A stretch of DNA of 64,000 nucleotides from Thermoanaerobaculia bacterium (GTDB lineage: Bacteria > Acidobacteriota > Thermoanaerobaculia > Gp7-AA8): positions 70,791 through 134,790 of the forward strand of contig DASUSN010000158.1 of the NCBI GenBank assembly GCA_036375075.1. The letters run 5' to 3'. Made by a program: the position numbers and the translations under genes. Under the pieces are notes generated by a model that was not told the DNA's origin, ran no database searches, and saw only the letters and a program-made list of their open reading frames with translations. Positions 1 to 64,000 of the stretch are shown piece after piece. How positions within the stretch are numbered: position 1 is the stretch's first letter; every line of letters begins with the position of its first letter.

Positions 1-529
1 AGTAGAAGTTGTTGGTCTGGTCGTCCGTGCGCGTCGTGTCGCCGAACGTGAGCCGGTCGTTCTGCAGCAGGGCGAAGTAGCGGTTGTCGTAGTCCTTGGG
101 GATGCCGACCAGGACCAGGCCGCCGCGGACGCGCTCGAACTCCTGGTCGTCGTCCGAGGCGAGGTCGGGGAACTCGATCGTGTCGAAGACGGCGATGCGG
201 TAGGTGTAATTGCGCGCGTAGTACTTGTAGCGGAGGAACGTGGAGATGTCGCCGTTGACGAACTCGTAGTCGATCTGGCTCTCGAAGAGCACGTTGCGGA
301 TGAGTTTCCGCAAACGAACGCTGGCTTCCCCCTCCGGCAGGTAAATATTGACGCTGGGAAGCGATTCACGCCGTTCGTAGGCGCCGCTGGCGGCGTCGGA
401 GAGGACGCCGGGAGTGCCCGCAGGGGGCGGCGCGGTCTGGCCCGGAGGCGGCGTGGTCTCCTGTCCGAGAGCGAGTGTCGCGGACGTAAGAATTGCCGCA
501 AATACAGCGATTACAGAGGTTCTGGCCAT
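1..529 (-). CDS. hypothetical exported protein (5' part only; continues beyond window start)
   Basis: Absent from ORF track because it runs off the edge. Hand translation from ATG at 529-527 (minus) gives MARTSVIAVFAAILTSATLALGQETTPPPGQTAPPPAG...YKYYARNYTYRIAVFD..., open to position 1. N-terminus looks like a signal peptide. Confidence 0.6.
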   Translation of the reverse strand, partial: MARTSVIAVFAAILTSATLALGQETTPPPGQTAPPPAGTPGVLSDAASGAYERRESLPSVNIYLPEGEASVRLRKLIRNVLFESQIDYEFVNGDISTFLRYKYYARNYTYRIAVFDTIEFPDLASDDDQEFERVRGGLVLVGIPKDYDNRYFALLQNDRLTFGDTTRTDDQTNNFY

Positions 530-709
530 GCGATTTTCGTCCTCTTTTCTTGCGGCGAAGGTTATACCGCTCCACTCAACCTATGGTAAAGTCAAGTAGT
601 TGAAGTCTTTACGGAAAAGACTCCCGATCGCTCTGGCACACGTTTTGTAGCGGCGCGAGCATTGTAAGCCGGACCGTTATGACCGTGCACGTTGTTTAGG
701 AGGTGTGAC

Positions 710-2161
710 TTGTTGCGTAGCAAGCATCGGCTGCTTTTTCCCCTGCTGTGCTTTTTACTCGTCGGATCGACGTCCCTGTTCGCGCAGGATGCCGCCGTCG
801 AGATCAGCCGTGATGATCAGCTCCGGTTCTTTGCCCCCACTCACTCGGGGCAGACGGGCCTGTTCGAGACCGTGACGGCGGATACGCTCCGCCGGGGTCA
901 GTGGTCCTTTGGCGTGTATTTCAACGACTGGGATCTCACGGCCGGCGAAGCCGAGGACCTGGCTCCTCCCTCGGCTCGTGAGTACGAGGATTTGAGCTAT
1001 GACCTCTATCGCCTCAGCGCATCCATCGGCGTCGGCCTGACGGACCGCTGGGAGGTCAGTGCGATGTTGCCGTACGACCGGATCGTCAGCAATGGCGGTG
1101 ACCGCGTCGGCTTCATCAACGGCACTTTCGTACAAGGCGAGTTCGAAGAGAGTGGCATGGGCGCGGCGCGGCTGGCGACCAAGTTCATGCTCACCCCCGT
1201 CGAATCGCCCACGCGCTTCGCGCTGTCGGGGTTCATCGATCTCCCGACGGGCGATGACGACAGCGGGATCGCCACCGGCGGCACCGACTTCGGCATCGGC
1301 GGGCACGTGACGCGCGGCATCGGCTCGCTGGGCCTCAAGTACGTCGCGCGCGGCGATCGTGAAGACGACGACGTCGTGACCGGCGTCGGCGAGGTCTCGA
1401 TCCCGAACGAGTTCCGGCTGGACGCGGGCCTGAACGTCCCGATCGGCCTGTTCGGACCGGCGAACTGGATCAGCGAAGTGAACACGGTCTGGTACACGGG
1501 CGGTGACCGTGCTCCGGATGCGCCGATCTTCCTCGTGACCGGTCTGCGCAAGTGGTTCGGCACCAGCGGCTGGTCGCTCAGCGCGGGCGCCCGCTGGAAC
1601 GTCGCGAAGTTCATCGACAACAACGACGAATGCCGCTTCACGGAGCTCGACGACTGCGGCCTTTCCGGCCTGGTCGGCCTGACCTTCGCGCCGCTCGCAT
1701 TCGCTCGTGCCGAGCTTCCGCCGCCGCCGCCCCCGGTGGTCGAGGCGCCGCCTCCGCCGCCGCCTCCCGCGCCGGTGGCTCCGCCGGAGCAGCCCGTCGT
1801 GCCGCCGCGCACGCCGACGGAGATCCGCACCGACGAGATTCACTTCGAGCCGGGCTCGGCCCGTCTCACCAACATCGCCAAGGCCATCCTCGACGAAGTC
1901 GCCCTGCGCATGAAGCAGGAACCGTCGGCGACCGCTCTGGTGATCGGCTACACGGATGACCGGGAGAACACGGGCGCGAACCGTGACCTCGATCGCCGTC
2001 GCGCCGAGGCCGTCCGCGACTACCTCGTGACCCGCCACGGCATCGACCCGTCGCGCATCACGGTGGAAGGCCGCGGTACGTCCGATCCGGTGGGCGACAA
2101 CACGACCGCGGAAGGCCGTCTGCGCAACCGCCGCGTGGTGATCCGCCTCATCCTGCCGTAA
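710..2161 (+). CDS. OmpA-family outer-membrane protein (N-terminal barrel-like domain, Pro-rich linker, OmpA C-terminal domain)
   Basis: C-terminus IHFEPGSARL...VIGYTDDRENTGANRDLDRRRAEAVRDYL...NRRVVIRL is a classic OmpA_C domain. Linker PPPPPPVVEAPPPPPPPAP; signal peptide LLFPLLCFLLVGSTSLFAQD. AGGAGG at 698-703 favours TTG 710 over track start 692. Confidence 0.85.
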   Translation: MLRSKHRLLFPLLCFLLVGSTSLFAQDAAVEISRDDQLRFFAPTHSGQTGLFETVTADTLRRGQWSFGVYFNDWDLTAGEAEDLAPPSAREYEDLSYDLYRLSASIGVGLTDRWEVSAMLPYDRIVSNGGDRVGFINGTFVQGEFEESGMGAARLATKFMLTPVESPTRFALSGFIDLPTGDDDSGIATGGTDFGIGGHVTRGIGSLGLKYVARGDREDDDVVTGVGEVSIPNEFRLDAGLNVPIGLFGPANWISEVNTVWYTGGDRAPDAPIFLVTGLRKWFGTSGWSLSAGARWNVAKFIDNNDECRFTELDDCGLSGLVGLTFAPLAFARAELPPPPPPVVEAPPPPPPPAPVAPPEQPVVPPRTPTEIRTDEIHFEPGSARLTNIAKAILDEVALRMKQEPSATALVIGYTDDRENTGANRDLDRRRAEAVRDYLVTRHGIDPSRITVEGRGTSDPVGDNTTAEGRLRNRRVVIRLILP

Positions 2162-2183
2162 CACTTCAACAATCGCAGTCCGG

Positions 2184-2219
2184 AAAGCCCCCGCGCCGTT
2201 CGCGGGGGCTTTCTTTTTG
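2184..2219 (+). terminator. rho-independent terminator after OmpA-family gene
   Basis: aaagcccccgcg / ccgtt / cgcgggggcttt: perfect 12-bp stem followed by a cttttt run, about 20 nt after the stop codon. Confidence 0.75.
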
Positions 2220-2233
2220 CTGTCGGGAGTCGC

Positions 2234-4459
<2,226 letters not shown>

Positions 4460-4466
4460 GAGGGAG

Positions 4467-4542
4467 AGGACGTATAGGACGAATAGGACGTATAGGACGA
4501 ATAGGACCGTCCTATACGTCCTATACGTCCTATTCGTCCTAT
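4467..4542. repeat. word-repeat palindrome, family A (ataggacg words), copy 1
   Basis: aggacgtataggacgaataggacgtataggacgaataggac-c-gtcctatacgtcctatacgtcctattcgtcctat. Arms are tandem 9-nt words and their reverse complements. Sits between convergent stops (4459 and 4539). Confidence 0.9.
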
Positions 4543-5252
4543 GGCTCCCGCCCTAACACCATCGTCGCCAGTGCCACCGCCACCCGCCGGTCCATCGTGT
4601 CGCTGGTCAGTTCCAGCACGTCCCCCGAGCGCCGTTGGATGCGCCCCACCTCCACGCCCCCGTAGGACAACACCACGTTCGTCTCGAACTTGCGGCTGAA
4701 CTTCCCGAGGAGCTTCCGCAGCACCGCGCCGGTGAACGAGTCTTCGCGCGCCTCGCCGAGGTAGCGGCCGTCGTGGGCGATCGTCCACTTGTTGCGGCCG
4801 AGGCGGGAGAGCACGGACTTGCGCAGCTCCGCGAGCTGCGCGCCGTTGGGGGTCGTCACCACGTACGTCGCCGAGGGGAACACCTTCCGCTGCGAGATCG
4901 TCAGGGCGGGGCGGTTCTCCTCGAACAGCGTCACCTCCACGCGCGGCACGAGCATCGCGATCAGCAGCGCGAACGCCACCGTCAGCACCGCGGCGATCAC
5001 CGCCCGCAGCGGCGCGCCCTGATAGACCAGCAGCAGCACGCCCGCCGCCCCCGCGGCGGCCACGATGGCCACCAGGAACGCGGCGATCACGCCGACGATG
5101 CTGGCGAAGCTGCGGTAGGTGAGGAGCACCTGGTCGTTCGCCCCGCGGATCGTCGCCGTCTCTCCCGCGCGCACCCCGGTCGTGAAGCGGTATTGCGTCG
5201 ACGCGAAGGCGCCGAGAGGGGGGAGGGGCTCGGTGTGCGGTTCGACCTCCAC
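4539..5252 (-). CDS. membrane protein, possible LURP-one/Tubby-C-like cytoplasmic domain
   Basis: Two central TM helices (IVGVIAAFLVAIVAAAGAAGVLLLV, AVIAAVLTVAFALLIAMLV). The C-terminal soluble domain resembles LOR/scramblase-like proteins only weakly, by eye. 5-nt gap to the upstream FHA gene. Confidence 0.5.
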   Translation of the reverse strand: MEVEPHTEPLPPLGAFASTQYRFTTGVRAGETATIRGANDQVLLTYRSFASIVGVIAAFLVAIVAAAGAAGVLLLVYQGAPLRAVIAAVLTVAFALLIAMLVPRVEVTLFEENRPALTISQRKVFPSATYVVTTPNGAQLAELRKSVLSRLGRNKWTIAHDGRYLGEAREDSFTGAVLRKLLGKFSRKFETNVVLSYGGVEVGRIQRRSGDVLELTSDTMDRRVAVALATMVLGREP

Positions 5253-5257
5253 GTCAG

Positions 5258-5737
5258 CTACTTTTTTTTTAACTCCGCGGGGTCGACCTGTTCGTGCGGG
5301 ACGGTGGAAAGGTTGACCCGCTCGATGGTGGCCGTCGGGTGAATGTCGAGGTTCCCCAGGTCTTCGGTCGGCGGCACGGGCTGATCGAACGGCTCCGCCG
5401 GGCCGTCCGGTGCCGCGGCCAGCGGCGCCGCATCCGCCTCGGTCGGCAGCTCCTCGGAGAAGCGCCCGTAGGTGTTGCCCATGCGCAGGCGGGCGCCGTG
5501 GGTCAGGGGGGCGACGCGAATGCGCTTGCCGTTGACGTAGGTGCCGTTCGCGCTCGCCAGGTCGTGCAGCACGAAGAAGCCGCGCTCGAACACGATCTCG
5601 GCGTGATGCCGCGAGACCTTCGGGTCGCGGAGGATGATGTCGTTGCCCGGATCGCGCCCGAGGGTGAACGGGCGATGCGTCTGGAGCCGGTAACTTTTCT
5701 CCGCGCCATCGAGGCCGACGAAGAAGATCTTGGCCAT
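5258..5737 (-). CDS. FHA domain-containing protein
   Basis: FTLGRDPGNDIILRDPKVSRHHAEIVFERGFFVLHDLASANGTYVNGKRI is a canonical FHA core (GR...S.HH...D..S.NGT.VNG). Confidence 0.85.
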   Translation of the reverse strand: MAKIFFVGLDGAEKSYRLQTHRPFTLGRDPGNDIILRDPKVSRHHAEIVFERGFFVLHDLASANGTYVNGKRIRVAPLTHGARLRMGNTYGRFSEELPTEADAAPLAAAPDGPAEPFDQPVPPTEDLGNLDIHPTATIERVNLSTVPHEQVDPAELKKK

Positions 5738-5774
5738 TCGGGGGCGGATTGTAAGCGCAGTGCCGCGGCCTTGG

Positions 5775-6149
5775 CTATTTAGCCGTCATGGTCGCGGGCG
5801 GCCGCGACATCTCCAGGACCAGCTCGTCCACCGTCAGCGGCTTGGTCAGCCAGGAGCGGACCCGCGAGGGAAGGGCGGGCGGTGCGGGCTGCCCGCTGAT
5901 GACGATGATCTCGATGTCCCTCGTGCCGTCCTGTCCTCCCAGGCGCTCGACGACTTCCCGGCCGTCCATCAGCGGCATCATCCAGTCCAGCAGGATGTAA
6001 TCCGGCCTCTCGGTGGCGACCCGGTCCACGGCCTCGGCCCCGTTCGCCGCCAGCTTGACCTCGAACCCTCTCTGGTTCAGCCCGATCGCGTACAGCCGCC
6101 GGACATCTGCGTTGTCTTCCACCAGCAGAACCTTCGGCTTGCCACCCAT
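5775..6149 (-). CDS. single-domain response regulator (CheY-like receiver)
   Basis: Real start ATG 6149 (MGGKPKVLLVEDN...ILLDWMMPLMDG...LTKP). The 472-aa track ORF is a 5' over-extension running antisense to pyrR/pyrB. Confidence 0.85.
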   Translation of the reverse strand: MGGKPKVLLVEDNADVRRLYAIGLNQRGFEVKLAANGAEAVDRVATERPDYILLDWMMPLMDGREVVERLGGQDGTRDIEIIVISGQPAPPALPSRVRSWLTKPLTVDELVLEMSRPPATMTAK

Positions 6150-6230
6150 GAAGGCCGGAAAAGTGCAGGGCGCCTGCCAACCGTCAATCCATCGTGCTAT
6201 TCTCCGCCCCGCCTGATCGGGCACTCCGTT

Positions 6231-6767
6231 ATGAATGTGAAAAAACGTTTGCTGGATGGCGCGCGGATGAACCGCGCGATCCGCCGTATGGCGATCGAAG
6301 TCGTGGAGAAGAACCGCGGGCTGGACGATCTGATGATCGTCGGGATCCGCAGCCGTGGCGTTCCCATCGGCGAGAGGATGACCGCGGAGATCGAGCAGAT
6401 GGAGGGACAGCCGGTTCCGTTCGGCATCCTCGACATCACGCTCTACCGCGACGACCTCACCACCATCGCCCCGAACCCGGTGGTCAAGCCGACGAAGTTC
6501 CCGGAGCCGATCAACGACAAGGTCATCGTCCTGGTCGACGACGTCCTCTACACCGGGCGCACCGTGCGCGCGGCGCTGGACGCGCTGATCGACTTCGGCC
6601 GGCCGAAGCGCGTGATGCTCGCCGTCCTCGTCGACCGCGGCCATCGCGAGCTGCCCATCCACGCCGACGTGATCGGCAAGACCGTCCCCACCGACGCCGA
6701 CGAAGTGATCAAGGTGAAGCTGGCGGAGACGGACGGCGAAGACGAAGTCTTGATCATGGAGAAATGA
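6231..6767 (+). CDS. pyrR: bifunctional pyr operon regulator / uracil phosphoribosyltransferase PyrR
   Basis: [28 protein letters not shown]...[12 protein letters not shown]...ITLYRDDL...[22 protein letters not shown]...RGHRELPI. PRTase motif and PyrR-typical N-terminus. Start ATG 6231, inside the longer track ORF. Confidence 0.9.
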
Positions 6768-6847
6768 AGTCGCCGAGCCTTCGCGTCGTCGAGTCTTCGA
6801 GGACCGCGAAGCTTCTCGACGACTTGACGACCCGGCGACTCGACGAC
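6768..6847. repeat. word-repeat palindrome, family B (tcgacgac / gaagactc words), copy 1
   Basis: Fills the whole pyrR-pyrB spacer: gtcgccgagccttcgcgtcgtcgagtcttcgagg...cttctcgacgacttgacgacccggcgactcgacgac. Imperfect inverted repeat sharing words with 13012-13069 and 26826-26978. Confidence 0.8.
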
Positions 6848-6849
6848 TG

Positions 6850-7800
6850 ATGCGCGCAACCACTTCCGCCCTCAAATCGAAGGATCTTCTCGGCATCGAG
6901 CCCCTCACTCCCGAAGAGATCGCCCTCATCCTCGACACGGCCGAGGGATTCAAGGAAGTGAGCGAGCGGCCGGTGAAAAAAGTGCCGGCGCTCCGCGGCC
7001 AGCTGGTCATCAATCTCTTCATGGAGGCGTCGACGCGCACGCGCGTGTCGTTCGAGATCGCGGAAAAACGCCTCTCCGCCGACACGCTCAACTTCTCGGC
7101 GTCCGGCTCCGCGGTGGAGAAGGGCGAGACCCTCATCGACACGGCCGACAACCTCGTGGCCATGCATCCGAACATGATCGTGATCCGGCACAAGCATCCC
7201 GGATCGCCGCAGATGCTGGCCGAGCGCTACCCGAACATCTCCGTGATCAACGCCGGCGACGGCGCGCACGAGCACCCCACGCAGGCCCTCCTCGACGCCT
7301 TCACCATCCGCGAGCGCCTCGGGCGCCTGAGCGGCGTGAACGTCTCGATCGTCGGCGACATCAAGTATTCGCGGGTGGTGCGCTCGAACATCCACCTGCT
7401 GACCAAGATGAAGGCGAACGTGACCCTCGCGGCGCCGCCGACGCTCATCCCGACGGAGATCGAGAAGCTCGGCGTGCGCGTGGTGCACTCGCTCGACGAG
7501 GCCATCGAGGACACGGACGTGATCATGATGCTGCGCATCCAGCTCGAGCGGCAGGGGAAGCTGAGCTTCCCGTCGCTGCGCGAGTACTACAACACCTTCG
7601 GCCTGACCCGCGAGCGCCTGCGCCGCGCGAAGAAGGGCGTGCTGGTCATGCACCCCGGCCCCATGAACCGCGGCGTGGAGATCGCATCCGACGTGGCGGA
7701 CGACCCGACGTACTCCGTGATCCTGGACCAGGTGACGAACGGCGTCGCCGTCCGGATGGCGGTGCTGTATCTCCTCGGCGGAGCGCACTCGGAAGGATGA
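6850..7800 (+). CDS. pyrB: aspartate carbamoyltransferase catalytic subunit
   Basis: STRTR motif ([11 protein letters not shown]), [18 protein letters not shown]. Length and gene order (pyrR-pyrB-pyrC) fit. Confidence 0.95.
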
Positions 7801-7822
7801 AGGCCGGAAGGACGAAGGCTGA

Positions 7823-9154
7823 ATGAATCTGCTCATCACCGGCGCGCGCGTCATCGACCCGAGCCAGGAGCTCGACGCAACGCTCGATCTTTTGATCGAG
7901 GACGGCGCGATTGCGAAGGCCGACAGGAAGATCAAGGCTCCCGCGGGCGTCGAGACCATCGACGCGAGCGGTCTGGTCGCGACGCCGGGCTTCATCGACC
8001 TGCACACGCACCTGCGCGAGCCGGGGCAGGAGCACAAGGAAACGATCGCCACCGGCACGCGTGCCGCGGTGGCGGGCGGCTATACGGCTGTCTGCGCCAT
8101 GGCCAACACCGTTCCGCCGAACGACGAGCGCGCGGTGACGGAGATGGTCGTCGCGGAAGCAGCGCGCAACGGCTGGTGCCGGGTGTATCCGGTCGGCGCG
8201 GTGAGCAAGGGCCTCAAGGGCGAAGAGCTGGCGGAGCTGGCGGAGCTGCGCGCGGCGGGCTGCGTCGCGGTGAGCGACGACGGCAAGCCGGTGTGGAACG
8301 CGCAGCTCATGCGCCGGGCGCTCGAGTACTGCTCGATGCTGGGGATGCCCGTCGTCGCGCACGAGGAAGATGCCAACCTGAACGAAGGCGGCGTCATGCA
8401 CGAGGGCTTCTACTCGACCCTCCTGGGCATGCGCGGCATCCCCGCGGCGTCCGAGGAGACGCTGGTGGCGCGGGACGTGATCCTGGCCAGGCTGACCGGC
8501 GCGCACGTGCACATCGCCCATCTGTCGACGGCCGGGGCGGTGGACGCCGTGCGCCGCGCCCGCGCGGAGGGGGTGAAGGTGACGTGTGAAGTCACGCCGC
8601 ACCACATCGCCCTCGGCGACGCCAGCGTGCAGTCGTTCTCGACGAACCTGAAGATGAACCCGCCGCTGCGCAGCGAGGAGCATCGCCAGGCCATCCTCGC
8701 GGGCATCGAGGACGGGACCGTGGACGCGATCGCCACCGACCACGCCCCGCACCATTTCGACGAGAAGAACGTGGAGTTCGACCTCGCCCCGTTCGGGGTG
8801 ATCGGCTTGGAGACGGCGTTCGCGGTCTGCTACGACCGGCTGGTGCGCACCAAAGTGATCGGCCTGCCGCGCCTGATCGAGCTGCTCTCCAGCGGCCCGG
8901 CCCGGGTCTTCGGCCTGCCGGGCGGCACGCTCCGCGCAGGAGCCCTGGGGGACGTGACGCTGATCGATCTCGACGCGCGGTACGAGGTGACGCGCGCCCT
9001 GTTCCTGTCGAAGGCCGCGAACTCACCGTTCGTGGGCGAGACGCTGCAGGGACGGGCGGTGACGACGATCGTCGGCGGCGTGGTGAGACACGACATTCGC
9101 GACCGTGCCGGAAGCGCGGACGCGGATTCGAAGAAACAGCGAAAACGAAAATGA
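7823..9154 (+). CDS. pyrC: dihydroorotase (amidohydrolase class I type)
   Basis: GFIDLHTHLREPG metal-binding HxH, ...ATDHAPHH..., about 440 aa, directly after pyrB. Confidence 0.9.
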   Translation: MNLLITGARVIDPSQELDATLDLLIEDGAIAKADRKIKAPAGVETIDASGLVATPGFIDLHTHLREPGQEHKETIATGTRAAVAGGYTAVCAMANTVPPNDERAVTEMVVAEAARNGWCRVYPVGAVSKGLKGEELAELAELRAAGCVAVSDDGKPVWNAQLMRRALEYCSMLGMPVVAHEEDANLNEGGVMHEGFYSTLLGMRGIPAASEETLVARDVILARLTGAHVHIAHLSTAGAVDAVRRARAEGVKVTCEVTPHHIALGDASVQSFSTNLKMNPPLRSEEHRQAILAGIEDGTVDAIATDHAPHHFDEKNVEFDLAPFGVIGLETAFAVCYDRLVRTKVIGLPRLIELLSSGPARVFGLPGGTLRAGALGDVTLIDLDARYEVTRALFLSKAANSPFVGETLQGRAVTTIVGGVVRHDIRDRAGSADADSKKQRKRK

Positions 9155-9528
9155 GGAAGCGCGTCGTGATCGTCGATGACTCCGCGTCCTATTGCGATCT
9201 CTGGTCGAACTTCATCCTGGAGCGCTACGCGGACGTCGCCAACATCGAGACTTACACCCACCCCTACGATGCCCTGCCGAAGATCGACGACTCCATCGAC
9301 CTCCTCATCGTCGACCTGGAGATGCCGGGCATGGACGGGAAGAAGTTCGTCGAGTACGCCCGCGCCAAGGGCCTCTCGCCCCGCCGCATCGTGGTGACGT
9401 CGTCCCACTCGGCCGACGTCCTCCACCAGCGTTTCCGCATCGGCGAGACCATCGCGGTGATCAACAAGACCGAGCCGAAACAGCAGGAGGCGTTCCTCAT
9501 GATCCTCGATTCGATCATGCGGAGGTAG
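9151..9528 (+). CDS. single-domain response regulator (receiver)
   Basis: VVIVDDS...LLIVDLEMPGMDG...VINKTEP. Start ATG overlaps the pyrC stop (ATGA). Confidence 0.8.
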   Translation: MRKRVVIVDDSASYCDLWSNFILERYADVANIETYTHPYDALPKIDDSIDLLIVDLEMPGMDGKKFVEYARAKGLSPRRIVVTSSHSADVLHQRFRIGETIAVINKTEPKQQEAFLMILDSIMRR

Positions 9529-9581
9529 TCCTGAGTAGGCCGGGCAGCACCCAGCACTGAGGACTCAGCACTCAGCACTTA

Positions 9582-9587
9582 TATAAT
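9582..9587 (+). promoter_or_regulatory. candidate -10 box (TATAAT) placed for a leaderless PilT transcript
   Basis: Perfect TATAAT in GC-rich DNA, 7 nt upstream of the GTG start at 9595. No Shine-Dalgarno sequence between them and no convincing -35. Confidence 0.3.
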
Positions 9588-9594
9588 CCCGGCC

Positions 9595-11046
9595 GTGACC
9601 GTCGCCCCCGAACCGCAAGCCCCGGCGTTCTCGTTGAACGACCTGCTGGTCTACATGTCCAAGCAGCAGGCGTCGGACCTTCATCTGAAGCCGATGCGGC
9701 CGCCGCTGGTGCGCGTGCAGGGGAAGCTGATCGCGGTCAAGACCGACCCTCTCAAGCCCGTCGACCTGGAGCGCATGCTGCTGCCGCTCCTGAACCGCGT
9801 GCAGAAGGAGAAGTTCGACCAGACGCAGTCGGTCGACTTCGGGTACGGCGTCCCGGGCGTGGCGCGGTTCCGCGCGAACATCTACATGCAGCGCGGCACG
9901 GTCGGCGCGGTCTTCCGCCGCATCCCCATCCAGGTCCAGACCATCGACGCGCTCGAGCTGCCGCTGGCCGTGCGCGACATGACCCAGATCCCGGATGGCC
10001 TGGTGCTCGTGACCGGCCCCACCGGCTCGGGCAAGTCGACGACGCTCGCGGCGATGATCACCGAGATCTGCGAGCACGAGCCGCTGCACATCGTCACCAT
10101 CGAGGACCCGATCGAGTTCCTCTTCCAGGACAAGGTCGCGGCGATCTCGCAGCGCGAGGTGGGCACGGACACGCCCACGTTCAAGGAAGCGCTCCGCAAC
10201 GCCATGCGCCAGGACCCGGACGTGATCATGGTCGGCGAGATGCGCGACGTGGAGACGATGCAGACCGTGCTCACCGCCGCGGAGACGGGCCACTTGGTCT
10301 TCTCCACGCTGCACACGAACAACGCCGCGCAGACGCTGGACCGCATCATCGACGCTTTTCCGCCCGACCAGCACAAGCAGATCCGCTCGCAGCTCTCGCT
10401 CGTGCTGCGCGGCGTGATCTCGCTCAAGCTGGTCAAGACTACCTCGGGGAAGATGACCGCGGCGGTGGAGGTCCTCAAGGCCTCGCCGCGCGTGGCCAAG
10501 CTGATCGAGGAGGGCCACACCAAGGACCTGCTCGAGGAGATCGAGTCGTCGGTCGGCCTCTATCGCATGCAGTCGATGAATCAGTCGCTCATCGCCCTGC
10601 TCGTGCATCAGAAGATCACCTATGCCGACGCCATGGAGCTGTCGAGCGATCCCGACGACCTTTCACTCAAGCTCCGCAAGCTCTTCCCGCAGATCGAAGA
10701 GCGCGTCCGCCAGGGAGGAGACATGGCCCCCAGTTACTCCGATTTTTCGCAGATCACCGAGCTGATGGACATCAAGCGGCTCTACGAAGAGCAGGAAGTC
10801 CAGTGGCGCCAGCGCCTCGGCGACAAGGACGAGCAGCTCGAAGGCCTGCGCCACGACGTCGACTACCTCCGTGCCCAGGTCGCCCAGGCCGCCGGCGGCG
10901 ACAAGCAGAAGGACGAGGAGATCGCCCGCCTCCGCGGCGAGTCCGAGCGTCTCCGCGCCGACGCCCAGGCCAAGATCACCCAGCTCCAGGAGCGCATCAA
11001 GGAGCTGAACCAGAAGCTCATGGCCGTAACCCCCCAGAAGCGATGA
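9595..11046 (+). CDS. pilT: type IV pilus retraction ATPase PilT-like, with long C-terminal coiled-coil extension
   Basis: ASDLHL, Walker [21 protein letters not shown], Asp/His boxes ([24 protein letters not shown]). About 125 extra C-terminal residues are heptad-rich (…[35 protein letters not shown]). Confidence 0.85.
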
Positions 11047-11396
11047 CCACCCGACCGACCAGACAGCTCGAGACCTTCGCCAACCCCAACCCCCAGCGCG
11101 ACTACGAGATCGCGTTCGAGGCGCCGGAGTTCACCTGCCTCTGCCCCATGACCGGCCAGCCCGACTTCGCCACCATCCGCATCCGCTACGTGCCGGACGT
11201 GAAGTGCGTGGAGCTGAAGTCGTTGAAGTTGTACCTGTGGTCCTACCGCGACGAAGGCACCTTCCACGAGGCGGTGACCAACCGCATCGCGGACGACCTG
11301 ATCGCCGCGATCGACCCGCGGTACCTGATGGTGGAGGGGGACTTTTACGTTCGTGGCGGGATCTCCACGAAGGTGAAGGTGGAGCACCGGAAATAG
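11043..11396 (+). CDS. queF: NADPH-dependent 7-cyano-7-deazaguanine (preQ0) reductase
   Basis: [23 protein letters not shown]...[13 protein letters not shown]...FHE: QueF type I signature. ATG 11043 overlaps the pilT stop (ATGA). The track ORF from 10803 is over-extended. Confidence 0.9.
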
Positions 11397-11478
11397 GACG
11401 TATAGGACGAATAGGACCTATAGGACGAATAGGACGTCCTATGGGTCCTATACGTCCTATTCGTCTTATACGTCCTAC
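11394..11478. repeat. word-repeat palindrome, family A, copy 2
   Basis: ataggacgtataggacgaataggacctataggacgaataggac|gtcctatgggtcctatacgtcctattcgtcttatacgtcct. Between convergent queF and the 11478 gene. Confidence 0.9.
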
Positions 11479-12413
11479 TACACCCGCCGCAGGCGCCACT
11501 GCTCGTTCACGAACTCCAGGAACGCGGCAGACCCGCTGCCCAGCCACTCCGTCAACATCTCCACGCTCGTCTCGTCGACGCCCCCGATGATCGACAGGCT
11601 TGCCGACTCCGCCACCCGCGTGAGCGGTTTGTCCAGCTCGGCGATGGTGCGGGCCGATCGGGCGATGACGCCGGCGAGGTCGAGGTCGAGCTCCAACGCG
11701 ATCATGCGGGACGCCACCAGCGTCAGGAGCACGGCGGCGTTCCAGTTGGTGGGCGCGGGCCAGCGTGGAGGGAGGATGAAGTCGGCCATGCCGCGCTCGG
11801 CCGCCAGGGCCGCGATGTGGCGCTCGGTGGCGAGCTGGATGGGGCCGAGGTCGGAGTGGAAGAGCATGGCGTAGAGGTCGTCGTCGACGGGCAGCGTCTG
11901 GGCGATGGCCTGCTTCGCGGTGGGCTCGGCGTCGATGGGGATGGCGGCGAAGAACGACGCACCGGCGTCGCGGGCGGAGTCGGCGAGCGACTCGAGGAGC
12001 GCGGGATCCGTGGTGAGCGGAAAGAGCACGGGCACGGCGATGCCGAAACGGTCCGCGTCCGACAGGCGCACCACCGAGCCCTCGGACGTGAGGATCTGCG
12101 CGGCGAGTCCCTGCTCGTCGCACCACGCCAGCGCCTCGGCCCCGCGGCGGAACACGTCTTCCGCGTTTTCGGCGGCGTCGATCAGCACCGGGGCGGCGAT
12201 CGCGCGCGCGCGGTCGAGCTCATCGCGCACGTTCTCGGTCACCGTGACTTCCAGCTTCTCCGCGCCGCTGGCGCGCAGCTCGGCGTAGTCGATGGCGATC
12301 GGCGTCGCGCGGCGCGCGGCGTAGGGGGCAATCACCGTCGCGGACCAGAACGGGGCCGCGGGCGCCGACGCGCGGCGCACCCGGAGCTGCGGCGCTTTCT
12401 TGTACAGGATCAC
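11478..12413 (-). CDS. hypothetical protein (311 aa)
   Basis: GTG 12413 overlaps the ribE stop (GTGA). The 531-aa track ORF is an out-of-frame extension over ribE. No motif recognised. Confidence 0.55.
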   Translation of the reverse strand: MILYKKAPQLRVRRASAPAAPFWSATVIAPYAARRATPIAIDYAELRASGAEKLEVTVTENVRDELDRARAIAAPVLIDAAENAEDVFRRGAEALAWCDEQGLAAQILTSEGSVVRLSDADRFGIAVPVLFPLTTDPALLESLADSARDAGASFFAAIPIDAEPTAKQAIAQTLPVDDDLYAMLFHSDLGPIQLATERHIAALAAERGMADFILPPRWPAPTNWNAAVLLTLVASRMIALELDLDLAGVIARSARTIAELDKPLTRVAESASLSIIGGVDETSVEMLTEWLGSGSAAFLEFVNEQWRLRRV

Positions 12414-13006
12414 TTCTGCAGGTACGGCGTCACGAGCCTGTGCACGTACTTGGCGATCATGTCGAACTCCAGGTTCACCGGCGCGCCGATGTTCGCCGTG
12501 CCGAGGTTCGTGCGGCGGAGGGTCTCGGGAATCAGCGCCGCGCCGAACGAGCCGGGCTCGGGGTCGACGATCGTCAGCGACACGCCGTCGACCGCAATCG
12601 AGCCCTTGGCCACGATCAGGTCCGCGTATTCGCCAGGGTACGTCCAGCGGTAGACCGCGAACTCGCCCTCGTGGGTGATGGACACGAGCTTGCCGACGCA
12701 GTCGACGTGTCCCTGCACCATGTGGCCGCCCATGCGGTCGCCGAGGGCGAGCGCGCGCTCGACGTTCACCGTCACCTCCATGCCGAGAGTGCCGAGGGTG
12801 GTGCGGGAGAGGGTCTCGTCGGAGAGGTCGGCCACGAGCGCGCCGTCGCTGTCGGGGAGCACGGTCAGGCAGACGCCGTTGACCGCGAGGCTCTCGCCGC
12901 GCGTGAACGGCTCGGGGTCGGTCGTGCGGACGCGCAGCCGCGCGCCGTTCGGGAGGCGCTCGAAGGTCTGGATGGTGCCGGTGTGGAGGATGATCCCGGT
13001 AAACAA
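12410..13006 (-). CDS. ribE: riboflavin synthase (alpha chain)
   Basis: MFTGII...GESLAVNGVCLTV...GSIAVDGVSLTI duplicated-barrel signature. TTG start with GGAGA 7 nt upstream. Confidence 0.9.
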   Translation of the reverse strand: MFTGIILHTGTIQTFERLPNGARLRVRTTDPEPFTRGESLAVNGVCLTVLPDSDGALVADLSDETLSRTTLGTLGMEVTVNVERALALGDRMGGHMVQGHVDCVGKLVSITHEGEFAVYRWTYPGEYADLIVAKGSIAVDGVSLTIVDPEPGSFGAALIPETLRRTNLGTANIGAPVNLEFDMIAKYVHRLVTPYLQK

Positions 13007-13011
13007 GTCGT

Positions 13012-13069
13012 GGTCTCCGAGTCTTCAAGTGCACCGCTCGACGACCCGAAGACTCGGCGACTCGTCGAC
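13012..13069. repeat. word-repeat palindrome, family B, copy 2
   Basis: ccgagtcttc...(22 nt)...gaagactcgg plus cgactcgtcgac words. Fills the ribD-ribE spacer and contains the ribE RBS. Confidence 0.75.
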
Positions 13070-14125
13070 TCAAGCCGGATAAGCCGTGATCATCAGATCG
13101 CGCCCGACCAACTCCACCCGATCAAAGCGGAACGTGTACGCCTCTGTCAACCGGTTGACCGCTTCGCCCGCAAAGATGGACGGGGCTTCGGCGCCGCCGA
13201 CGACCATCGGCGCCACGAACAGCACCATCTTCTGCCACAGACCCTGCCGGATCAGCTCGGAGTGCACGACCGAGCCGCCCTCGACGATGACCGAATGAAT
13301 CCCCCGGGTGTAGAGCTCCCCGAAGATGCGCGCGAGGTCGGCCCGGCCGTCGATGGGGACGACCTCCGCGCCGCCGCCGGCGATGCGGGAGGGCTCGCTG
13401 GTGAAGACGATGGTCCGGCCGCCGTCGGTGAAGAGCTGCGCGTGCGGCGGCACGTCGCCGTCGCCGTCGAGGACGACGCGCGTCCAGGGCGTAGTGGCGA
13501 TGCCGAGGCGGCGGGTGAGGCGCGGGTTGTCGGCTTTGACCGTGCCGCCGCCGATGAGGATCGCGTCGTACTCCTCGCGCAGGGCCAGACTCCGCTCCCG
13601 CGCCGTCTCGGACGTGATCCACTGCGACTCGCGGGTGACGGTGGCGAGCTTGCCGTCGAGGGTCATGGCCGCCTTCACCAGGACGAACGGCAGCTTCTGG
13701 GACACGCTCCAGAGGAACTTCTCGTTCTGCCTCCGGGCCTCGGACTCGAGCACGCCGGTGACGACGTCGATGCCCGCGGCGCGCAGCGCGGCGATGCCGC
13801 CGCCGTTCACCAGCTCGTTCGGGTCGCTCGCGGCGATGACGACGCGGGAGACGCCGGAGGCAATCACGGCGTCGGTGCAGGGCGGGGTGCGCCCGTGATG
13901 CGAGCACGGCTCGAGCGTGACGTACATCGTTGCGCCGCGCGGATCGTCGCAGGCGCGGAGGGCGTGGACCTCCGCATGCGCCTCGCCGGCCCGCTCGTGC
14001 CAGCCCTCGGCCAGGACGGTGCCGTCGCGCACGATCACGCAGCCCACCATGGGGTTGGGACTGGAAGAAAAACGGCCGCGCTCTGCAAGCTCCAGAGCGC
14101 GGCCGATGTAGTGCTCGTCGATCAC
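13070..14125 (-). CDS. ribD: bifunctional diaminohydroxyphosphoribosylaminopyrimidine deaminase / 5-amino-6-(5-phosphoribosylamino)uracil reductase
   Basis: PNPMVGCVIV, HAEVHAL, TLEPCSHHGRTPPC (CDA zinc motif), followed by a reductase domain. Confidence 0.9.
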   Translation of the reverse strand: MIDEHYIGRALELAERGRFSSSPNPMVGCVIVRDGTVLAEGWHERAGEAHAEVHALRACDDPRGATMYVTLEPCSHHGRTPPCTDAVIASGVSRVVIAASDPNELVNGGGIAALRAAGIDVVTGVLESEARRQNEKFLWSVSQKLPFVLVKAAMTLDGKLATVTRESQWITSETARERSLALREEYDAILIGGGTVKADNPRLTRRLGIATTPWTRVVLDGDGDVPPHAQLFTDGGRTIVFTSEPSRIAGGGAEVVPIDGRADLARIFGELYTRGIHSVIVEGGSVVHSELIRQGLWQKMVLFVAPMVVGGAEAPSIFAGEAVNRLTEAYTFRFDRVELVGRDLMITAYPA

Positions 14126-14143
14126 GAGCGGATTGTAGTGGTC

Positions 14144-15691
14144 TTACGGTGCCTGCAGCAGCCGGTAGCCCGACACGACCTCGCCGCTGCGGGTCGGGGT
14201 CGAGACGTACACGCGGACGCGCTGGCCGCTGCGGACCCTGTCGATCACGGTGCGGAAGTCGTCTACGTTGGTCACGCGCTGGCCCTGCACTTCGCTGATC
14301 ACGTCGCCTTCGCTGATGTTCGCCTCGCCGGCCGGGGAGACGTTCTTCACGTTGGTGACGACCACGCCGGTGATGTCCTCCGGCAGGTTGTGCAGGCGGC
14401 GCAGCTCGGAGGTCAGGTTCTGCACGGTCAGTCCGAGCTTGTCGCGCACCGGCTCGGCCGAGCGCGTCTCCTCCTCGGGGGTCTCGCCGTCGACCGGGCG
14501 CTGCGCGGTGCGGGCGGTGAGGACCATGCGCTGGCCGTTGCGGATGACGCCGACCTTCACCTCCGTGCCCACGGGCAGATAGGAGATGTAGTCGATGAGC
14601 TCGCGGTTGTTGCGGATCGGCTTGCCGTCGACGTCGACGACCACGTCGCCGTGGCGGATGCCGGCCTTGTCGGCGGGCTTGCCCGGGTCGACCGACTGCA
14701 CGAGCGCGCCGCGCGCCTCCTGCAGGTTGAACGCCTCGCGGATCTCTTCGGTCACGTCGCCGATGGACATGCCCAGATAGCCGCGGACGACCTTGCCTTC
14801 CTTGAGCTGCGGCAGGAGCGTCTTGGCCGTATTGACCGGCGTGGCGAAGCCGATGCCCTGCGCGCCGCCGCCGCGGATCGCGGTATTGATCCCGATGACC
14901 TCGCCGGCGATGTTCAGAAGAGGACCGCCGGAGTTGCCGAAGTTGATGGCGGCATCGGTCTGGATGAAGTTCTCGAACGACTGCGTCTCCGGGCTCAGGC
15001 CGAGGGAGCGGCCCTTGGCCGAGATGACGCCCACGGTGAGCGTGTTCTCGAACGTGAACGGGTGACCGATGGCGATGGCCCAGTCGCCCTTGCGGATCCG
15101 GTCGGAGTCGCCGAGGCGGATCGAGGGAAGCTGCTGGTCGGTGTCGATCTTCAGCAGGGCCAGATCGGTGGCCGGGTCGCGGCCGACGATCTTGGCCGGG
15201 ATGGTGCGGCCCCCGTTGCCGTTCTCGTCGGCGCCGAAGTGCACGTCGACCTTCGTCGCGCCTTCGATGACGTGGTTGTTGGTGAGGATGTAGCCGTCGG
15301 GCGAGACGATGAAGCCCGAGCCGCCGCTGCGCTGGGCCTGCTCGTCGTCCTCGTCCGAATCGCCCTGGCCGCCGAAGCGCCGGCGGTTGGGATCGGACGG
15401 ATCGGGGAAGAAGAACTCGAACGGGTCGATGCCGAACTGGCGGCGCCGCTCGCTGCTCTTGACGATCTCGGTCGAGCGGATGGAGACGACCGCGGGCATG
15501 ACCCGCGAGGCGACGTCGGCGAACGACGGGATGGTCACGGAGGCCACGGAGCCGCCGCTCGGCGTCTGGATGGCCGTCTGCGCGTTGGACTTGCGCATGA
15601 AGCCGAGGTCCGCGCTGATGAGGATCCCGAAGGCCACCGACGCGATGACGATGGCGATCGTCGACAGGATGCGCTTGGTGGATTGGTTCAT
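14144..15691 (-). CDS. htrA: Do/HtrA/DegP-family periplasmic serine endoprotease with two PDZ domains
   Basis: TNNHVI (His), DLALLKI (Asp), GNSGGPLLN (Ser). Start ATG 15691 (MNQSTKRILSTIAIV...) has AGGAGG upstream; the track start 15772 is over-extended. Confidence 0.9.
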   Translation of the reverse strand: MNQSTKRILSTIAIVIASVAFGILISADLGFMRKSNAQTAIQTPSGGSVASVTIPSFADVASRVMPAVVSIRSTEIVKSSERRRQFGIDPFEFFFPDPSDPNRRRFGGQGDSDEDDEQAQRSGGSGFIVSPDGYILTNNHVIEGATKVDVHFGADENGNGGRTIPAKIVGRDPATDLALLKIDTDQQLPSIRLGDSDRIRKGDWAIAIGHPFTFENTLTVGVISAKGRSLGLSPETQSFENFIQTDAAINFGNSGGPLLNIAGEVIGINTAIRGGGAQGIGFATPVNTAKTLLPQLKEGKVVRGYLGMSIGDVTEEIREAFNLQEARGALVQSVDPGKPADKAGIRHGDVVVDVDGKPIRNNRELIDYISYLPVGTEVKVGVIRNGQRMVLTARTAQRPVDGETPEEETRSAEPVRDKLGLTVQNLTSELRRLHNLPEDITGVVVTNVKNVSPAGEANISEGDVISEVQGQRVTNVDDFRTVIDRVRSGQRVRVYVSTPTRSGEVVSGYRLLQAP

Positions 15692-15821
15692 AGGTTTTGC
15701 TGATTCCTCCTGGTGTGGCGGGAGCGATTGCCACCCCTGTGCAAACATCGTAAGTGCCACTGCAGGGGTCACATTCCCGTCCCCCGTTTCAGACGCGGCT
15801 GGTTCCGAAATGTTCCGTCAC

Positions 15822-15854
15822 GAAAAAGAAAAAGGCCTCGCCACGCGCGAGGCC
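15822..15854 (-). terminator. rho-independent terminator after the GlsB/YeaQ/YmgE gene
   Basis: On the minus strand: ggcctcgc-gcgtg-gcgaggcc followed by tttttctttttc. About 30 nt after the stop at 15883. Confidence 0.7.
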
Positions 15855-15882
15855 GGGGATCACCAGGAGAAGACTGCTGTCG

Positions 15883-16137
15883 TCAGACGACTCTGCGCCG
15901 CCCGACGATGAGGCGATAGATGAACAGCAGGGCCATCGCACCGATGATCGAGCCGATCCATCCCGCCGTCTGATCGCCGCGACCCATCAGAGTCGAAGCG
16001 AGGAAGCCGCCCACGAAGGAGCCGGCGATACCGAGCAGGATCGTGACGATCCAACCACCCGGATCACGGCCCGGCATGAGGAACTTCGCGATCGCGCCAA
16101 CGACCAGACCAAAGAGAATCCATCCAATGATGTTCAT
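15883..16137 (-). CDS. GlsB/YeaQ/YmgE family stress-response membrane protein
   Basis: [46 protein letters not shown] is the typical transglycosylase-associated family sequence; 84 aa. Confidence 0.85.
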
Positions 16138-16212
16138 GCGCTTTCCTCCAGATCAGGTCCGGCACTGCGCTGCGCCGGACATGCTTACTGCTGAGCAGGA
16201 GGTGTGCCAGAA

Positions 16213-16311
16213 CAGGGGGCAGGGGACAGGGCGCAGGGGACAGGAGAGCAAGCAGCCGGAACCGTTCTCGCCGGACTCCTGTGCCCCGCGCCCTGCCCCC
16301 TGTCCCCTGCC
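16213..16311. repeat. word-repeat palindrome, family E (caggggacagggcg words), copy 1
   Basis: cagggggcaggggacagggcgcaggggacaggag ... ctcctgtgccccgcgccctgccccctgtcccctgcc. Lies between the divergent yeaQ-like gene and pfkA. Confidence 0.85.
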
Positions 16312-16330
16312 TCTGGTATCTTCGCCCGCC

Positions 16331-17395
16331 ATGAAACGTATCGGCATCCTCACCGGCGGCGGCGATTGCCCGGGGCTGAACGCCGTCATCCGTGCGGCCG
16401 TGCGCACGCTGATCCGCCAGTACCACCTCGAGGTCGTCGGCATCCAGCTCGGGTTCGAGGGGCTGCTGACGAAGGCGATCGTCCCGCTGACGCTGGAGAG
16501 CATCCGGGGCATCCTGCCGAAGGGCGGCACGCTGCTGCGGACGACCAACCGCGGCAACCCGTTCGAGTACCCCGACGGCCACGGCGGCTGCGTGGACCGC
16601 TCGGACGAGGTCGTGGCGAACATCCACGAGCTCGGAATCGACGGCATCATCGCCATCGGCGGCGACGGCACCCTCAAGATCGCCCAGCGCCTCTGCGACG
16701 TCGGCATTCCGATGGTCGCGGTCCCGAAAACGATCGACAACGACCTCGAAGCCACGGACTACACGTTCGGCTTCCAGACCGCCGTGGCCGTCGCGACGGA
16801 CGCCGTCGATCGCCTGCACACCACCGCCGAGAGCCACGACCGGGTGATGATCCTGGAGGTGATGGGGCGGAACGCGGGCTGGATCGCGCTGTACTCCGGC
16901 ATTGCCGGCGGGGCGGACATCATCCTCATCCCCGAGATCCCCTACAAACCGCGGGCGATCGTCGACCTGATCGAGGAGCGGCAGGGGGAGGGGAGCAAGT
17001 TCGACATCATCGTCGTGGCCGAGGGAGCGAAGCGGTCCGGGGGCGAAGAGACCTACCTGGACAAAGCCACCCGCCGCCTGGGAGGCGTCGCCTATCAGGT
17101 CGCCGCCGACATCCAGAACCACATCGACCTGGAGATCCGCGTGACCGTCCTCGGCCACATCCAGCGCGGCGGCTCGCCGATCGCCTTCGACCGCATCCTG
17201 GCGTCGCGCTACGGCGCCGAGGCGGCGAACTGCATCGCGCGCGAACAGTTCGGCCAGATGGTCGCGCTGCGGGGGGACACCATCACGCCCGTGCCCATCG
17301 CCGACGCGGTGTCGCGGCCCAAGTACGTGAACCCCGAGAGCGAGATCGTCAGCGCCGCCCGCGGCCTCGGCGTGTCCTTCGGCGACGGCAGGTAG
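16331..17395 (+). CDS. pfkA: 6-phosphofructokinase
   Basis: GILTGGGDCPGLNAVIR, IGGDGT, PKTIDNDL, EVMGRNAGW. ATG 16331; the track ORF from 16043 is over-extended through the palindrome. Confidence 0.9.
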   Translation: MKRIGILTGGGDCPGLNAVIRAAVRTLIRQYHLEVVGIQLGFEGLLTKAIVPLTLESIRGILPKGGTLLRTTNRGNPFEYPDGHGGCVDRSDEVVANIHELGIDGIIAIGGDGTLKIAQRLCDVGIPMVAVPKTIDNDLEATDYTFGFQTAVAVATDAVDRLHTTAESHDRVMILEVMGRNAGWIALYSGIAGGADIILIPEIPYKPRAIVDLIEERQGEGSKFDIIVVAEGAKRSGGEETYLDKATRRLGGVAYQVAADIQNHIDLEIRVTVLGHIQRGGSPIAFDRILASRYGAEAANCIAREQFGQMVALRGDTITPVPIADAVSRPKYVNPESEIVSAARGLGVSFGDGR

Positions 17396-17400
17396 GTCTT

Positions 17401-17633
17401 TTGGAGTGCGGAGGCGATTGGGGCGTGGCGCAAAACGCGCGGGCGGCGCCCCCTTTTGTCATCCCGAGCGTCGAGCGAGGGACCTGGGCGGGCGGGGCTC
17501 GAGGCGTGTGCCTGCCGCCCCACCCACCCAAGTCCCTCGCTCGACGCTCGGGATGACAGGGGGACGATGGCGAGATCGCCCGCCGCACTCCAAACGCGCG
17601 GAGCGGCCGGCGGGAAACCGGCGCTCCGCGCGT
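17401..17633. repeat. nested palindrome, family F (outer ttggagtgcggaggcgat arms, inner tgtcatcccgagcgtcgagcgagggac arms) plus 3' GC hairpin
   Basis: Outer arms 17401-17418 / 17575-17593; inner arms 17456-17482 / 17532-17558. Separate perfect 11-bp hairpin acgcgcggagc...gctccgcgcgt at 17594-17633. Between convergent pfkA and the giant gene. Confidence 0.85.
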
Positions 17634-17643
17634 CTGAACCCTG

Positions 17644-20600
17644 TTAGCCCCGCTTCATCACCAGCAGCGCAACCGCGGCCAGCATCGCGGCCATCGCCAT
17701 CAGCGCCCATTCCGAGGCCGTGGGGATGTCCGTCGCTTCCGGATCGCCGGGGCCGCCCTGGTCGACGATGACGCCGTCGACCGGGGTGTCGTCGCCGGTG
17801 GCGCCGTCCGTCAGCGAGAAGTCGATGCGGCGCGGGTGCAGCGAGCCGACGGTCGTGACGGTGAAGGTCGCCGGGATTCCGTACCACTGCTGCGGGCCGC
17901 CCGGAGGCAGCGGGCCGAACTTCCGGTAGGCCGAGGCCGCGCCGCTGCCGTAGACGAAGAGCGAGAACGTCGCGGTGGAGCACGGCGCGCGGAAGGCGAT
18001 CAGCCCGTGCGGGTAGCGGAAGCCCGGGTCGCCCGTCGCCATCGCGCCCTCGGTCGTGACGTACACCTCCTGCAGCGTGCAGCTCGACTGCAGGGTCAGG
18101 TAGCCGGAGCCGGTCGCGGCCGGAATCGAGGCGACGGTGGGCTGCATGTGGTCGGGGATGCCGTCGCCGTTGCCGTCGCCGCCGTTCGGCGCCGCCTGCT
18201 CGACCACGTCATCGACGCCGTCGCCGTCGCTGTCGCTGGCGGTGACGGTGACGGTGAACGACGTCGGATCGTTGGCCGCAGCCGTGCCCGGATCGTCGCT
18301 GACGCCGGACGACTCGTTCGAGCCGTTGCCGTCGGCGTCGAAGGCGAGGTTGGCCTGGTTCGAGACCGTGCCGGTGGCCGTGTTGTTGATGGTGGCGTTG
18401 ATGGTGATGGTCGTGCTGGCGCCCGCCGCGAGCCCGCCGTTCCAGGTGACCGTGTTCGTGCCGGCGTTCGCGACGGCTGTGCCGCTCGTGGCCGACGCGC
18501 TGACGAGCGTGAGCGACGCCGGAAGCACGTCGGTGAGCTCGTTGCCCGCGTTGTCGAACTGGGCGATGCCCATGTTGTTGGTCACGACCACCGTGTAGGT
18601 GACGTTGGAGCCCTGCGTGAACGTGCCGCTCACCGACTTGGTCGCCGACACGATGCCCGTGGGGATCACGGTGAAGGTCGTCGGATCGTTGGCCGTACCC
18701 GTGGCCGGATCGTCGCTGACGCCCGACGACTCGTTCGAGCCGTTGCCGTCGGCGTCGAAGGCCAGGTTGGCCTGGTTCGAGACCGTGCCGGTGGCCGTGT
18801 TGTTGATCGTGGCGTTGATGGTGATGGTCGTGCTGGCGCCCGCCGCAAGGGCTCCGTTCCAGGTGACCGTGTTCGTGCCGGCGTTCGGGGTCGCCGTGCC
18901 GCTCGTGGCAGACGCGCTGACGAGGGTGAGCGACGCCGGCAGCACGTCGGTCAGCTCGTTGCCCGCGTTGTCGGCCTGGGCGATGCTCATGTTGTTGGTC
19001 ACGACCACGGTGTAGGTGACGTTGGAGCCCTGGACGAACGTGCCGCTGACGGACTTGGTCGCCGACACGATGCCCGCCGGAATCACGGTGAACGACGTCG
19101 GGTCGTTGGCCGTACCCGTGCCCGGGTCATCGCTGACGCCGGACGCCTCGTTCGAGCCGTTACCGTCGGCGTCGAAGGCGAGGTTGGCCTGGTTCGAGAC
19201 CGTGCCGGTGGCGGTGTTGTTGATGGTGGCGTTGATGGTGATGGTCGTGCTGGCGCCTGCCGCGAGCGCGCCGTTCCAGGTGACCGTGTTCGTGCCGACG
19301 TTCGGGACGGCCGCGCCGCTCGTGGCAGACGCGCTGACGAGCGTGAGCGACGCCGGCAGCACGTCGGTGAGCTCGTTCCCGGCGTTGTCGCCCTGGGCGA
19401 TGCCCATGTTGTTGGTCACGACGATCGTGTAGGTGACGTTGGAGCCCTGGACGAACGTGCCGCTCACGGACTTGGTCGCGGACACGATGCCCGCGGGGAT
19501 CACGGTGAAGTTCGTCGGGTCGTCGGCCGCCGCGGTCGACGGATCGTCGGTGAGGTGGCTGCTCTCGTTCTGGGCGTCGCCGTTCTTGTCGTAGATCGTC
19601 TGGCCCTGGTTGGAGATCGTGCCGGTCGCGGAGGGGGAGATGGTGGCGGCGAACGTCAGGGTCACCGTCCCGCCGGCCGGGATCGAGCCGTCCCAGAAGA
19701 AGATGTTCGAGACGCTTCCCGTGGTGCCGCTGGTGGCCGTGAAGCTCCCGGGCAGGAGCGTGAGCCCGGCCGGCAGGTTGTCGGTGAACTCGTGCCCGAA
19801 GTTGTCCGGCTGCGTCACGGTCATGTTGTTGGTGATGACGACCGTGTACGTGACGGTGGAGCCCTGGACGAACGAGCCGCTGACGGACTTCGTCGCGGTG
19901 ACGTCGTTGGCCTGGATGACGGTGAAGTTCGTCGGATCGTCGGCAGCGGCGGTCGACGGATCGTCGGTGAGGTGGCTGCTCTCGTTCTGGGCGTCGCCGT
20001 CCTTGTCGAAGATCGTCTGACCCTGGTTGGAGATCGTTCCGGTTGCAGTCGGGTCGATGGTGGCGGCGAACGTGAGCGTCACCGTCCCGCCGGCGGGGAT
20101 CGAGCCGTCCCAGAAGAAGATGTTCGAGACGCTGCCCGTGGTGCCGCTGGTGGCCGTGAAGCTCGCGGGCACGAGCGTGAGCCCGGCCGGCAGGTTGTCG
20201 GTGAACTCGTGACCGAAGTTGTCCGGCTGGGTCACCGTCATGCCGTTGGTGATCACGATCGTATAGGTGACGTTGGAGCCCTGGACGAACGTGCCGCTGA
20301 CGGCCTTCGTCGCGGTGACCTCGTTGGCCTGGATGACGGTGAACGACGTGGGGTCGTTCGGGGCGGCGGTGGACGGATCGTCCGAGAACTCCTCGGATTC
20401 GTTCTGGTTGTCGCCGTCTTTGTCGAAAATGCTGTTGGCCTGGTTCGAGATGGTTCCGGTTGCGGTGGGATCGATCGAGCAGACGATCGTGATGGTCACC
20501 GTGCCGCCCGACGGAATGGACCCGTTCCAGACCACGATCGTGTTGGAGACCACCGCGGCGACCGTACCGCTGGTCGCGTTCGCACTCACGAACGTGAGCC

Positions 20601-23600
20601 CCGCGGGGATGCTGTCGGTGGACTCGTGGCCGAAGTTGTCGGGCTGGGTCACGGTCATGTTGTTGGTCAGCGTGATCGTGTAGGTGACGTTGGTGCCCTG
20701 CACGAACGTGCCGCTGACGGACTTCGTGATCTCCACGATGCCCGACTGCAGGACGGTGAAGCTCGTCGGATCGTCCACCGCGGCGGTGGACGGATCGTCG
20801 GTCAGGTGGCTGCTGTCGTTGCTGTTGTCGCCGTCGGTGTCGAAGATCGTCTGGCCCTGGTTGGAGATCGTTCCGGTCGCGGTGGGGCTGATCGTGCAGG
20901 TGATCGTGATCGTCACGCTGCCGCCCGCCGGGATGGAGCCATTCCAGGCGAATGTGTCGGGGGCGACGACCAGCGCCGCCGTTCCGCTCGTGGCAGTCGA
21001 GCTGACGTACGTGAGTCCGGCCGGCAGGAGGTCCGTGAACTCGTGCTGGAAGTTGTTCGGCTGGGTGACCGTCATGTTGTTCGTGATCACGATCGTGTAG
21101 GTGACGTTGGTGCCCTGCACGAACGTGCCGCTGACGGACTTCGTCGCGGTGACCTCGCCCGTCTGACTGGCGACGTCGCCGTCGCTCGAGGAGTTGTCGC
21201 TGCCGTCCGGATCGGATTCGTCACCGTTCGCGGTGGCGGTGTTGCTGAACGCGCCGGAACTGTCGATGGTCGCCGTGACGGTGATGTTCGCGCTCGCGCC
21301 GGAGGCCAGCGAGCCGATCGTGCACGGCAGCGAACCGCAGGCGCCGCTCACGTTCGTGATGGTCAGGTTCGTCGGCGTGTCCGTCACGTCGACGTTCGTG
21401 GCCGCCGACGGTCCCGCGTTCGCCACGACGATCGTGTAGGTGACCGACTGGCCGATGGTGTACGGGCCGGCGGTGTCGAGGGTCTTGGTCACCGATACGT
21501 TGGCCTGGGCCGCGGCGGTGTCGCCGTCGTTGCCGGTGTTGTCGGCCGTGTTCGGATCGAAGTCCGCGGAGGTCGCGGTGGCGCTGTTGTCGAACGCGCC
21601 GGCGGCATCGATCGTCGCCGTGACGGTGATGTTCGTGCTCGCGCCGGAGGCGAGGGAGGCGATGGTGCACGGCGAGAACGACGTGCAGGCTCCGCTCACG
21701 TTCGTGATGGTCAGGTTGGTCGGCGTGTCCGTCACGGTGATGTTCGTCGCCGTGGACGGTCCCGCGTTGGCCACGTTGATCGTGTAGGTGACCGACTGGC
21801 CGACGAAGTACGGGCCGGCGGTGTCGAGCGTCTTCGTGACTGACACGTCCGCCGAGGCCGCGGCCGTGCCGCCGTTGCCGGTGTCGTCCGTGTTGTTCGC
21901 CGTGTTGGGGTCCGTCTGGTCAGCCGTGGCGGTCGCGCTGTTGTCGAACGCGCCGGCGGCGTCGATGGTCGCCGTGACGGTGATGCTCGTGGTCGGGCCG
22001 GGGGGGAGGCTGGCGATCGTGCACGGGAACGACGTGCAGGCGCCGCTCACGTTGGTGATGGTCAGGTTCGACGGCGTGTCCGTCACGCTGACGTTCGTCG
22101 CCACCGACGGTCCGGCATTGCCCACCGTGATCGTGTAGGTCACCGACTGACCGACCGTGAACGGACCGGCCGTGTCGAGCGTCTTGTTGATCCCGACATT
22201 CGCCGATGCCGCCACGGTGGTCGTCGCAGTGTCGCTCTCGTCGCCCGGATTGCCCTCGGCGCTATCCGAGGTGGCGGTGGCGGTATTCGAGAGCACCGTG
22301 CCGGCGGCGACGCCCGCCCCGACGTGGACCGTCAGCGTGAAGACGGAGCTGCCGACGCCGAAGCTCGAGTTCGTGCACGACACCGTGCCCGTCCCGCCGA
22401 CGGCCGGGGTCGTGCAGCCCCATCCGGGGACGTTGGGCATCGACACGAACGTCGTGCCGGCGGGGAGCGTATCGCTCCACGACGCGTTGACGGCCGTGTC
22501 CGGGCCGTTGTTGGTGATGGTGATGGTGTAGGTGAGGTTGGTGCCGGCGTCGACCGGATCGGGCGAGTCGGTCTTCGTCACCGCCAGATCGGAGATGGCG
22601 AAGATGCCCAGGAGCACCGGGTCATGGTCCGAGGCCCGGAACGGCGACGCCGGCTGGAACACGACGCGCGGCGGCACGAGGGCGGAGCCGTCCGGCTTCT
22701 CCTCGAACGCCTGGTTCTCGCCCGTGTCCCGGATTTCGTCGTTGTAGTCGAACAGCGGCACCTCGTCGGCGTTGATGTGCCACGCACCGACGCCCGTCAC
22801 CTGCGGAACCAGGCTGGCGCTGGCGAAGGTGTAGTCCAGGTGGCCGAGCTGTCCGTCGAACAGGTACGAGTAGGCGGTGGCTGCGCCGAGGAGATACGTC
22901 TCCATGTCGATGAAGCCGTTGGCGAAGAGCGTCAGGATCGGGTCTTCCTGCGCGTAGGAGTTGAAGTCCCCGACCATCACCACGTCCGGATCGCCCGCCG
23001 CCGGCACCACGGTGCCGTTGATCCAGGTCGCCAGGCGCGAGGCCTGCGCGTTCCGCGCTCCGTTGTAGCAGCTCTGGCCGTCGTTGGCGTCCGCGTTCGC
23101 GCCGGTCGCACTGCCGTCGCAGCCTTTCGACTTGGAGTGATTGGCGACGAACGTGAAGCGCTCGCCGAAGGCGGGGTTGGCCGGGTCGATGACGTCGAAC
23201 GTCTGCGCCGTCGGCGGCCGGTTGTGGACCGAGTCGAGATCGACGTGCGGGGATCCCACGGGGCCCAGGGTCGCCGAGCGGTAGATGATGTACACGCGGA
23301 TGGCGTCCGTGCCCAGCGTGCCGCCCGTGTTCACGAACGTATAGGGGTTGGCGCCGCCGCAGCGCGCGTTCACGGCGCCCAGGAGGTCGGTGATGGTGGC
23401 CGTGGCGGTGTTCTCCACCTCCATCAGGCCGGCCACGTGCGGGTCGAGGCCGCACAGGACGATCGACGCCCGCTCGCGCTGGCGGTTCAGCTCCGCCGCG
23501 CTGTCCGCGCCGCGGCAGTCCAGCGTCCCGGACGGGCCGCACGTCCCGGAGTTGTTCGAGCTCGTCGTGTCGATGGTGGTGAAGTAGTTCAGCATGTTCA

Positions 23601-25911
23601 TGCTGAGGGCCTTGATCGCGCCGCCCACCGCGGGCGGCGTGGCCGGGCGCGGGTTGGCGACGGTGAAGCTCGAGGCCGTGGCCGACGTCGGGCGCAGGCG
23701 CCAGGTGTTCGCGCCGGTCCCGGGGAAGGACCAGTGCAGCACGCCGGTCAGTCCCGTGACGAGATCGCCGCCGCGGAAGAAGTCCGTTCCCTGCGTGCCG
23801 ACCGAGAAGCCGCCGTTCGCGCGCGGGTGATAGACGAACTGGCTGCCGTCCGGCAGGGTGAGGGGGACGTTCTGCTGGTTGTCGTCGTCGTCGAGGACCA
23901 CCCGGCGGCGGTCGAGGTTGTCCAGATGGGCCGCGTATCCGGCCACGCTGGGCAGGTTGTCCTCGGTGAACTGCCGCGGGCGTCCGCCTTCGAACAGCTC
24001 GATGTGCCCGAAGCGGAACAGCTCGAAGTATTCGGCAACCGAGAGCGTGTCGGTGAAGGTGACGAGCATCCCCTCGCGCCGCTCGTAGAAGTCGTCGACC
24101 ACGCCGACGACCGGGAGATCGATCGTGGCCGGCGTCACCTGGGCGAGGTTGTTCCCTGCGTTCGTGACCACGATCGACGGAGCGGTGCTGGCCGTGATCT
24201 GGGTCATGTTGTTGAACTCGGAGACGGTGCCGGTGACCCGTACCCGCTGTCCCTCGGCCACCGCCGTCGGGCAGCCGCTGCAGAAGATGAAGATGCCTTC
24301 GGAGGTGGCGGGATCGGCGTCGACGTCGGCGTCCTCTTCCTGGAGGAAGAAGCCCGAGAGCTGCGTCGAAGCCTGGTAGTCGCCGACCACGACGCCTTCG
24401 ACGGTGACGGTCGCCCCGGCCATGCCGGTGGCGGAGGTGTTGCCCTGGACGTCGTGGATCCTCCACAGGTCGTCGTTGGTGATCGTGCCGAGACCCTGGC
24501 CGTCCGTGACGATGGCGTTGGTGACGTTGGTGACGTTCACGAAGAACGTCTCGTCCCCTTCCGGCGTGAGATTGCCGTTCACGGTGACGTCGAAGGTGTA
24601 GCTGCTGGAGCCCGCGGGGATGGTCTGGCCGGTGAGCGCCTGCGGGACGTAGTCGTTGTCCTCGGTGGCCGGATTGTCGTCCTGGGCCGTGCCGTCGGCG
24701 GTGGCGATGTCGAAGGTGACGCCGCCCGCGGGGGCAGGCGAGGAGAGGTTCACGGTGAAGCTGAAGGTGGTCGGGCCGGCGTTGCCCTCGCTGAGGGTGA
24801 CGTCGGTGACGGTGAGGTTCGGGGCGACGTCGTCGTTGGTGATCGTCCCCTGTCCCTGTCCGTCGGTGACGTTCGCGCCGGTGACGTTGGTGACGTTGAC
24901 GAAGAAGGTCTCGTTGGTTTCCGGGATCACGTCGCCGTTGACGGTGACGTTGAAGGCGTACGTGGAGCTGCCCGCCGGGATGGTCTGGCCGGTGAGGGAC
25001 TGCGGGACGTAGTCGTTGTCCTCGGTGGCCGGGTTGTCGTCCTGGGCGGTGCCGTCGGCGGTGGCGATGTCGAAGGTGACGCCGCCCGGACCCGCCGGGG
25101 CGGAGAGGCTCACGGTGAAGGTGAAGGTCGTCGTGGCGCCGTTGGTCTCGGCCTGAGAGACGTCGTTGATGGTGAGGTTGGGGACGACCGGGCCGCCCTG
25201 GGGGGTGAGCGAGAAGTCGTCGACGGCGAGCCCGTCGTCCGCGCCCGAGGCGTTGAAGTCGTTCCAGCGGATCCAGAACGTCGCGCCGTTCGCGATCGAG
25301 AGCGAGGGGATGGACTGGCTGATCGCCGTCCGGTTCGCGGCGTTGTTGCCGTCCAGCGCGCCCGCGGTGCCGGCGGTCTTGATCGGGTTGGTGAAGTCGA
25401 GCGCGTTGACGTCCGTCCAGGTGCCGGTCGTGAGGCTGGTGGCGTTCAGGCTGTACTGGAAATCCATCCGGTCGTCGCGGGCCGCCGCGGTGTTGGCGAT
25501 GCGCCACTGCTCACCCGTGTAGGCGACATCCAGACTCGTGAGCGTGTTGCCGGTGTTGTTCGTGAAGCACGCTCCGATGACCGGGATCAGCGTGCCGCTC
25601 TGCAGTCCGCCCAGGGCGCGCTCGGTGTTGCCGGCGGCGCCGTAGCTGAACGTGTCTCCCGTGTTGCTGCCGCCGGTGTCGACCGCGTACTGCTCGTTGT
25701 CGCGAGTTCCGCCGCCCGTTTCGGTCATGAACCAGCCGGTGATGGTCAGGTTGTTCGTCGTGCTGCCGGCGGTATTCGACAGCGTGTTGAAGTTCTGGGT
25801 AAACGCGCTGCCGGTGGTGGTCAGACTCACGCACTGCGCGTGCGCCAGCGGTGCGGCGAGAAAAGCAGACAGAACGAAAACGAAGACCGAGAGAGCACGG
25901 CGAGCGGTCAT
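17644..25911 (-). CDS. giant (2,755 aa) cell-surface ExeM/NucH-family extracellular endonuclease with Calx-beta, DUF11-type repeats and IPTL-CTERM-like sorting tail
   Basis: Start ATG 25911 (GGAGA 7 nt upstream; signal peptide MTARRALSVFVFVLSAFLAAPLAHA). Order: beta-rich N-domain; 2 Calx-beta-like repeats (...TITNDD); OB/LTD-like segment. Then an EEP nuclease fold (LSMNMLNYF, LMEVEN, VMVGDFNSY, SDHDPV), 4+7 DUF11/TIGR01451-like repeats, an Asp-rich domain and the tail DIPTASEWALMAMAAMLAAVALLVMKRG. Confidence 0.8.
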   Translation of the reverse strand: MTARRALSVFVFVLSAFLAAPLAHAQCVSLTTTGSAFTQNFNTLSNTAGSTTNNLTITGWFMTETGGGTRDNEQYAVDTGGSNTGDTFSYGAAGNTERALGGLQSGTLIPVIGACFTNNTGNTLTSLDVAYTGEQWRIANTAAARDDRMDFQYSLNATSLTTGTWTDVNALDFTNPIKTAGTAGALDGNNAANRTAISQSIPSLSIANGATFWIRWNDFNASGADDGLAVDDFSLTPQGGPVVPNLTINDVSQAETNGATTTFTFTVSLSAPAGPGGVTFDIATADGTAQDDNPATEDNDYVPQSLTGQTIPAGSSTYAFNVTVNGDVIPETNETFFVNVTNVTGANVTDGQGQGTITNDDVAPNLTVTDVTLSEGNAGPTTFSFTVNLSSPAPAGGVTFDIATADGTAQDDNPATEDNDYVPQALTGQTIPAGSSSYTFDVTVNGNLTPEGDETFFVNVTNVTNAIVTDGQGLGTITNDDLWRIHDVQGNTSATGMAGATVTVEGVVVGDYQASTQLSGFFLQEEDADVDADPATSEGIFIFCSGCPTAVAEGQRVRVTGTVSEFNNMTQITASTAPSIVVTNAGNNLAQVTPATIDLPVVGVVDDFYERREGMLVTFTDTLSVAEYFELFRFGHIELFEGGRPRQFTEDNLPSVAGYAAHLDNLDRRRVVLDDDDNQQNVPLTLPDGSQFVYHPRANGGFSVGTQGTDFFRGGDLVTGLTGVLHWSFPGTGANTWRLRPTSATASSFTVANPRPATPPAVGGAIKALSMNMLNYFTTIDTTSSNNSGTCGPSGTLDCRGADSAAELNRQRERASIVLCGLDPHVAGLMEVENTATATITDLLGAVNARCGGANPYTFVNTGGTLGTDAIRVYIIYRSATLGPVGSPHVDLDSVHNRPPTAQTFDVIDPANPAFGERFTFVANHSKSKGCDGSATGANADANDGQSCYNGARNAQASRLATWINGTVVPAAGDPDVVMVGDFNSYAQEDPILTLFANGFIDMETYLLGAATAYSYLFDGQLGHLDYTFASASLVPQVTGVGAWHINADEVPLFDYNDEIRDTGENQAFEEKPDGSALVPPRVVFQPASPFRASDHDPVLLGIFAISDLAVTKTDSPDPVDAGTNLTYTITITNNGPDTAVNASWSDTLPAGTTFVSMPNVPGWGCTTPAVGGTGTVSCTNSSFGVGSSVFTLTVHVGAGVAAGTVLSNTATATSDSAEGNPGDESDTATTTVAASANVGINKTLDTAGPFTVGQSVTYTITVGNAGPSVATNVSVTDTPSNLTITNVSGACTSFPCTIASLPPGPTTSITVTATIDAAGAFDNSATATADQTDPNTANNTDDTGNGGTAAASADVSVTKTLDTAGPYFVGQSVTYTINVANAGPSTATNITVTDTPTNLTITNVSGACTSFSPCTIASLASGASTNITVTATIDAAGAFDNSATATSADFDPNTADNTGNDGDTAAAQANVSVTKTLDTAGPYTIGQSVTYTIVVANAGPSAATNVDVTDTPTNLTITNVSGACGSLPCTIGSLASGASANITVTATIDSSGAFSNTATANGDESDPDGSDNSSSDGDVASQTGEVTATKSVSGTFVQGTNVTYTIVITNNMTVTQPNNFQHEFTDLLPAGLTYVSSTATSGTAALVVAPDTFAWNGSIPAGGSVTITITCTISPTATGTISNQGQTIFDTDGDNSNDSSHLTDDPSTAAVDDPTSFTVLQSGIVEITKSVSGTFVQGTNVTYTITLTNNMTVTQPDNFGHESTDSIPAGLTFVSANATSGTVAAVVSNTIVVWNGSIPSGGTVTITIVCSIDPTATGTISNQANSIFDKDGDNQNESEEFSDDPSTAAPNDPTSFTVIQANEVTATKAVSGTFVQGSNVTYTIVITNGMTVTQPDNFGHEFTDNLPAGLTLVPASFTATSGTTGSVSNIFFWDGSIPAGGTVTLTFAATIDPTATGTISNQGQTIFDKDGDAQNESSHLTDDPSTAAADDPTNFTVIQANDVTATKSVSGSFVQGSTVTYTVVITNNMTVTQPDNFGHEFTDNLPAGLTLLPGSFTATSGTTGSVSNIFFWDGSIPAGGTVTLTFAATISPSATGTISNQGQTIYDKNGDAQNESSHLTDDPSTAAADDPTNFTVIPAGIVSATKSVSGTFVQGSNVTYTIVVTNNMGIAQGDNAGNELTDVLPASLTLVSASATSGAAVPNVGTNTVTWNGALAAGASTTITINATINNTATGTVSNQANLAFDADGNGSNEASGVSDDPGTGTANDPTSFTVIPAGIVSATKSVSGTFVQGSNVTYTVVVTNNMSIAQADNAGNELTDVLPASLTLVSASATSGTATPNAGTNTVTWNGALAAGASTTITINATINNTATGTVSNQANLAFDADGNGSNESSGVSDDPATGTANDPTTFTVIPTGIVSATKSVSGTFTQGSNVTYTVVVTNNMGIAQFDNAGNELTDVLPASLTLVSASATSGTAVANAGTNTVTWNGGLAAGASTTITINATINNTATGTVSNQANLAFDADGNGSNESSGVSDDPGTAAANDPTSFTVTVTASDSDGDGVDDVVEQAAPNGGDGNGDGIPDHMQPTVASIPAATGSGYLTLQSSCTLQEVYVTTEGAMATGDPGFRYPHGLIAFRAPCSTATFSLFVYGSGAASAYRKFGPLPPGGPQQWYGIPATFTVTTVGSLHPRRIDFSLTDGATGDDTPVDGVIVDQGGPGDPEATDIPTASEWALMAMAAMLAAVALLVMKRG
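18182..21100. repeat. 7 tandem 417-bp coding repeats (139-aa DUF11-type modules) inside the giant gene
   Basis: Modules start ...ATKSVSGTFVQG(S/T)NVTYT... and end ...DDP(S/T)xFTV. Plus-strand shadow ORFs of 138 aa recur at 18599, 19016, 20267 and 20684 (417-nt spacing). The three promoter-distal units are almost identical at protein level. Confidence 0.9.
21101..22596. repeat. 4 DUF11-type coding repeats of about 116 aa (348-351-bp period) inside the giant gene
   Basis: (N/D)VS(V/I)(T/N)KTLDTAGP(Y/F)xVGQSVTYTIxVxNAGPSxATNVxVTDTPxNLTITNVSGAC... occurs three times, preceded by a diverged copy DLAVTKTDSPDPVDAGTNLTYTITITNNGPD. Confidence 0.85.
24466..25179. repeat. 2 tandem Calx-beta-like coding repeats (357-bp period) inside the giant gene
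   Basis: GVTFDIATADGTAQDDNPATEDNDYVPQxLTGQTIPAGSS...ETFFVNVTNVT...GTITNDD occurs twice with long identical stretches. Confidence 0.8.
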
Positions 25912-26022
25912 GAGTATCTCCGACGATTGAGTTGGGGGGACGAAAGGACGGCGCGAATTATCGCAGAGGTCGCGCGTGCAGGGGCGCTGATTTTCGTAAA
26001 ATCCGCTCGAATTGGAGACTGA

Positions 26023-26820
26023 ATGGCCGAGCTCGTTGCTTATCGCGTGGAAAAAGGCGTTGCCATCTTCGAGTTGAACGACCCCCCCGCGAATACCTAC
26101 ACCTATGAGATGAACCGCGCCCTGGACGACTGCATCCTCCGGGCGCGCATGGACGACGAGGTCCACGTGATCGTGATGCGCGGCGCGGGCGAGAAGTTCT
26201 TCTCCGCCGGCGCGAACATCCGGATGCTCACGGAGGTCACCCCGCAGTTCAAGTACTACTTCTGCCTCCACGCCAACGAGACCATGAACCGGCTCGAGCA
26301 GACGCCGAAACTGGTGATTGCCGCGCTGAACGGCCACTGCGTCGGCGGCGGCCTGGAGATCGCCATGGCCGCGGACATCCGCATCGCCCTGCAGGGCAGC
26401 GGCAAATGGGGTCTCCCGGAAGTCGGCCTCGGCGTCCTCCCCGGCACGGGCGGCACCCAGCGGCTCTCGCGCCTGGTCGGCAAGACGAAATCGCTCGAGC
26501 TGATGGTCGAAGGGGGCCTGCACGAGTACGAGAAGGCGCTCGAGCTGGGCGTGGTGAACTACGTCTGGCCCGCGGAAGAGGACGGGAAGAAGTGGTGGGA
26601 GCGGGTGATGGACTACGCCTGGAGCTTCTGCCCGCCGAACAAAGCCTCGAAAGCCGTGGGCCGCATCAAGCGGGCCGTCCAGACCGGATGGGAGATTCCC
26701 ATCGAGTCCGGCCTCGCCCTCGAACGGGAATTGCAGCAACAGCTCTTCCAGAGCGAAGACGCGGGAGAGGGGCTCGCCGCGTACACTGAGAAACGAACCC
26801 CGGCGTTTACGGGGAAGTGA
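26023..26820 (+). CDS. enoyl-CoA hydratase/isomerase (crotonase) family protein
   Basis: GEKFFSAGANI and ALNGHCVGGGLEIAMAADIRIA oxyanion-hole motifs. GGAGA upstream of ATG 26023. Confidence 0.85.
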   Translation: MAELVAYRVEKGVAIFELNDPPANTYTYEMNRALDDCILRARMDDEVHVIVMRGAGEKFFSAGANIRMLTEVTPQFKYYFCLHANETMNRLEQTPKLVIAALNGHCVGGGLEIAMAADIRIALQGSGKWGLPEVGLGVLPGTGGTQRLSRLVGKTKSLELMVEGGLHEYEKALELGVVNYVWPAEEDGKKWWERVMDYAWSFCPPNKASKAVGRIKRAVQTGWEIPIESGLALERELQQQLFQSEDAGEGLAAYTEKRTPAFTGK

Positions 26821-26825
26821 CGGCG

Positions 26826-26978
26826 GAGTCGTCGAGTCTTCGAGTCTTCGAGTCTTAGTCGTAAAGTCGTAAAGAGGACTCGTGGCGATTTCTCTTAAGA
26901 CTTTCAGACTCGACGCCTCGAAGACTCGACGGCTTGAAGACTCGACGACTCGACGACTTGAAGACTCGACGACTCGAC
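26826..26978. repeat. word-repeat palindrome, family B, copy 3 (largest)
   Basis: gagtcgtcgagtcttcgagtcttcgagtcttagtcgtaaagtcgtaaag ... cttaagactttcagactcgacgcctcgaagactcgacggcttgaagactcgacgactcgacgacttgaagactcgacgactcgac. Confidence 0.85.
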
Positions 26979-26990
26979 CAAGGACCATCC

Positions 26991-29585
26991 ATGCGCTACC
27001 GCAACTTACACGGAACGAACTTCCACCTCTCCGAACTGGGGCTGGGCACCTGGACCTTCACCACCGGCTGGTGGGGGACGTATACCGACGACGACGCGCA
27101 CCGCATCATCCGGGCGGCCATCGAACGGGGGATCAACTACATCGACACGGCCGACGCGTATGGCAACGGCCGCGGCGAGACCATCCTCGCGCCGATCCTG
27201 AAAGAGAACCCCGGCCTGATCGTCGGCACCAAGTTCGGCTACGACTTCTACAACAACCCCGAGCGTCCGCGCGGCCAGCGCGAGCTGCCGCAGAACATGT
27301 CCCCGGAGTTCATCCGGTTCGCCCTGGAGCAGTCGCTGAAGCGCCTGGGCACGGACCACATCGCCATCTATCAGCCGCACAACCCGCGCGTGGCCGTGCT
27401 GCTGCAGGACGAGCATTGGGAGACGCTCGAACGTCTCAAGAGCGAAGGCAAGATCTCCTCGTACGGGCCGTCCCTCGGACCGGCCATCGGCTGGCGCGAC
27501 GAGGGGATCTACTCGGCCGCCGTCCGCCGCGCGCCAGTCACGCAGATGATCTACAACGTCCTCGAGCAGGACCCCGGCCGCGAGTTCATCCTCGCCGCCG
27601 AGCGCGGCCCGGCGTACGGCGGGGTGCCCGAGGCGATGGCGGGGCAGACGAACAAGCGGGCGTGCGAGACGACGTCCGCGTTCGACCCGTCGTTCCGCGC
27701 CTGGAAATCCGATCCCGGCCCGCAGTTCCTCATCCGCGTCACCCACTCCTCGGGCATGCTCGAAGGGAAGTACACGATCGACACGAAGTTCGACGAGAGC
27801 GACCACCGCTCCCATCGTCCCCGCGCCTGGCTCGTCGAAGGGCTGCAGAAAGTCGACCGCATCATCCCGCTCTGCCGCGAGCGCGGCGTGAGCATCGGCC
27901 AGCTCGCGCTGCTCTGGCTCTACGCCCACCCGAGCATCCTCTCCGCGCTGCCGAACATCTACGACGAACAGCAGCTCGCCGAGTTCGCGGAGGCGTCCGA
28001 GCACCCGCCGCTGAACGACGCCGAGATGGAGAAGATCCACGCGATGTACGAGCGCAACTTCGACATCACGCCCTACATGAGTCAGCGGCACTTCGCTTCC
28101 GCCATCCCCGTTTTGCTAGCATCCGCACCCATGACCGCCGCCCTGCGTAACCAGCTCTTCATCAACGGCGACTTCGTCGACGCCCGCTCGGGCGAGACCT
28201 TCGCCACCATCAACCCGGCCACCGAGGAAAAGATCACCGACATCGCCTCCGCCAGCCCCGACGACGTCGACCTCGCCGTCAAGGCCGCGCGCGCGCAGCT
28301 CGAGCCGGGCTCCGAATGGCAGAAGATGAAGCCGCGCGACCGCGCCAAGGTGATGTGGCGCCTCGCCGACATCCTCATGGCCCGCGCCGAGGAGATCGGC
28401 CGCATCGAGACCATCGACAACGGCAAGCCGATCTTCGAGTCGCAGTTCGTCGACACCCCCGCCGCCGCCGAGTGCCTCTACTACTTCGCCGGCTGGTCCG
28501 GCAAGAACACCGGCGAGACCATCCCCGTCAGCGACAGCGCCTTCACCTACACGCTGCGCGAGCCCATCGGCGTGGTCGGCGCCATCACGCCCTGGAACTT
28601 CCCGCTGATGATGGCCGTCTGGAAGATCGCGCCCGCCCTCGCCTGCGGCAACACGATGATCTGCAAGCCGGCGTCGAACACCTCCCTCTCGCTGCTGAAG
28701 TTCGCCGAATACGCCAAAGAAGCGGGCCTGCCCGCGGGCGTGCTGAACGTCGTCCCCGGCCGCGGCAGCGTCGTCGGCAACGCCATCGTCGACCATCCCG
28801 GCGTCGACGCCATCGCCTTCACCGGCTCGACCGAGGTGGGCAAGGGACTGATGGCCCGCGCCGCGAAGACCCTCAAGAAAGTCTCCCTCGAGCTCGGCGG
28901 CAAGTCGCCGAACATCGTCTTCGCCGACGCCGACCTCGACGCCGCCGCGAAAGGCGCCCTCAACGCCATCTTCTACGGCAAGGGCGAAGTCTGCGCGGCC
29001 GGGTCCCGTCTGCTGGTCGAGGAAGCCGCGCACGAAGAGCTCATGAGCAAGGTCATCGAGCGCGCCGGCAAGATGGTCGCCGGCGATCCCCTCCACCCCA
29101 AGACCCGCCTCGGCGCCATCGTCTCCAAGGAGCAGATGGAGACCGTGCTGTCGTACATCGAGGCCGGCAAGAGCGAGGGCGCCAAGCTCGTCGCCGGCGG
29201 CGAGCGCGTCGACATCGGCACGGGCAAGGGCTACTTCGTCCAGCCGACCATCTTCGACGACGTCCAGGTCGACCACCGCATCTCGAAAGAAGAGATCTTC
29301 GGCCCCGTCCTCGCCACCCTGCGCTTCAAGGACGCCGAGGATGCGGTCACCAAAGGCAACGCCACCGTCTACGGCCTCGCCGCCGCGGTCTGGACCCGCG
29401 ACGTCTCCAAAGCCCACCGCATCGCCCGCGCCATCAAAGCCGGCACGGTCTGGGTGAACACCTACAACCTGTACGACCCTGCGCTCCCGTTCGGCGGCTT
29501 CAAGGAGTCCGGCTTCGGCCGCGACCAGGGAAGAGACGCACTGGAAAAGTACACGCAGACCAAGAGTGTCTGGGTGAACTTGTAA
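26991..29585 (+). CDS. single ORF encoding aldo/keto reductase (N) fused in frame to NAD(P)-dependent aldehyde dehydrogenase (C)
   Basis: AKR motifs: YIDTADAYGNGRGE, VGTKFG, YQPHNP. ALDH part starts MTAALRNQLFINGDFVDA with PWNFP, ELGGKSP and GEVCAAGSR. No in-frame stop between them; the ALDH Met at 28131 is in frame with no obvious SD. ATG 26991; the track start 26934 translates the palindrome. Confidence 0.7.
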   Translation: MRYRNLHGTNFHLSELGLGTWTFTTGWWGTYTDDDAHRIIRAAIERGINYIDTADAYGNGRGETILAPILKENPGLIVGTKFGYDFYNNPERPRGQRELPQNMSPEFIRFALEQSLKRLGTDHIAIYQPHNPRVAVLLQDEHWETLERLKSEGKISSYGPSLGPAIGWRDEGIYSAAVRRAPVTQMIYNVLEQDPGREFILAAERGPAYGGVPEAMAGQTNKRACETTSAFDPSFRAWKSDPGPQFLIRVTHSSGMLEGKYTIDTKFDESDHRSHRPRAWLVEGLQKVDRIIPLCRERGVSIGQLALLWLYAHPSILSALPNIYDEQQLAEFAEASEHPPLNDAEMEKIHAMYERNFDITPYMSQRHFASAIPVLLASAPMTAALRNQLFINGDFVDARSGETFATINPATEEKITDIASASPDDVDLAVKAARAQLEPGSEWQKMKPRDRAKVMWRLADILMARAEEIGRIETIDNGKPIFESQFVDTPAAAECLYYFAGWSGKNTGETIPVSDSAFTYTLREPIGVVGAITPWNFPLMMAVWKIAPALACGNTMICKPASNTSLSLLKFAEYAKEAGLPAGVLNVVPGRGSVVGNAIVDHPGVDAIAFTGSTEVGKGLMARAAKTLKKVSLELGGKSPNIVFADADLDAAAKGALNAIFYGKGEVCAAGSRLLVEEAAHEELMSKVIERAGKMVAGDPLHPKTRLGAIVSKEQMETVLSYIEAGKSEGAKLVAGGERVDIGTGKGYFVQPTIFDDVQVDHRISKEEIFGPVLATLRFKDAEDAVTKGNATVYGLAAAVWTRDVSKAHRIARAIKAGTVWVNTYNLYDPALPFGGFKESGFGRDQGRDALEKYTQTKSVWVNL

Positions 29586-29590
29586 ATCCC

Positions 29591-29700
29591 CCTCCGTCCC
29601 ACTCTGTGCCTCTGTGTCTCTGTGGTGAATACCCACGTGCCTCCCGCGAGGCGCGCTCCTATTCACCACAGAGACACAGAGACACAGAGTGGGACGGAGG
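29591..29700. repeat. word-repeat palindrome, family C (ctctgtg / cacagag words), copy 1
   Basis: 41-nt arms cctccgtcccactctgtgcctctgtgtctctgtggtgaata / tattcaccacagagacacagagacacagagtgggacggagg around a 28-nt loop. Starts 6 nt after the stop codon. Confidence 0.95.
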
Positions 29701-29706
29701 AAGCAT

Positions 29707-30789
29707 TCACTGGCGGGTCGTGCGGCGGCGCATCCGGCCGATCTCCGACAGCGTGCGCGCGAACAGCCTCCAACGCGGCTCCGCGAAATTCGCCGTGTCG
29801 CGCTGGTAGACGATCGTTCCCGCAGTGATCGCCGCGAACGCGGCCTCCCGCGCCAGGAGCAGATCCGTCCCCTCCGGATTTCCCGCCGCGTCCAGCGCCT
29901 GCAGGCGCAGCGGCGTGGTGCCGTATGCGACGGCATAGCCGCCGTTCGGGCGCGCACCGACCGCCGGCGCTTCCAGCCCGTACGGCACGATTTCCACGTT
30001 GAACGCCGGCTTCTCCGTGACCGTCCCGAGCTCGCTCACCATCGCGCGAGTGACCACGGCTGCGGACGGCCCGTACGTGTAGCGGTCATACGCCGCGACG
30101 AGGAACCCCGTCCCGTTCGACGCGACCGCAGGCGCCTCGCCCGCCATGACCGGGAACTTGCCCGAGATCGTCCCGCCCCGCGTCAGCGTCGCGCCCTCGA
30201 TCTGCGAGAAGCCCCACACGAACAGCGTCGTCTCCGGCGTCGACGCGCACGCCACGCCGTGCGAGCCCCCGGCGATGCGGAGCTCCTCGCCGCCGAGCGT
30301 GCCGTCGCGGGCGATCCGCCGCGCCCAGATCTCATCCACGATCTCGCCCCGCGGGTTCCACTTCACGCGCTTCACGAACCCTGCGACGTACTCCGCTCCG
30401 TTCCACGTCACGCACGACGGCCCGATGAAGAACCCCTGCAGCGCGACCTCCACCGCCGGCGCCGGCATCGTCCCGTCGCGCAGCACGCGCCGCACGTAAA
30501 CCGTCGGAGCGCCCGCCGTCCACAGCACCACGAAGTCGCTCCCGTCCGTCGCGACGCGCACCCACCGCGCGCTCGCCTCCGTCGCCACCAGGAACGGCGC
30601 CCCGTCGTTCACCCGCGCCATCACACTGGTGACGTCCCACCTCCCGTCCACCCACGCCGTCAGCGTCGCATCCCCCGCGCGGCTCACCGCCCCATGAAAC
30701 TGAATGTGCCCCGGGACCGGCGGACTGACCTCACGCTCGGGCCCGGCGTAAAGCATGGAAGCGAGGAGCAGGGCGGCGGCGGTGATCAT
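29707..30789 (-). CDS. hypothetical exported repeat protein (beta-propeller-like blades)
   Basis: Start ATG 30789 (MITAAALLLASMLYAG). Recurrent blade-like motif (VATDGSDFVVLW, VTWNGAEYVAGF, VASNGTGFLVAAY, GARPNGGYAVAY). The 562-aa track ORF over-extends antisense into the SBP gene. Confidence 0.5.
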   Translation of the reverse strand: MITAAALLLASMLYAGPEREVSPPVPGHIQFHGAVSRAGDATLTAWVDGRWDVTSVMARVNDGAPFLVATEASARWVRVATDGSDFVVLWTAGAPTVYVRRVLRDGTMPAPAVEVALQGFFIGPSCVTWNGAEYVAGFVKRVKWNPRGEIVDEIWARRIARDGTLGGEELRIAGGSHGVACASTPETTLFVWGFSQIEGATLTRGGTISGKFPVMAGEAPAVASNGTGFLVAAYDRYTYGPSAAVVTRAMVSELGTVTEKPAFNVEIVPYGLEAPAVGARPNGGYAVAYGTTPLRLQALDAAGNPEGTDLLLAREAAFAAITAGTIVYQRDTANFAEPRWRLFARTLSEIGRMRRRTTRQ

Positions 30790-30938
30790 GTTATTGGTAC
30801 GTCCCGACCGCGCGGCGTGTCTACGACCGGGCAAGAGGGCATGAAGCGTGGATGCGAGCGGGAATGGGGGGGCGCCGACCGCTCGTGCCGTTGTTGCAAC
30901 CGTTCTTTCCCACCGACCGCCAACCGGCAACCGCCAAC

Positions 30939-30947
30939 TGCTAGAAT
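30939..30947 (+). promoter_or_regulatory. candidate extended -10 promoter (TGcTAGAAT) of the liv-type operon
   Basis: TGnTAnAAT-type element 30 nt upstream of ATG 30977, with GGAGA RBS at 30966-30970. No clear -35. Confidence 0.3.
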
Positions 30948-30976
30948 CGCCGCCCAAGACGCTACGGAGAGTGCTG

Positions 30977-32227
30977 ATGAAGAAACAATGGATGTTCCTG
31001 GCGACGGCGATCCTTTCGCTCGTCCTTTTTGGCTGCCCGCCCAAGACGGGTGAAACGACCACGGCCGGCACCGGCGGCACCGAAGGCGAGATCCTCGTCG
31101 GCGAATACGGCTCGCTCACCGGCGGCCAGGCCACGTTCGGCCAGTCGACCCACAACGGCATCATGCTCGCGGTCGACGAGATCAACGGCGGCGGCGGCGT
31201 GAACGGCCGCAAGATCCGCGTCATCACCGAGGACGACCAGTCGAAGTCCGAGGAGGCGGCCAACGCGGTCACCAAGCTGATCTCGCAGAACAACGTCATC
31301 GCCGTCCTCGGCGAAGTCGCGTCCTCGGCCTCCCTGGCCGCGGCCCCGATCTGCCAGAACAACAAGGTCCCGATGATCACCCCCTCGTCCACCAACGAGA
31401 AGGTGACCCAGGTCGGCGACTACATCTTCCGCATGTGCTTCATCGACCCGTACCAGGGCGAGGCCATGGCCAACTACCTGTCCCGGCAGTTGGGCATGAA
31501 GAAGGCCGCCATCCTGATCGACGTGAAGAGCGACTACTCGACCGGCCTGGCCGCGAACTTCGAGCGCGTCTTCCTCGCCAACGGCGGGCAGATCGTCGGC
31601 AAGCAGAGCTACGCGCAGGGCGACAGCGACTTCCGCTCGCAGCTCACTACCCTCAAGTCCACCAACCCCGAGGTCATCTTCGTGCCCGGCTACTACAACG
31701 AGATCGGGCAGATCGCCATCCAGGCCCGCGACCTCGGCATGACGCAGCCGCTGGCCGGCGGCGACGGCTGGGAGTCGCCGAAGCTGTTCGAGATCGGCGG
31801 CAAGGCCCTCGACGGCTGCTTCTACTCGAACCACTACCACGTCGACGACCCGTCCCCCGCCGTCCGCGAGTTCGTCCAGAAGTACCAGGAGCGCTTCGGC
31901 GCCAAGCCGGACTCGCTGGCCGCGCTGGCGTACGACTCGGCGCGCGTCCTGGCCGAGGCCATCAAGCGGGCGGGCACGACCGACGGGCCGAAGCTGCGCG
32001 ACGAGATCGCCAAGACGGCCAACTTCACCGGCGTCACGGGCCTGATCAACCTCGGCCCGGACCGCAACCCGATCGGCAAGAAGCTGGCGATCCTCGAGGT
32101 CCGCAACAACACGACCATCCTCAAGGGTGTGGTCGATCCGGCCGCCGGCTCGACGCCCGCGACCGGTACCGCCGCCGGCTCGACCGGTACCGCCACCGGT
32201 ACGACCGGTACCACGGCCTCGCAGTAG
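30977..32227 (+). CDS. ABC transporter substrate-binding lipoprotein, branched-chain amino acid (LivJ/K) type
   Basis: Lipobox LSLVLFGC. Type I periplasmic-binding fold pattern (ILVGEYGSLTG...VIAVLGEVASS...IFVPGYY...). Followed by livHMGF-like genes. Confidence 0.8.
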   Translation: MKKQWMFLATAILSLVLFGCPPKTGETTTAGTGGTEGEILVGEYGSLTGGQATFGQSTHNGIMLAVDEINGGGGVNGRKIRVITEDDQSKSEEAANAVTKLISQNNVIAVLGEVASSASLAAAPICQNNKVPMITPSSTNEKVTQVGDYIFRMCFIDPYQGEAMANYLSRQLGMKKAAILIDVKSDYSTGLAANFERVFLANGGQIVGKQSYAQGDSDFRSQLTTLKSTNPEVIFVPGYYNEIGQIAIQARDLGMTQPLAGGDGWESPKLFEIGGKALDGCFYSNHYHVDDPSPAVREFVQKYQERFGAKPDSLAALAYDSARVLAEAIKRAGTTDGPKLRDEIAKTANFTGVTGLINLGPDRNPIGKKLAILEVRNNTTILKGVVDPAAGSTPATGTAAGSTGTATGTTGTTASQ

Positions 32228-32260
32228 CAGGGTTCACACAAAAACAACTGGACATCCGAA

Positions 32261-32294
32261 GGTCCGGCGAGTAGTTTTCGCCGGACCTTTTTTC
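32261..32294 (+). terminator. intra-operon intrinsic terminator/attenuator between SBP and permease genes
   Basis: ggtccggcga-gtagttt-tcgccggacc perfect 10-bp stem followed by tttttt. Ends 4 nt before the livH ATG at 32298. Confidence 0.65.
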
Positions 32295-32297
32295 TGC

Positions 32298-33203
32298 ATG
32301 CAGACTCTCTTTCAGAACCTGCTGAACGGGATCGCCGCCGGCTCGATCTACGCCCTGATCGCGCTGGGCTACACGATGGTGTACGGCATCCTGAAGCTGA
32401 TCAACTTCGCCCACGGCGACGTGTTCATGATCGGCTCCTTCGTCGGCTTCTACGCCGGCAACTACCTGGCCAAGAACAACCCCGACGCGCCGAGCCTGGT
32501 CAACGCGTCGATCGCGATGCTGCTGTCGATGATCATCTGCGGCCTGCTCGGCTACCTGAACGAGCGCATCGCCTACCGGCCGCTGCGGAACGCGCCGCGC
32601 ATCGCGTCGCTGATCACGGCCATCGGCGTGTCGTTCCTCCTCGAGTACGGCGGGCAGTTCGTCTTCGGGCCGGACCCGAAGTTCTTCCCGACCCTGGTGG
32701 AGAAGAAGCTGATCCACCTCGGCAGCGTGGTGACGACGAACTACCAGCTCATCGTCCTGGGCGTGGCCATCGTATTCATGGCCCTGCTGCAGTACATCGT
32801 CTACGGGACGAAGTTCGGCCGCGCGATGCGGGCGGTGTCGTTCAACTTCGAGACCGCGTCGCTGATGGGCATCCCCACCGACCGCATCATCACCCTGACG
32901 TTCGTCCTCGGCTCGATGCTCGCGGCCGTGGCCGGCATCCTGTACGGCCTGTCGTATCCGAAGATCGACCCGCTGATGGGCATCATGCCCGGCCTGAAGG
33001 CCTTCGTGGCCGCGGTCCTGGGCGGCATCGGGAACGTGCCCGGAGCGGTGGTCGGCGGCCTGGTGATCGGCATCGTCGAGGCTTTCGTCGGCGGCTCGCA
33101 GTTCTCCAACTACCGCGACGCCATCGCCTTCGTCATCCTCATCATCATCCTTCTGTTCAGGCCCTCCGGCCTGTTCGGCAAATACCAGCCGGAGAAGGTG
33201 TGA
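32298..33203 (+). CDS. livH: branched-chain amino acid ABC transporter permease
   Basis: LLNGIAAGSIYALIALGYTMVYGILKLINFAHGDVFMIGSF is the typical LivH N-terminus. ATG 32298; the track ORF is over-extended. Confidence 0.85.
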   Translation: MQTLFQNLLNGIAAGSIYALIALGYTMVYGILKLINFAHGDVFMIGSFVGFYAGNYLAKNNPDAPSLVNASIAMLLSMIICGLLGYLNERIAYRPLRNAPRIASLITAIGVSFLLEYGGQFVFGPDPKFFPTLVEKKLIHLGSVVTTNYQLIVLGVAIVFMALLQYIVYGTKFGRAMRAVSFNFETASLMGIPTDRIITLTFVLGSMLAAVAGILYGLSYPKIDPLMGIMPGLKAFVAAVLGGIGNVPGAVVGGLVIGIVEAFVGGSQFSNYRDAIAFVILIIILLFRPSGLFGKYQPEKV

Positions 33204-33211
33204 TGAGAAGC

Positions 33212-33304
33212 GAAATTGAAAATGGAAAATTGAAAATTGAAAAAGGGCCCCGTCCGATGACGCACGCGTCTTTTTTCAATTTTCAATTTTCAATTTTCAA
33301 TTTC
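33212..33304. repeat. AT-rich word-repeat palindrome, family H (attgaaa words)
   Basis: gaaattgaaaatggaaaattgaaaattgaaaaa ... ttttttcaattttcaattttcaattttcaatttc around a GC-rich loop. Lies between livH and livM. Confidence 0.9.
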
Positions 33305-33327
33305 CCCCCGCCAGGAGCCATCCGTTG

Positions 33328-34446
33328 ATGCCGAAAACCTGGTGGCTGAGAGACCTGGTCTTTCTGGTCCTCTACATCGCCGTCCTGTACGGCGCGTGGA
33401 TCGCCCTCGAGTACCTCGCCGTCTACTGGCCGCCGATGCGGTACTACAACCGCATCATCGTGCTGATGGGGATCAACATCACCCTGGCGGTGTCGCTGAA
33501 CATCATCAACGGCCACGCCGGGCAGTTCTCCCTCGGCCACGCGGGCTTCATGGCCGTGGGCGCGTACGGGGCGGCGTATCTCACGGTCTACTACTTCGGC
33601 CCGTTCGTCGAGAAGTTCGCGGAGGGGAGCGTGCAGCGGATCGTCTGGCAGAACCTGCTGCTGCTGGTGGCGATCTGCGCCGGCGCGATCGTTTCCGCGA
33701 TCGCGGGCTACATCGTCGGGCTGCCGTCGCTGCGTCTGCGCGGCGATTACCTGGCCATCGTCACCCTCGGCTTCGGCGAGATCATCCGCGTGCTGATCCT
33801 GAACATCGAGAAGATCGGCGCCGCCCGCGGCCTCACCGGCATCCCGGCCTGGTCGAATTTCTTCTGGGTGTTCTTCTTCGCCGGCCTGACCATCCTGATC
33901 TCCCACCGGCTGGTGATGTCCTCGGTCGGCCGCGCATTCCTCGCGGTGCGCGAGGACCAGATCGCCGCGGAGGCCATGGGCGTCGACACGACGCGCTACA
34001 AGGTCAAGGCGTTCATCATCGGGTCGTGCCTGGCGGGCGTCGCGGGCGCGCTGTTCGCGCACTACACGCCGGCGTACTTGAACCCGACCATGTTCACGTT
34101 CATCAAGTCGTTCGAGGTCGTGGCCATGGTCGTCCTCGGCGGCCTCGGCTCGATCACCGGCTCGATCCTCGCCGCGATCCTGCTGACCATCCTGCCCGAG
34201 GGGCTGCGGTACGTGAAGGACCTCGTCCCGGACAACGCGCCGGAGATGTTCAAGCGCGATCCGCGCATGGTCATCTACTCGATCATGCTCATCGGGCTCA
34301 TGCTCACCCGGCCGCAGGGGCTGTTCGGGCGCCGCGAGCTGTGGGAGTTCCTCCCGAAGCGGAAGGACACGATTCCAAAGGAAGGGCGTGACGAAGGCGA
34401 CGCGGGCGACAAGCTCGATCGCGACGGCGGCCCGCCCGTGACTTAG
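33328..34446 (+). CDS. livM: branched-chain amino acid ABC transporter permease
   Basis: INGHAGQFSLGHAGFMAVGAY and LRLRGDYLAIVTLGFGEI are LivM signatures. ATG 33328 follows AGGAG. Confidence 0.85.
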   Translation: MPKTWWLRDLVFLVLYIAVLYGAWIALEYLAVYWPPMRYYNRIIVLMGINITLAVSLNIINGHAGQFSLGHAGFMAVGAYGAAYLTVYYFGPFVEKFAEGSVQRIVWQNLLLLVAICAGAIVSAIAGYIVGLPSLRLRGDYLAIVTLGFGEIIRVLILNIEKIGAARGLTGIPAWSNFFWVFFFAGLTILISHRLVMSSVGRAFLAVREDQIAAEAMGVDTTRYKVKAFIIGSCLAGVAGALFAHYTPAYLNPTMFTFIKSFEVVAMVVLGGLGSITGSILAAILLTILPEGLRYVKDLVPDNAPEMFKRDPRMVIYSIMLIGLMLTRPQGLFGRRELWEFLPKRKDTIPKEGRDEGDAGDKLDRDGGPPVT

Positions 34447-34448
34447 CG

Positions 34449-35237
34449 ATGGCTGACGAAACCGTTCTCCAGGCATCCGGCGTCACCATCCGCTTCGGCG
34501 GACTGACCGCGGTGTCGAACTTCAATCTCGCCATCCGGCCCCAGGAGCTGGTCGGCCTGATCGGCCCGAACGGCGCCGGCAAGACCACGATCTTCAACAT
34601 GCTCACCGGCGTGTACAAGCCGACCGAGGGGGAGATCCGGGTCGGGAGCGTCGCGACGACGGACAAGAAGCCGTACGAGATCACCCGCCTCGGCGTGGCC
34701 CGCACGTTCCAGAACATCCGCCTGTTCAAGGACCTCTCCGTCCTGGACAACGTCAAGATCGGCGGACATATCCACTACAAGTACTCCGGCACGTCCGCCG
34801 TGCTGCACACGAATCGCTTCCACGAGGCCGAGGACCGGGCCGAGGTCGAGGCGATGAGCCTCCTGGAGATCTTCGGCCTCGCCTCGCGCGCCCACTTCGA
34901 CGCCAAGAACCTGCCGTACGGCGACCAGCGCCGGCTGGAGATCGCGCGGGCCCTGGCCGCGAAGCCGAAGCTGCTGCTCCTCGACGAGCCGGCGGCGGGG
35001 CTGAACGACTCCGAGACCCTGGAGCTGATGCGGGACATCCACGACATCCGCGACCGCTTCAACATCGCCATCCTGCTCATCGAGCACAACATGGAGCTCG
35101 TCATGGGCATCTGCGAGCGCATCGTCGTGCTGAACTTCGGCAAGACCATCAAGGAAGGGACGCCGGAGGAGGTCCGCGCGGACCCGGCGGTCATCGAGGC
35201 CTACCTCGGCGAGCCCGCGGAGGCGGCACACCTGTGA
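34449..35237 (+). CDS. livG: ABC transporter ATP-binding protein (LivG type)
   Basis: Walker A GLIGPNGAGKTT, signature YGDQRRLEIARAL, Walker B LLLLDEPAAGL. Confidence 0.9.
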   Translation: MADETVLQASGVTIRFGGLTAVSNFNLAIRPQELVGLIGPNGAGKTTIFNMLTGVYKPTEGEIRVGSVATTDKKPYEITRLGVARTFQNIRLFKDLSVLDNVKIGGHIHYKYSGTSAVLHTNRFHEAEDRAEVEAMSLLEIFGLASRAHFDAKNLPYGDQRRLEIARALAAKPKLLLLDEPAAGLNDSETLELMRDIHDIRDRFNIAILLIEHNMELVMGICERIVVLNFGKTIKEGTPEEVRADPAVIEAYLGEPAEAAHL

Positions 35238-35947
35238 GCGCGACCATCCTCTCCGTCCGCGGCATCGAGGTGGCGTACGGGACCATCAAGGCCCTGCACG
35301 GCATCGATCTCGAGGTGCGCAAGGGCGAGATCGTCACCCTCATCGGCGCCAACGGCGCGGGCAAGACCACGACCCTGCGCACCATCTCCGGCCTGCTCAA
35401 GCCGCGCGAGGGGAAGGTCGAATTCAACGGCGGCGACATCACCGGCGTCAAGCCGCACACCATCGTCTCCCGCGGCATCTCCCACGTCCCCGAAGGCCGC
35501 GGCATCTTCGCGAACCTGACCGTCCAGGACAACCTCGAGCTGGGTGGCTACCTCCGGAAGGACAAGATCCGCGGCGAGGAGTACGAGCGCGTGTACTCCC
35601 TCTTCCCCGTGCTCAAGGAGCGCATCAAGCAGAACGCGGGGACGCTGTCCGGCGGCGAGCAGCAGATGCTGGCCATCTCCCGCGCGCTCATGGCCAAGCC
35701 GACGCTGTTGCTGCTGGACGAGCCGTCGCTGGGACTGGCCCCGCAGATGGTCCAGACCATCTTCCGCGTCATCCGCGAGATCAACGCCGAGGGCACGACC
35801 ATCCTGCTCGTCGAACAGAACGCCCACATGGCCCTGGTCACCGCCCACCGCGGCTACGTGATGGAGACCGGCCGCATCACCGCCAGCGACGACACCAAAG
35901 CCCTGCTGGCGAGCGACCGGATCAAGAAAGCCTACCTCGGCGGGTAG
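35234..35947 (+). CDS. livF: ABC transporter ATP-binding protein (LivF type)
   Basis: Walker A LIGANGAGKTT, LSGGEQQMLAISRAL, LLLLDEPSLGL. 4-nt overlap with livG. Confidence 0.9.
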   Translation: MSATILSVRGIEVAYGTIKALHGIDLEVRKGEIVTLIGANGAGKTTTLRTISGLLKPREGKVEFNGGDITGVKPHTIVSRGISHVPEGRGIFANLTVQDNLELGGYLRKDKIRGEEYERVYSLFPVLKERIKQNAGTLSGGEQQMLAISRALMAKPTLLLLDEPSLGLAPQMVQTIFRVIREINAEGTTILLVEQNAHMALVTAHRGYVMETGRITASDDTKALLASDRIKKAYLGG

Positions 35948-35956
35948 CGGTGCACG

Positions 35957-36664
35957 GTGGACATCCCCGCCACTGATCCCCGCGCCGCCGCCCTCGTCGC
36001 TGCCATCCACGCCGGCGACGTCGACCGACTGCAGGCTCTCCTCGCGGAGGATCCCGCCCTGCCCACCGCCCGCATCGTCGATGACCGCGGAGCGAAGCGG
36101 ACGCTCCTCCACATCGTCGCCGACTGGCCCGGCCACTTTCCCAACGGACCCCGCACCACCGCCCTCCTGATCGAGCGCGGAGCGGACGTGAACGCGCCAT
36201 TCGGCCACCCCGGTCCCAACCCCGCCCCGGAAACGCCCCTGCACTGGGCCGCGAGCAGCGACGACGTCCCGGTTCTCGACGCCCTCCTCGACGGAGGTGC
36301 CGACATCGAAGCCCCGGGCGCCGTGTTCACCGGTGGCGCGCCGATGTCCGACGCCGTGGTGTTCGCCCAGTGGAACGCCGCCCGGCGGCTCCTCGCCCGA
36401 GGCGCCGGGACCACGATCTGGCAGGCGGCGGCCCTGGGCCTGCTCGACCGCGTCCGGGACCACCTCGCCGCCGCCCCCGCCCCCACGCCGCACGACGTGA
36501 CGAACGCGTTATGGCACGCCTGCCGCGGCGGCCAGCGCGAGGTGGCCGAGTTGCTCGTGAGCCACGGCGCGGACGTGAACTGGATCGGCCACGACCGGAA
36601 AACACCCTTGCAGGTCGCCCGCGAAAGCGGCGCCGAGGACCTGGTGTCCTGGCTGCGCAACTAG
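35957..36664 (+). CDS. ankyrin repeat protein
   Basis: Repeats of the TPLHWAA...V..LL..GADI/VN type (ALLIERGADVNAP, TPLHWAASSDDVPVLDALLDGGADIEAP, ELLVSHGADVNW...KTPLQVA). GTG start 10 nt after livF. Confidence 0.75.
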   Translation: MDIPATDPRAAALVAAIHAGDVDRLQALLAEDPALPTARIVDDRGAKRTLLHIVADWPGHFPNGPRTTALLIERGADVNAPFGHPGPNPAPETPLHWAASSDDVPVLDALLDGGADIEAPGAVFTGGAPMSDAVVFAQWNAARRLLARGAGTTIWQAAALGLLDRVRDHLAAAPAPTPHDVTNALWHACRGGQREVAELLVSHGADVNWIGHDRKTPLQVARESGAEDLVSWLRN

Positions 36665-36722
36665 GGCGCGACCGGCTGAGCTTTCGCTCTGCCTCCGCAC
36701 TCCACATACGGCACTCTCCCTC

Positions 36723-37085
36723 ATGCGCAACCTGGATCCCAGAAAGGAACTGCTGACCATCTTCGGCATCCTCGTCGCGGCCGGTGCGGTGGCGGTGGCG
36801 TTCTTTCTCTTCCTCATGAAAGGGCGGACGGCTGCGGGTGGGATGCTCGTTCTCGGCGCCGCCGCCGCGCTGCTGCTGGCCGGAGGCATCGGGCTGATGC
36901 TGCGACGCCGCTGGGCGGGGCTGCTCGTCGCGGCGATCTCCCTTGCCGCCGCCGCCGCGTATCTCGCGATGCTGTGGCCCTGCCGCGATTGTTCCCCGCG
37001 CGTTCTGTTCGCCAACGTCGCCGTCGCGGCGCTGTTCGCCGTGCCCGGAGTCCTGATCCTCCGGTGGCGGCGGCTCCTCCGCTGA
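36723..37085 (+). CDS. small hypothetical membrane protein (about 4 TM)
   Basis: Hydrophobic segments ELLTIFGILVAAGAVAVAFFLFL, MLVLGAAAALLLAGGIGLML, GLLVAAISLAAAAAYLAML, ANVAVAALFAVPGVLIL. No family recognised. Confidence 0.5.
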   Translation: MRNLDPRKELLTIFGILVAAGAVAVAFFLFLMKGRTAAGGMLVLGAAAALLLAGGIGLMLRRRWAGLLVAAISLAAAAAYLAMLWPCRDCSPRVLFANVAVAALFAVPGVLILRWRRLLR

Positions 37086-37112
37086 TTCCCTCTCGCCCGA
37101 AGGCGTAGTATT

Positions 37113-37222
37113 CGGTTCCTCGGGTTCCTCGGGTTCCTCGGAGTTCCTCGGAGTTCCTCGGCCATGCCCCCCAAGGAGCTCCGAGGAACCGAGGAACTCC
37201 GAGGAGCTCCGAGGAACTCCGG
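37113..37222. repeat. word-repeat palindrome, family D (gttcctcgg words), copy 1
   Basis: cggttcctcgggttcctcgggttcctcggagttcctcggagttcctcgg - ccatgccccccaagg - agctccgaggaaccgaggaactccgaggagctccgaggaactccgg. Confidence 0.9.
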
Positions 37223-37234
37223 CAGGAGGCCGCC

Positions 37235-38290
37235 GTGCCCAACGAGAACGCAATCGTCACCACCGTCCGCCGCATCGAGGGCGATTTCACGGTCGAGCTC
37301 GAAGACGGTCTTCGCGTGCGGCTCGATCCGGAGAACCGCTTCTCCGAGGGGTACTTTCAGGTACTGCACGGGATGCTCGAGCAGGGGCTGCCGGTGTACC
37401 TGGAGCTCGATCCGACGAGGGAGTTGATCACCCGGTTGCGCATCCCGTACATCACCCGGGTCGTCGGCCTGAGGGACGGGGAGGACGGGCTGGACGTCGA
37501 GCTCGAGTTCTCCCACGCCCGGCACGTGCTCCGCCGCGGCGTCCCCGGCTACGACGAGATGGAGCAGGAGCTGCGCGACTCGCTCGCCACGGGCGAGGTC
37601 GTGGCCGTGTCCGAGACCGACGACCACGAGATCATCGACGTTCGCCCGTATACGCCGCTCTCTGACGTGTCTTCCCCCCTCGCACCTCGGAGGCAGCTTC
37701 AACGACGGCCGTGGCAACGGCTGATCGACTGGTGGCGCTCGAAAGGGCAGCCCTGCGTTTCGCCCGCCCGCGCCCAGAAGCTCTTCGACGCCGTGGCGCT
37801 CCAGTCCTGCAACCCCAGTGCGATCCGGCCGCCCTGCATTCCCTTCCGGTATCCGGACGACGGCTGCTGGGCTCGCGCTCACGCGATGTGCAGAACGATG
37901 ATCGACATGGGCGCGTTGCCGGGGAAAGTGTGGATCCAGGCCGTCCAGCCGGGACGGCTGCGCGTCGTTACCCCCAACAACCCGAAGTGCTACGTCGAAT
38001 GGCCGTGGCACGTTGCCCCGACGATCTGCGTCAAGATCGGGCGCGTTCGCCGGGAGATGGTGATCGACCCCTCGATCTTCACCACGCTCGCGACCGTCGA
38101 TGAGTGGGTGGCCGCCCAGAACCACCCGAGAACGACCCTCACGCCGAGCGATTGGAGGATTTACTACCTGTGGGGCGGGTACGTCGATCCGTTGTACATC
38201 CTGACGGCCCGGGATCTGACGATCTATCGCCTGCAGCTCCAGTTGCGCACGCTGACGGTCGGGCCGCCGCCGTATCCCTACTGTCCGTGA
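37235..38290 (+). CDS. protein-glutamine glutaminase (protein-glutaminase/papain-like) homologue with unknown N-terminal domain, no signal peptide
   Basis: C-terminal half resembles my recollection of Chryseobacterium protein-glutaminase: CIPFRYPDDGCWARAHAMC (catalytic Cys), CYVEWPWHVAP (His), MVIDPSIFT (Asp). AGGAGG 5 nt upstream of GTG 37235. Confidence 0.65.
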   Translation: MPNENAIVTTVRRIEGDFTVELEDGLRVRLDPENRFSEGYFQVLHGMLEQGLPVYLELDPTRELITRLRIPYITRVVGLRDGEDGLDVELEFSHARHVLRRGVPGYDEMEQELRDSLATGEVVAVSETDDHEIIDVRPYTPLSDVSSPLAPRRQLQRRPWQRLIDWWRSKGQPCVSPARAQKLFDAVALQSCNPSAIRPPCIPFRYPDDGCWARAHAMCRTMIDMGALPGKVWIQAVQPGRLRVVTPNNPKCYVEWPWHVAPTICVKIGRVRREMVIDPSIFTTLATVDEWVAAQNHPRTTLTPSDWRIYYLWGGYVDPLYILTARDLTIYRLQLQLRTLTVGPPPYPYCP

Positions 38291-38294
38291 CCAC

Positions 38295-38300
38295 TAGAAT
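38295..38300 (+). promoter_or_regulatory. candidate -10 box (TAGAAT) placed for a leaderless transcript of the 38307 gene
   Basis: TAGAAT followed by 6 nt (gcgcgg) and GTG 38307; no SD. Confidence 0.25.
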
Positions 38301-38306
38301 GCGCGG

Positions 38307-38678
38307 GTGAATACGAAACTCCTGCTGAGCGCGAGCGCGCTGGTCCTCGGCGCGGCCGGCATCGCCGCCTCGTTCCTCCCTCACGAGCTCCTGCGTGTTC
38401 TCGGCGTCGCGGCCACGGAACCGCTCCCTCTGCTGGTGCAGCTCCTCGGCGCGCTCTGGTTCGCCTTCGCGATGGTGAACTGGACGTCGCGCGGGAGCCT
38501 GATCGGCGGGATCTACAACCGCCCGGTCGCGATCGGGAACCTGACCCACTTCGTCATCGGCGCGCTCGCGCTGGTGAAACATGCGACGTCGGCCGGCGCC
38601 GTCGTGTGGGGGATCGCCGCCGTCTACGCGATCTTCGCCATCGCCTTCGCGGCCGTGTTCTTCCGGAGCCCGGTCTAG
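38307..38678 (+). CDS. hypothetical membrane protein (4 TM)
   Basis: LLLSASALVLGAAGIAASFL, LPLLVQLLGALWFAFAMVNW, VAIGNLTHFVIGALALV, VVWGIAAVYAIFAIAFAAVFF. No family recognised. Confidence 0.55.
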   Translation: MNTKLLLSASALVLGAAGIAASFLPHELLRVLGVAATEPLPLLVQLLGALWFAFAMVNWTSRGSLIGGIYNRPVAIGNLTHFVIGALALVKHATSAGAVVWGIAAVYAIFAIAFAAVFFRSPV

Positions 38679-38685
38679 ATCGAGC

Positions 38686-39069
38686 CTAAGATCTGGACTT
38701 CTTGGAGAACACCGTCACGCCAGGGATGCCTTCAAAGCCAGAGTCGGTCGTCGCCAGGTGTGCGTCATTGACTCGCGCGACAGCCAAGATCATCGAGTCC
38801 GCCATCGCCAAGCCGTGCTCGAGACTCAGGTCGGCCGCCGTGAGGGCGATCTCCTCCGTCAGGTCTGCAATGGTCGTCTTCTTCATCGTCGCGATGGCCG
38901 TGAGCGCTTCGTCTTCAGATCGTTGGCGCTTGATCCATTTGTAAACCTCGTAAATCGCGACGGTTGGGGTGATGACAGCGCCCGGCTGACGCAGTCTGGC
39001 AGCGAATTCCTCGGCGTGCGGCCCATCGGCGAAGAACTCGATCCAACCGGACGAGTCGATGACGATCAA
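38686..39069 (-). CDS. vapC: type II toxin VapC (PIN-domain ribonuclease)
   Basis: MIVIDSSGWIEFF... with conserved acidic positions (D5, E..., D near MADSMILAVA, D in ATTDSGF). 4-nt overlap with the upstream antitoxin gene. Confidence 0.85.
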   Translation of the reverse strand: MIVIDSSGWIEFFADGPHAEEFAARLRQPGAVITPTVAIYEVYKWIKRQRSEDEALTAIATMKKTTIADLTEEIALTAADLSLEHGLAMADSMILAVARVNDAHLATTDSGFEGIPGVTVFSKKSRS

Positions 39070-39284
39070 TAGCGATCCTTCTTCTCACGAAAGCCGGTCG
39101 TACGCATGCCCCGCACGAAACCGCGCATGGCCGAAATCGGTTTGTCGGGGACGAGTGTAACGATTCCACCTTTCGTGATGACGGTAAACTCTTGCCCCAC
39201 ACGAATCTTCGCGCGTTCTCTGACATCTTTCGGGATGACTACCTGATATTTGGAGGAAACTTTCGTGCGTGCCATGGTCCCCAT
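39066..39284 (-). CDS. vapB: type II antitoxin VapB, AbrB/MazE/SpoVT family
   Basis: KVSSKYQVVIPKDVRERAKIRVGQEFTV is a swapped-hairpin AbrB-type DNA-binding motif. The true start may be the third Met (MARTKV...). Confidence 0.8.
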   Translation of the reverse strand: MGTMARTKVSSKYQVVIPKDVRERAKIRVGQEFTVITKGGIVTLVPDKPISAMRGFVRGMRTTGFREKKDRY

Positions 39285-39290
39285 CTTTCT

Positions 39291-39304
39291 CGCGATCGAT
39301 CGCG
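39291..39304. promoter_or_regulatory. candidate vapBC operator (perfect 14-bp palindrome)
   Basis: cgcgatcgatcgcg lies 7 nt upstream of the vapB start region and downstream of a TACCTT -10-like hexamer on the minus strand. Confidence 0.35.
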
Positions 39305-39422
39305 CATAAGGTAAAACGCTGATCCCCCGGCGTCAATGCGGCCCAAAGCGCTCCTCGAGGGGCCTCCTAACCTTTGCCTCCGGCGGGCGTATGTAGTCGC
39401 AAAGGGAAAGGAAACCACCGAC

Positions 39423-40277
39423 ATGCGACGTCTCGCCATTGCATTGACGCTCACGCTCGCGGCCACCGCCGCGTTCGCTCACGACGACAAGAACCACCGC
39501 AGCTCCGCCGAGGAGTGCTCGGAGCGGAACATCCAGTTCGGGGACGATCGGACCTACGTGAAGAAAGAGGTCATCAACGCCGGCAGCCTGCGCTCGATCA
39601 AGGCCGCGGTCACGAACGCGCCGATCAGCTTCGAGGGCGGCAATGCCGCCGGCTACACGATCACGGTCTGCAAGGCCGCGACGGTGGAGGCGGACCTCGA
39701 CCGGATCCAGGTCTCGCTGAACGGCAACGAGCTGCGCGCCGACGGGCCGGAAGACCGCGGCAAGCGCCGCTGGACGGTGATGTACCACATCCGCACGCCG
39801 CGCGGCGCCGACATCGACGTGCAGGCCGAGAACGGCCCGGTGGCCTTCGTGGACGTCGACGGCAAGGTCGTCGCGCGCGCCGAGAACGGCCCGCTGGCGC
39901 TCCGCAACGTCGATGGCAACGTGGACGCGCAGACGACCAACGGTCCGATCAGCATCCACGGCGGCTCGGGCACGATGAAGGTCAAGGCCTCGAACGGCCC
40001 GCTCTCGGTGAAGCTCGACGGCTCGTCGTGGAACGGCACGCTCGACGCGTCGACCAAGAACGGCCCGCTGACCGTGAAGGTCCCCCGCAACTTCGGCTCG
40101 GGCGTCCACATCGAAGCGCGCGGCCACGGCCCGATCTCGTGCAGGGCCGAGCAGTGCGACCGCGGCGGCTGGCGCTCGAACGACGACGGCGAGCCGCGCG
40201 TGATCGAGCTGGGCACCGGCCCGGCCACCGTCCGGCTGTCGACGGTGAACGGCCCGGTGACGGTCAAGGACGAGTAG
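39423..40277 (+). CDS. DUF4097-family beta-strand repeat protein (putative adhesin), exported
   Basis: Signal peptide MRRLAIALTLTLAATAAFA. Repeated xENGPxxxxxVDGxV / TNGPISI / SNGPLSV / KNGPLTV / VNGPVTV units typical of DUF4097. ATG 39423. Confidence 0.7.
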   Translation: MRRLAIALTLTLAATAAFAHDDKNHRSSAEECSERNIQFGDDRTYVKKEVINAGSLRSIKAAVTNAPISFEGGNAAGYTITVCKAATVEADLDRIQVSLNGNELRADGPEDRGKRRWTVMYHIRTPRGADIDVQAENGPVAFVDVDGKVVARAENGPLALRNVDGNVDAQTTNGPISIHGGSGTMKVKASNGPLSVKLDGSSWNGTLDASTKNGPLTVKVPRNFGSGVHIEARGHGPISCRAEQCDRGGWRSNDDGEPRVIELGTGPATVRLSTVNGPVTVKDE

Positions 40278-40401
40278 TCCTGAGCGAAGCGTAAATCCTG
40301 AGCGAAGCGAAGGATCAACCCGGTGCCCTCTCGAAGACCGCCCCTGTGGCACGGTTGCCGAGGGGGCACCGTTGATCCTTCGCCGCTTCGCGACTCAGGA
40401 T
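40278..40401. repeat. word-repeat palindrome, family G (cctgagcgaagcg words)
   Basis: tcctgagcgaagcgtaaatcctgagcgaagcgaaggatcaacc ... ggttgatccttcgccgcttcgcgactcaggat, with an inner hairpin ggtgccctc...gagggggcacc. Starts at the base after the stop codon. Confidence 0.9.
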
Positions 40402-40417
40402 AAACTGCCAGGGCCGG

Positions 40418-41743
40418 ATGACGGTCCCCGAAAAAGCAATCGCTCGCGGACATCTTCTCGCCGTCCTGGGGGTCGGGTTCGGGCTCGCCGTCACCATCGG
40501 CAACACCATCGGCGCGGGCATCCTCCGCACCCCGGGCGTCATCGCCGCCGAGATCTCCAGCTTCTGGCCGTACATGGCCATCTGGATCATCGGCGCCCTC
40601 TACGCCCTCCTCGGCGCCAACGCTCTCTCCGAGCTGGCCACGCTGGTTCCCCGCTCCGGCGGGCAGTACGTCTTCGTCCGCCACGGCCTGGGCGATTACG
40701 CCGGCTTTGTGGTCGGCTGGAGCGACTGGATCTCGACCTGCGGCACGACCGCGGCCGTGGCCATCGTCGTCGGCGAATACACCGTGAGCCTCATCCCCGC
40801 GGCCCGGACGCAGCAGGTCGTGGCCCTGGCCGTGGTCGCGCTCTTCACCATCGTCCAGTGGCTGGGCATCCGCAGCGGCAGCGCGCTCCAGAACGTGACC
40901 AGCCTCGCCAAGGCGCTGGCGCTGCTCGTGTTCGTGGCCGCGTGCTTCTGGTTCGGCACGCGCTCGCCGGCGGCGCCGACGGCCATGACCTTGGCGGCCG
41001 AGGGGGGGATGCTGCTGGCGTTCATCATCGCCCTGCAGGCCGTGATCTACACCTACGACGGCTGGTCCGCGGTCATCTACTTCTCCGAGGAAGTGAAGGA
41101 CCACGGGAAGAACATCCCGCGGGCCATGCTGAGCGGCGTGGTCTCGATCGCGGTCATCTACCTGCTGATCAACGTCGCCTTCATGGCCGTGGTGGCCCTG
41201 CCGACCATTGCCGGCAGCAACTTCGCGGCCGGGGTGGTCGTCGACCGGATCTTCGGCAGCGCGGGCCAGAACCTCCTGCGCGCGCTGGTCGTGCTGATCC
41301 TGCTCAGCGCCGTGAGCTCGAACGTGCTCATGGCGCCGCGCGTGATCTACGCCATGGCCAAGGACGGCCTGTTCTGGCGCGGCGCGCGGGAAGTGAACCG
41401 CGGCGGGACGCCGGACGTGGCGCTGATGATCAGCAGCATGCTCGCCGCGGCGTTCATCGTCACGAACACGTTCGAGACCGTGATCGCCAAGCTGGCGTTC
41501 TTCTTCGTCGCCAACTACGCGCTGTCGTTCACGGCGCTGTTCGTCCTGCGCCGGCGCGAGCCGGGCGCGCCGCGGCCGTACCGCGCCTGGGGCCATCCGT
41601 TCACCACCGCCCTGGCCCTGCTGGCCTCCCTCGCGTTTCTCGGCGGCGCCGTCGCCGGCGACACGAAGAGCAGCCTGTGGGCGATCGGCTTGCTCGCGGC
41701 GAGCGTTCCGGTGTATCTGGTCGTGAAGAGAAGATTCCGGTGA
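40418..41743 (+). CDS. APC-family amino acid permease
   Basis: 12-TM pattern. N-terminal GLAVTIGNTIGAGILRTPG is typical of amino-acid/polyamine/organocation permeases. Confidence 0.8.
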   Translation: MTVPEKAIARGHLLAVLGVGFGLAVTIGNTIGAGILRTPGVIAAEISSFWPYMAIWIIGALYALLGANALSELATLVPRSGGQYVFVRHGLGDYAGFVVGWSDWISTCGTTAAVAIVVGEYTVSLIPAARTQQVVALAVVALFTIVQWLGIRSGSALQNVTSLAKALALLVFVAACFWFGTRSPAAPTAMTLAAEGGMLLAFIIALQAVIYTYDGWSAVIYFSEEVKDHGKNIPRAMLSGVVSIAVIYLLINVAFMAVVALPTIAGSNFAAGVVVDRIFGSAGQNLLRALVVLILLSAVSSNVLMAPRVIYAMAKDGLFWRGAREVNRGGTPDVALMISSMLAAAFIVTNTFETVIAKLAFFFVANYALSFTALFVLRRREPGAPRPYRAWGHPFTTALALLASLAFLGGAVAGDTKSSLWAIGLLAASVPVYLVVKRRFR

Positions 41744-42783
41744 TCGATCCCCGACTCGAGTACGCATCCACCCTGCCGTCGCGCTTCTACTTCGACGCGG
41801 ACGTCCTCGCGCAGGAGAACCGCAACGTGTTCGGCCGCACCTGGCAGCTCGCCGGGAACGCGGCGCAGGTCCGCGAGGCCGGGCAGTACTTCACCACCAC
41901 CATCGGCGACGAGCCGGTGCTGGTCGTGCGCGGGAGCGACGGCGTGCTGCGCGCGATGTCCAACGTCTGCCGCCACCGCGCCGGGCCCATCGCCCGCGGG
42001 GAGGGGAAGCGTCCCGTCCTGCAGTGCGGCTATCACGGCTGGACGTATTCGCTCGACGGACGGCTGAAGGTCACGCCGGAGTTCGACGGCGTCGCGGACT
42101 TCGATCGCGCGTCGTGCGTGCTGCCGCAGTTCCAGGTCGACGTGTGGAACGAGCTGGTGTTCGTGAACCTCGACCCGGCCGGCGAATCGCTCCCGGACTT
42201 TCTCGGCGAGTTGCTGCAAGACATGCCGCCGCACGACTACAGCGGCTTCCGGCTCGCGCACCGCAAGACCTGGGAGCTCGACTGCAACTGGAAGGTCTAC
42301 GTCGACAACTACCTCGAGGGGTACCACATCCCCATCGTGCACCCGGGGCTGTTCCGCGAGCTCGATTACCCCAACTACCGCACTGAGACCAAGCGGATGT
42401 ACTCGATCCAGTTCGCGCCGACGCGGCGCCCGGAGCGCATCCGCACCAGCGAAGGCGACGACCAGGTGCGCTACTTCTGGATCTTCCCGAACCTGATGCT
42501 CAACGTCTACCCCGACAACTTCTCCACGAACCTCATCCTGCCGATCGGCCCGAACCGCACGGCCACGCTGTTCGACTGGTACTTCAAGGACCCGGACGCG
42601 GTGCGCCCGCAGATCGACGAGACCGTGGCGTTCTCCGACGAGATCCAGATCGAGGACATCGACATCTGCGAGGCCGTGCAGCGGGGGCTGCGCTCGTCGA
42701 CGTACGACGCGGGACGGTTCTCCCCGCAGCGGGAGAACGGCGTGCACCACTTTCACCGGCTGTATCAGGAGCACATGACGTAG
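41740..42783 (+). CDS. Rieske [2Fe-2S] aromatic-ring-hydroxylating oxygenase alpha-subunit-like protein
   Basis: CRHRAGP...CGYHGW Rieske motif and NYLEGYHIPIVHPG mononuclear-iron motif. GTG 41740 overlaps the permease stop (GTGA). The 803-aa track ORF is an artefact. Confidence 0.8.
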   Translation: MIDPRLEYASTLPSRFYFDADVLAQENRNVFGRTWQLAGNAAQVREAGQYFTTTIGDEPVLVVRGSDGVLRAMSNVCRHRAGPIARGEGKRPVLQCGYHGWTYSLDGRLKVTPEFDGVADFDRASCVLPQFQVDVWNELVFVNLDPAGESLPDFLGELLQDMPPHDYSGFRLAHRKTWELDCNWKVYVDNYLEGYHIPIVHPGLFRELDYPNYRTETKRMYSIQFAPTRRPERIRTSEGDDQVRYFWIFPNLMLNVYPDNFSTNLILPIGPNRTATLFDWYFKDPDAVRPQIDETVAFSDEIQIEDIDICEAVQRGLRSSTYDAGRFSPQRENGVHHFHRLYQEHMT

Positions 42784-42870
42784 TTCCTCGGAGTGCCTCG
42801 GTTCCTCGGAGTTCCTCGGGGGGGGGCTATCCCGAGGAACCGGGGAGCTCCGAGGAGTTCCGAGGAGCTC
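42784..42870. repeat. word-repeat palindrome, family D, copy 2
   Basis: gttcctcggagtgcctcggttcctcggagttcctcgg - gggggggctatc - ccgaggaaccggggagctccgaggagttccgaggagctcc. The right arm supplies the last codons of tag. Confidence 0.9.
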
Positions 42871-43381
42871 CTGCCTTGATGCGCTTGTAGACCGGGCACC
42901 ACGGCTCGTGCGCGCCGGGCAGGTAGCCGGTCGACAGCAGGAACGAGCCCGTGATCTCGCCGCCGGTGAAGACGAACGTCTTCTTGAACAACTTCACCCA
43001 CTCGCCCTTCTCCCGCGGGTGATGCGCGTCCAGCCACGCGGCGAACGAGCCGTGGGTCTTGCGGAGGGCGAGGATGCGCTTCGCGTTCTCGACCGCGGCG
43101 TCGACCTTCAGGCGGTTGCGGATGATCCCGGCGTTCTGCAGCAGCTTCTCGCGCTTGCGCGCGTCATAGCGTGCGACGCGCTCCAGCCGGAAATCGTCGA
43201 ACGCCTCGCGGAAGGCGTCGCGTTTCTTGAGGATCGTCAGCCAGGAGAGCCCGGCCTGATTGATCTCCAGCACCAGCCGCTCGAACAGCCGGTCGTCGTC
43301 GCGCACGGGAAACCCGTACTCGGTGTCGTGATAGGGCCCATGAAAGGGATGCCCCGGCGCAATGTCGCAATACGTCGTCAT
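42827..43381 (-). CDS. tag: DNA-3-methyladenine glycosylase I
   Basis: YHDTEYGFP, LEINQAGLSWLTILKKR, TGGEI and a C-terminal zinc-site Cys/His pattern. The final residues ...GAPRNSSELPGSSG are encoded by the family D palindrome. Confidence 0.9.
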   Translation of the reverse strand: MTTYCDIAPGHPFHGPYHDTEYGFPVRDDDRLFERLVLEINQAGLSWLTILKKRDAFREAFDDFRLERVARYDARKREKLLQNAGIIRNRLKVDAAVENAKRILALRKTHGSFAAWLDAHHPREKGEWVKLFKKTFVFTGGEITGSFLLSTGYLPGAHEPWCPVYKRIKAGAPRNSSELPGSSG

Positions 43382-43390
43382 TCTCTCGAC

Positions 43391-43494
43391 GAAGCCTCTG
43401 TGCTCTCTGTGGTCTCTGTGGTGAACGGTTCCGCGTGCCTCGCACGAAGAGAGGACCGCTTTACCACAGAGATCACAGAGACCACAGAGGCTTC
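43391..43494. repeat. word-repeat palindrome, family C, copy 2 (diverged)
   Basis: gaagcctctgtgctctctgtggtctctgtggtgaa ... ttaccacagagatcacagagaccacagaggcttc. Lies between the tag start and the MFS stop. Confidence 0.9.
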
Positions 43495-43504
43495 TCGGCG
43501 CAAA

Positions 43505-44875
43505 TCACGTCGGGCGGGCGTGCTCCGCCTCTTTCCAGATCTCCGTGCGGTGGCTCTCGTTCAGGAAGAACGTTCCCACGAAGAACGTCATCAGCGCCAC
43601 GCCGATCACCCAGTACAGCCCCGCGAACTTGTTCCCCGTCTCCTGCACCAGCAGCCCCGCGATCAGCGGCAGCGTCCCGCCGAACCAGCCGTTGCCGAGG
43701 TGGTAGGGGAGGGAGAACGACGTATAGCGGATGCGCGCCGGGAACGCCTCGATCAGGAACGCCGCGATCGGTCCGTACACCATCGTCACGTACAGCACCT
43801 GCACGAACACCAGCAGCGTGAGCATGACCATGTTCGGGTTCTTCGGGTCCGCGCCGTAATGCGTCATGGCCTTGTAGATCGGCAGGTACGTCAGCGCCGC
43901 GATGAGGTTCCCGGCCATCATGATCTTCAGCCGCCCGATCTTGTCCGACAGCGCGCCGAACACCGTGAAGAACGGGATGCCCAGGAGCAGCGCCACCGCC
44001 ACGATGACGCTCGACTGCACGATGTCCAGCTTCATCACGCTCTGCAGGAACGACAGCGCGTAGAACTGCCCCGTGTACCAGACGATCCCCTGGCCCGCCG
44101 TGGCCCCGAACAGCACCAGCAGCACGATCTTCAGGTTCGGCCAGCTCCCGAAGCTCTCCTTGAGAGGCGCCAGCGACGTCTTGCCCTGGCTCTTCAGCGC
44201 CGCGAACAGCGGCGACTCCGACATCCGCAGGCGGATGTACAGCGACATCGCCACCAGCACGATCGACAGCAGGAACGGCACCCGCCAGCCCCACGCCTTG
44301 AAGTCCTCCGCCGACATCATGTTCTTCACGCCCAGGACCACGCCCAGGGAGACGAACAGCCCGAGCGTGGCCGTGATCTGGATGAAGCTCGTGTAGAACC
44401 CGCGCTTGTCGTCCGGCACGTGCTCGGCCACGTACACCGCCGCGCCGCCGTATTCGCCGCCGAGGGCCAGCCCCTGCAGCAGGCGCAGGACCAGCAGGAT
44501 CGACGGCGCCAGCGCGCCGATCGACGCGTACGTCGGCAGCAGCCCGATGAGGAACGTCGAGAAGCCCATGATCGTGAGCGTCACCAGGAACGCGTACTTG
44601 CGCCCCACCAGATCGCCCACGCGTCCGAACACGATCGCGCCGAACGGCCGCACGACGAAGCCCGTCGCGAACAGCGCCCAGGTCTGGATCAGCGCCCAGG
44701 TCGGGTTCCCCGCCGGGAACATCAGCTCCGACATGATCACCGCCAGGCTGCCGAAGATGTAGAAGTCGTACCACTCGATCATCGTGCCCAGGCCCGAGGC
44801 GAAGATGATCCTGCGGACCGGGTAGTCCCTCGTCGTTGTGACGTCGTTCATAGGTGGCGGGATGATACCCTGCAC
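43505..44875 (-). CDS. MFS transporter, metabolite:H+ symporter (MHS) family
   Basis: GTMIEWYDFYIFGSLA and RPFGAIVFGRVGDLVGRKY are MHS-family signatures. The start may be ATG 44851 (MNDVTTT...) instead of 44875. Confidence 0.85.
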   Translation of the reverse strand: MQGIIPPPMNDVTTTRDYPVRRIIFASGLGTMIEWYDFYIFGSLAVIMSELMFPAGNPTWALIQTWALFATGFVVRPFGAIVFGRVGDLVGRKYAFLVTLTIMGFSTFLIGLLPTYASIGALAPSILLVLRLLQGLALGGEYGGAAVYVAEHVPDDKRGFYTSFIQITATLGLFVSLGVVLGVKNMMSAEDFKAWGWRVPFLLSIVLVAMSLYIRLRMSESPLFAALKSQGKTSLAPLKESFGSWPNLKIVLLVLFGATAGQGIVWYTGQFYALSFLQSVMKLDIVQSSVIVAVALLLGIPFFTVFGALSDKIGRLKIMMAGNLIAALTYLPIYKAMTHYGADPKNPNMVMLTLLVFVQVLYVTMVYGPIAAFLIEAFPARIRYTSFSLPYHLGNGWFGGTLPLIAGLLVQETGNKFAGLYWVIGVALMTFFVGTFFLNESHRTEIWKEAEHARPT

Positions 44876-44886
44876 GCAGCAAGCGC

Positions 44887-46698
44887 ATGGGTCTGCTCCA
44901 GATCGTGATCGCCGTCTCGATCGTCGCTGTCGCCGCGTCGATCGTCTACCGTCAGCTCGTCGCTGCCCGCGCGGCCCGGATCCACAACGAGAACGGGCGC
45001 TTCGCGCGCGACATCCTCGACAACGCCGGCGAGGGCATCGTGGTCTACGACCGCGAGCTGCGGTACGTGCTGTGGAACGCGTTCATGGTCGAGATGACCG
45101 GCCTCGCGCCCGCGGACGTCCTCGGCAAGCGGGTCACGGACGTGTTCCCGAACCTGGCCGAACAAAGGGTGGACGAGATGCTCGCCCGCGCCCTCGGCGG
45201 CGAGACCGTGTCGTCTCCGGACGTGCACTACTACGTGCCCTCGACCCAGCGCCAGGGATGGGTGTCGTCGGTCTATCGTCCCTACATCGGCGACGACGGC
45301 GAGACCCTCGGCGTCATCGCCTTGATCCGCGACATCACCGAACGAAAAGCGGCCGAGCAGCAGATCGAGTATCAGGCCTATCACGACGCCGTGACCGGCC
45401 TCGCCAACCGCCATCTCTTCCAGGAGCATCTGTCGCTCGCGGTGGCGCTGGCGCAGCGGCGGCACAAGCAGGTGGCGGTGCTGTTCCTCGACCTCGATCA
45501 CTTCAAGGTCATCAACGACTCCCTCGGCCACAGCGTCGGCGACGGGCTGCTGCGGGAGGTGGCGCGGCGGCTGAAGGAGGCCGTGCGCGACGGCGACACC
45601 GTGGCGCGCGTCGGCGGCGACGAGTTCACCATCGTGCTGCAGGACGTCTCCCATCCGCGCGAGGCGGCCGCGGTCGCACAGAAGGTGCTGCGCACCGTGG
45701 CCGAGCCGATGGCCATCCACGGACACCGGCTGTTCGTCACCACGAGCATCGGCATCACCGTCTTCCCCGACGACGGCACGGACGCGGAGACGCTGCTCAA
45801 GAACGCGGATACGGCCATGTACCGCGCGAAGGCCGAGGGGCGGAACACGTTCCAGATGTCGACGCGGGAGCTGAACCGGTCGACGCAGGAGCGGATGACG
45901 GTCGAGAACGGGCTGCACGTCGCGCTGGAAGCCGGCGAGTTCGCGCTCCTGTACCAGCCGCAGATCGACGTCGAGACCATGTCCATCGTGGGCATGGAGG
46001 CGCTGCTGCGGTGGCGGCATCCCGAGCGCGGCGTGATCCTGCCCGAGGACTTCATCGGCATCGCGGAGGAGCGGGGGCTGATCCTCAAGATCGGCGAATG
46101 GGTGCTGCGCCAGGCCTGCCGCGACGCGCGGCGCTTCCACGACCGCGGCCTGAAGAACTTCCGCGTGGCGGTGAACCTCTCCGCCCGCCAGTTCCGCGAC
46201 CGCTCCCTCGGCGCCGCCGTGCAGTCGGCGTTGCAGGAGTCGGGCATCCCGGCCGAGTCGCTCGAGCTGGAGATCACCGAGAGCGTGGCCATGGAGAACG
46301 TGGTGCTGACCATGTCGACGCTGGAAGAGTTCCGGCGCGCCGGCGTGACCATCGCCATCGACGACTTCGGCACCGGCCACTCGTCGCTCAGCTACCTGAA
46401 ACGCTTCCCCCTCGACGCGCTCAAGATCGACCGCGCGTTCGTGAGCGACCTCCCGGACAAGTTCGAAGACGCCGCGATCGTGAGCTCCGTGATCCAGCTC
46501 GCGAACGGGCTGGGGCTGCGCGTGGTCGCCGAAGGCGTGGAGACGGCGGAGCAGCTCGAGTTCCTCAAGGACGCCGGCTGCCGCGAGGTCCAGGGGTACT
46601 ACTTCAGCCACCCCGTGACCATCGACGCGGTCGCGTCGCTGGTGTTGATGCCGCCACGCACGGCCGAGGGCAGCGTAGCCGCCCAACGGCCCGCATAA
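44887..46698 (+). CDS. membrane-anchored PAS-GGDEF-EAL signalling protein (c-di-GMP turnover)
   Basis: N-terminal TM helix, PAS (ILDNAGEGIVVYD...), GGDEF (RVGGDEFTIVL), EAL (MEALLRW...DDFGTGHSSLSYL...EGVET). Confidence 0.9.
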   Translation: MGLLQIVIAVSIVAVAASIVYRQLVAARAARIHNENGRFARDILDNAGEGIVVYDRELRYVLWNAFMVEMTGLAPADVLGKRVTDVFPNLAEQRVDEMLARALGGETVSSPDVHYYVPSTQRQGWVSSVYRPYIGDDGETLGVIALIRDITERKAAEQQIEYQAYHDAVTGLANRHLFQEHLSLAVALAQRRHKQVAVLFLDLDHFKVINDSLGHSVGDGLLREVARRLKEAVRDGDTVARVGGDEFTIVLQDVSHPREAAAVAQKVLRTVAEPMAIHGHRLFVTTSIGITVFPDDGTDAETLLKNADTAMYRAKAEGRNTFQMSTRELNRSTQERMTVENGLHVALEAGEFALLYQPQIDVETMSIVGMEALLRWRHPERGVILPEDFIGIAEERGLILKIGEWVLRQACRDARRFHDRGLKNFRVAVNLSARQFRDRSLGAAVQSALQESGIPAESLELEITESVAMENVVLTMSTLEEFRRAGVTIAIDDFGTGHSSLSYLKRFPLDALKIDRAFVSDLPDKFEDAAIVSSVIQLANGLGLRVVAEGVETAEQLEFLKDAGCREVQGYYFSHPVTIDAVASLVLMPPRTAEGSVAAQRPA

Positions 46699-46703
46699 GC
46701 CTC

Positions 46704-46728
46704 CTCCGTCCCACAGAGTGGGACGGAG
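46704..46728. terminator. short shared hairpin between convergent genes (mini version of the family C outer stem)
   Basis: ctccgtccca-cagag-tgggacggag: 10-bp perfect stem between stops at 46698 and 46733. No U-tract. Confidence 0.5.
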
Positions 46729-46732
46729 AAAG

Positions 46733-47995
46733 CTACGCGCGCAGCACTTCCCGCGCCGCACGCTGCCCGCTCTCGATCGCTCCCGCCACCGTCCCCGTCT
46801 GATCGCTGCTCGTGGCCTCCCCGGCGAAGAACAGCGTCTTCCGCACCGGCTTCGCCAGCGCGTCGTGCGCGTTCGCCCCGCCGACTGCCGCGTACGAATA
46901 CGCGCACCGGCTGAACGGGTCGGCCTGCCAGTCGTGTGTGAACGTCCCCGCGAGCAGCTCGTCGATCCGCCGCCGTGGAACGTCCCACGCCTTCGCCATC
47001 GCCTGCAGCCCGCGGTCGATCATCGCGTCCGTTCCCTCGGTCAGCATCGCATCGGCCGCGTGCCCCCCGGCCCACCCCGTGAGCACCGGCGCGCGGAACG
47101 GCGCGGACGTCCACCACGTCGGCATGTGCCGGTCGGACGTGTGCAGGAAGTTGACGTCGTCCCAGAAACGCTCGCGGAAGCGGAAGGCGATCTTCACCAC
47201 GTGCCCCGATTCCAGCTTCTCGATCGCCCGCTCCTTCTCCGGCAGCGGCGGATCGAACGCCAGAGCGCCCGCCTTCCACACGCCGATCGGGATCGTCACG
47301 ATCAGCTTCGCCGCGCGGACGCGATGCGCGCCGCAATGCACCGTGACCGCGCCGTCCGACCACTGCACCCGCTCCGCGACCGTGCCGAGGAGGAGCTCCG
47401 TGCGCTGCGGATCGAGCCCGGCGCGCAGCCACTCGATCAGCGCGTCCTGCCCGTTCGCGATGCGGAACTGCTTGTTGTCCCCCTCCTGCTCCCCGTCCGC
47501 AGCGCGGAGAACGCTCGTGCTGATCCGGTCCGCGTGCGACGCGTGATAGCCCTCCACGAAATTGCACGCCAGTTGGCGCTCGCGCGGCGTGAGGTCGCGG
47601 CGCCGGCGCAGGAACTCGTCGAACGAGATGTCGCGCTTCAGCGCGCCGATCTTCCCGCGGATCCCGGCGATCAGTCCCCAGAAATCCTCGATGCGCTCGC
47701 GCCTGCCGTTCTCCGACCACCAGTGATCGTCCGGCAACTGCGCGGCGACCAGCGCCGCCGCGTCCACGATGTCGAACGTCGTGCCCACCTCGCCGTGTAC
47801 GAACTCCGCGCCCAGCTCGATGGGGAGCGGCAGATCGGGGAAGTGCAGCGTGTGAATGCGTCCGCCGACGCGAGGCCGCGCTTCGACGAGACAGACCCGC
47901 TGGCCCGCTCCCGTGAGCGCGCGCGCCGCGGACAGTCCTGCCGCGCCGGCGCCGATGATGACGACGTCGTACTTCTTCACACCGGGCTTCTTCAC
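46733..47995 (-). CDS. flavin-containing amine oxidase family protein
   Basis: YDVVIIGAGAAGLSAARAL...VEARPRVGGRI dinucleotide-binding motif; C-terminal LFFAGEATS. Confidence 0.85.
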   Translation of the reverse strand: MKKPGVKKYDVVIIGAGAAGLSAARALTGAGQRVCLVEARPRVGGRIHTLHFPDLPLPIELGAEFVHGEVGTTFDIVDAAALVAAQLPDDHWWSENGRRERIEDFWGLIAGIRGKIGALKRDISFDEFLRRRRDLTPRERQLACNFVEGYHASHADRISTSVLRAADGEQEGDNKQFRIANGQDALIEWLRAGLDPQRTELLLGTVAERVQWSDGAVTVHCGAHRVRAAKLIVTIPIGVWKAGALAFDPPLPEKERAIEKLESGHVVKIAFRFRERFWDDVNFLHTSDRHMPTWWTSAPFRAPVLTGWAGGHAADAMLTEGTDAMIDRGLQAMAKAWDVPRRRIDELLAGTFTHDWQADPFSRCAYSYAAVGGANAHDALAKPVRKTLFFAGEATSSDQTGTVAGAIESGQRAAREVLRA

Positions 47996-48028
47996 GCGAG
48001 GCGCTGGTGCGGACTACATGCCGTGGCG

Positions 48029-48262
48029 CTACGAGTCGCCGACGATGTCCCGCCACGGGAGACGGCGGACGAGCTGGACTTTCTCGTCGATGTCCCCCTG
48101 CGTGGCTTTATCGCCGAGGACGCGGCGGAGGTAATCGACCTCCGAGGAGACCAGCCTGTTGTGCTTGGGAAGCAGGCGAGTCGCCGCGTTCTGCAGGTTG
48201 CGCTCCGAGACGGTGATGAGCTTCGGCGTTCTCTTGATTTGAGCGTCCATACGAATCGGCAA
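48029..48262 (-). CDS. hypothetical small protein (73-77 aa)
   Basis: ORF in a locally lower-GC stretch with no recognisable motif. TTG 48262 or ATG 48250 as start. Confidence 0.35.
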   Translation of the reverse strand: MPIRMDAQIKRTPKLITVSERNLQNAATRLLPKHNRLVSSEVDYLRRVLGDKATQGDIDEKVQLVRRLPWRDIVGDS

Positions 48263-48297
48263 CGAAGAATCGTGCCGAAATCATCCTAGCGCTCAGC

Positions 48298-48462
48298 TCA
48301 CCGTTTTCGTGTGTTGGCCGTCACCCGTGTCGGTAACGAGCTGCGGAAAGCGAGCTTATCCTGCACGAACGTCTGCCGCGCCGGGACACAACCGCAGAGA
48401 GCGCAGCGCATCCCGTCGACGTGCGCCGCTTTGGAGTGACCGCAATGGGAACAGGGTTTCAT
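48298..48462 (-). CDS. hypothetical zinc-ribbon-like small protein (54 aa), below ORF-track size cutoff
   Basis: Hand translation MKPCSHCGHSKAAHVDGMRCALCGCVPARQTFVQDKLAFRSSLPTRVTANTRKR. CxxC...CxxC pattern. GGAGG 7 nt upstream of ATG 48462 (alternative ATG 48474). Confidence 0.4.
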   Translation of the reverse strand: MKPCSHCGHSKAAHVDGMRCALCGCVPARQTFVQDKLAFRSSLPTRVTANTRKR

Positions 48463-48614
48463 TCGGGCCTCCATGTAGTTATTCAGATCAAGATCGATGC
48501 CGCTTTGAAGAGGTTAAAGCGGTTCGCACCCGGCCCGGCGTTTGGCTATTTCGGGTAGATTTTCCGGCCGTCTTCGCGCGCATTTCCCCCGATCCGTCTG
48601 CCCCGCGTAGAGGT

Positions 48615-48724
48615 CCTCCGTCCCCCTCTGTGCCTCTGTGTCTCTGTGGTGAATACCCACATGCCTCCTGCGAGGCGCGTTCGTATTCACCACAGAGACA
48701 CAGAGACACAGAGGGGGACGGAGG
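48615..48724. repeat. word-repeat palindrome, family C, copy 3
   Basis: Collinear with 29591-29700. The arms are identical except for one paired change (a->c in the left arm, t->g in the right arm). The other four differences fall in the loop. Confidence 0.95.
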
Positions 48725-48759
48725 GAGGCATATGGAGTCGGCGCGGTACCATCCCGTCC

Positions 48760-49404
48760 ATGAGCGAATTCACGGATGCCATCAAGGCCGGCGACGCCGC
48801 GCGCGTGGCCGCGCTCCTCGACGCCGATGCCTCTCTCCTGACCGCACACGAGAACAACACCACCCCGCTCCTCCTGGCGATCTACCACGGCAAATCCGTC
48901 ATCGCCCGCCTCCTCCTCGACCGCGGCGCCCCCGTCTCCTTCCCCGAAGCCTGCGCCCTCGGCGACGAAGCCCGCGTGCAGGAGCTCCTCGCCGCCGACC
49001 CCTCCGCGCTCAACATGCGCACCGCCGACGGCTTCCCACCCATGCCCATGGCCATCTTCTTCGGCCACGGCGCCCTCGCCCGCTGGCTCATCGACCGAGG
49101 CGCCGACGTCAACGCCCCCGCCGCCAACCCCCAGCGCGTCGCTCCGGTCCACGCCGCCGCCGCCACCTGCGACCGCGAGACCATGCGCATACTCCTCGAG
49201 CGCGGCGCCGACCCCAACGCCCGCCAGCAGATGGACTACACCCCCCTCCACGGCGCCGCCAGCCGCGGCGACATCGAGATGGCCCAACTCCTCCTCACCC
49301 ACGGCGCCGACCGCGAGGCCAGGGCGAGCGACGGAATGACCGCAGGGGACGTGGCGCGCAAGTACGGGAAGGTGGAGTTCGCGGAGTGGTTCGAAGGAAC
49401 CTAG
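48760..49404 (+). CDS. ankyrin repeat protein
   Basis: TPLLLAIYHGKSVIARLLLDRGA, VAPVHAAAATCDRETMRILLERGADPNA, YTPLHGAASRGDIEMAQLLLTHGADREA. ATG 48760; the track ORF starts inside the palindrome. Confidence 0.8.
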   Translation: MSEFTDAIKAGDAARVAALLDADASLLTAHENNTTPLLLAIYHGKSVIARLLLDRGAPVSFPEACALGDEARVQELLAADPSALNMRTADGFPPMPMAIFFGHGALARWLIDRGADVNAPAANPQRVAPVHAAAATCDRETMRILLERGADPNARQQMDYTPLHGAASRGDIEMAQLLLTHGADREARASDGMTAGDVARKYGKVEFAEWFEGT

Positions 49405-49425
49405 CCCGTATTTGTCACGCGCTCC

Positions 49426-49474
49426 TGTCATCCCGAGCGTCGAGCGAGGGACCTGGGCGGGTGGGGTGGCAGGC
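49426..49474. repeat. family F palindrome, left arm only (truncated copy)
   Basis: tgtcatcccgagcgtcgagcgagggacctgggcgg matches 17456-17490. I found no matching right arm (gtccctcgctcgacgctcgggatgaca) downstream. Confidence 0.8.
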
Positions 49475-49476
49475 AC

Positions 49477-49762
49477 GGAGGCCAACACTGAGGGAGGCGA
49501 CCCTCAAATTTGCCCGGTGGGGAGGTCAACACTGATGGAGGCGACCCTCAAATTTGCCCGGCCGGAGGCCAACACTGAGGGAGGCGACCCTCAAATTTGG
49601 CCGGCGGGAGGTCAACACTGAGGGAGGTGACCCTCAAATTTGGCCGGCGGGAGGTCAACACTGAGGGAGGTGACCCTCAAATTTGGCCGGCGGGAGGTCA
49701 ACACTGAGGGAGGCGACCCTCAAATTTGGCCGGCGGGATGGTCAACACTGATGAAGGCGACC
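49477..49762. repeat. 43-bp tandem repeat array, about 6.6 copies, non-coding
   Basis: Units start at 49477, 49521, 49564, 49607, 49650, 49693 and 49736 (last partial). Consensus ggaggtcaacactgagggaggcgaccctcaaatttggccggcg, each with the internal inverted repeat tgaggg/ccctca. There are no unique spacers. Confidence 0.95.
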
Positions 49763-49764
49763 GT

Positions 49765-49815
49765 TACCGCGGCGACATCGAGATGGATCAACTCCTCCTC
49801 GCCCACGGCGCCTGA
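49765..49815 (+). pseudogene. orphan fragment of an ankyrin-repeat gene
   Basis: taccgcggcgacatcgagatggatcaactcctcctcgcccacggcgcctga matches 49261-49311 of the upstream ankyrin gene (agccgcggcgacatcgagatggcccaactcctcctcacccacggcgccgac) with a few mismatches. No start codon or further gene body. Confidence 0.6.
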
Positions 49816-49821
49816 GCACAG

Positions 49822-50099
49822 CCCTTGGAGTGCGGAGGCAATCACCTCCGCTTTGATCTTCGGTTGCCTCAGCGCGTCAGGCAAGCGAATACGAAAGCGG
49901 AGGCGATTACAGGGCGTCTCAAAACCCATCGGACCGCCGGCGTCCCGCCGGCGCGTCCTCGGGAGGACGGAGCCTCTCGCCACGTGGCACGCTCCACCTC
50001 CCACCCGGGGCGGCGAGACGCCGCCCCGGCAGCCGGCGGAACGCCGGCGGTCCCAGGGGGTTTTGGGACGGCCTCCGATTGCCTCGGCACTTCAAAGGG
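49822..50099. repeat. large nested imperfect palindrome sharing outer words with family F
   Basis: Outer arms cccttggagtgcggaggcaatc / gattgcctcggcacttcaaaggg. Inner arms gcgtctcaaaaccc...ccgccggcg / cgccggcgg...gggttttgggacg. ttggagtgcggaggc also begins the 17401 element. Confidence 0.7.
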
Positions 50100-50114
50100 T
50101 CGAACGCGTTCGGC

Positions 50115-51755
50115 CTAGCGGACTTCGACCCAGTCAGCTTTCCGGCTGAGGATCTTTCCCCTGAAATCGAAGAGCGTCATCCCGTTCTTCGTCGACACGG
50201 CGAGGTCGCGCCATCGCGTGTCACGGTCGAGGATGCGCAGCTCGTGGATCGTGTCGGCGGGAGACCGCAACAACTGGCACCAGCGCGGCGAGAGCTTTTT
50301 CGCGTCGATGCCGCAGACGCGATCGCTCCCCGTGACGGCGATGATCGCGTTGTGCATGTTGGTGGGACGCAGAACGGCCACGTTGAAGAGGCGGGCGGCG
50401 TAATCGTCGCTGGACCGCACGTTGCCTGCGCTGTCGACCACCGTTACCCGCGAACGATGCTTGCCGTTCCACAAAGCCACGATCTGAGTCGTGTGTTTGC
50501 GGAAGAGGTCTCCGGTTGCGAACGAAGCCAGGGACATGCCGTCCCCGGGGTGCGCCCACAGCTCTTTACCGTCGCGGTCATAGGCACGGAGTGTGTCGCC
50601 GGTGCCGACGACGACTTCGTAGAACGCATCCGCGTCGAGGTCGGCCGGTACGGCGTGCACGACGGGTTGAGCGAAGGTCTTGCGCCAGAGCGGATTCGTG
50701 TCGAGATCGTAGGCGGAGACCGTCGCGCCGTCCACCACGACGCGGATGGGGAACTTCTCGCTGCGCCAGCATTGCGCGAGGGGCATATTGCGCGCGCTGC
50801 CTTCCATGCTGACCTGCGTCGCGGGCGAACCGCCGGGCTTGTTGCTGGCCTCGATCCAGCGGCGCACTTCGCGCTCGACGTAGGTGTGCAGCGTCTCGGC
50901 AATGACCTGGCCTCGCGGCGCGGAAGCTTTGCAGTCCAGACCGTCCAGCACCGCTCCGGTGAAGACACCGTTCTGGCGGTCCTCGTCGTCGTATGCGACC
51001 TGGTCGGCGGCGGCGGCGTAGAAGATCACCTGTCCTTGCACGCGGGCCATCTTCTCGATCAGCGGCGCGGCGATCGTGCGATCGCGCCCTACGCTGCGTG
51101 AGCTGTTGCGGCGGTCCCGGCAGGCGTCGATGAAGACGAGCGAGCGGGTCGCCGTTCCCGCCGTGTCGAGCAGCGTGGCCAGACGAAGAGAGGTCTCGGG
51201 CGAGCCGATATCGGAAGTGGAGCCGAGGATGTAGGCGTCGCCGCGGTCGTCGAGGAAGCCGTGGGTGGCGAGGGAAAAGACGACCAGCCCGTTGGCGCCG
51301 GCTCTCGCCGTCTGTCGCTTCAGCAGCTCGAGAATGTCGCCCGCGGTCGCGTGCTCGACCTCGGCGCCTTCCTCTCGCAGTTCCTTCAGCCTCTGTTTCG
51401 ATTCTTCCTTCCGAGGCTCGCCGGAGAGCGCGAGGATGACCCGCCCCGGAGGAACAAGGCTGGAGCGCTGATCGAGGGAGAACTTGTGCGCGAGGTCGAC
51501 CGCGTCATCCGCCGCGAACGGCACATTGAGGTTCTCGTCGTGAGGAAACCTGTGCACGCCGACGAACAGCCCGGTTGACGCCGGTCGCCACGGTTCCACG
51601 AGTACCGTCTCGCGGCTCTTCGCTCGCTGCACCGATCTCCCCTCGGATCGCTCCTCCGGCCGGGTGAGGACCAGGACCGCGGTGGTGATGGAGATCGCGA
51701 GCAGAACGATGGCGAGAAGCAGTGACAGCCACGTCTTCATGACGTTCAAAGACAC
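50115..51755 (-). CDS. membrane-anchored caspase-like (peptidase C14-like) protease with C-terminal beta-propeller-like domain (P1)
   Basis: N-terminal TM WLSLLLAIVLLAISITTAVLVL. His/Cys dyad contexts VVFSLATHGF and LVFIDACRDR. C-terminal about 200 aa with repeats of the ...YDxDGKxLW... type. GTG 51755 or ATG 51740 as start. Confidence 0.7.
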   Translation of the reverse strand: MSLNVMKTWLSLLLAIVLLAISITTAVLVLTRPEERSEGRSVQRAKSRETVLVEPWRPASTGLFVGVHRFPHDENLNVPFAADDAVDLAHKFSLDQRSSLVPPGRVILALSGEPRKEESKQRLKELREEGAEVEHATAGDILELLKRQTARAGANGLVVFSLATHGFLDDRGDAYILGSTSDIGSPETSLRLATLLDTAGTATRSLVFIDACRDRRNSSRSVGRDRTIAAPLIEKMARVQGQVIFYAAAADQVAYDDEDRQNGVFTGAVLDGLDCKASAPRGQVIAETLHTYVEREVRRWIEASNKPGGSPATQVSMEGSARNMPLAQCWRSEKFPIRVVVDGATVSAYDLDTNPLWRKTFAQPVVHAVPADLDADAFYEVVVGTGDTLRAYDRDGKELWAHPGDGMSLASFATGDLFRKHTTQIVALWNGKHRSRVTVVDSAGNVRSSDDYAARLFNVAVLRPTNMHNAIIAVTGSDRVCGIDAKKLSPRWCQLLRSPADTIHELRILDRDTRWRDLAVSTKNGMTLFDFRGKILSRKADWVEVR

Positions 51756-51790
51756 CGTTCGCGTGGAAAGTGTGGCGCGTACTTGACGAA

Positions 51791-52399
51791 CTACCGCCGT
51801 GGTGTAACGCGGAACGCGTACCGATCGACCACGCCGTCATCGCCGCGCACGATCAGCGTGTACGTTCCCACGTCGAGGAACTCCCCGGGGATCGTCACGA
51901 TGAAGGTGTCGTCGATCGGATGAACTCCGCCCGCGCTCCACAACCGCTTCGTGCCGCGCGCGATCTCGATCTCGTGCTCGCCATCCGGCGGTTGCGAGGG
52001 GACTACGGTGATGACGTACTCCCGCTCTCCCGCGGGCAGCTCTCGAGTCACGCCCGTTCCCCGCGTCAACAAGGGACTGAATTCATGATGCGACGAAGCC
52101 ACAGCCGGCTCGCGATCCGGGCGATTCACGAGGAGCAACGCCAGGACCACCGTCGCGGCCACGGCGTACGCACGCAGCGCGAGCGGTTTGTGTTGCGGCT
52201 TCTCGACGCGCTCGTCGAGGAGCGGCGTGAGCTCGGGGGAGTAGACGAGCAGCGCGCGGACCCGCTCGGCCGCGGCGCCGGACAGCTCGCCATCGAGATA
52301 CGCCATCACTTCCTCGGGAGAAGGCGGGCCGCCGAGGCGCTCGCGTTCCTCTTCGGCCCACGCGTTCAGCGCGTCGTCCCAGTCATTTTTCGTGATCAT
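51791..52399 (-). CDS. single-pass anti-sigma factor-like protein (no zinc motif), paralogue of 61260-62045
   Basis: N-terminus ...PPSPEEVMAYLDGELSGAAAERVRALL (anti-sigma-like but lacks HxxxCxxC). TM helix AYAVAATVVLALLLV and a beta-rich C-terminal domain. GGAGA 6 nt upstream; overlaps the sigma gene by 17 nt. Confidence 0.65.
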   Translation of the reverse strand: MITKNDWDDALNAWAEEERERLGGPPSPEEVMAYLDGELSGAAAERVRALLVYSPELTPLLDERVEKPQHKPLALRAYAVAATVVLALLLVNRPDREPAVASSHHEFSPLLTRGTGVTRELPAGEREYVITVVPSQPPDGEHEIEIARGTKRLWSAGGVHPIDDTFIVTIPGEFLDVGTYTLIVRGDDGVVDRYAFRVTPRR

Positions 52400-52928
52400 C
52401 GTGGTCTCCGAAAAGGCTCATCCAGCGCACGTCGGCCGGCGGCTCGCCGGCACGTGCTCGTATGAGCTCGAATGCGCGGGAGAGGCGCGAACGGACCGCC
52501 TGGTCCGTCAGCCCCAGCTTCGACGCGATCTCCTTCGATCGGAGTCCCTGCGCTCTGAGGAAGATGGCCTGCTGGGTCTCGGGAGTAAGCTCGCGCATGA
52601 CTGCGAGGAAGCGGGTTTGGAACTGCTCGGTCTCCTGCCGTTCGATCAAGGTCTGCTCGGCGGAAGAGGTCTCGTCGGACGCATCAGGCGTAGCTTCCAA
52701 CGAAGTCAACGGCCGGCGACGAGTAGCGAGCTTTCTGGCGAGGTTGAAAGCCGCCACGACCAGATACCGCCATTCGGCTTCCGGAGCGACATGATCCAGC
52801 CGCTTCCACGTGGCGATGAGCGTCTCCTGCGCGATGTCCTCGGCATCCTGCTCCGACTGACCGAAGCCGATGAGCTTCTTCGTCAGTGGTTGCAGATGAC
52901 GGGCATACAGGTCGTCGAGGCGGCTCAT
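52383..52928 (-). CDS. ECF-type RNA polymerase sigma factor (sigma-1)
   Basis: Region 2 DAEDIAQETLIATWKRL...RYLVVAAFNLARK. Region 4 LRAQGLRSKEIASKLGLTDQAVRSRLSRA. Confidence 0.85.
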   Translation of the reverse strand: MSRLDDLYARHLQPLTKKLIGFGQSEQDAEDIAQETLIATWKRLDHVAPEAEWRYLVVAAFNLARKLATRRRPLTSLEATPDASDETSSAEQTLIERQETEQFQTRFLAVMRELTPETQQAIFLRAQGLRSKEIASKLGLTDQAVRSRLSRAFELIRARAGEPPADVRWMSLFGDHDDHEK

Positions 52929-52988
52929 CGATCCTGATGAAGAGATCCGGTTGCCGGACGTTTGTGGCGCGAGGCGCGCGGGCTACGT

Positions 52989-55262
52989 TCAGCGCGAGGC
53001 CGCGTTCTTCCGCGGCGCGACCGATTCGAATGCCACGCGTTCGATCGACCACCGGCTGGTCGTCAGTGCGCGAGTGGCGCGGGTGCCGCTCGTCGTCAGG
53101 AAGAGGAGCTCTTCGAGCGGCGAGAGCGGCTGGGTCCACTCCGGTACCCGCACACCGTCCCAGGTGAGGACGGACGGATTGGGGAGCGGCTCGTCGGTGG
53201 AGAGCAGGAAGTACGTGTCGACGCCGTAGGGGTGCGTGATGTCGAAGGCGCTGGCGTTGCCCAGGCGGATCTCGGTGGGGGCAGGGTCGCGGAGGGGGAA
53301 GCGGTTCTCGACCGACCCGGTCTCCGGAAAGGCGAGGAAGCTCTTGCCGTGGCTGTCGATGACGAACGCGTAGTAGTAGCGGGGCGTGATGGTCGAGGCC
53401 AGCGGCTGCGCTGCGCGGAGGACGACGCTGTAGGTATCGCCGCCGATGACGGCGCCGTCACGGACGAGCTCTTTGGTCTTCTCGCGCAGCAGGACCAGGC
53501 GGTACGGTGCGCGGGTATTGGGCGGAGACTCGAGCCGGTGCCAGGCGTGGATGCGCCGCAGGGTCAACACGCTCCTGCGCAAAGCCTCCACCGAATCGCG
53601 CAGCGTCCCGTCGCGGAAATCCTCGGCCACCCACGCGGTGCGCTGCGGCAGGCCGCTGTCGCGGCGCTCGTCGTTGCGGACGAGCGGGCGTAACCACGCG
53701 TACTCCATTCGGGATGCGTAACGCCCGGCGAGGATGTAGTCGGCATCCCGGGGATCATCGACCGGGACGATGCCTTCGCGGTCGGTGCCGGGCCCGATCC
53801 CGATGCCGTCAATGAGCGCGGCCGGGGCGGGGAACTGCACGAACAGCGACGCGCTGGGGTGCAGGCGCGCGATGGCCGCGAACAATGACGGCTCGTTGTC
53901 GAAATGCGAGATATTGCCGTCGTGGTCCAGCAGCTCCCAGCCGGTGCCTCGCGGACGCAGCACGTGCGTCGGCGCGGTATCGATCGGGTCCGCGACCCAG
54001 CGCGGTTTCCCGGCCGTCGCCAGCCGTCGGGCGAGTTTGGCGATCTTCCGTACGTCTCCGGAGACGCGAGGCGCCCACACCCGCAACGGCCGTCCCGGCG
54101 GCGCCGCCCAGCCGACGACTTCCAGCAGCGCTCCGGCGCGGACCGCCTGCGGCATGCCGCGTCCCGTCTCCATGCGCGCGATGCTGCGGCCCAGGCCGAG
54201 GATGGTCGTGACCCGCAGGCGCGCGGTCAGCGCGCGATCGCTCACGCAGCTCAGCTCGGTCCCGACCGAAAGGCCGTTCGCCCAGCCGCCCTGCAATACG
54301 ATGTTTCCATCAGGCTCGACGCGCTCGACGGCGACGACCGGCCGGTCGCCCTGCCGGTCGATCCTCACGCCGAGGAACGGCCGCAGCCGCGCCTCGGCCG
54401 GGCCGAGCATGGCCGGCGCCTGGTAGGGCGTCTCGCCGCGCAGCCGGGCCTGCGCGCGAAGGAACGTCTCCTGCGCCGGCTCCCCCGCGACGGCATCGCG
54501 CATCGCGCGGATCCAGGCCCACGTGAACGAGCCGTGCATCAGATCATCGTCGCCCCGCGTCTCCCATGCAGGGTCGAGGTCCTGCGTCGATGCGAGCACC
54601 AACGCGCCGCGCTCGTCGGGGCGCGGCCCGTAGCGCGTCGGATCGTTGATCTCACGGCCTCGGCGGATGCCCCGCGGATGTGCACCGGTCGGCAGGCCGC
54701 GGAATCCCGAGCCGCTGTGGCAGTGATCGAGGATCAGCGTCAGATGCGCGCCGCGGTCGAGGATGCGATTGAACAGCGGGCGCAGCTCCTTGTCGCGGAT
54801 GTCGGACGCGCCGAGGCGGGAGTCGGCGGGGACGATCGACTCGTCGAGCCGGTCCAGCTCGTCCGAGCTCGGATTCGGCACCTGCGAGCCGTGGCCGGCG
54901 TAGTAATAGAAGACCACGTCGCCTTTGCGCGCGGGCTTCACGAGATGCTGCTCGATGGACTGCAGGATGGCCGCGCGCGTGGCCTGCTGGTTGCGGAGCA
55001 GCACGATGTCGTCCGGATCGAAGCCGTAGAGCAGGACGAGCATCTCCCGCAGGATGCCGGCGTCGTTCGCGGCGCCTTTGAGATCGGGCCAGCCGCGATG
55101 GTCGGTCTTGACGCGCAGCGGCCGGGGAAGGGTGGATGCGGTGTAGTCGTCGATGCCGATCAGCAGCGCGCGGCGGCGGAGCGGGGTTTGGGCGTCGAGC
55201 GACGGTGCGGACAGGCCACAGGCCGCCAGCACCAGGAGTGCACATTGGAGGTGGCGTTTCAT
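52989..55262 (-). CDS. exported caspase family (peptidase C14) protein with long C-terminal region ending in a DUF4384-like domain (P2)
   Basis: Start ATG 55262 (MKRHLQCALLVLAACG: signal/lipobox). ALLIGIDDY, YYAGHGSQ (His), LILDHCHSGSG (Cys). C-terminal YYYAFVIDSHGKSFLAFPE...GVDTYFLLSTDEPL resembles DUF4384 by eye. The track ORF is over-extended. Confidence 0.8.
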   Translation of the reverse strand: MKRHLQCALLVLAACGLSAPSLDAQTPLRRRALLIGIDDYTASTLPRPLRVKTDHRGWPDLKGAANDAGILREMLVLLYGFDPDDIVLLRNQQATRAAILQSIEQHLVKPARKGDVVFYYYAGHGSQVPNPSSDELDRLDESIVPADSRLGASDIRDKELRPLFNRILDRGAHLTLILDHCHSGSGFRGLPTGAHPRGIRRGREINDPTRYGPRPDERGALVLASTQDLDPAWETRGDDDLMHGSFTWAWIRAMRDAVAGEPAQETFLRAQARLRGETPYQAPAMLGPAEARLRPFLGVRIDRQGDRPVVAVERVEPDGNIVLQGGWANGLSVGTELSCVSDRALTARLRVTTILGLGRSIARMETGRGMPQAVRAGALLEVVGWAAPPGRPLRVWAPRVSGDVRKIAKLARRLATAGKPRWVADPIDTAPTHVLRPRGTGWELLDHDGNISHFDNEPSLFAAIARLHPSASLFVQFPAPAALIDGIGIGPGTDREGIVPVDDPRDADYILAGRYASRMEYAWLRPLVRNDERRDSGLPQRTAWVAEDFRDGTLRDSVEALRRSVLTLRRIHAWHRLESPPNTRAPYRLVLLREKTKELVRDGAVIGGDTYSVVLRAAQPLASTITPRYYYAFVIDSHGKSFLAFPETGSVENRFPLRDPAPTEIRLGNASAFDITHPYGVDTYFLLSTDEPLPNPSVLTWDGVRVPEWTQPLSPLEELLFLTTSGTRATRALTTSRWSIERVAFESVAPRKNAASR

Positions 55263-55316
55263 CGCCTCTGTTCTCTCTTTCGTAGAGAATGCTGCTTTCC
55301 TGTGAGACAGCGTTGG

Positions 55317-56276
55317 ATGCTCGCCGTGGCGTTTGCGCTCGCGCTGCCGGTTTCCGGCGGCGTGACGCGCAGAGCGCAGCCGGTGCCGGACGGCCCGGTC
55401 GAGGCCTCGCAATCGGCGGCCTTGTTCGTGGGAGTACGGGCGTTTTCGCACGACCGCACGTTGACGGAGGTGCGGTATGCGGTGGACGACGCCATCGACC
55501 TCGCGCATCTGCTGGCGTTCGAGCGCACGCCGCGGCTGATCGAGCCGCGGCGGGTCGTTCTGGCGTTATCGGGCGAGGCCGAGAAGCCCGATTCGCGCCG
55601 CCGGCTCGAGGAGCTCGTCCGGGCCGGTGCGACGGTGCGGCCGGCCGGACATTCGGAGCTGCTGACGTTGCTGGAAGCGCAGGCCGCCGCGGTCGGACCG
55701 GCGGGCATTCTCCTCGTGTCGTTCGCCACCCACGGTGTGAGCGATCGCGGCGTCCAGTACCTGCTCGCGTCGGATTCGCTGCTGCAGATGAGCGGCACGA
55801 AGATCGCGGCCGCCGACGTGGAAGACATCGTCTCGCGGGCCGGCGTGCGGCGGGCATTGATCCTGTTCGACGCCTGCCGGCAGCGGCTGACGCGCGACAC
55901 GCGTGCCGGCGCCGTCGATCCACGGTCTGCCGCGGCCTTGCTGCAGGAGATCGCGAACAGCGACGGCCGCGTGGTGTTGTCGGCCGCGGCGGCGGGGCAG
56001 TATGCGTACGACGACGACACATTGCGTAATGGCGTGTTCACGGCGGCGGTGATGGACGGCCTGCGCTGCGAGGCGCCGGCCGACGAGCGGGGATTCGTCA
56101 CGGTGGATACCCTTTCTTCCTATGTCGAGGATCGGGTGCTGCAGTGGATCCGGCGCCATCGCGATCGCGACGCGCGCGTCGCGACGCAACTGCAGTGCGA
56201 GGGCGCGTCGAAGAAGATGCCGCTCGCGGCGTGCGTCAGCGGCAGACCGGCATCGTCTGCGCCTCCTGCCGAGTGA
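55317..56276 (+). CDS. exported caspase-like protease domain protein, paralogue of the P1 protease domain (P3)
   Basis: ATG 55317 (MLAVAFALALPVSGG). ALFVGVRAFSHD...DDAIDLAH...LLVSFATHGV (His)...LILFDACRQR (Cys)...GVFTAAVMDGL aligns collinearly with P1. The 790-aa track ORF is an artefact. Confidence 0.7.
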   Translation: MLAVAFALALPVSGGVTRRAQPVPDGPVEASQSAALFVGVRAFSHDRTLTEVRYAVDDAIDLAHLLAFERTPRLIEPRRVVLALSGEAEKPDSRRRLEELVRAGATVRPAGHSELLTLLEAQAAAVGPAGILLVSFATHGVSDRGVQYLLASDSLLQMSGTKIAAADVEDIVSRAGVRRALILFDACRQRLTRDTRAGAVDPRSAAALLQEIANSDGRVVLSAAAAGQYAYDDDTLRNGVFTAAVMDGLRCEAPADERGFVTVDTLSSYVEDRVLQWIRRHRDRDARVATQLQCEGASKKMPLAACVSGRPASSAPPAE

Positions 56277-56604
56277 TCGAGCCGTAGGTCCAGAGGCCTC
56301 CGTCCTGGTCCCTGTAGGCGACGGCGCGGAATTTCCGTTCCTCGGCGTACTGCTGCAGGCCGCCCGGATAGGTGGCGGACTCGCCGTCGCCGTAATGCAG
56401 CGTCTCGACCGTCGCGTCGTCCAGGGCGGTCCGCGTGCGGACGAGCAGGACCCGGCAATCGGTACCGGCGGCGTAGGCCGTCAGCTCGTGGAGTGTGTAG
56501 TTGCGCGTGAGCATCCGCGCGGACTCGATGGGGGCTTTCGCGTCGGGATTGAAGTCGCAGGCGGCGAGGGCCGCGAGCAGAGCGAGAGCAGAGAGGTGCT
56601 TCAT
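56236..56604 (-). CDS. hypothetical lipoprotein (122 aa)
   Basis: MKHLSALALLAALAAC lipobox; no family recognised. Convergently overlaps the P3 3' end by about 40 nt. Confidence 0.55.
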   Translation of the reverse strand: MKHLSALALLAALAACDFNPDAKAPIESARMLTRNYTLHELTAYAAGTDCRVLLVRTRTALDDATVETLHYGDGESATYPGGLQQYAEERKFRAVAYRDQDGGLWTYGSITRQEAQTMPVCR

Positions 56605-56669
56605 GGAAGCCTCCTATGGAAAAGCGGTTCGCCATCGGGCGATGGCGAACCGCGGTACGGTGGGGAGCT

Positions 56670-57710
56670 TCAGGGAGTGTCGACCCGCGTCGGCGGGCAG
56701 ATGGTGCGGTCGTACAGCGAGCGGCCGGCGTCCATGCGCAGGCGGTTGAGCAGCTCGGAGTAGACCGCCGTCGTCGGATGGACCGTCGACCAGCTCACCT
56801 GCGGCACGGTCGTGCCGCTCGGCGCGCCGGCGCGCGGCACCAGCCGCGTCTCGCGCGCGGGCGGGCTGTCCAGCAGCTCGTAGTACATCTCGAAGTGCTT
56901 GCCGACCTGCGGCGCGTTGTTGTTCGACGACGCCGGCGGAACGAACGGCGGCAGGTTGATGACGGCGATCTCCACCTGGCCGGAAGAGTCGGGTGTGAGG
57001 GTCATCGAGCGGCCGGTGCTGTTGTCGTGCTTCGTCTCGACGAGCTGGATGCTGCTGCCGGGGACCTCGATGTCGACGCCGACCCAGCTGCTCACGGCCT
57101 GGACGTACGCCGACGTGTTGCCGGTGCCGTCGAGGCGCTTGAAGTGCACGGGCGTGACGTCGCTGCCGAGGCGCGCGACACTGAAGGTGGAGAGCTCGCC
57201 GCTGTCGATGGTGAAGCGCGCGGCCACGATGGACGGCGGCACGGCGTCGAAGACGTCGGAGTCCAGCGTGCAGCCGCTGCCGCAGAGGTCCGAAAGGCTG
57301 GCGATCCAGGAGAAGTCGCCGCGCTGTGTGGACGTCGTCGGGATGACGTCCGTGCCGCGGACGCCGTCGACGATGTTCAGTGCGGGCAGGTTGCCGCCCT
57401 GGACCGTGAGGTCCGAGCCGGAGATCAGCCACGCGCTGCCGTTGCCGAGGGCGTCGGCGAGGGAGTCGAGGGCGACGGAGGGGGACTGATCGCGGAAGCT
57501 GAAGCCGGCGATCGTGGCATTGTTGGTCACGCAACTGCCGCTGCAGCCGCCGGCGCGGACATAGACGATCGGCGTGTGCGCCTGCATGGCGGCGCCGTCG
57601 GACGTGTGGTGCTGGTCGGCATTGAGGAGCAGGACGGTCACTTCCGTCCCGTTCTCATTGGGAACGAAGGCCATCAGGCCGGTGAAGAGAATCTTTGCGA
57701 TGAAGCTCAC
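56670..57710 (-). CDS. hypothetical protein (346 aa) with two CxxxC pairs, overlapping the CHAT gene 3' end
   Basis: AGGAGG 8-9 nt upstream of GTG 57710 (alternative ATG 57674), giving a 56-nt (or 20-nt) overlap with the upstream CHAT ORF. Hydrophobic N-terminus SFIAKILFTGLMAFV. GGCSGSC and LCGSGC. No family recognised. Confidence 0.5.
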   Translation of the reverse strand: MSFIAKILFTGLMAFVPNENGTEVTVLLLNADQHHTSDGAAMQAHTPIVYVRAGGCSGSCVTNNATIAGFSFRDQSPSVALDSLADALGNGSAWLISGSDLTVQGGNLPALNIVDGVRGTDVIPTTSTQRGDFSWIASLSDLCGSGCTLDSDVFDAVPPSIVAARFTIDSGELSTFSVARLGSDVTPVHFKRLDGTGNTSAYVQAVSSWVGVDIEVPGSSIQLVETKHDNSTGRSMTLTPDSSGQVEIAVINLPPFVPPASSNNNAPQVGKHFEMYYELLDSPPARETRLVPRAGAPSGTTVPQVSWSTVHPTTAVYSELLNRLRMDAGRSLYDRTICPPTRVDTP

Positions 57711-60651
57711 TGTGTTTTTCCTCCTGTGCGGTGCGTGGTGCGTAAGGCGAGTCCGCATAGCCGACCGCCTGGAATGCCGCCCACGCTCTCGCGGGTCGTT
57801 TGTCCCGGAGCATTTCGAGCTGCGCCTTCCGGAGCGCAACTGCCACCTCGTCTCCGTTCCGATAGTGACGATGAAAAGACACCAGCAACTCGCGAGTTGT
57901 GGCGCTGTCCTTCACGTCCCATAACGTACCGACGACGGCCGGAACCCCGGCCGCAATGAGCGGCCGGACTAGAGGAGCGAGACCTTCGGGCCCGATGGAT
58001 TCTCCGGACGCGGTGCTGCACGCGGCGAGCACGATGAGGCGCGTCTGGCTGAGGACCTCTGGCCGGGTGAGGAGTCGTTCTGCAGTGAGATCGCCCGAGC
58101 TGTTTCCCTCCGGAGCGAGAATGAGTCTCGACAGCCACGGGTCGTATGGGTTCGCGACTGCGTGACCGGCGAAATGGATGATGGTGGCGTTTCTGGCGGC
58201 GGTGAGGAATCGCTTGATGGATGCCTCATCGCCGAGAAGAAGGTCGGAGCCGGGGTATTCAGCGTGAAGTTGTCGCGCCTCGGCGGCTGCATTTGCGAGT
58301 TGCTGCAACTGGGACGTATCGGCAAGAGCGGGATCGCCGACGATGAGCACACTCGGGTCGCCGCCGCGAGAAAACTGTCGGTCGCGGAGCGTTGAGTACA
58401 GATAAAGCGACGTACTGCCTGCGACGGCGATGCTGCGGCGAGCGATGACGTATCCCTCTTTCTGGCTCTCCAGAGCAGCGAAGGGAAGCCCGTGCATGGG
58501 GCCGTCGGGGACGATGACGACCCGGCGGTGTCGCAAGCCCGCGAGCGGCGTGCTGAAGAGTCCATCGTACACGGCACGCATCGTCGTTGCCGGAACGTTC
58601 TGACCGGCGATGATCGCCGTATGGATGTTCTCGACCCAGGTGCGGATTGCTGTGCGGCCGACGCCGTGCTGGAACGGAATGATGCCCTCTCGCGAAAGGG
58701 CCCAGGAGTACGTCTTGTCCTCCAGAACCAGATACTGAAGGATCAGCGTGTCTTCCGGAATCGCCGCACGCATCTGTTCCAAAGCAGCCATGCTGTCGAT
58801 TCTCCGGAAGCCGGACGGCATCGAAGCCGTCTGCAGGAGGAGTTGCAGCGGCTCGAAGCCGCGCGCCTGTTCTGCATAGAGGAACGCACCCTGGACGTCC
58901 TTCTGCCGGACATGGCGCTCGATCATTTCGTGATGCAGCGACTGGAAGCGGGAGAAGTAAGGTTTCCAGAGAGCTTCGTAGTGGCCGCGCGTAGTCATGT
59001 TGCGTAGCTGGATTGCTTCGTCCCGCAGCAGCGCCAGCGCCGTGGCCAGGTCATCGTTCGACTCGGGAGCTGTTCCGCGGGCCAGTCCTCGTTTGTAGTA
59101 GAGATGTGCACGATAACTGGCGTATTCATTCGGAGCGCGCTCGATGGCTTCGGTGAAGTGTTGAACTGCTTCGGGGAGCCGGCCCTTCGCGAACGCTTGA
59201 TGGCCTCTCACCTCGGAAAGACGCATGTTGAGCAGTGGAAGGTACGCGGAATCCGCTGCTTTTGCGGACTCCGTGGCCTCCACAAGATCGCCTTCGGCCA
59301 GTGCGTCGTGACCGAGTGCGATATGAATGTCGGCACGCTCCCGGAGAGCGATAGCGTAGTGATGCTTCGCGTCCTGAATCTCGTCCGCAGATGCGTGGGT
59401 GATCGCTCTCTGAATTAGCTCGACGCCAGCGTTCTGAAACTGGAGCGCAATGGCCGGAAAGCCCAGGTCACGCGCTGCTCTGGCGGCGGCGGCGTACCCT
59501 TGATGGATAGCATCTAGGTCCGTAACACCGGAAAGAAGAGGTAACACGGCTAAGGCGTCGCGGAACGCCTCTTCGAATCTGCCAATCGTGCTGTAGTTGA
59601 AGGTTCGGCGGCTCAGGATTTGTGCTTTGCGGGTGGATGATTCGTTGAGCGCGAATGCCTGGTCATATGCCTGCAAGGCTTCGAAATATCGAGATTGCCC
59701 TTCCAGCGCGACGGCTCGCAGAATACACGTGCGGGTCGCGAGGTCCCGGTAGCCGTTGTCTAAGGCCACCGAAATGATTGGCTCGAGTAGGGACAGGCAG
59801 TCGCCTCCTGAACGGAACACCTCTCCTGCGGCTTTTTGGCGAGCGAGGAGCTGAAGGGGATTTCGCGCGTGTTCGAGCAGCTCGGCGGCTTGCGTGTATC
59901 TGGCTTGCTGAAGAGCCGTCACACCCTTCTCGAAAGCGGAGCGGTCGTGCGTTCGCGAAGCGGCGTCCACGACCGCGCGTGCGAACGGATCATCAAACAC
60001 ACCGGCGAGTAACCTCGCCTTCGGGAGGTCGATCAGAGCGGAGGTCTCGAAATAGTCCATCGCCTCTTTGGGGAAGGCCCGAGCGAGGCGGCGAGCTTCT
60101 AATGTGTCCCCGCGTTCGAGGGCGGCAGCCATCTTTTCGGAGCTCCAGCGGGGCGGCACGGCCTGCACCCGCTCGAGGTGCTTTCGCGCCTCCGACTTCC
60201 ATGCCGGTGCGTCGTGCTGCAGGACCTCACTCCACGAGTGCTGTGCCTCGCGGGTGAGACCGAATTGCTGCTGAATGAGCGCGCGATTGAAACGGGCAGC
60301 GTCGGATTGCGACTTCAATGCTGCATCCAGCGCACGCAGCATGCTCACGGGGTCGTTTTTCCGTCGCGAGCGAATGAAGAACGCCGCGGCGAGATCCTCT
60401 TTAGAGTGCTTGCTGACTGCGGCTACAGCTCGATCGAGACAGTCGCCGTTCGCGCGGACCAATAGCGCGATTGCCTGATCGCGGGTCTCGATCTTTTCGT
60501 CGCACGAGGCGCGTACCTCATTCCATTCCAGCCGCGGCTCGACCGTACGCCACTTTTTGACGGCATTGGTGTCTGCTCCATCGTTACAACCCGCGACTGC
60601 GCCGCAGAGGATCGCAACAAAAGCCATGGCAACGAAAAAGAGTCTCTTCAC
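57655..60651 (-). CDS. TPR-repeat CHAT-domain lipoprotein (caspase-fold protease) (P4)
   Basis: GTG 60651 gives (M)KRLFFVAMAFVAILCGAVAGC, a lipoprotein signal. Long helical-repeat region (ALQAYDQAFAL, AIALQFQNAGVEL, ...). C-terminal CHAT: VVIVPDGPMHGLPFAAL, IIHFAGHAV (His), LIVLAACSTASGE (Cys), WAAFQAVG. Confidence 0.8.
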   Translation of the reverse strand: MKRLFFVAMAFVAILCGAVAGCNDGADTNAVKKWRTVEPRLEWNEVRASCDEKIETRDQAIALLVRANGDCLDRAVAAVSKHSKEDLAAAFFIRSRRKNDPVSMLRALDAALKSQSDAARFNRALIQQQFGLTREAQHSWSEVLQHDAPAWKSEARKHLERVQAVPPRWSSEKMAAALERGDTLEARRLARAFPKEAMDYFETSALIDLPKARLLAGVFDDPFARAVVDAASRTHDRSAFEKGVTALQQARYTQAAELLEHARNPLQLLARQKAAGEVFRSGGDCLSLLEPIISVALDNGYRDLATRTCILRAVALEGQSRYFEALQAYDQAFALNESSTRKAQILSRRTFNYSTIGRFEEAFRDALAVLPLLSGVTDLDAIHQGYAAAARAARDLGFPAIALQFQNAGVELIQRAITHASADEIQDAKHHYAIALRERADIHIALGHDALAEGDLVEATESAKAADSAYLPLLNMRLSEVRGHQAFAKGRLPEAVQHFTEAIERAPNEYASYRAHLYYKRGLARGTAPESNDDLATALALLRDEAIQLRNMTTRGHYEALWKPYFSRFQSLHHEMIERHVRQKDVQGAFLYAEQARGFEPLQLLLQTASMPSGFRRIDSMAALEQMRAAIPEDTLILQYLVLEDKTYSWALSREGIIPFQHGVGRTAIRTWVENIHTAIIAGQNVPATTMRAVYDGLFSTPLAGLRHRRVVIVPDGPMHGLPFAALESQKEGYVIARRSIAVAGSTSLYLYSTLRDRQFSRGGDPSVLIVGDPALADTSQLQQLANAAAEARQLHAEYPGSDLLLGDEASIKRFLTAARNATIIHFAGHAVANPYDPWLSRLILAPEGNSSGDLTAERLLTRPEVLSQTRLIVLAACSTASGESIGPEGLAPLVRPLIAAGVPAVVGTLWDVKDSATTRELLVSFHRHYRNGDEVAVALRKAQLEMLRDKRPARAWAAFQAVGYADSPYAPRTAQEEKHSELHRKDSLHRPDGLRSQ

Positions 60652-60683
60652 GCTTTCATAAGATACGCGGTTCGCGAGAATGG

Positions 60684-61256
60684 ATGCGAGCAATGACGAT
60701 GCGAAGCAAGGGCGGTGGCAGTGACGATCTGTTTCGGTCCCTGTATGACCGCTATTCCGCGCGCATGTTGCGGTTTTTCCGGACGGTCTTCCGTGTCTCC
60801 GATGCGGAAGCGCAGGAGCTGACGCACGACTCGTTCCTACGGTTCTACCGGACCATGCACGAATACCGCGGCGAAGCCGAATGGGCGTTGCTCGAGACCA
60901 TCGCGCGGAACGTGGGATACAACCGGGTGCGCTCGCTGACGACCATCAAGCGTGGTGCGGTGCGTCCGGAGTCGCTCGACGACACGGAGTCTTCTCGAAA
61001 GGATCCGGTGGCTGTGCAGCAGCACCCGCTGGATCGCATGATCGACGCGGAGCGCAGGACGCGCCTTCGCCGGGAAATGGCCGCTTTGCCGAAAGGGCAG
61101 AGGCAGTGCCTGCAGTTATGGCTGGATGACTGGAGCTACGAAGACATTGCGACGACGCTGCGCATCTCTGTCGACGCGGTGAAATCGCGCCTCCGCGATG
61201 CACGGCGGCTGTTGCGCGAACGACTGGGAGACGAAGGCGTGCTCCCGGAGGAATGA
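60684..61256 (+). CDS. ECF-type RNA polymerase sigma factor (sigma-2)
   Basis: Region 2 EAQELTHDSFLRFYRTM...LLETIARNVGYN. Region 4 LWLDDWSYEDIATTLRISVDAVKSRLRDAR. In-frame alternative starts at 60693 and 60699. Confidence 0.85.
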   Translation: MRAMTMRSKGGGSDDLFRSLYDRYSARMLRFFRTVFRVSDAEAQELTHDSFLRFYRTMHEYRGEAEWALLETIARNVGYNRVRSLTTIKRGAVRPESLDDTESSRKDPVAVQQHPLDRMIDAERRTRLRREMAALPKGQRQCLQLWLDDWSYEDIATTLRISVDAVKSRLRDARRLLRERLGDEGVLPEE

Positions 61257-61259
61257 ATC

Positions 61260-62045
61260 ATGACCGACAAATCGGATTGGAAGGACGCGAGCCGCGAGCT
61301 GCGCGCGGACGAGCGGCGGAAGCTGGGCGATCCGCCGACTGCCGAAGAACTGCAGGCGTATTACCGCGGTGAGCTTTCGGAGCAAGAGGAAGACCGGATC
61401 CGCGATCTCATCGTCGCGTATCCCGAGTTGGTGCGGATGTACAGGGAGCCTGCCCCCGATGCCCCTCGGCCGGGCGATTCCGACTATGTCGGAGCGGATC
61501 AGGTAGCCTCAGGCTGGCGCACGTTACAGCAGCGCCTGCGACAGCCATCGCCAGCGCGAGTACAGGCTGTACGCGGCGAAGCGCAGCGCGGTGTGCTGTT
61601 GTACGTTCCGACTGCTGTCGCAGCTGTGTTAGCGGTCATCTGCTTCGGGCTTTACGTTCGCGCGGAGGGCCGCGCGCGGTACTTCGCTGAGCAGAGTAGG
61701 CAACCGCTGATCCTCGCGGCGGCCCAGCAACTCGATCCGGACGGAAATCGGGGGTCGGCCTCGCCGCTGCCGCTTCGCAAGGACGGTGAGGCGTATCTGC
61801 TCAAGCCGGTCCTCGTCAACGAATTTCGCTACTCGCGTTATCAGATCGAGCTGCGTGATTCGAACGATGCTCTTCTCTGGAGTAACCGCGATGCCCATCC
61901 GGCCGACGACGAGCACGCGTTTCAGATCGTTGTCCCGCATACCTTTCTTACCGAGGGACAGACTTACCGGCTGGGGATCTTCGGAGTGGATGGCCAAAAG
62001 TCGGAGCGGCTCGCCTCGTACGAATTCAAGGTTCCGGTGGAGTGA
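61260..62045 (+). CDS. single-pass anti-sigma factor-like protein (no zinc motif), paralogue of 51791-52399
   Basis: MTDKSDWKDA...ERRKLGDPPTAEELQAYYRGELSEQEEDRIRDLIVAYPEL aligns with the N-terminus of the 51791 protein. TM helix LLYVPTAVAAVLAVICFGLYV. GGAGGA upstream, 3 nt after the sigma-2 stop. Confidence 0.65.
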   Translation: MTDKSDWKDASRELRADERRKLGDPPTAEELQAYYRGELSEQEEDRIRDLIVAYPELVRMYREPAPDAPRPGDSDYVGADQVASGWRTLQQRLRQPSPARVQAVRGEAQRGVLLYVPTAVAAVLAVICFGLYVRAEGRARYFAEQSRQPLILAAAQQLDPDGNRGSASPLPLRKDGEAYLLKPVLVNEFRYSRYQIELRDSNDALLWSNRDAHPADDEHAFQIVVPHTFLTEGQTYRLGIFGVDGQKSERLASYEFKVPVE

Positions 62046-62047
62046 CA

Positions 62048-62079
62048 ATGCCCGTGACCCTCACGGCGGTCACGGGCAT
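62048..62079 (+). terminator. hairpin immediately after the anti-sigma-2 stop
   Basis: atgcccgtgacc-ctcacggc-ggtcacgggcat: perfect 12-bp stem starting 3 nt after the stop, with only a weak T-run (aaattctt). Confidence 0.5.
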
Positions 62080-62134
62080 CGCAAATTCTTGCGCCAGGCC
62101 GAACGCCAGCGCGGTACCCCGTGTTTAGCCCTCC

Positions 62135-62605
62135 ATGAACGACGAGAAAGCACTTCGCGAACACCTGGTGCGCCTGCTGGACTGGGACAGCGCGCACGTC
62201 CGATTCGATGATGCGGTGAAGGATTTTCCGGTGGAACTGCGCGGCACGCGGCCGGCCGGGGCGCCGCATTCGCCGTGGGAATTGCTCGAGCATCTGCGTA
62301 TCGCGCTGTGGGACATCCTGGAGTTCTCCCGCGACGGGAAGCACGAGTCGCCGGAGTTTCCCGCGGGGTATTGGCCGGCCGCGCAGGCGCCGCCGTCCGA
62401 GGGGGCGTGGGAGGAGAGCGCGGAGCAGTACCGGCGGGATTTACGGGCGCTGGCGGAGCTGACGGCGGACGAGTCGGCCGACCTCTACGCGCCGATCCCG
62501 CACGGGAGCGGGCAGACGCTGCTGCGCGAGATCCTCGTGGCGGCCGACCACAACGCGTATCACGTCGGCCAGCTCATGATGGTCCGCCGCATCCTCGGCG
62601 CCTGA
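62135..62605 (+). CDS. DinB-family (four-helix-bundle metalloenzyme-like) protein
   Basis: ...SPWELLEHLRIALWDIL...LLREILVAADHNAYHVGQLMMVRRIL carries the His triad pattern typical of the DinB superfamily. Confidence 0.75.
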   Translation: MNDEKALREHLVRLLDWDSAHVRFDDAVKDFPVELRGTRPAGAPHSPWELLEHLRIALWDILEFSRDGKHESPEFPAGYWPAAQAPPSEGAWEESAEQYRRDLRALAELTADESADLYAPIPHGSGQTLLREILVAADHNAYHVGQLMMVRRILGA

Positions 62606-63726
62606 ACGTCGGGGAAGGAACCGCGGGCGAAGAATACGTGCTCGGCGAGGCGCTGGAAGAGCGGCAGGCGCAGCATGGCGAACGCGGTCTCGAGCAGCGG
62701 CGGCGCGGCGGACGCGAGGCGCATGGCGTTGCGCATCCAGCGGCGGGCGAGGATGCGGGTGCGGAAGCGGTCGCCGGTGTATTGGGCGAGCACGGCCGGG
62801 TCGCCGGTCTCGAGGTAGGCGGCGATGACGTCGGCGGCGAAGGTGGAGAGGCGCATCGCGCCGTCGAGGCCTCCGGCGGTGAGGGGGGAGACGGCGCCGG
62901 CCGCATCGCCGATGAGGAGGCCTCGTTCGTTGGCGATGCGGCGGAGGATGCCGTTGACGGGAATCAGTCCGCCGCGGCGCTCGAGGGTGCGGCCGACAGC
63001 GAAGGGGAGGGTGTCGCGAAAGGTGTGCAGCGCTTTCGTGGCGTCCCAGCCTCCGCGCTGGTAGCCGGCGACGCCGACGTGCGCCTCTTCGCCGTCGTTC
63101 GCCACCCAGGCGATGTAGCCGGGCGCGAGGCGGGAGTCGAGGAAGCAGTGCAGCACGGGCTCGCGGGAGATGGGCGGGACGATCTCTTCCACGCCGAGGA
63201 GCATCTCGTGGTTGCGGTCGAGTCCGAGGTGCTGGGCGATGCGGGAGCGGGCGCCGTCGGCGCCGACGACGAAGCGCGCGCGCAGGCGCTCGCGGCGGCC
63301 GTGGCGGAGGAACGTCACGCCGTCCGCGTCGCACGACTCGACGCGGGCGCCGGGGATCCACTGCACGCCGGCGCTGGCGCACTGCTCGAGCATCTGGAGG
63401 TAGAGCCAGGACATCCGCCCGACGCGGAACTCGTCGCGGGCGGCGCGGATGTGCAGCGACTTGCGCGCCGGTGAATAGAGCACCACGTCGCGGATCGCGG
63501 GCCCCAACTGCTCCTCGGGCAGCGGGAAGTCTTCCCACGTCTTGCGCACGAAGATCCCGGTGGTGTGCACGGGCGCGGCGATGGAGGGCTTGCGGTCGAG
63601 CAGGGCGACGCGCAGCCCGCGCGCGGCCAGCAGGCGGGCCAGGCGGAGGCCGGCAAGGCCGGCGCCGATGATGGCGACGTCGGACGAGGGCGCAGGGGAC
63701 AGGGCGCGGGGCGCAGTGGATTGCAT
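62560..63726 (-). CDS. FAD-dependent oxidoreductase, geranylgeranyl-reductase-like family
   Basis: ATG 63726 (MQSTAPRALSPAPSSDVAIIGAGLAGLRLARLLAARG). GDAAGAVSPLTAGGL. The 3' end convergently overlaps the DinB gene by 46 nt. Confidence 0.8.
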   Translation of the reverse strand: MQSTAPRALSPAPSSDVAIIGAGLAGLRLARLLAARGLRVALLDRKPSIAAPVHTTGIFVRKTWEDFPLPEEQLGPAIRDVVLYSPARKSLHIRAARDEFRVGRMSWLYLQMLEQCASAGVQWIPGARVESCDADGVTFLRHGRRERLRARFVVGADGARSRIAQHLGLDRNHEMLLGVEEIVPPISREPVLHCFLDSRLAPGYIAWVANDGEEAHVGVAGYQRGGWDATKALHTFRDTLPFAVGRTLERRGGLIPVNGILRRIANERGLLIGDAAGAVSPLTAGGLDGAMRLSTFAADVIAAYLETGDPAVLAQYTGDRFRTRILARRWMRNAMRLASAAPPLLETAFAMLRLPLFQRLAEHVFFARGSFPDVQAPRMRRTIMSWPT

Positions 63727-63813
63727 GACGAGAACTTTACAATGCAAAGCACGTGCGCACAAGTCCGCGACGATCGCGGGTCTCCTGTCCCCTGTCCCCT
63801 GCCCCCTGCGCCC
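63688..63813. repeat. word-repeat palindrome, family E, copy 2 (wide loop)
   Basis: Left arm gggcgcaggggacagggcgcggggcgc (63688-63714, inside the first codons of the FAD gene). Right arm ctcctgtcccctgtcccctgccccctgcgccc (63782-63813), abutting the fabF stop. Confidence 0.8.
63734..63762 (-). promoter_or_regulatory. candidate sigma-70-like promoter giving a leaderless transcript of the FAD oxidoreductase gene
   Basis: On the minus strand: TTGTGC - 17 nt - TAAAGT - 7 nt - ATG (63726). No SD. The whole promoter sits in the loop of the family E palindrome. Confidence 0.3.
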
Positions 63814-64000
63814 TTATTCGTGGCGCGAGAAGATCAGCGTCGCGTTCGTTCCGCCGAAGCCGAAGGAGTTGCTCAGCACGTGCTTGATGCCGGGGGCCGG
63901 GCGGGCGGTGTTGGGGATGTAGTCGAGGTCGCAGCCTTCGTCGGGGTTGTCGAGGTTGATCGTCGGGGGGAGGATGCCTTCGCGGATGGCCATGGCCGCG
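63814..64000 (-). CDS. fabF: beta-ketoacyl-ACP synthase II, C-terminal end only (gene continues beyond window end)
   Basis: Hand translation of the minus strand: ...[60 protein letters not shown], the conserved KAS II C-terminus. Not in the ORF track because it runs off the edge. Confidence 0.85.

Follow-up and report, generated by a model that had tools for sequence, protein, structure and literature searches.

Word-repeat hairpins of Thermoanaerobaculia behave as dispersed, fast-turning-over DNA repeats

Analysis of a 64,000-nt stretch (the window) from an uncultured Thermoanaerobaculia bacterium, a soil member of the Acidobacteriota, and of related loci showed that hairpins built from tandem words of 7-10 nt behave as dispersed DNA repeats of a little-described kind with fast turnover, unlike ordinary terminators. 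At about even confidence, we read these word hairpins as REP/REPIN-like dispersed non-coding palindromic repeats whose evolution proceeds through slippage of words and copying from one arm to the other.

Palindromic elements in the window

All 17 elements listed by a first-pass annotation were inverted repeats, each with one dominant hairpin fold in RNAfold (Table 1), with energies between -20.3 kcal/mol (the mini-copy C4) and -185.7 kcal/mol (F1), and their arms and tandem periods were recovered independently of the folding. A detector set to stems with 18 or more matched bp and loops no longer than 100 nt found 15 long hairpins in the 64-kb window, and in 7 of these the arms were strongly periodic. 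In 30 shuffles that preserved dinucleotides, hairpins averaged 0.40, none was periodic, and the longest stem measured 21 bp; because of this difference, we consider the elements real and non-random. The annotation had ascribed a single word-repeat design to all of them, which holds for families A, B, C, D, E, and H (periods of 9, 8, 8-9, 9-10, 7, and 7 nt, respectively) but not for F and G. The motif GTCATYCYGAGCG underlies F1, F2, and G, which are unique, nested palindromes without tandem words and form a separate, REPIN-like class. One element, a decayed GAGTCCT/CAGCACT array, had been overlooked.

Table 1. Palindromic elements of the window (positions in the 64,000-nt stretch; dG in kcal/mol)
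Element	Position	Description	dG	Words and structure	Setting
A1	4467-4542	family A hairpin	-54	word ATAGGACG(W); period 9, super-period 18 nt	convergent gap, SpoIID/SPOR gene (stop at 4459) / gene 4539-5252 (-)
B1	6768-6847	family B hairpin	-43	degenerate 8-nt words, GAGTCKTC / GACGACTC	takes up the whole pyrR-pyrB gap
Decayed	9526-9580	GAGTSCT heptamer-family element		truncated left arm; right arm of ~5 CAGCACT words	followed by conserved TATAAT
A2	11394-11478	family A hairpin	-60.5	42-nt arms, no loop	convergent gap; first TAG of element is stop codon of QueF-like gene
B2	13012-13069	weak family B hairpin	-22 to -27		between two riboflavin genes, both (-)
E1	16213-16311	family E hairpin	-72.5	heptamers CAGGGGA/CAGGGCG	divergent gap, 5' of genes on both sides
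F1	17401-17633	nested palindrome	-186	inverted pair of motif TGTCATCCCGAGCGTCGAGCGAGGGAC (REPIN-like), then second GC-rich hairpin	convergent gap
B3	26826-26978	large family B element	-81	left side (GAGTCTTC)3-4; right side ~9 words GAAGACTC/GACGACTC	co-directional gap, upstream of aldo-keto reductase/aldehyde dehydrogenase fusion gene
C1	29591-29700	family C element	-95	stem base CCTCCGTCCC, CTCTGTG x3, GGTGAA tag, unique core, then mirror image	convergent gap
H	33212-33304	family H hairpin	-44	(AAATTGA)4 ... (TTTTCAA)4; 33% GC (genome 67%)	between ABC transporter substrate-binding and permease genes
D1	37113-37222	family D hairpin	-83.5	word GTTCCTCGG(R), period 9-10	co-directional gap
G	40278-40401	unique long palindrome, not a word hairpin	-77	F-like motif TCCTGAGCGAAGCG x2	co-directional gap
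D2	42784-42870	family D hairpin	-61	right arm covers final ~14 codons of called convergent gene 42827-43381 (-)	begins immediately past TAG stop codon
C2	43391-43494	divergent family C copy	-76	period 9	between two (-) genes
C4	46704-46728	family C footprint	-20.3	only stem base CTCCGTCCCAC / GTGGGACGGAG kept (direct reading against C1)	
C3	48615-48724	near-identical to C1	-97.5		509-nt divergent gap upstream of ankyrin-repeat gene
F2	49426-49474	lone F-motif arm, unpartnered			beginning of 710-nt non-coding stretch
E2	63688-63813	family E arms	-73	loop ~90 nt	between two (-) genes

Density and turnover among relatives

A high density of word hairpins is a trait of this lineage. Loci of Thermoanaerobaculia totalling 511 kb contained 68 (13.3 per 100 kb), and 874 kb from other Acidobacteriota contained 9 (1.0 per 100 kb); nearly all related loci represent one syntenic neighbourhood, and the counts are not independent genome samples. 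Within the group, 121 of 131 long hairpins were intergenic, while intergenic sequence makes up 12.8% of bases, and at least 20 different words exist side by side in the clade.

Individual sites change rapidly. pyrB and pyrC overlap by 4 nt (ATGA) in eight relatives, and the same junction holds hairpins of ~100 nt with at least nine different words in 13 others; the H word occupies it in L003, L004, L022, L031, and L205, and the D1 word is also found there in L020. In four genomes with 91-93% DHOase identity, nearly every gap carried a different family or was empty, and the RR<>pyrR gap provided one clean empty/filled pair, with a ~110-nt insert in L001. Sites orthologous to those of the window gave a similar picture. 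The A1 site of L001 has a family A element (6170-6301) with variant words in arms of 61 nt, and the A2 site of L205 an unrelated, GC-rich, non-word hairpin. At the pyrR-pyrB junction filled by B1, L204 has an ATGA overlap, L205 a 22-nt gap, and L001 a 40-bp non-word hairpin, and the B2 site holds (AGTCTCAG)4 in L003, (AGTCTCAA)4 in L205, and a mixed array in L031. Where the window has the decayed element, L001 and L002 carry intact hairpins and L204 and L205 other word families. Hence, gain, loss, and replacement at gene junctions occur on the time-scale that separates species at ~90% protein identity. The earlier view of these elements as multi-copy families is borne out by this filled/empty turnover, by families common to several genomes at non-orthologous sites, and by the discrete copies C1 and C3. 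Repeated occupation of identical junctions across genomes could equally mean a selected hairpin, an observation that speaks against the REP/REPIN-like reading.

Placement relative to genes

Convergent or co-directional placement, as first annotated, applied to 15 of the 17 elements, the exceptions being E1 and C3 in divergent gaps; by our gene map, elements filled 7/10 convergent, 8/31 co-directional, and 2/10 divergent gaps of the window. Word hairpins of the window and 32 related loci lay at a median of 3 nt from a stop codon, in agreement with the 0-10 nt originally given (27/67 overlapped the stop codon and 24/67 were 1-10 nt off), and at a median of 24 nt from the neighbouring start codon. 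The reported scarcity of U-tracts was also confirmed: only 10/67 had five or more T (or A) within the adjoining 9 nt. Canonical terminators with a GC stem and T-tract are present in the window at 2182-2214, 14105-14073, and 15854-15834, all of them away from the word hairpins. Since the terminators are sited elsewhere and so few word hairpins have a T/A tract, the proposed role as bidirectional terminators is not supported. Punctuation of operon boundaries, also proposed, is not supported either, because 11/68 divergent gaps contain word hairpins and the pyrB-pyrC junction is invaded as well.

Could word hairpins nevertheless be selected RNA elements at cistron ends, in which the stem alone matters and turnover of the sequence is unconstrained? 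Such elements might stabilise the upstream mRNA as barriers to 3' exonucleases, terminate transcription independently of a U-tract or insulate convergent genes from each other, or modulate translation close to the stop codon. The tight spacing to stop and start codons is in line with this idea, as are the presence of a long hairpin in 35/65 convergent gaps of the clade and the changes in sequence that leave pairing intact. Element H has the same arrangement as the REP sequence of E. coli malE-malF, between a substrate-binding gene and a permease gene. Each of the four close relatives has a hairpin of one kind or another at the RR>T2SSE junction, in every case directly before the conserved TATAAT, and 5' arms carry an excess of stop triplets (30 vs 10, p=0.002), with all three frames closed in 17 vs 3. 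However, mismatches on the mRNA strand showed no excess of G:U over A:C (49 vs 41, p=0.46), and thus no visible strand-specific RNA constraint and no support for mRNA stabilisation, and stems of 29-56 bp go well beyond what an exonuclease block or terminator needs. The hairpins in divergent gaps, the missing U-tracts beside ordinary terminators elsewhere in the genome, the pyrB-pyrC junction, translationally overlapped in eight relatives and only sometimes occupied, and single family C arms that are unable to fold also argue against selected RNA elements, which we regard as an unlikely explanation.

Concerted evolution of words and arms

In-register mismatches between arms numbered 134, compared with 237 ± 12 when word order was permuted (0/2000 permutations reached 134), showing that the second arm is a position-by-position mirror of the first. 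The number of words varies in steps of one word, and in two elements (L001 11593 and L015 8928) a variant word sits exactly one word out of register in one arm relative to the other, as expected from slippage. A1 and A2 have in common an 18-nt super-period of alternating T/A. Variant words are genome-specific and yet common to separate loci (GGGTGCT in L001, GAGTACT in L017) whose loops differ, and identical patterns of variants occur at loci 3-7 kb apart in one genome. L003 and L205 differ at the B2-orthologous site by one substitution present in every word of both arms. Judging from these comparisons, word evolution is concerted.

Part of this evidence would also be expected if hairpins were born and grew in place, with slippage amplifying the sequence of a junction and intramolecular template switching copying the opposite arm, so that the word of every locus arises there, without any movement of copies. 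The one-word shifts and the substitution swept through every word are compatible with such births, as are one-armed arrays of GTTCCTCGGR (~27 copies, L020 6140-6400, the D1 word) and GCGTTCT (three copies, L014). Some words resemble the local junction, which hints at birth in place and not insertion. Those at pyrB-pyrC are AT-rich, like the GAATGAAC overlap that they replace; the GAAGAAT array of L019 contains GAATGAA, as does the pyrB/pyrC junction; and the RR>T2SSE flank CGCTGA(G/A) runs into GCTGAGT in L001 and GATGAAG in L204. Local birth does not account for the recurrence of H, D, and GAGTSCT words at different sites in different genomes, nor for the shared variant patterns of loci several kilobases apart. 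C1 and C3, at unrelated loci, share a unique 44-nt core and differ at 6/110 positions, including one compensatory pair, with sharp ends and unrelated flanks. C4 has lost its interior by deletion between CAC microhomologies.

Family C also extends far beyond the clade. The unit (CTCTGTG)n-GGTGAA occurs in Thermoanaerobaculia, Terriglobia, Nostocales cyanobacteria, and phage contigs, in genomes of 32-75% GC, and in at least 120 metagenome contigs (GC 36-75%). The unit was arranged in 33 pairs with GGTGAA outside, in 8 pairs with GGTGAA inside, and as singletons (46 of 92 matches), and no recurrent neighbour gene was found beside 80 family C loci. By its distribution and arrangement, family C resembles REP families in its behaviour. 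Independent local births would not yield such conservation of the unit, which therefore counts against birth in place, an explanation that we consider quite improbable.

Search for a mobilising enzyme

Elements are accompanied by neither a transposase nor target-site duplications, as already noted in the first-pass annotation, and they have no conserved insertion motif. A scan of 18 of the ~52 window genes against Pfam detected no transposase. The suggested propagation by a RAYT-like enzyme gained no support: a phmmer search with E. coli RayT gave no match at E<=10 in ~1.9 Mb of related loci, a result compatible with a single-copy gene elsewhere in the genome, and viral loci contained no Y1/RAYT homologue either. 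We give little credence to the idea that the arrays are recognition sites of a conserved trans-acting factor with one word per subunit or a word-length template (for example, a templated 'rewriting' enzyme or a protein that binds single-stranded nucleic acid as an oligomer), which would explain the dominant 7-nt period (50/68 word hairpins with period-14 cases included; periods 5 and 6, also searched for, 0/68), the within-genome identity of a family's arrays, including variants common to loci with differing loops, and the specific unit kept across phyla of such different GC content, but for which no candidate protein was found, at least 20 words in one clade would call for many factors or a very tolerant one, and gene conversion among repeats accounts for homogenisation within genomes without a new factor.

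Proposed origin and comparison with known systems

For word hairpins as REP/REPIN-like repeats, we propose that a strand-symmetric process at the DNA level spreads copies or homogenises them. This could be hairpin-templated strand switching or quasi-palindrome correction, plus replication slippage, alongside gene conversion or an as yet hypothetical trans-acting enzyme. Most copies may persist because a hairpin immediately behind a stop codon is largely harmless; their niche is the few nucleotides past the stop codon, with ~24 nt kept clear ahead of the next start codon. If transcribed, an element would end the upstream cistron with a stem of -40 to -100 kcal/mol, which could block exonucleases, be cut by RNase III, or obstruct ribosomes near the stop codon. 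Such a role at mRNA 3' ends would presumably be a side effect or a secondary co-option, and not the reason why the elements exist. In their population behaviour, word hairpins resemble REP/REPIN or MITE elements, and inverted arrays of the heptamer GGGAATC in Xanthomonas are their closest precedent.

Structure and distribution of the word hairpins

The first-pass annotation had described palindromes built from tandem words, and direct reading of the sequence confirmed them at the listed coordinates, far above what shuffled sequence yields by chance. An independent inverted-repeat search of the window returned arms of 24-60 nt with 72-97% complementarity, and Tandem Repeats Finder detected the word periods in both arms. 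Folded alone, 17 elements had energies from −20.3 kcal/mol (the mini-copy C4) to −185.7 kcal/mol (F1). With a detector requiring ≥18 matched bp and a loop of ≤100 nt, the window contained 15 long hairpins, 7 of them with strongly periodic arms. In 30 dinucleotide-preserving shuffles there were on average 0.40 hairpins, without any periodic one, and stems reached 21 bp at most. The word design, taken to be uniform, applies to most families but not to F1, F2 and G, which are nested unique palindromes on the motif GTCATYCYGAGCG; F2 is a single unpaired arm. The hairpin of B2 is weak. One element was missing from the earlier list, a decayed GAGTCCT/CAGCACT copy that represents a ninth family. The 64 kb thus hold ~18 elements, with 2-4 copies per family; E and H are the only heptamer families, and the periods of A-D are 8-10 nt. 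Rfam 15 gave no match at the gathering score anywhere in the window. A tRNA scan of the window found none and there is thus no tRNA-linked island.

We then compared the window with related genomes. The best matches of its dihydroorotase (DHOase) have 82-93% identity, and the named ones all belong to uncultured Thermoanaerobaculia or Acidobacteriota MAGs. Syntenic loci came from homologue look-up (L001-L003, L204, L205) and from a single scan across species-representative genomes (L004-L083). The in-group, with DHOases 66-93% identical (511 kb including the window), contained 131 long hairpins, 68 of which had periodic arms (13.3 per 100 kb), and the out-group of other Acidobacteriota classes (874 kb) contained 48, 9 of them periodic (1.0 per 100 kb); these counts are not independent, because most of the related loci represent the same syntenic neighbourhood in different genomes. 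A few out-group word hairpins, from Pyrinomonadaceae and Vicinamibacterales, look genuine, so the design is enriched in the Thermoanaerobaculia clade and not confined to it. The periods of the 68 clade word hairpins were 7 nt in 46, 14 nt in 4, 8 nt in 10, 9 nt in 7 and 10 nt in 1; periods of 5 and 6 nt were searched for among them and not seen. The median clade element has a stem of 29 bp, a loop of 22 nt, a span of 86 nt and a ΔG of −55 kcal/mol, and whole elements span 50-153 nt with 18-56 matched bp. A search of the full-text literature returned no account of multi-family word hairpins in Acidobacteriota, nor of the family C sequence.

Coordinates of features in the window and in related loci (collected from related genomes, metagenomes or viral contigs)
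Feature	Locus	Position	Description
DHOase gene (pyrC)	window	7823-9154	
Decayed ninth-family element	window	9526-9580	RR>T2SSE junction
TATAAT	window	9572-9580	directly 3' of RR>T2SSE hairpin
TATAAT	L001	~11672	same
TATAAT	L204	~5172	same
TATAAT	L205	~5497	same
GGAAGGA/GAAGGC repeats	window	7790-7819	last codons of pyrB and 22-nt spacer to pyrC
Family H	window	33212-33304	
Mirror-ordered GCT, GCT, CCT, CCT	L002	8253	31/31 positions match
Mirror-ordered GCT, ACT, GCT, ACT	L017	15417	31/31 positions match; GAGTACT words
GAGTACT words	L017	8190	
GGGTGCT words	L001	8024	
GGGTGCT words	L001	11593	variant word offset between arms
Offset variant word	L015	8928	
One-armed array	L020	6140-6400	A1-orthologous site; ~27 copies of GTTCCTCGGR
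Bracketing arrays	L014	16491/19925	around htrA and pfk
Textbook terminator	window	2182-2214 (+)	GC stem, then T-tract
Textbook terminator	window	14105-14073 (-)	same
Textbook terminator	window	15854-15834 (-)	same
F/G motif	window	17458	
F/G motif	window	17532-17558	reverse complement
F/G motif	window	49427	
F/G motif	L014	16523	right beside word array
Compound cluster	L028	18945-20166	four tandem ~290-nt units
Tandem repeat	window	49477-49762	directly after F2; 6.6 copies of a 43-nt unit (GGAGGTCAACACTGAGGGAGGCGACCCTCAAATTTGGCCGGCG), 93% matches
Non-word hairpins	window	49840-49908, 49921-50063	
Giant ORF	window	17644-26988 (-)	≤3114 aa; internal tandem repeats of 417, 348 and 360 nt
Caspase/CHAT/ECF-sigma cluster	window	50115-61256	GC 61-62% in 58-62 kb
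Inverted sets of family C units	L230	3600-4020, 6390-6720	3 + 3 sets; tandem 153-nt unit

Position relative to genes

When genes in the window and in-group loci were mapped by codon usage, 121 of the 131 in-group hairpins proved intergenic, compared with 12.8% of bases. Elements occupy 7/10 convergent, 8/31 co-directional and 2/10 divergent gaps of the window, the divergent ones being E1 and C3. In the in-group, long hairpins are found in 35/65 convergent, 69/332 co-directional and 17/68 divergent gaps (word hairpins in 11/65, 45/332 and 11/68, respectively). The elements had been described as starting at stop codons, which we could confirm: the median distance is 3 nt, and 27 of 67 word hairpins include the stop codon while a further 24 lie 1-10 nt away from it. 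The median distance to the neighbouring start codon is 24 nt. By contrast, the idea that they punctuate operon boundaries failed, because many lie within operons (pyrB-pyrC, RR-T2SSE, an ABC transporter) and some are 5' of both neighbours. A strict 12-mer test paired 85 of 133 intergenic arrays with a reverse-complement array within 200 nt.

Stop triplets occurred in the 5' arm only in 30 elements and in the 3' arm only in 10 (p=0.002), and all three frames were closed by the 5' arm in 17 elements and by the 3' arm in 3; non-periodic hairpins gave 12 versus 13 for the 5' and 3' arms. As an element reads alike from both sides, a word that contains a stop shuts every frame, whichever side a gene comes from. 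The enrichment fits a filter on which insertions survive beside or inside gene ends. Such a filter is not universal, because families B, C, D and E have no or almost no stops, and for the same reason we rejected a 'backup stop codon' as a general rationale.

Tests for terminator and RNA function

The elements had also been interpreted as bidirectional terminators. However, only 10 of 67 are flanked within 9 nt by five or more T (or, on the opposite side, A). None of the textbook terminators of the window is a word hairpin, and a terminator consensus scan of positions 1-20000 gave 23 terminator-like sites with no word hairpin among them. Intrinsic terminators likewise place a stem-loop just 3' of a stop codon, but they combine a GC-rich stem of ~5-14 bp with a U-tract, whereas the stems of word hairpins are 3-5 times longer, mostly lack the U-tract and are also present in divergent and intra-operon gaps. 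The terminator reading is unsupported, if not mistaken.

A selected RNA function of the stems is a broader possibility, and a stem of 30-50 bp located 3 nt past a stop codon certainly forms in the transcript. A stem selected as RNA should accept G:U and refuse A:C. For the 69 hairpins in co-directional gaps, read on the mRNA strand, the stems contained 49 G:U-compatible and 41 A:C mismatches (p=0.46); word hairpins alone gave 33 and 23. This symmetry lends no support to selection on RNA and suggests that a strand-symmetric process at the DNA level, or recent copying, maintains the pairing. We consider a selected RNA function rather unlikely.

Turnover, copying and concerted evolution

Orthologous gaps revealed rapid replacement. 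The window and three close relatives, L001, L204 and L205 (91-93% DHOase identity), differ at almost every gap.

Occupation of three orthologous junctions in the window and three close relatives
Junction	Window	L001	L204	L205
pyrB>pyrC	none	GTTGGCG	GCAGAGSG	AATTGAA
RR>T2SSE	decayed GAGTSCT	GAGTGCT	GATGAAG	AGAGAAAAG
pyrR>pyrB (B1 site)	B1	40-bp non-word stem	ATGA overlap	22 nt

At the pyrB-pyrC junction the two genes overlap by 4 nt (GAATGAAC) in 8 relatives; several other genomes, the window among them, have 5-36 nt between the genes. In 13 relatives the site is filled by a ~100-nt hairpin, and these hairpins use at least nine different words (AATTGAA, GTTGGCG, AAATGCA, GGTCGGA, GAATGTT, GAACGCA/GAAGAAT, GTTCCTCGG, GAATTTG and CGAATTT). 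Locus L014 retains a one-arm remnant there. These inserts have ATGA on both sides, but it is needed in any case for the stop and start codons to be preserved. The divergent gap between RR and pyrR provides a clean empty/filled pair, in which L001 has ~110 extra nt between CCTGCCAAC and GTGCTAT. The GGAAGGA/GAAGGC repeats at the window's pyrB end are akin to the word GAAGGCA of L008 and L030 and may be a remnant arm absorbed into the coding end. At RR>T2SSE, TATAAT follows the hairpin directly in all four close relatives despite the different hairpin families; it may be a −10 element, in which case the changing right arm occupies the −35 region.

Dispersed copies and concerted change are both evident. 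C1 and C3 are near-identical copies with 6 differences in 110 positions, the unique 44-nt core included, one of them a compensatory pair (A/C with T/G); outside the sharp boundaries CCTCCGTCCC...GGGACGGAGG their flanks show no relation. C4 is the bare stem base, with the interior deleted between CAC triplets. The window's A1 and A2 have in common an 18-nt T/A alternation, and genome-specific variant words recur at separate loci, GGGTGCT in L001 and GAGTACT in L017. At the B2-orthologous site, L003 has (AGTCTCAG)4 and L205 has (AGTCTCAA)4, a single substitution present in all words of both arms.

The two arms of an element also correspond. A heterogeneous word order in one arm is reproduced in the other, as in the mirror-ordered elements of L002 and L017. 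Over 50 elements the in-register mismatches numbered 134, compared with 237 ± 12 when the word order was permuted, and none of 2000 permutations reached 134. In two elements, in L001 and L015, a variant word is exactly one word out of register from arm to arm, the trace expected of slippage. Family H behaves asymmetrically: six of six copies (the window and the pyrB-pyrC junctions of L003, L004, L022, L031 and L205) have a perfect (TTTTCAA)4 on the 3' side, and the word variants (ATGG, GAG, CTG) are all in the 5' arm. The array of L020, which repeats the word of window family D, has no adjacent reverse-complement arm and may reflect either genuine expansion or misassembly.

Family C in other phyla and in viral contigs

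We scanned JGI metagenomes once with the family C unit, CTCTGTG-N0-2-TCTCTGTGGTGAA, which retrieved at least 120 contigs. The 80 loci analysed have GC contents of 36-75%, and the unit is (CTCTGTG-N1-2)n followed by GGTGAA. Hairpins of the unit carried GGTGAA at their outer ends in 33 cases and at their inner ends, as in the window, in 8, a layout that misfits terminal inverted repeats read by a transposase; in 46 of the 92 matches listed the unit stood outside any hairpin. Lone family C arms do not fold. Exact-protein look-up assigned contig L142 (GC 36%) to Rivularia/Calothrix (Nostocales cyanobacteria) and contig L138 to Terriglobia, and the unit is also present in L069 and L016, both with known taxonomy. 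Among IMG/VR contigs, 62 contained the family C unit, 14 a GAGTSCT array and 4 family A. In the IMG/VR contig L230, a phage fragment encoding a Mu F-like head protein, each 153-nt unit contains a full family C hairpin, its loop 3 nt long, with a CAAAGACGC/CAAGGACGC word pair ahead of it.

Family C, at least, is a cross-phylum element. Its reach suggests that it spread horizontally or that a conserved partner reads the word or the tag. The alternative that the elements are born purely in place is hard to reconcile with this shared unit, and we regard it as improbable.

Search for a mobilising gene

The 18 of ~52 window genes scanned against Pfam encode housekeeping proteins, a giant adhesin-like protein and a caspase/CHAT/ECF-sigma cluster, with no transposase among them. 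A phmmer search with E. coli RayT (E≤10) had no match in the ORFs of ~1.9 Mb of fetched loci or of the viral loci, a sample that a single-copy gene elsewhere in the genome could escape; in a database search, only Enterobacteriaceae appeared among the best 120 RayT matches listed. The DNA between the inverted sets of L230 encodes the Mu F-like head domain and two ORFs without Pfam match, and no transposase domain was found in it. Arrays with a reverse complement 0.2-20 kb away are separate junction elements bracketing housekeeping genes, as in L014. Family C has no recurrent neighbour gene, any one ORF family being common to at most 4 of the 80 loci listed. A parent transposon has no support in the loci covered. 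Integron attC sites, CRISPR and a PyrR attenuator were rejected on the basis of the syntenic housekeeping flanks, the lack of spacers and a pyr-junction element that is different in every relative.

Other features of the region

With families F and G, the clade has a second, distinct kind of repeat, whose motif is GTCATYCYGAGCG...CGAGGRAYC. This motif is present in the window and in L005, L014, L020, L024 and L028, with 9 copies in in-group loci, none in the 874 kb of other Acidobacteriota and 3 in metagenome contigs. At times it lies right beside word arrays, as in L014 and in the cores of the L028 cluster. Each unit of this cluster consists of a TCTGRAGT word array and a 250-nt core with an F-like motif, and one reverse-complement array closes the whole, giving a BIME-like higher-order structure. 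Beyond F2, a 710-nt non-coding stretch contains the 43-nt tandem repeat and non-word hairpins; Rfam gave only sub-threshold chance matches in 49380-50130.

The giant ORF looks like an adhesin or Ig-like repeat protein, and its true start is probably further in, since the first ~160 nt overlap B3. The cluster at 50115-61256 has a lower GC content and no word hairpins inside. Three of its proteins have a caspase domain (Peptidase_C14), and one of these also a PQQ/BamB-like domain; it further encodes a TPR-CHAT protein of 1012 aa and an ECF sigma factor. The cluster may be a conflict or programmed-cell-death module.

Origin and significance of the elements

We favour the view, to which we give about an even chance, that the elements are dispersed palindromic repeats. 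Words would be gained or lost by slippage, one arm would template the other, copies would homogenise one another, and the elements would be tolerated directly behind stop codons. As an explanation of the whole, a factor that reads or templates the words seems very improbable to us. A bolder proposal, which we would call doubtful, is that the hairpins are the visible outcome of a widespread system so far undescribed, in which a conserved trans-acting factor reads or templates mostly 7-nt words, installs mirror arrays behind stop codons and keeps the arrays of a family identical within each genome. If true, it would account for the 7-nt period, for genome-specific variants that recur at loci whose loops are unrelated, for the same junctions being filled time after time, and for (CTCTGTG)n-GGTGAA being conserved in Acidobacteriota, Nostocales cyanobacteria and phages alike. 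The heptamers of cyanobacteria (STRR), Xanthomonas (GGGAATC) and Beggiatoaceae (TAACTGA) would then be linked as well.

Short intergenic heptamers such as these have been on record for over 30 years without a mechanism. The clade offers an unusually rich study system: dozens of word families occur as mirror-image hairpins, they turn over between species ~90% identical, they evolve in concert between arms and loci, and at least one unit is common to several phyla and phages. Hairpin-templated strand switching, gene conversion and an enzyme are the routes of spread or homogenisation to be told apart. Long stems 0-10 nt past a stop codon also raise the question of whether they affect translation termination, mRNA decay or convergent transcription. 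In practical terms, the elements yield spurious low-complexity ORFs and probably break Acidobacteriota metagenome assemblies.

Comparison with known repeat systems

Like MITEs, the word hairpins are short, non-coding, dispersed, hairpin-forming and present or absent between relatives. Unlike MITEs, they have no parent IS with matching ends that we could see, and the flanks of C1, C3, C4, A1 and A2 contain no direct repeat indicative of a target-site duplication.

The likeness to REP/BIME sequences proposed by the first-pass annotation was upheld in part. REPs often adjoin or supply stop codons and carry a conserved end tag, GTAG or CGTC (PMC3733652), and REPINs form within-genome sequence populations (PMC3116915). 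The word hairpins are similarly extragenic, with several families per genome and with singletons and inverted pairs in both orientations; family C singletons and outer or inner pairs parallel REP singletons and head-head or tail-tail dimers. Both kinds have been proposed to act at mRNA 3' ends. Family behaviour and position thus agree, but the short palindromic unit and the tag do not. A REP is an imperfect palindrome of 20-40 nt, whereas the arm of a word hairpin is a direct word array and not self-complementary. By eye, no GTAG or CGTC end tag is common to the element ends; CGTC is internal to every family A word and does not serve as a terminal tag, and family C has GGTGAA. The RAYT (Y1 HUH) transposase, whose gene in REP/REPIN systems is flanked by the repeats, is the one for which our related and viral loci gave no match.

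Tandem heptamers called STRR were reportedly described in cyanobacteria by Mazel et al. in 1990 (as cited in PMC4692102). TAACTGA direct repeats are present in Beggiatoaceae, Cyanobacteria and Bacteroidetes (PMC4679880). Both resemble the word hairpins in being intergenic tandem heptamers with a patchy cross-phylum distribution. However, both are direct arrays; Beggiatoa has 169 direct TAACTGA sets versus one inverted (PMC4679880), and the TAACTGA repeats lie just upstream of start codons, whereas word hairpins lie behind stop codons.

The closest published description is that of inverted GGGAATC heptamer arrays in Xanthomonas. X. campestris and X. axonopodis carry ~185 such arrays per genome, including 70-75 convergent inverted pairs; 89-93% are intergenic, at a mean of 28 nt to the upstream and 160 nt to the downstream ORF (Rehm et al. 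2015; PMC4692102). Their lengths vary between sister species, they are transcribed, they have no IS link and their function is unknown; the authors treat them as G-quadruplex formers (PMC4692102). Architecture and placement are common to these arrays and the window elements, and 50 of the 68 clade word hairpins have a period of 7 or 14 nt. Xanthomonas, however, uses one G-rich word, whereas the Thermoanaerobaculia clade has at least 20 unrelated words, one of them with 33% GC, and mirror-ordered variants, concerted evolution between loci, family turnover per site and a cross-phylum unit are not described in that study. Beyond what is known from Xanthomonas, the window elements bring many words per genome, mirrored variants, concerted evolution, fast replacement at individual sites and cross-phylum units.

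Follow-up and report, generated by a model that had tools for sequence, protein, structure and literature searches.

The region described here, within a window of 64 kb (the whole stretch of DNA that was analysed) from the genome of a soil member of the Acidobacteria (Thermoanaerobaculia), is a copy of a strongly conserved and self-contained cassette for envelope signalling. It probably represents an uncharacterised system of proteolytic signalling with a recently discovered relative in Myxococcus. The genes and domains that it comprises, their catalytic residues, predicted topology and synteny are established below; the signal, the regulon and the assignment of each protease to its target are what we infer. 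The cassette has a six-gene core, in which a sigma/anti-sigma pair (sigma2 and anti-sigma2) is divergent from genes for a TPR-CHAT protein (P4), h355, a small lipoprotein (lipo122) and a P2-type Peptidase_C14 (C14) protease, while P3-like genes, P1-like genes and a second sigma/anti-sigma pair are recurrent accessories, all three of which are present in this genome. The first-pass annotation had taken four proteases and two sigma pairs as the unit, of which P1, P3 and sigma1/anti-sigma1 are in fact optional, and had overlooked lipo122 and h355 between P3 and P4; all eight reading frames that it listed lie where it placed them. The features are as follows.

50115–51755, minus strand: P1, membrane-anchored Peptidase_C14 with a C-terminal propeller, 546 aa, accessory (Pfam C14, 4.8e-10)
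51791–52399, minus strand: anti-sigma1, single-pass, 202 aa, paralogue of anti-sigma2
52383–52928, minus strand: sigma1, ECF-type, 181 aa (Pfam Sigma70_r2 and Sigma70_r4_2)
52989–55262, minus strand: P2, exported metacaspase-like Peptidase_C14, 757 aa, core (Pfam C14, 7.8e-20)
55302–56276, plus strand: P3, exported stand-alone Peptidase_C14, accessory (Pfam C14, 6.6e-9)
56236–56604, minus strand: lipo122, small conserved lipoprotein with a signal peptide and lipobox (LAALAAC), 122 aa, core
56624–56653, minus strand: GC-rich hairpin with a 13 bp stem in the gap between h355 and lipo122
56670–57710, minus strand: h355, undescribed family, about 346 aa, core, overlapping the 3' end of P4 by 56 nt
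57655–60651, minus strand: P4, TPR-CHAT lipoprotein, 998 aa, core (Pfam CHAT, 6.5e-53)
60652–60692, no strand assigned: divergent P4/sigma2 intergenic region with the near-invariant motif TAAGATACGCGGTTCGCGAGAATGG
60684–61256, plus strand: sigma2, ECF-type, 190 aa, core (Pfam Sigma70_ECF, r2 and r4_2)
61260–62045, plus strand: anti-sigma2, single-pass with an FN3/Ig-like ectodomain, 261 aa, core

Conservation of the cassette

Synteny was counted over 92 instances of h355, each denominator being the instances with room or enough flank for the gene concerned. The CHAT gene is adjacent to h355 in 63/63 loci, sigma and anti-sigma genes are each found in 47/47, the P2-type C14 gene is present in all 55 loci with room for it and lipo122 in 76/78, while the full six-gene set, identical in gene order and orientation, occurs in 42 of the 43 instances with enough flank. 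The link between sigma/anti-sigma pairs and caspase-fold genes proposed at first reading is accordingly non-random, CHAT and C14 being co-localised with the pair in every locus with enough flank. Among the accessories, 14/58 loci have a P3-type gene at the same position, between lipo122 and the P2-type gene and on the other strand, and a P1-like gene follows the P2-type gene downstream in 12/32. Every instance that could be assigned to a taxon belongs to Thermoanaerobaculia or Acidobacteriota. The arrangement of TPR-CHAT followed by h355, divergent from sigma/anti-sigma, was also found in 4/4 distant h355 relatives looked up, and C14 genes are absent from some distant modules that keep this linkage. 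The flanking genes vary from genome to genome, two cassettes stand in tandem in some genomes (L006/L019), and a paralogous module has a fixed position beside the str ribosomal operon. Protein identity decreases in the order h355, C14, sigma, CHAT, anti-sigma and TPR region, which fits a variable sensor combined with constant catalytic parts.

Proteases, lipoprotein and h355

Profile HMMs identified three Peptidase_C14 proteins and one TPR-CHAT lipoprotein, as the first-pass annotation had called them, and the catalytic His/Cys dyads are intact, with their motifs kept in all orthologues examined. P2 retains an aspartate two residues before its catalytic cysteine, which we take from metacaspase structures to line an S1 pocket specific for Arg/Lys, and the GHG and CHSG motifs of the yeast metacaspase Yca1 hold its catalytic histidine and cysteine. 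The motifs AGHG and DHCHSG of P2 align with these two (PDB 4F6O), and the dyad is kept in all 16 orthologues examined. The C-terminal region of P2 (about 450 aa) is variable, and the DUF4384-like end once assigned to it was not recovered, as the C-terminal half gave no Pfam match even at E <= 1.

P1 and P3 are paralogues in their protease domains, as first suggested (44% identity, E 1e-62), and the propeller-like C-terminus of P1 was likewise recognized, as a PQQ_2/BamB-like beta-propeller (2.2e-7, Pfam). ATHG and IDACR are kept in the P1-like genes of loci L022 and L023, while in that of L016 the search showed DACR to be kept but did not resolve the His motif. P1 has an alternative start at ATG 51740, and P3 probably starts at GTG 55302 rather than ATG 55317, as the former gives a better signal peptide. 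P1–P3 scored 44–68 bits against the NCBIfam model 'caspase_w_EACC1', far under its cut-off of 140.

P4 contains the invariant residues His830 and Cys878 (11 orthologues) and sub-threshold Pfam matches to TPR, and its N-terminal TPR/scaffold part is the fastest-evolving (26–43% identity). Export signals were assessed by eye and by conservation. Orthologues conserve the lipoboxes or signal peptides of CHAT, lipo122 and P2, and a hydrophobic stretch of about 23 residues lies at the N-terminus of P1, so that the envelope location first attributed to the proteases is still predicted. The P4 lipobox is retained by nearly all orthologues; that read in P2 is not general, P2 orthologues mostly having ordinary signal peptides instead.

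lipo122, whose signal peptide and lipobox are conserved in orthologues, matched no family in Pfam or PADLOC. A stem-loop is present at the same position between h355 and the lipoprotein gene in 16/16 loci inspected, with differing stem sequences, and looks like a terminator or attenuator. h355 is the most conserved cassette protein (orthologues 63–85% identical) and has matches in 434 clusters (50% identity) at E <= 1e-3, while Pfam and PADLOC searches gave no match; its AF2 model is weak (pLDDT 57), and a PDB fold search with it found none. As no signal peptide was found and the N-terminus is a conserved structural motif, h355, the protein most tightly linked to CHAT, may be cytoplasmic, a position that the cascade proposed below leaves unexplained.

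Sigma/anti-sigma pairs and the divergent intergenic region

Both sigma factors contain Sigma70_r2 and r4_2 and exceed the cut-off of TIGR02937 (sigma70-ECF; 60.9 bits for sigma1 and 60.5 bits for sigma2, against 42.9), in line with the two ECF sigma/single-pass anti-sigma pairs originally read here. Paralogy of the pairs is clear for the anti-sigma factors (27% identity, E 2e-17), while the sigma factors share only 26% identity (E 2e-5). The 17-nt overlap of sigma1 and anti-sigma1 and the 35-nt gap to P1 were both correctly given. Anti-sigma1 has a weak match to zf-HC2 (0.004, Pfam) and 72 homologues in its family, one of which was named 'anti-sigma factor RsiW' by JGI. The closest solved structures to sigma2 are SigE, SigH, SigK and RpoE.

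Anti-sigma2 matches the NCBIfam model 'antisigma' at 4.5e-4, under the cut-off, and the zinc-binding motif HxxxCxxC is absent from it. Its AF2 model (pLDDT 88) comprises four N-terminal helices, a long helix (residues 116–147) across the hydrophobic segment and a beta-sandwich (residues ~150–258) with FN3-like fold matches, from which a helical domain in the cytoplasm, a single TM helix and an ectodomain of FN3-like fold are predicted. Arg164, where the ectodomain begins, does not vary among 67 sequences from both paralogous families, nor in a distant relative; the invariant Arg164-Gly is a candidate cleavage site, while Arg164 may simply be structural.

The divergent gap between P4 and sigma2 is 32 nt, as first measured, or 41 nt if sigma2 begins at its conserved start, which is probably ATG 60693. 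About 30 nt of the intergenic motif are conserved in a 16-locus alignment, even where the proteins are only 35–50% identical, and its core occurs once in the window. TAAGATACGCGGTTCGCGAGAATGG is presumably regulatory.

Relation to known systems and alternative explanations

To say that no characterised system is wired in this way was too strong, as close precedents in concept exist in DdvS/DdvA, craspase (Csx29/Csx30/CASP-sigma) and SAVED-CHAT/PCaspase/PCc-sigma. In DdvA of Myxococcus xanthus, an ECF anti-sigma factor carries a covalently fused TPR-CHAT as its periplasmic domain and is proposed to be its own site-1 protease, although protease activity and self-cleavage are undemonstrated and mutation of the catalytic residues gave no phenotype in the conditions tested (PMC11506125). 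The two systems share an ECF sigma factor with a single-pass anti-sigma factor, a periplasmic-side TPR-CHAT with an intact His/Cys dyad, CHAT as the proposed site-1 protease of regulated intramembrane proteolysis and, downstream in the ddv operon, an unknown protein and a clan-CD (C25-type) peptidase (PMC11506125). However, TPR-CHAT is here a separate, divergently encoded lipoprotein, the anti-sigma factor has a small FN3-like ectodomain and lacks HxxxCxxC, C14 proteases, h355 and the small lipoprotein are constant partners, no CBASS/CRISPR regulon lies nearby, the phylum is another one, and sequence searches detected no link between P4 and DdvA.

In the type III-B-associated system of Haliangium ochraceum, SAVED-CHAT cleaves and activates the C14 protease 'PCaspase', which then cleaves a sigma factor or sigma-related proteins (10.1101/2023.06.23.546230). 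CHAT, Peptidase_C14 and sigma factor are encoded together in both cases, but that system is cytoplasmic, triggered by cA3 via SAVED and devoid of a membrane anti-sigma factor, whereas the present cassette is predicted to be exported or lipid-anchored, with a TPR sensor region and no genes for nucleotide signalling. Type III-E craspase consists of Cas7-11 with the TPR-CHAT protein Csx29, Csx30/Csx31 and CASP-sigma (PMC11506125; 10.1101/2023.06.23.546230); it shares the TPR-CHAT protease and is itself characterized by inhibitor cleavage that releases an ECF-type sigma factor, but it is cytoplasmic and RNA-guided, no cas genes occur here, and the only similarity in sequence, a marginal one (8D9H, E 0.011), does not extend beyond the CHAT active-site region. 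EACC2-caspase systems also have neighbouring ECF sigma and TPR (DUF1822) genes, but are predicted intracellular conflict systems with EACC2 and variable effector domains (Kaur et al. 2021, PMC8195603); EACC and DUF1822 domains were not found in the cassette. With canonical regulated intramembrane proteolysis (RseA/DegS/RseP, RsiW/PrsW and RsiV) the cassette shares a single-pass anti-sigma factor and the proposed logic, in which the periplasmic domain is removed first. To our knowledge, the known site-1 proteases of ECF anti-sigma factors differ: they are serine or metallo enzymes rather than cysteine proteases of clan CD, and their genes generally lie away from the sigma operon.

The best model, held tentatively at a little under an even chance, is a split DdvA-like extracytoplasmic proteolytic cascade with caspase-type proteases that would release a sigma factor. 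At rest, the anti-sigma factor would keep the sigma factor at the membrane, while the CHAT lipoprotein would sense a periplasmic, probably protein, signal through its fast-evolving TPR/scaffold part. Activated CHAT, directly or via the C14 protease(s), would then cut the anti-sigma ectodomain near the membrane, possibly at Arg164-Gly, as the site-1 cut, after which a site-2 protease and then cytoplasmic proteases would liberate the sigma factor to transcribe the divergent protease operon as well as its own, and a further regulon. Counting against this cascade are the negative sequence comparison of P4 with DdvA and the search in which no ECF-type promoter was identified. The site-1 role that the first-pass annotation proposed for the exported proteases is plausible, the DdvA fusion lending it indirect support (PMC11506125).

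Gene adjacency fits equally well a reversed wiring, somewhat unlikely in our judgement, in which sigma/anti-sigma senses another envelope signal and TPR-CHAT, h355, the lipoprotein and C14 form its regulon, the induced exported proteases serving envelope remodelling, protein turnover, nutrient acquisition or competitor attack and the anti-sigma factor not being their target. A conserved motif in the space between divergent genes is a typical arrangement for an ECF sigma factor and its target operon, the hairpin suggests graded expression of an effector operon, and both the variable C-terminus of P2 and the P1 propeller could bind substrates. Moreover, the site-1 proteases of well-studied ECF systems (such as DegS and PrsW) are usually encoded away from the sigma gene. 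However, the DdvA fusion puts TPR-CHAT on the sensing side of the anti-sigma factor, the TPR region evolves fastest, as a sensor would, the sigma/anti-sigma linkage to CHAT-h355 survives where the C14 'effectors' are missing, and no ECF-type promoter was identified, including upstream of the protease genes.

Compatible with either wiring, though rather unlikely, is an anti-phage or anti-competitor module of defence or programmed death, in which the periplasmic TPR-CHAT would detect an invader protein, the caspase-type proteases would bring about abortive infection or proteolysis in the envelope, with the sigma factor driving a transcriptional defence. The closest characterised relatives (DdvS/DdvA, craspase and SAVED-CHAT/PCaspase) are all phage-defence systems, neighbours elsewhere include DarT/Macro, DUF4011 helicase, RmuC, Tubulin_2, VWA/PP2C and a MafB19-like deaminase, and the PADLOC 'caspase' model matches P2 (1.4e-21) and P3 (2.8e-5); variable flanks, tandem cassettes and the rapid evolution of the sensor-like region point the same way. 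Against this, the rest of the window is housekeeping, with no CRISPR, CBASS or other defence genes found, the paralogous module fixed next to the str operon looks like a core-genome regulator, no relatives of h355 were found on known phages or plasmids, and no PADLOC system matched the cassette as a whole. The cell-death or conflict role suggested at first reading is neither supported nor excluded. Chance clustering or mis-annotation of unrelated neighbours, for which the only argument is that ECF sigma genes are generally frequent in Acidobacteria, is extremely improbable and is refuted by synteny across dozens of independent loci, with the same order and orientation in 42/43 despite differing flanks, and by the conserved intergenic DNA.

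Gene content and conservation of the cassette

The window derives from a metagenome-assembled genome of Thermoanaerobaculia, and the proteins anti-sigma1, anti-sigma2 and h355 each have a 100% identical NCBI counterpart with a VF432_ locus tag. All eight open reading frames listed in the first-pass annotation are present, while two genes between P3 (a Peptidase_C14 protein) and P4 (a TPR-CHAT lipoprotein), h355 and lipo122, had been overlooked; third-position GC plots and alignments of orthologues identify both as real genes. The features of this interval are as follows.

Features between P3 and P4
56236-56604, minus strand: lipo122, a 122-aa lipoprotein
56624-56653, minus strand: 13-bp GC-rich hairpin between h355 and the lipoprotein gene
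56670-57710, minus strand: h355, ~346 aa, its first 56 nt lying within the 3' end of the CHAT gene

Neither h355 nor lipo122 has a family match in Pfam, NCBIfam or PADLOC, and the AF2 model of h355, built on an alignment of 40 close homologues, is weak (pLDDT 57) and has no PDB match below E = 1 in Foldseek. Clustering of the h355 family at 90% leaves 538 homologues and at 50% identity 434 clusters (E <= 1e-3), with none found on plasmids or phages. Five cysteines of the family, among them two CxxxC pairs, are invariant. A C-terminal ICPP motif is conserved, as is the N-terminal motif LRILFxGLxAFVP, which is kept even by distant homologues, models as a beta-strand and is not a signal peptide. 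As a protein family, h355 is undescribed and strictly tied to TPR-CHAT genes, one of which it directly follows in all cases.

Three loci looked up through homologues of anti-sigma2, the partner of the ECF sigma factor sigma2, contain the identical six genes in the identical order (P2-type C14 <- lipoprotein <- h355 <- TPR-CHAT <> sigma -> anti-sigma), while their flanks vary from locus to locus. An anti-sigma alignment scan of species-representative genomes yields 16 loci, all from Thermoanaerobaculia or Acidobacteriota, and the cassette is complete at every one of them with enough DNA. A scan of metagenomes with the h355 alignment adds 79 further loci, giving 92 h355 instances after pooling and de-duplication. 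As a single gene served as the bait in each search, the remaining five genes are independent observations.

Neighbours of h355 in the pooled set (denominators are loci with room for the gene)
CHAT: 63/63
Sigma: 47/47
Anti-sigma: 47/47
Small lipoprotein: 76/78
P2-type C14: 55/55
Six genes together: 42/43

Sigma/anti-sigma pairs are co-located with CHAT and C14 genes at the loci with enough flank, and a chance clustering of proteases and sigma factors is excluded by the synteny of the cassette.

Further proteases and sigma pairs are attached to this core. At 14/58 loci, P2 and the lipoprotein gene are separated by a P3-like C14 gene of the other strand, so that P3 is a standard option and no local insertion, while a P1-like C14-propeller gene follows P2 at 12/32 loci, mostly without a second sigma/anti-sigma pair in between. 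The sigma1/anti-sigma1 pair adjoins the core cassette in the window and at four other loci (L012, L016, L022 and L023), and of the five informative cases, four have a C14 gene directly after this pair. One genome (L006/L019) encodes two complete cassettes 15 kb apart.

Identity to the window proteins decreases in the order h355 (48-85%), C14 domain, sigma, CHAT, anti-sigma and TPR/scaffold region (26-43%), a gradient of rates which fits a variable sensor combined with constant catalytic parts. Lipoprotein or Sec signals are kept across the orthologues of the CHAT proteins, the small lipoprotein and P2.

The interval between the start codons of the CHAT and sigma2 genes, which is 32-41 nt long (60652-60692 in the window), holds a motif of ~30 nt (…TAAGATACGCGGTTCGCGAGAATGG…) that hardly varies even between loci with just 35-50% protein identity. 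The core of this motif occurs once in the window, and -35/-10 elements are not assignable within it. The 8-mer CGGTTCGC is also the stem of the hairpin following h355 in several loci. A stem-loop is present after h355 in 16/16 loci inspected, with differing stem sequences, and is enlarged to a long repeat-based hairpin at L012; the hairpin points to partial termination after the CHAT-h355 pair and before the lipoprotein-C14 pair. No sigma-70 promoter was found by scanning, and the two matches to the ECF-type pattern GGAAC-N15-18-CGT both lie within coding regions and were judged uninformative. Rfam or CRISPR-like features are absent from 49-63 kb of the window, and no tRNA is present among the non-coding features of the region.

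Distant members of the h355 family extend the association beyond the cassette. In all four distant cases looked up (4/4), the gene lies directly downstream of a TPR-CHAT gene, which is divergent from a sigma-like gene and an anti-sigma gene of the zf-HC2 type or the window type. Three loci contain the following paralogous module.

Paralogous modules (sigma-like / zf-HC2 anti-sigma <> TPR-CHAT -> h355-like)
L103, 4768-9074
L105, 4016-9010
L106, 3824-8074

These modules contain no C14 genes, and the "sigma" is a protein of 250-272 aa with faint similarity to Sigma70_r4 only. An acyltransferase gene lies on one side of the module in the three loci, while the str ribosomal operon occupies a fixed position on the other side at L103 and L106, both of which are placed in Thermoanaerobaculia via the linked ribosomal genes. 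The ancient unit is therefore sigma/anti-sigma <> TPR-CHAT -> h355, which was duplicated within Thermoanaerobaculia, the C14 proteases being added to one branch.

Caspase-fold proteins and sigma/anti-sigma pairs

P1, P2 and P3 all match Peptidase_C14 (PF00656) above the cut-off of 21.4 bits, with 39.9 bits (E 4.8e-10), 72.0 bits (E 7.8e-20) and 36.2 bits (E 6.6e-9), respectively, and contain the dyad motifs, in agreement with their first assignment as caspase-fold proteases. The AGHG and DHCHSG motifs of P2 align with GHG and CHSG of the yeast metacaspase Yca1 (4F6O), and its His/Cys dyad is kept in 16/16 orthologues. P1 and P3, which share 44% identity, contain the motifs ATHG and DACR, both of which the P1/P3-like genes at L022 and L023 also have. 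P1 combines a membrane anchor at its N-terminus with a C-terminal propeller of the BamB/PQQ_2 type in Pfam, while the DUF4384-like C-terminus formerly ascribed to P2 has no match in the Pfam search. The export or anchor signals attributed to the proteases are borne out, as predicted from sequence, by the CHAT and P2 orthologues and by the anchor of P1. In metacaspases, the aspartate two residues before the catalytic cysteine lines an Arg/Lys-specific S1 pocket, and this residue is retained in P2.

P4 matches CHAT (PF12770) with 180.5 bits (E 6.5e-53), TPR matches being sub-threshold in Pfam, and none of 11 orthologues departs from its dyad residues His830 and Cys878, which upholds its identification as a CHAT-domain protein. 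Single-sequence and profile searches of the PDB give marginal matches around the cysteine to the craspase CHAT and separase. The GC3 of the CHAT gene is the lowest in the cassette (mean 0.72 vs 0.84 for h355 at 41 loci; 0.69 in the window, where flanking genes have 0.90-0.97). As the CHAT gene is the lowest across these 41 loci, the low GC3 belongs to the gene family as such, and recent horizontal transfer is rejected as its explanation. Two proteobacterial plasmid CHAT genes inspected have T6SS/two-partner-secretion or unrelated neighbours and no ECF genes. At the distant locus L104 (3524-6963), an overlapping 262-aa lipoprotein gene precedes a TPR-CHAT reading frame devoid of a signal peptide; either the gene is truly split there, or the long-read assembly, which has low coverage, contains a frameshift.

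Sigma1 and sigma2 (181 and 190 aa) each contain Sigma70_r2 and r4_2 in Pfam, i.e. regions 2 and 4 only, and exceed the TIGR02937 cut-off of 42.9 bits in NCBIfam (60.9 and 60.5 bits, respectively), which places both in the ECF superfamily as originally claimed. Each anti-sigma gene is directly 3' of, and coupled to, its sigma gene as judged by position and overlap. Anti-sigma1 and anti-sigma2 are clear paralogues (E 2e-17), while the two sigma factors are more distant from each other. Profile matches of the anti-sigmas are weak (zf-HC2 at 0.004; NF052375 at 4.5e-4, under its cut-off), the zinc motif HxxxCxxC is found in neither, and their N-terminal domains contain no His/Cys motif. The AF2 model of anti-sigma2 (pLDDT 88) has four confident N-terminal helices, a hydrophobic segment inside a long predicted helix (residues 116-147) and then an FN3/Ig-like beta-sandwich, from which a single transmembrane helix is predicted to separate a cytoplasmic from an extracytoplasmic domain. 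A PDB profile search with the anti-sigma recovered FN3-like ectodomain matches and no solved anti-sigma domain, and Foldseek with the whole anti-sigma2 model likewise returned ectodomain matches only. Arg164, at the start of the anti-sigma2 ectodomain, is invariant in 67 sequences from both anti-sigma families and in one distant relative. Because the aspartate of P2 implies an Arg/Lys pocket and Arg164 is invariant, the Arg164-Gly bond is a candidate cleavage site, although only as a hypothesis.

Related systems and proposed mechanism

The first-pass annotation knew of no characterised system with this wiring, a statement that goes too far in view of four related systems. In DdvA of Myxococcus xanthus, a transmembrane anti-sigma factor, the periplasmic domain consists of a TPR-CHAT in which the dyad is intact. 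DdvA is proposed by its authors to be its own site-1 protease upstream of RseP, and further products of the ddv operon are an uncharacterised protein and a clan-CD peptidase of the C25 type (PMC11506125, PMC6061681). In H. ochraceum, SAVED-CHAT cuts and activates the C14 "PCaspase", which then cuts a sigma factor (10.1101/2023.06.23.546230), while the craspase Csx29 cuts Csx30 to free an ECF sigma factor, as briefly summarised in PMC11506125 and 10.1101/2023.06.23.546230. Aravind's group described EACC2-caspase systems with ECF sigma genes nearby (PMC8195603), and the main text of the ECF reclassification paper (PMC7826278) makes no mention of CHAT or caspase. The wiring is therefore not categorically new, but the arrangement differs.

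In DdvA, the TPR-CHAT is a covalent part of the anti-sigma, whereas in the cassette it is a separate lipoprotein encoded on the opposite strand at all loci. DdvA contains a zinc-binding anti-sigma domain (ZASD), which the window anti-sigmas lack, while distant paralogous modules contain zf-HC2; neither phmmer nor the PDB profile search returned a DdvA chain for P4. Craspase and SAVED-CHAT associate with Cas7-11/Cmr genes or a SAVED sensor, in contrast to the cassette: no such domains are found in P4, in the scanned proteins of the rest of the window or at the related loci. The DdvA, SAVED-CHAT, craspase and EACC2 systems all lack the arrangement of the cassette, which combines a separate TPR-CHAT lipoprotein, exported C14 proteases, a non-zinc anti-sigma that bears an FN3 ectodomain of its own, h355 and the small lipoprotein.

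The best-supported reading is that the cassette is a split DdvA-like module of extracytoplasmic proteolytic signalling, in which the CHAT lipoprotein would act as the sensor, CHAT itself or the C14 proteases would strip the anti-sigma ectodomain, and the sigma factor would then be set free. CHAT is placed upstream of the anti-sigma mainly because of the DdvA fusion. The observation behind the first-pass annotation is confirmed and enlarged, and its interpretation supported in part. The main rival holds that the proteases are the output of the sigma factor; both could apply at once, linked by positive feedback.

The known relatives suggest a role in defence or conflict, as do the defence- or conflict-type neighbours of the cassette in other genomes (L002 579-2302, L003 1-3329, L021, L022 and L023), which include DarT/Macro, a DUF4011-DUF3320 helicase, RmuC, Tubulin_2 pairs, DUF4236, VWA/PP2C and a MafB19-like deaminase. 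However, whereas DdvS/DdvA controls an adjacent CBASS/CRISPR-Cas island, no such island adjoins the cassette in the window, the remainder of which consists of housekeeping genes, and the paralogous module has a core-genome location, neither of which supports this role.

A more far-reaching and rather doubtful reading is that the cassette may represent a new class of ECF activation, a periplasmic caspase-type cascade which starts at a TPR-CHAT sensor lipoprotein, passes via C14 orthocaspase(s) and ends at the anti-sigma ectodomain, in place of a serine or metallo site-1 protease, with h355 as an obligatory partner of extracytoplasmic TPR-CHAT proteases and the expanded modules of Thermoanaerobaculia as protease-gated sensors of extracellular phage, competitor or prey proteins. 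If true, bacterial caspase-like proteolytic cascades would reach beyond the cytoplasm into the cell envelope.

Periplasmic CHAT gating of an ECF anti-sigma is a proposal so far based on one system, DdvA. The natural split version, kept by dozens of genomes together with additional caspase-type proteases, adds evidence from evolution, independent of DdvA, for cooperation between TPR-CHAT and ECF anti-sigmas. Each component being a protein of its own, the parts can be produced singly and combined to find which protease cuts what. The expanded module belongs to Thermoanaerobaculia, an abundant, little-studied soil group.

Genomic surroundings of the cassette

The right flank of the window cassette (DinB_2 and an FAD-dependent oxidoreductase) is common to L001. 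Just past P1, an ankyrin-repeat protein is encoded at 48646-49404 (plus strand), and the 700 nt between this gene and P1 (49405-50114) have no clear coding periodicity. The window also encodes a DegP/HtrA serine protease of the Do family (14144-15772, minus strand; 446 bits), which has no link to the cassette and is a candidate for conventional envelope-stress proteolysis in the same genome. A giant protein of 3114 aa with 11 DUF11 repeats, Calx-beta and an IPTL-CTERM sorting motif (17644-26988, minus strand) is probably a surface adhesin.
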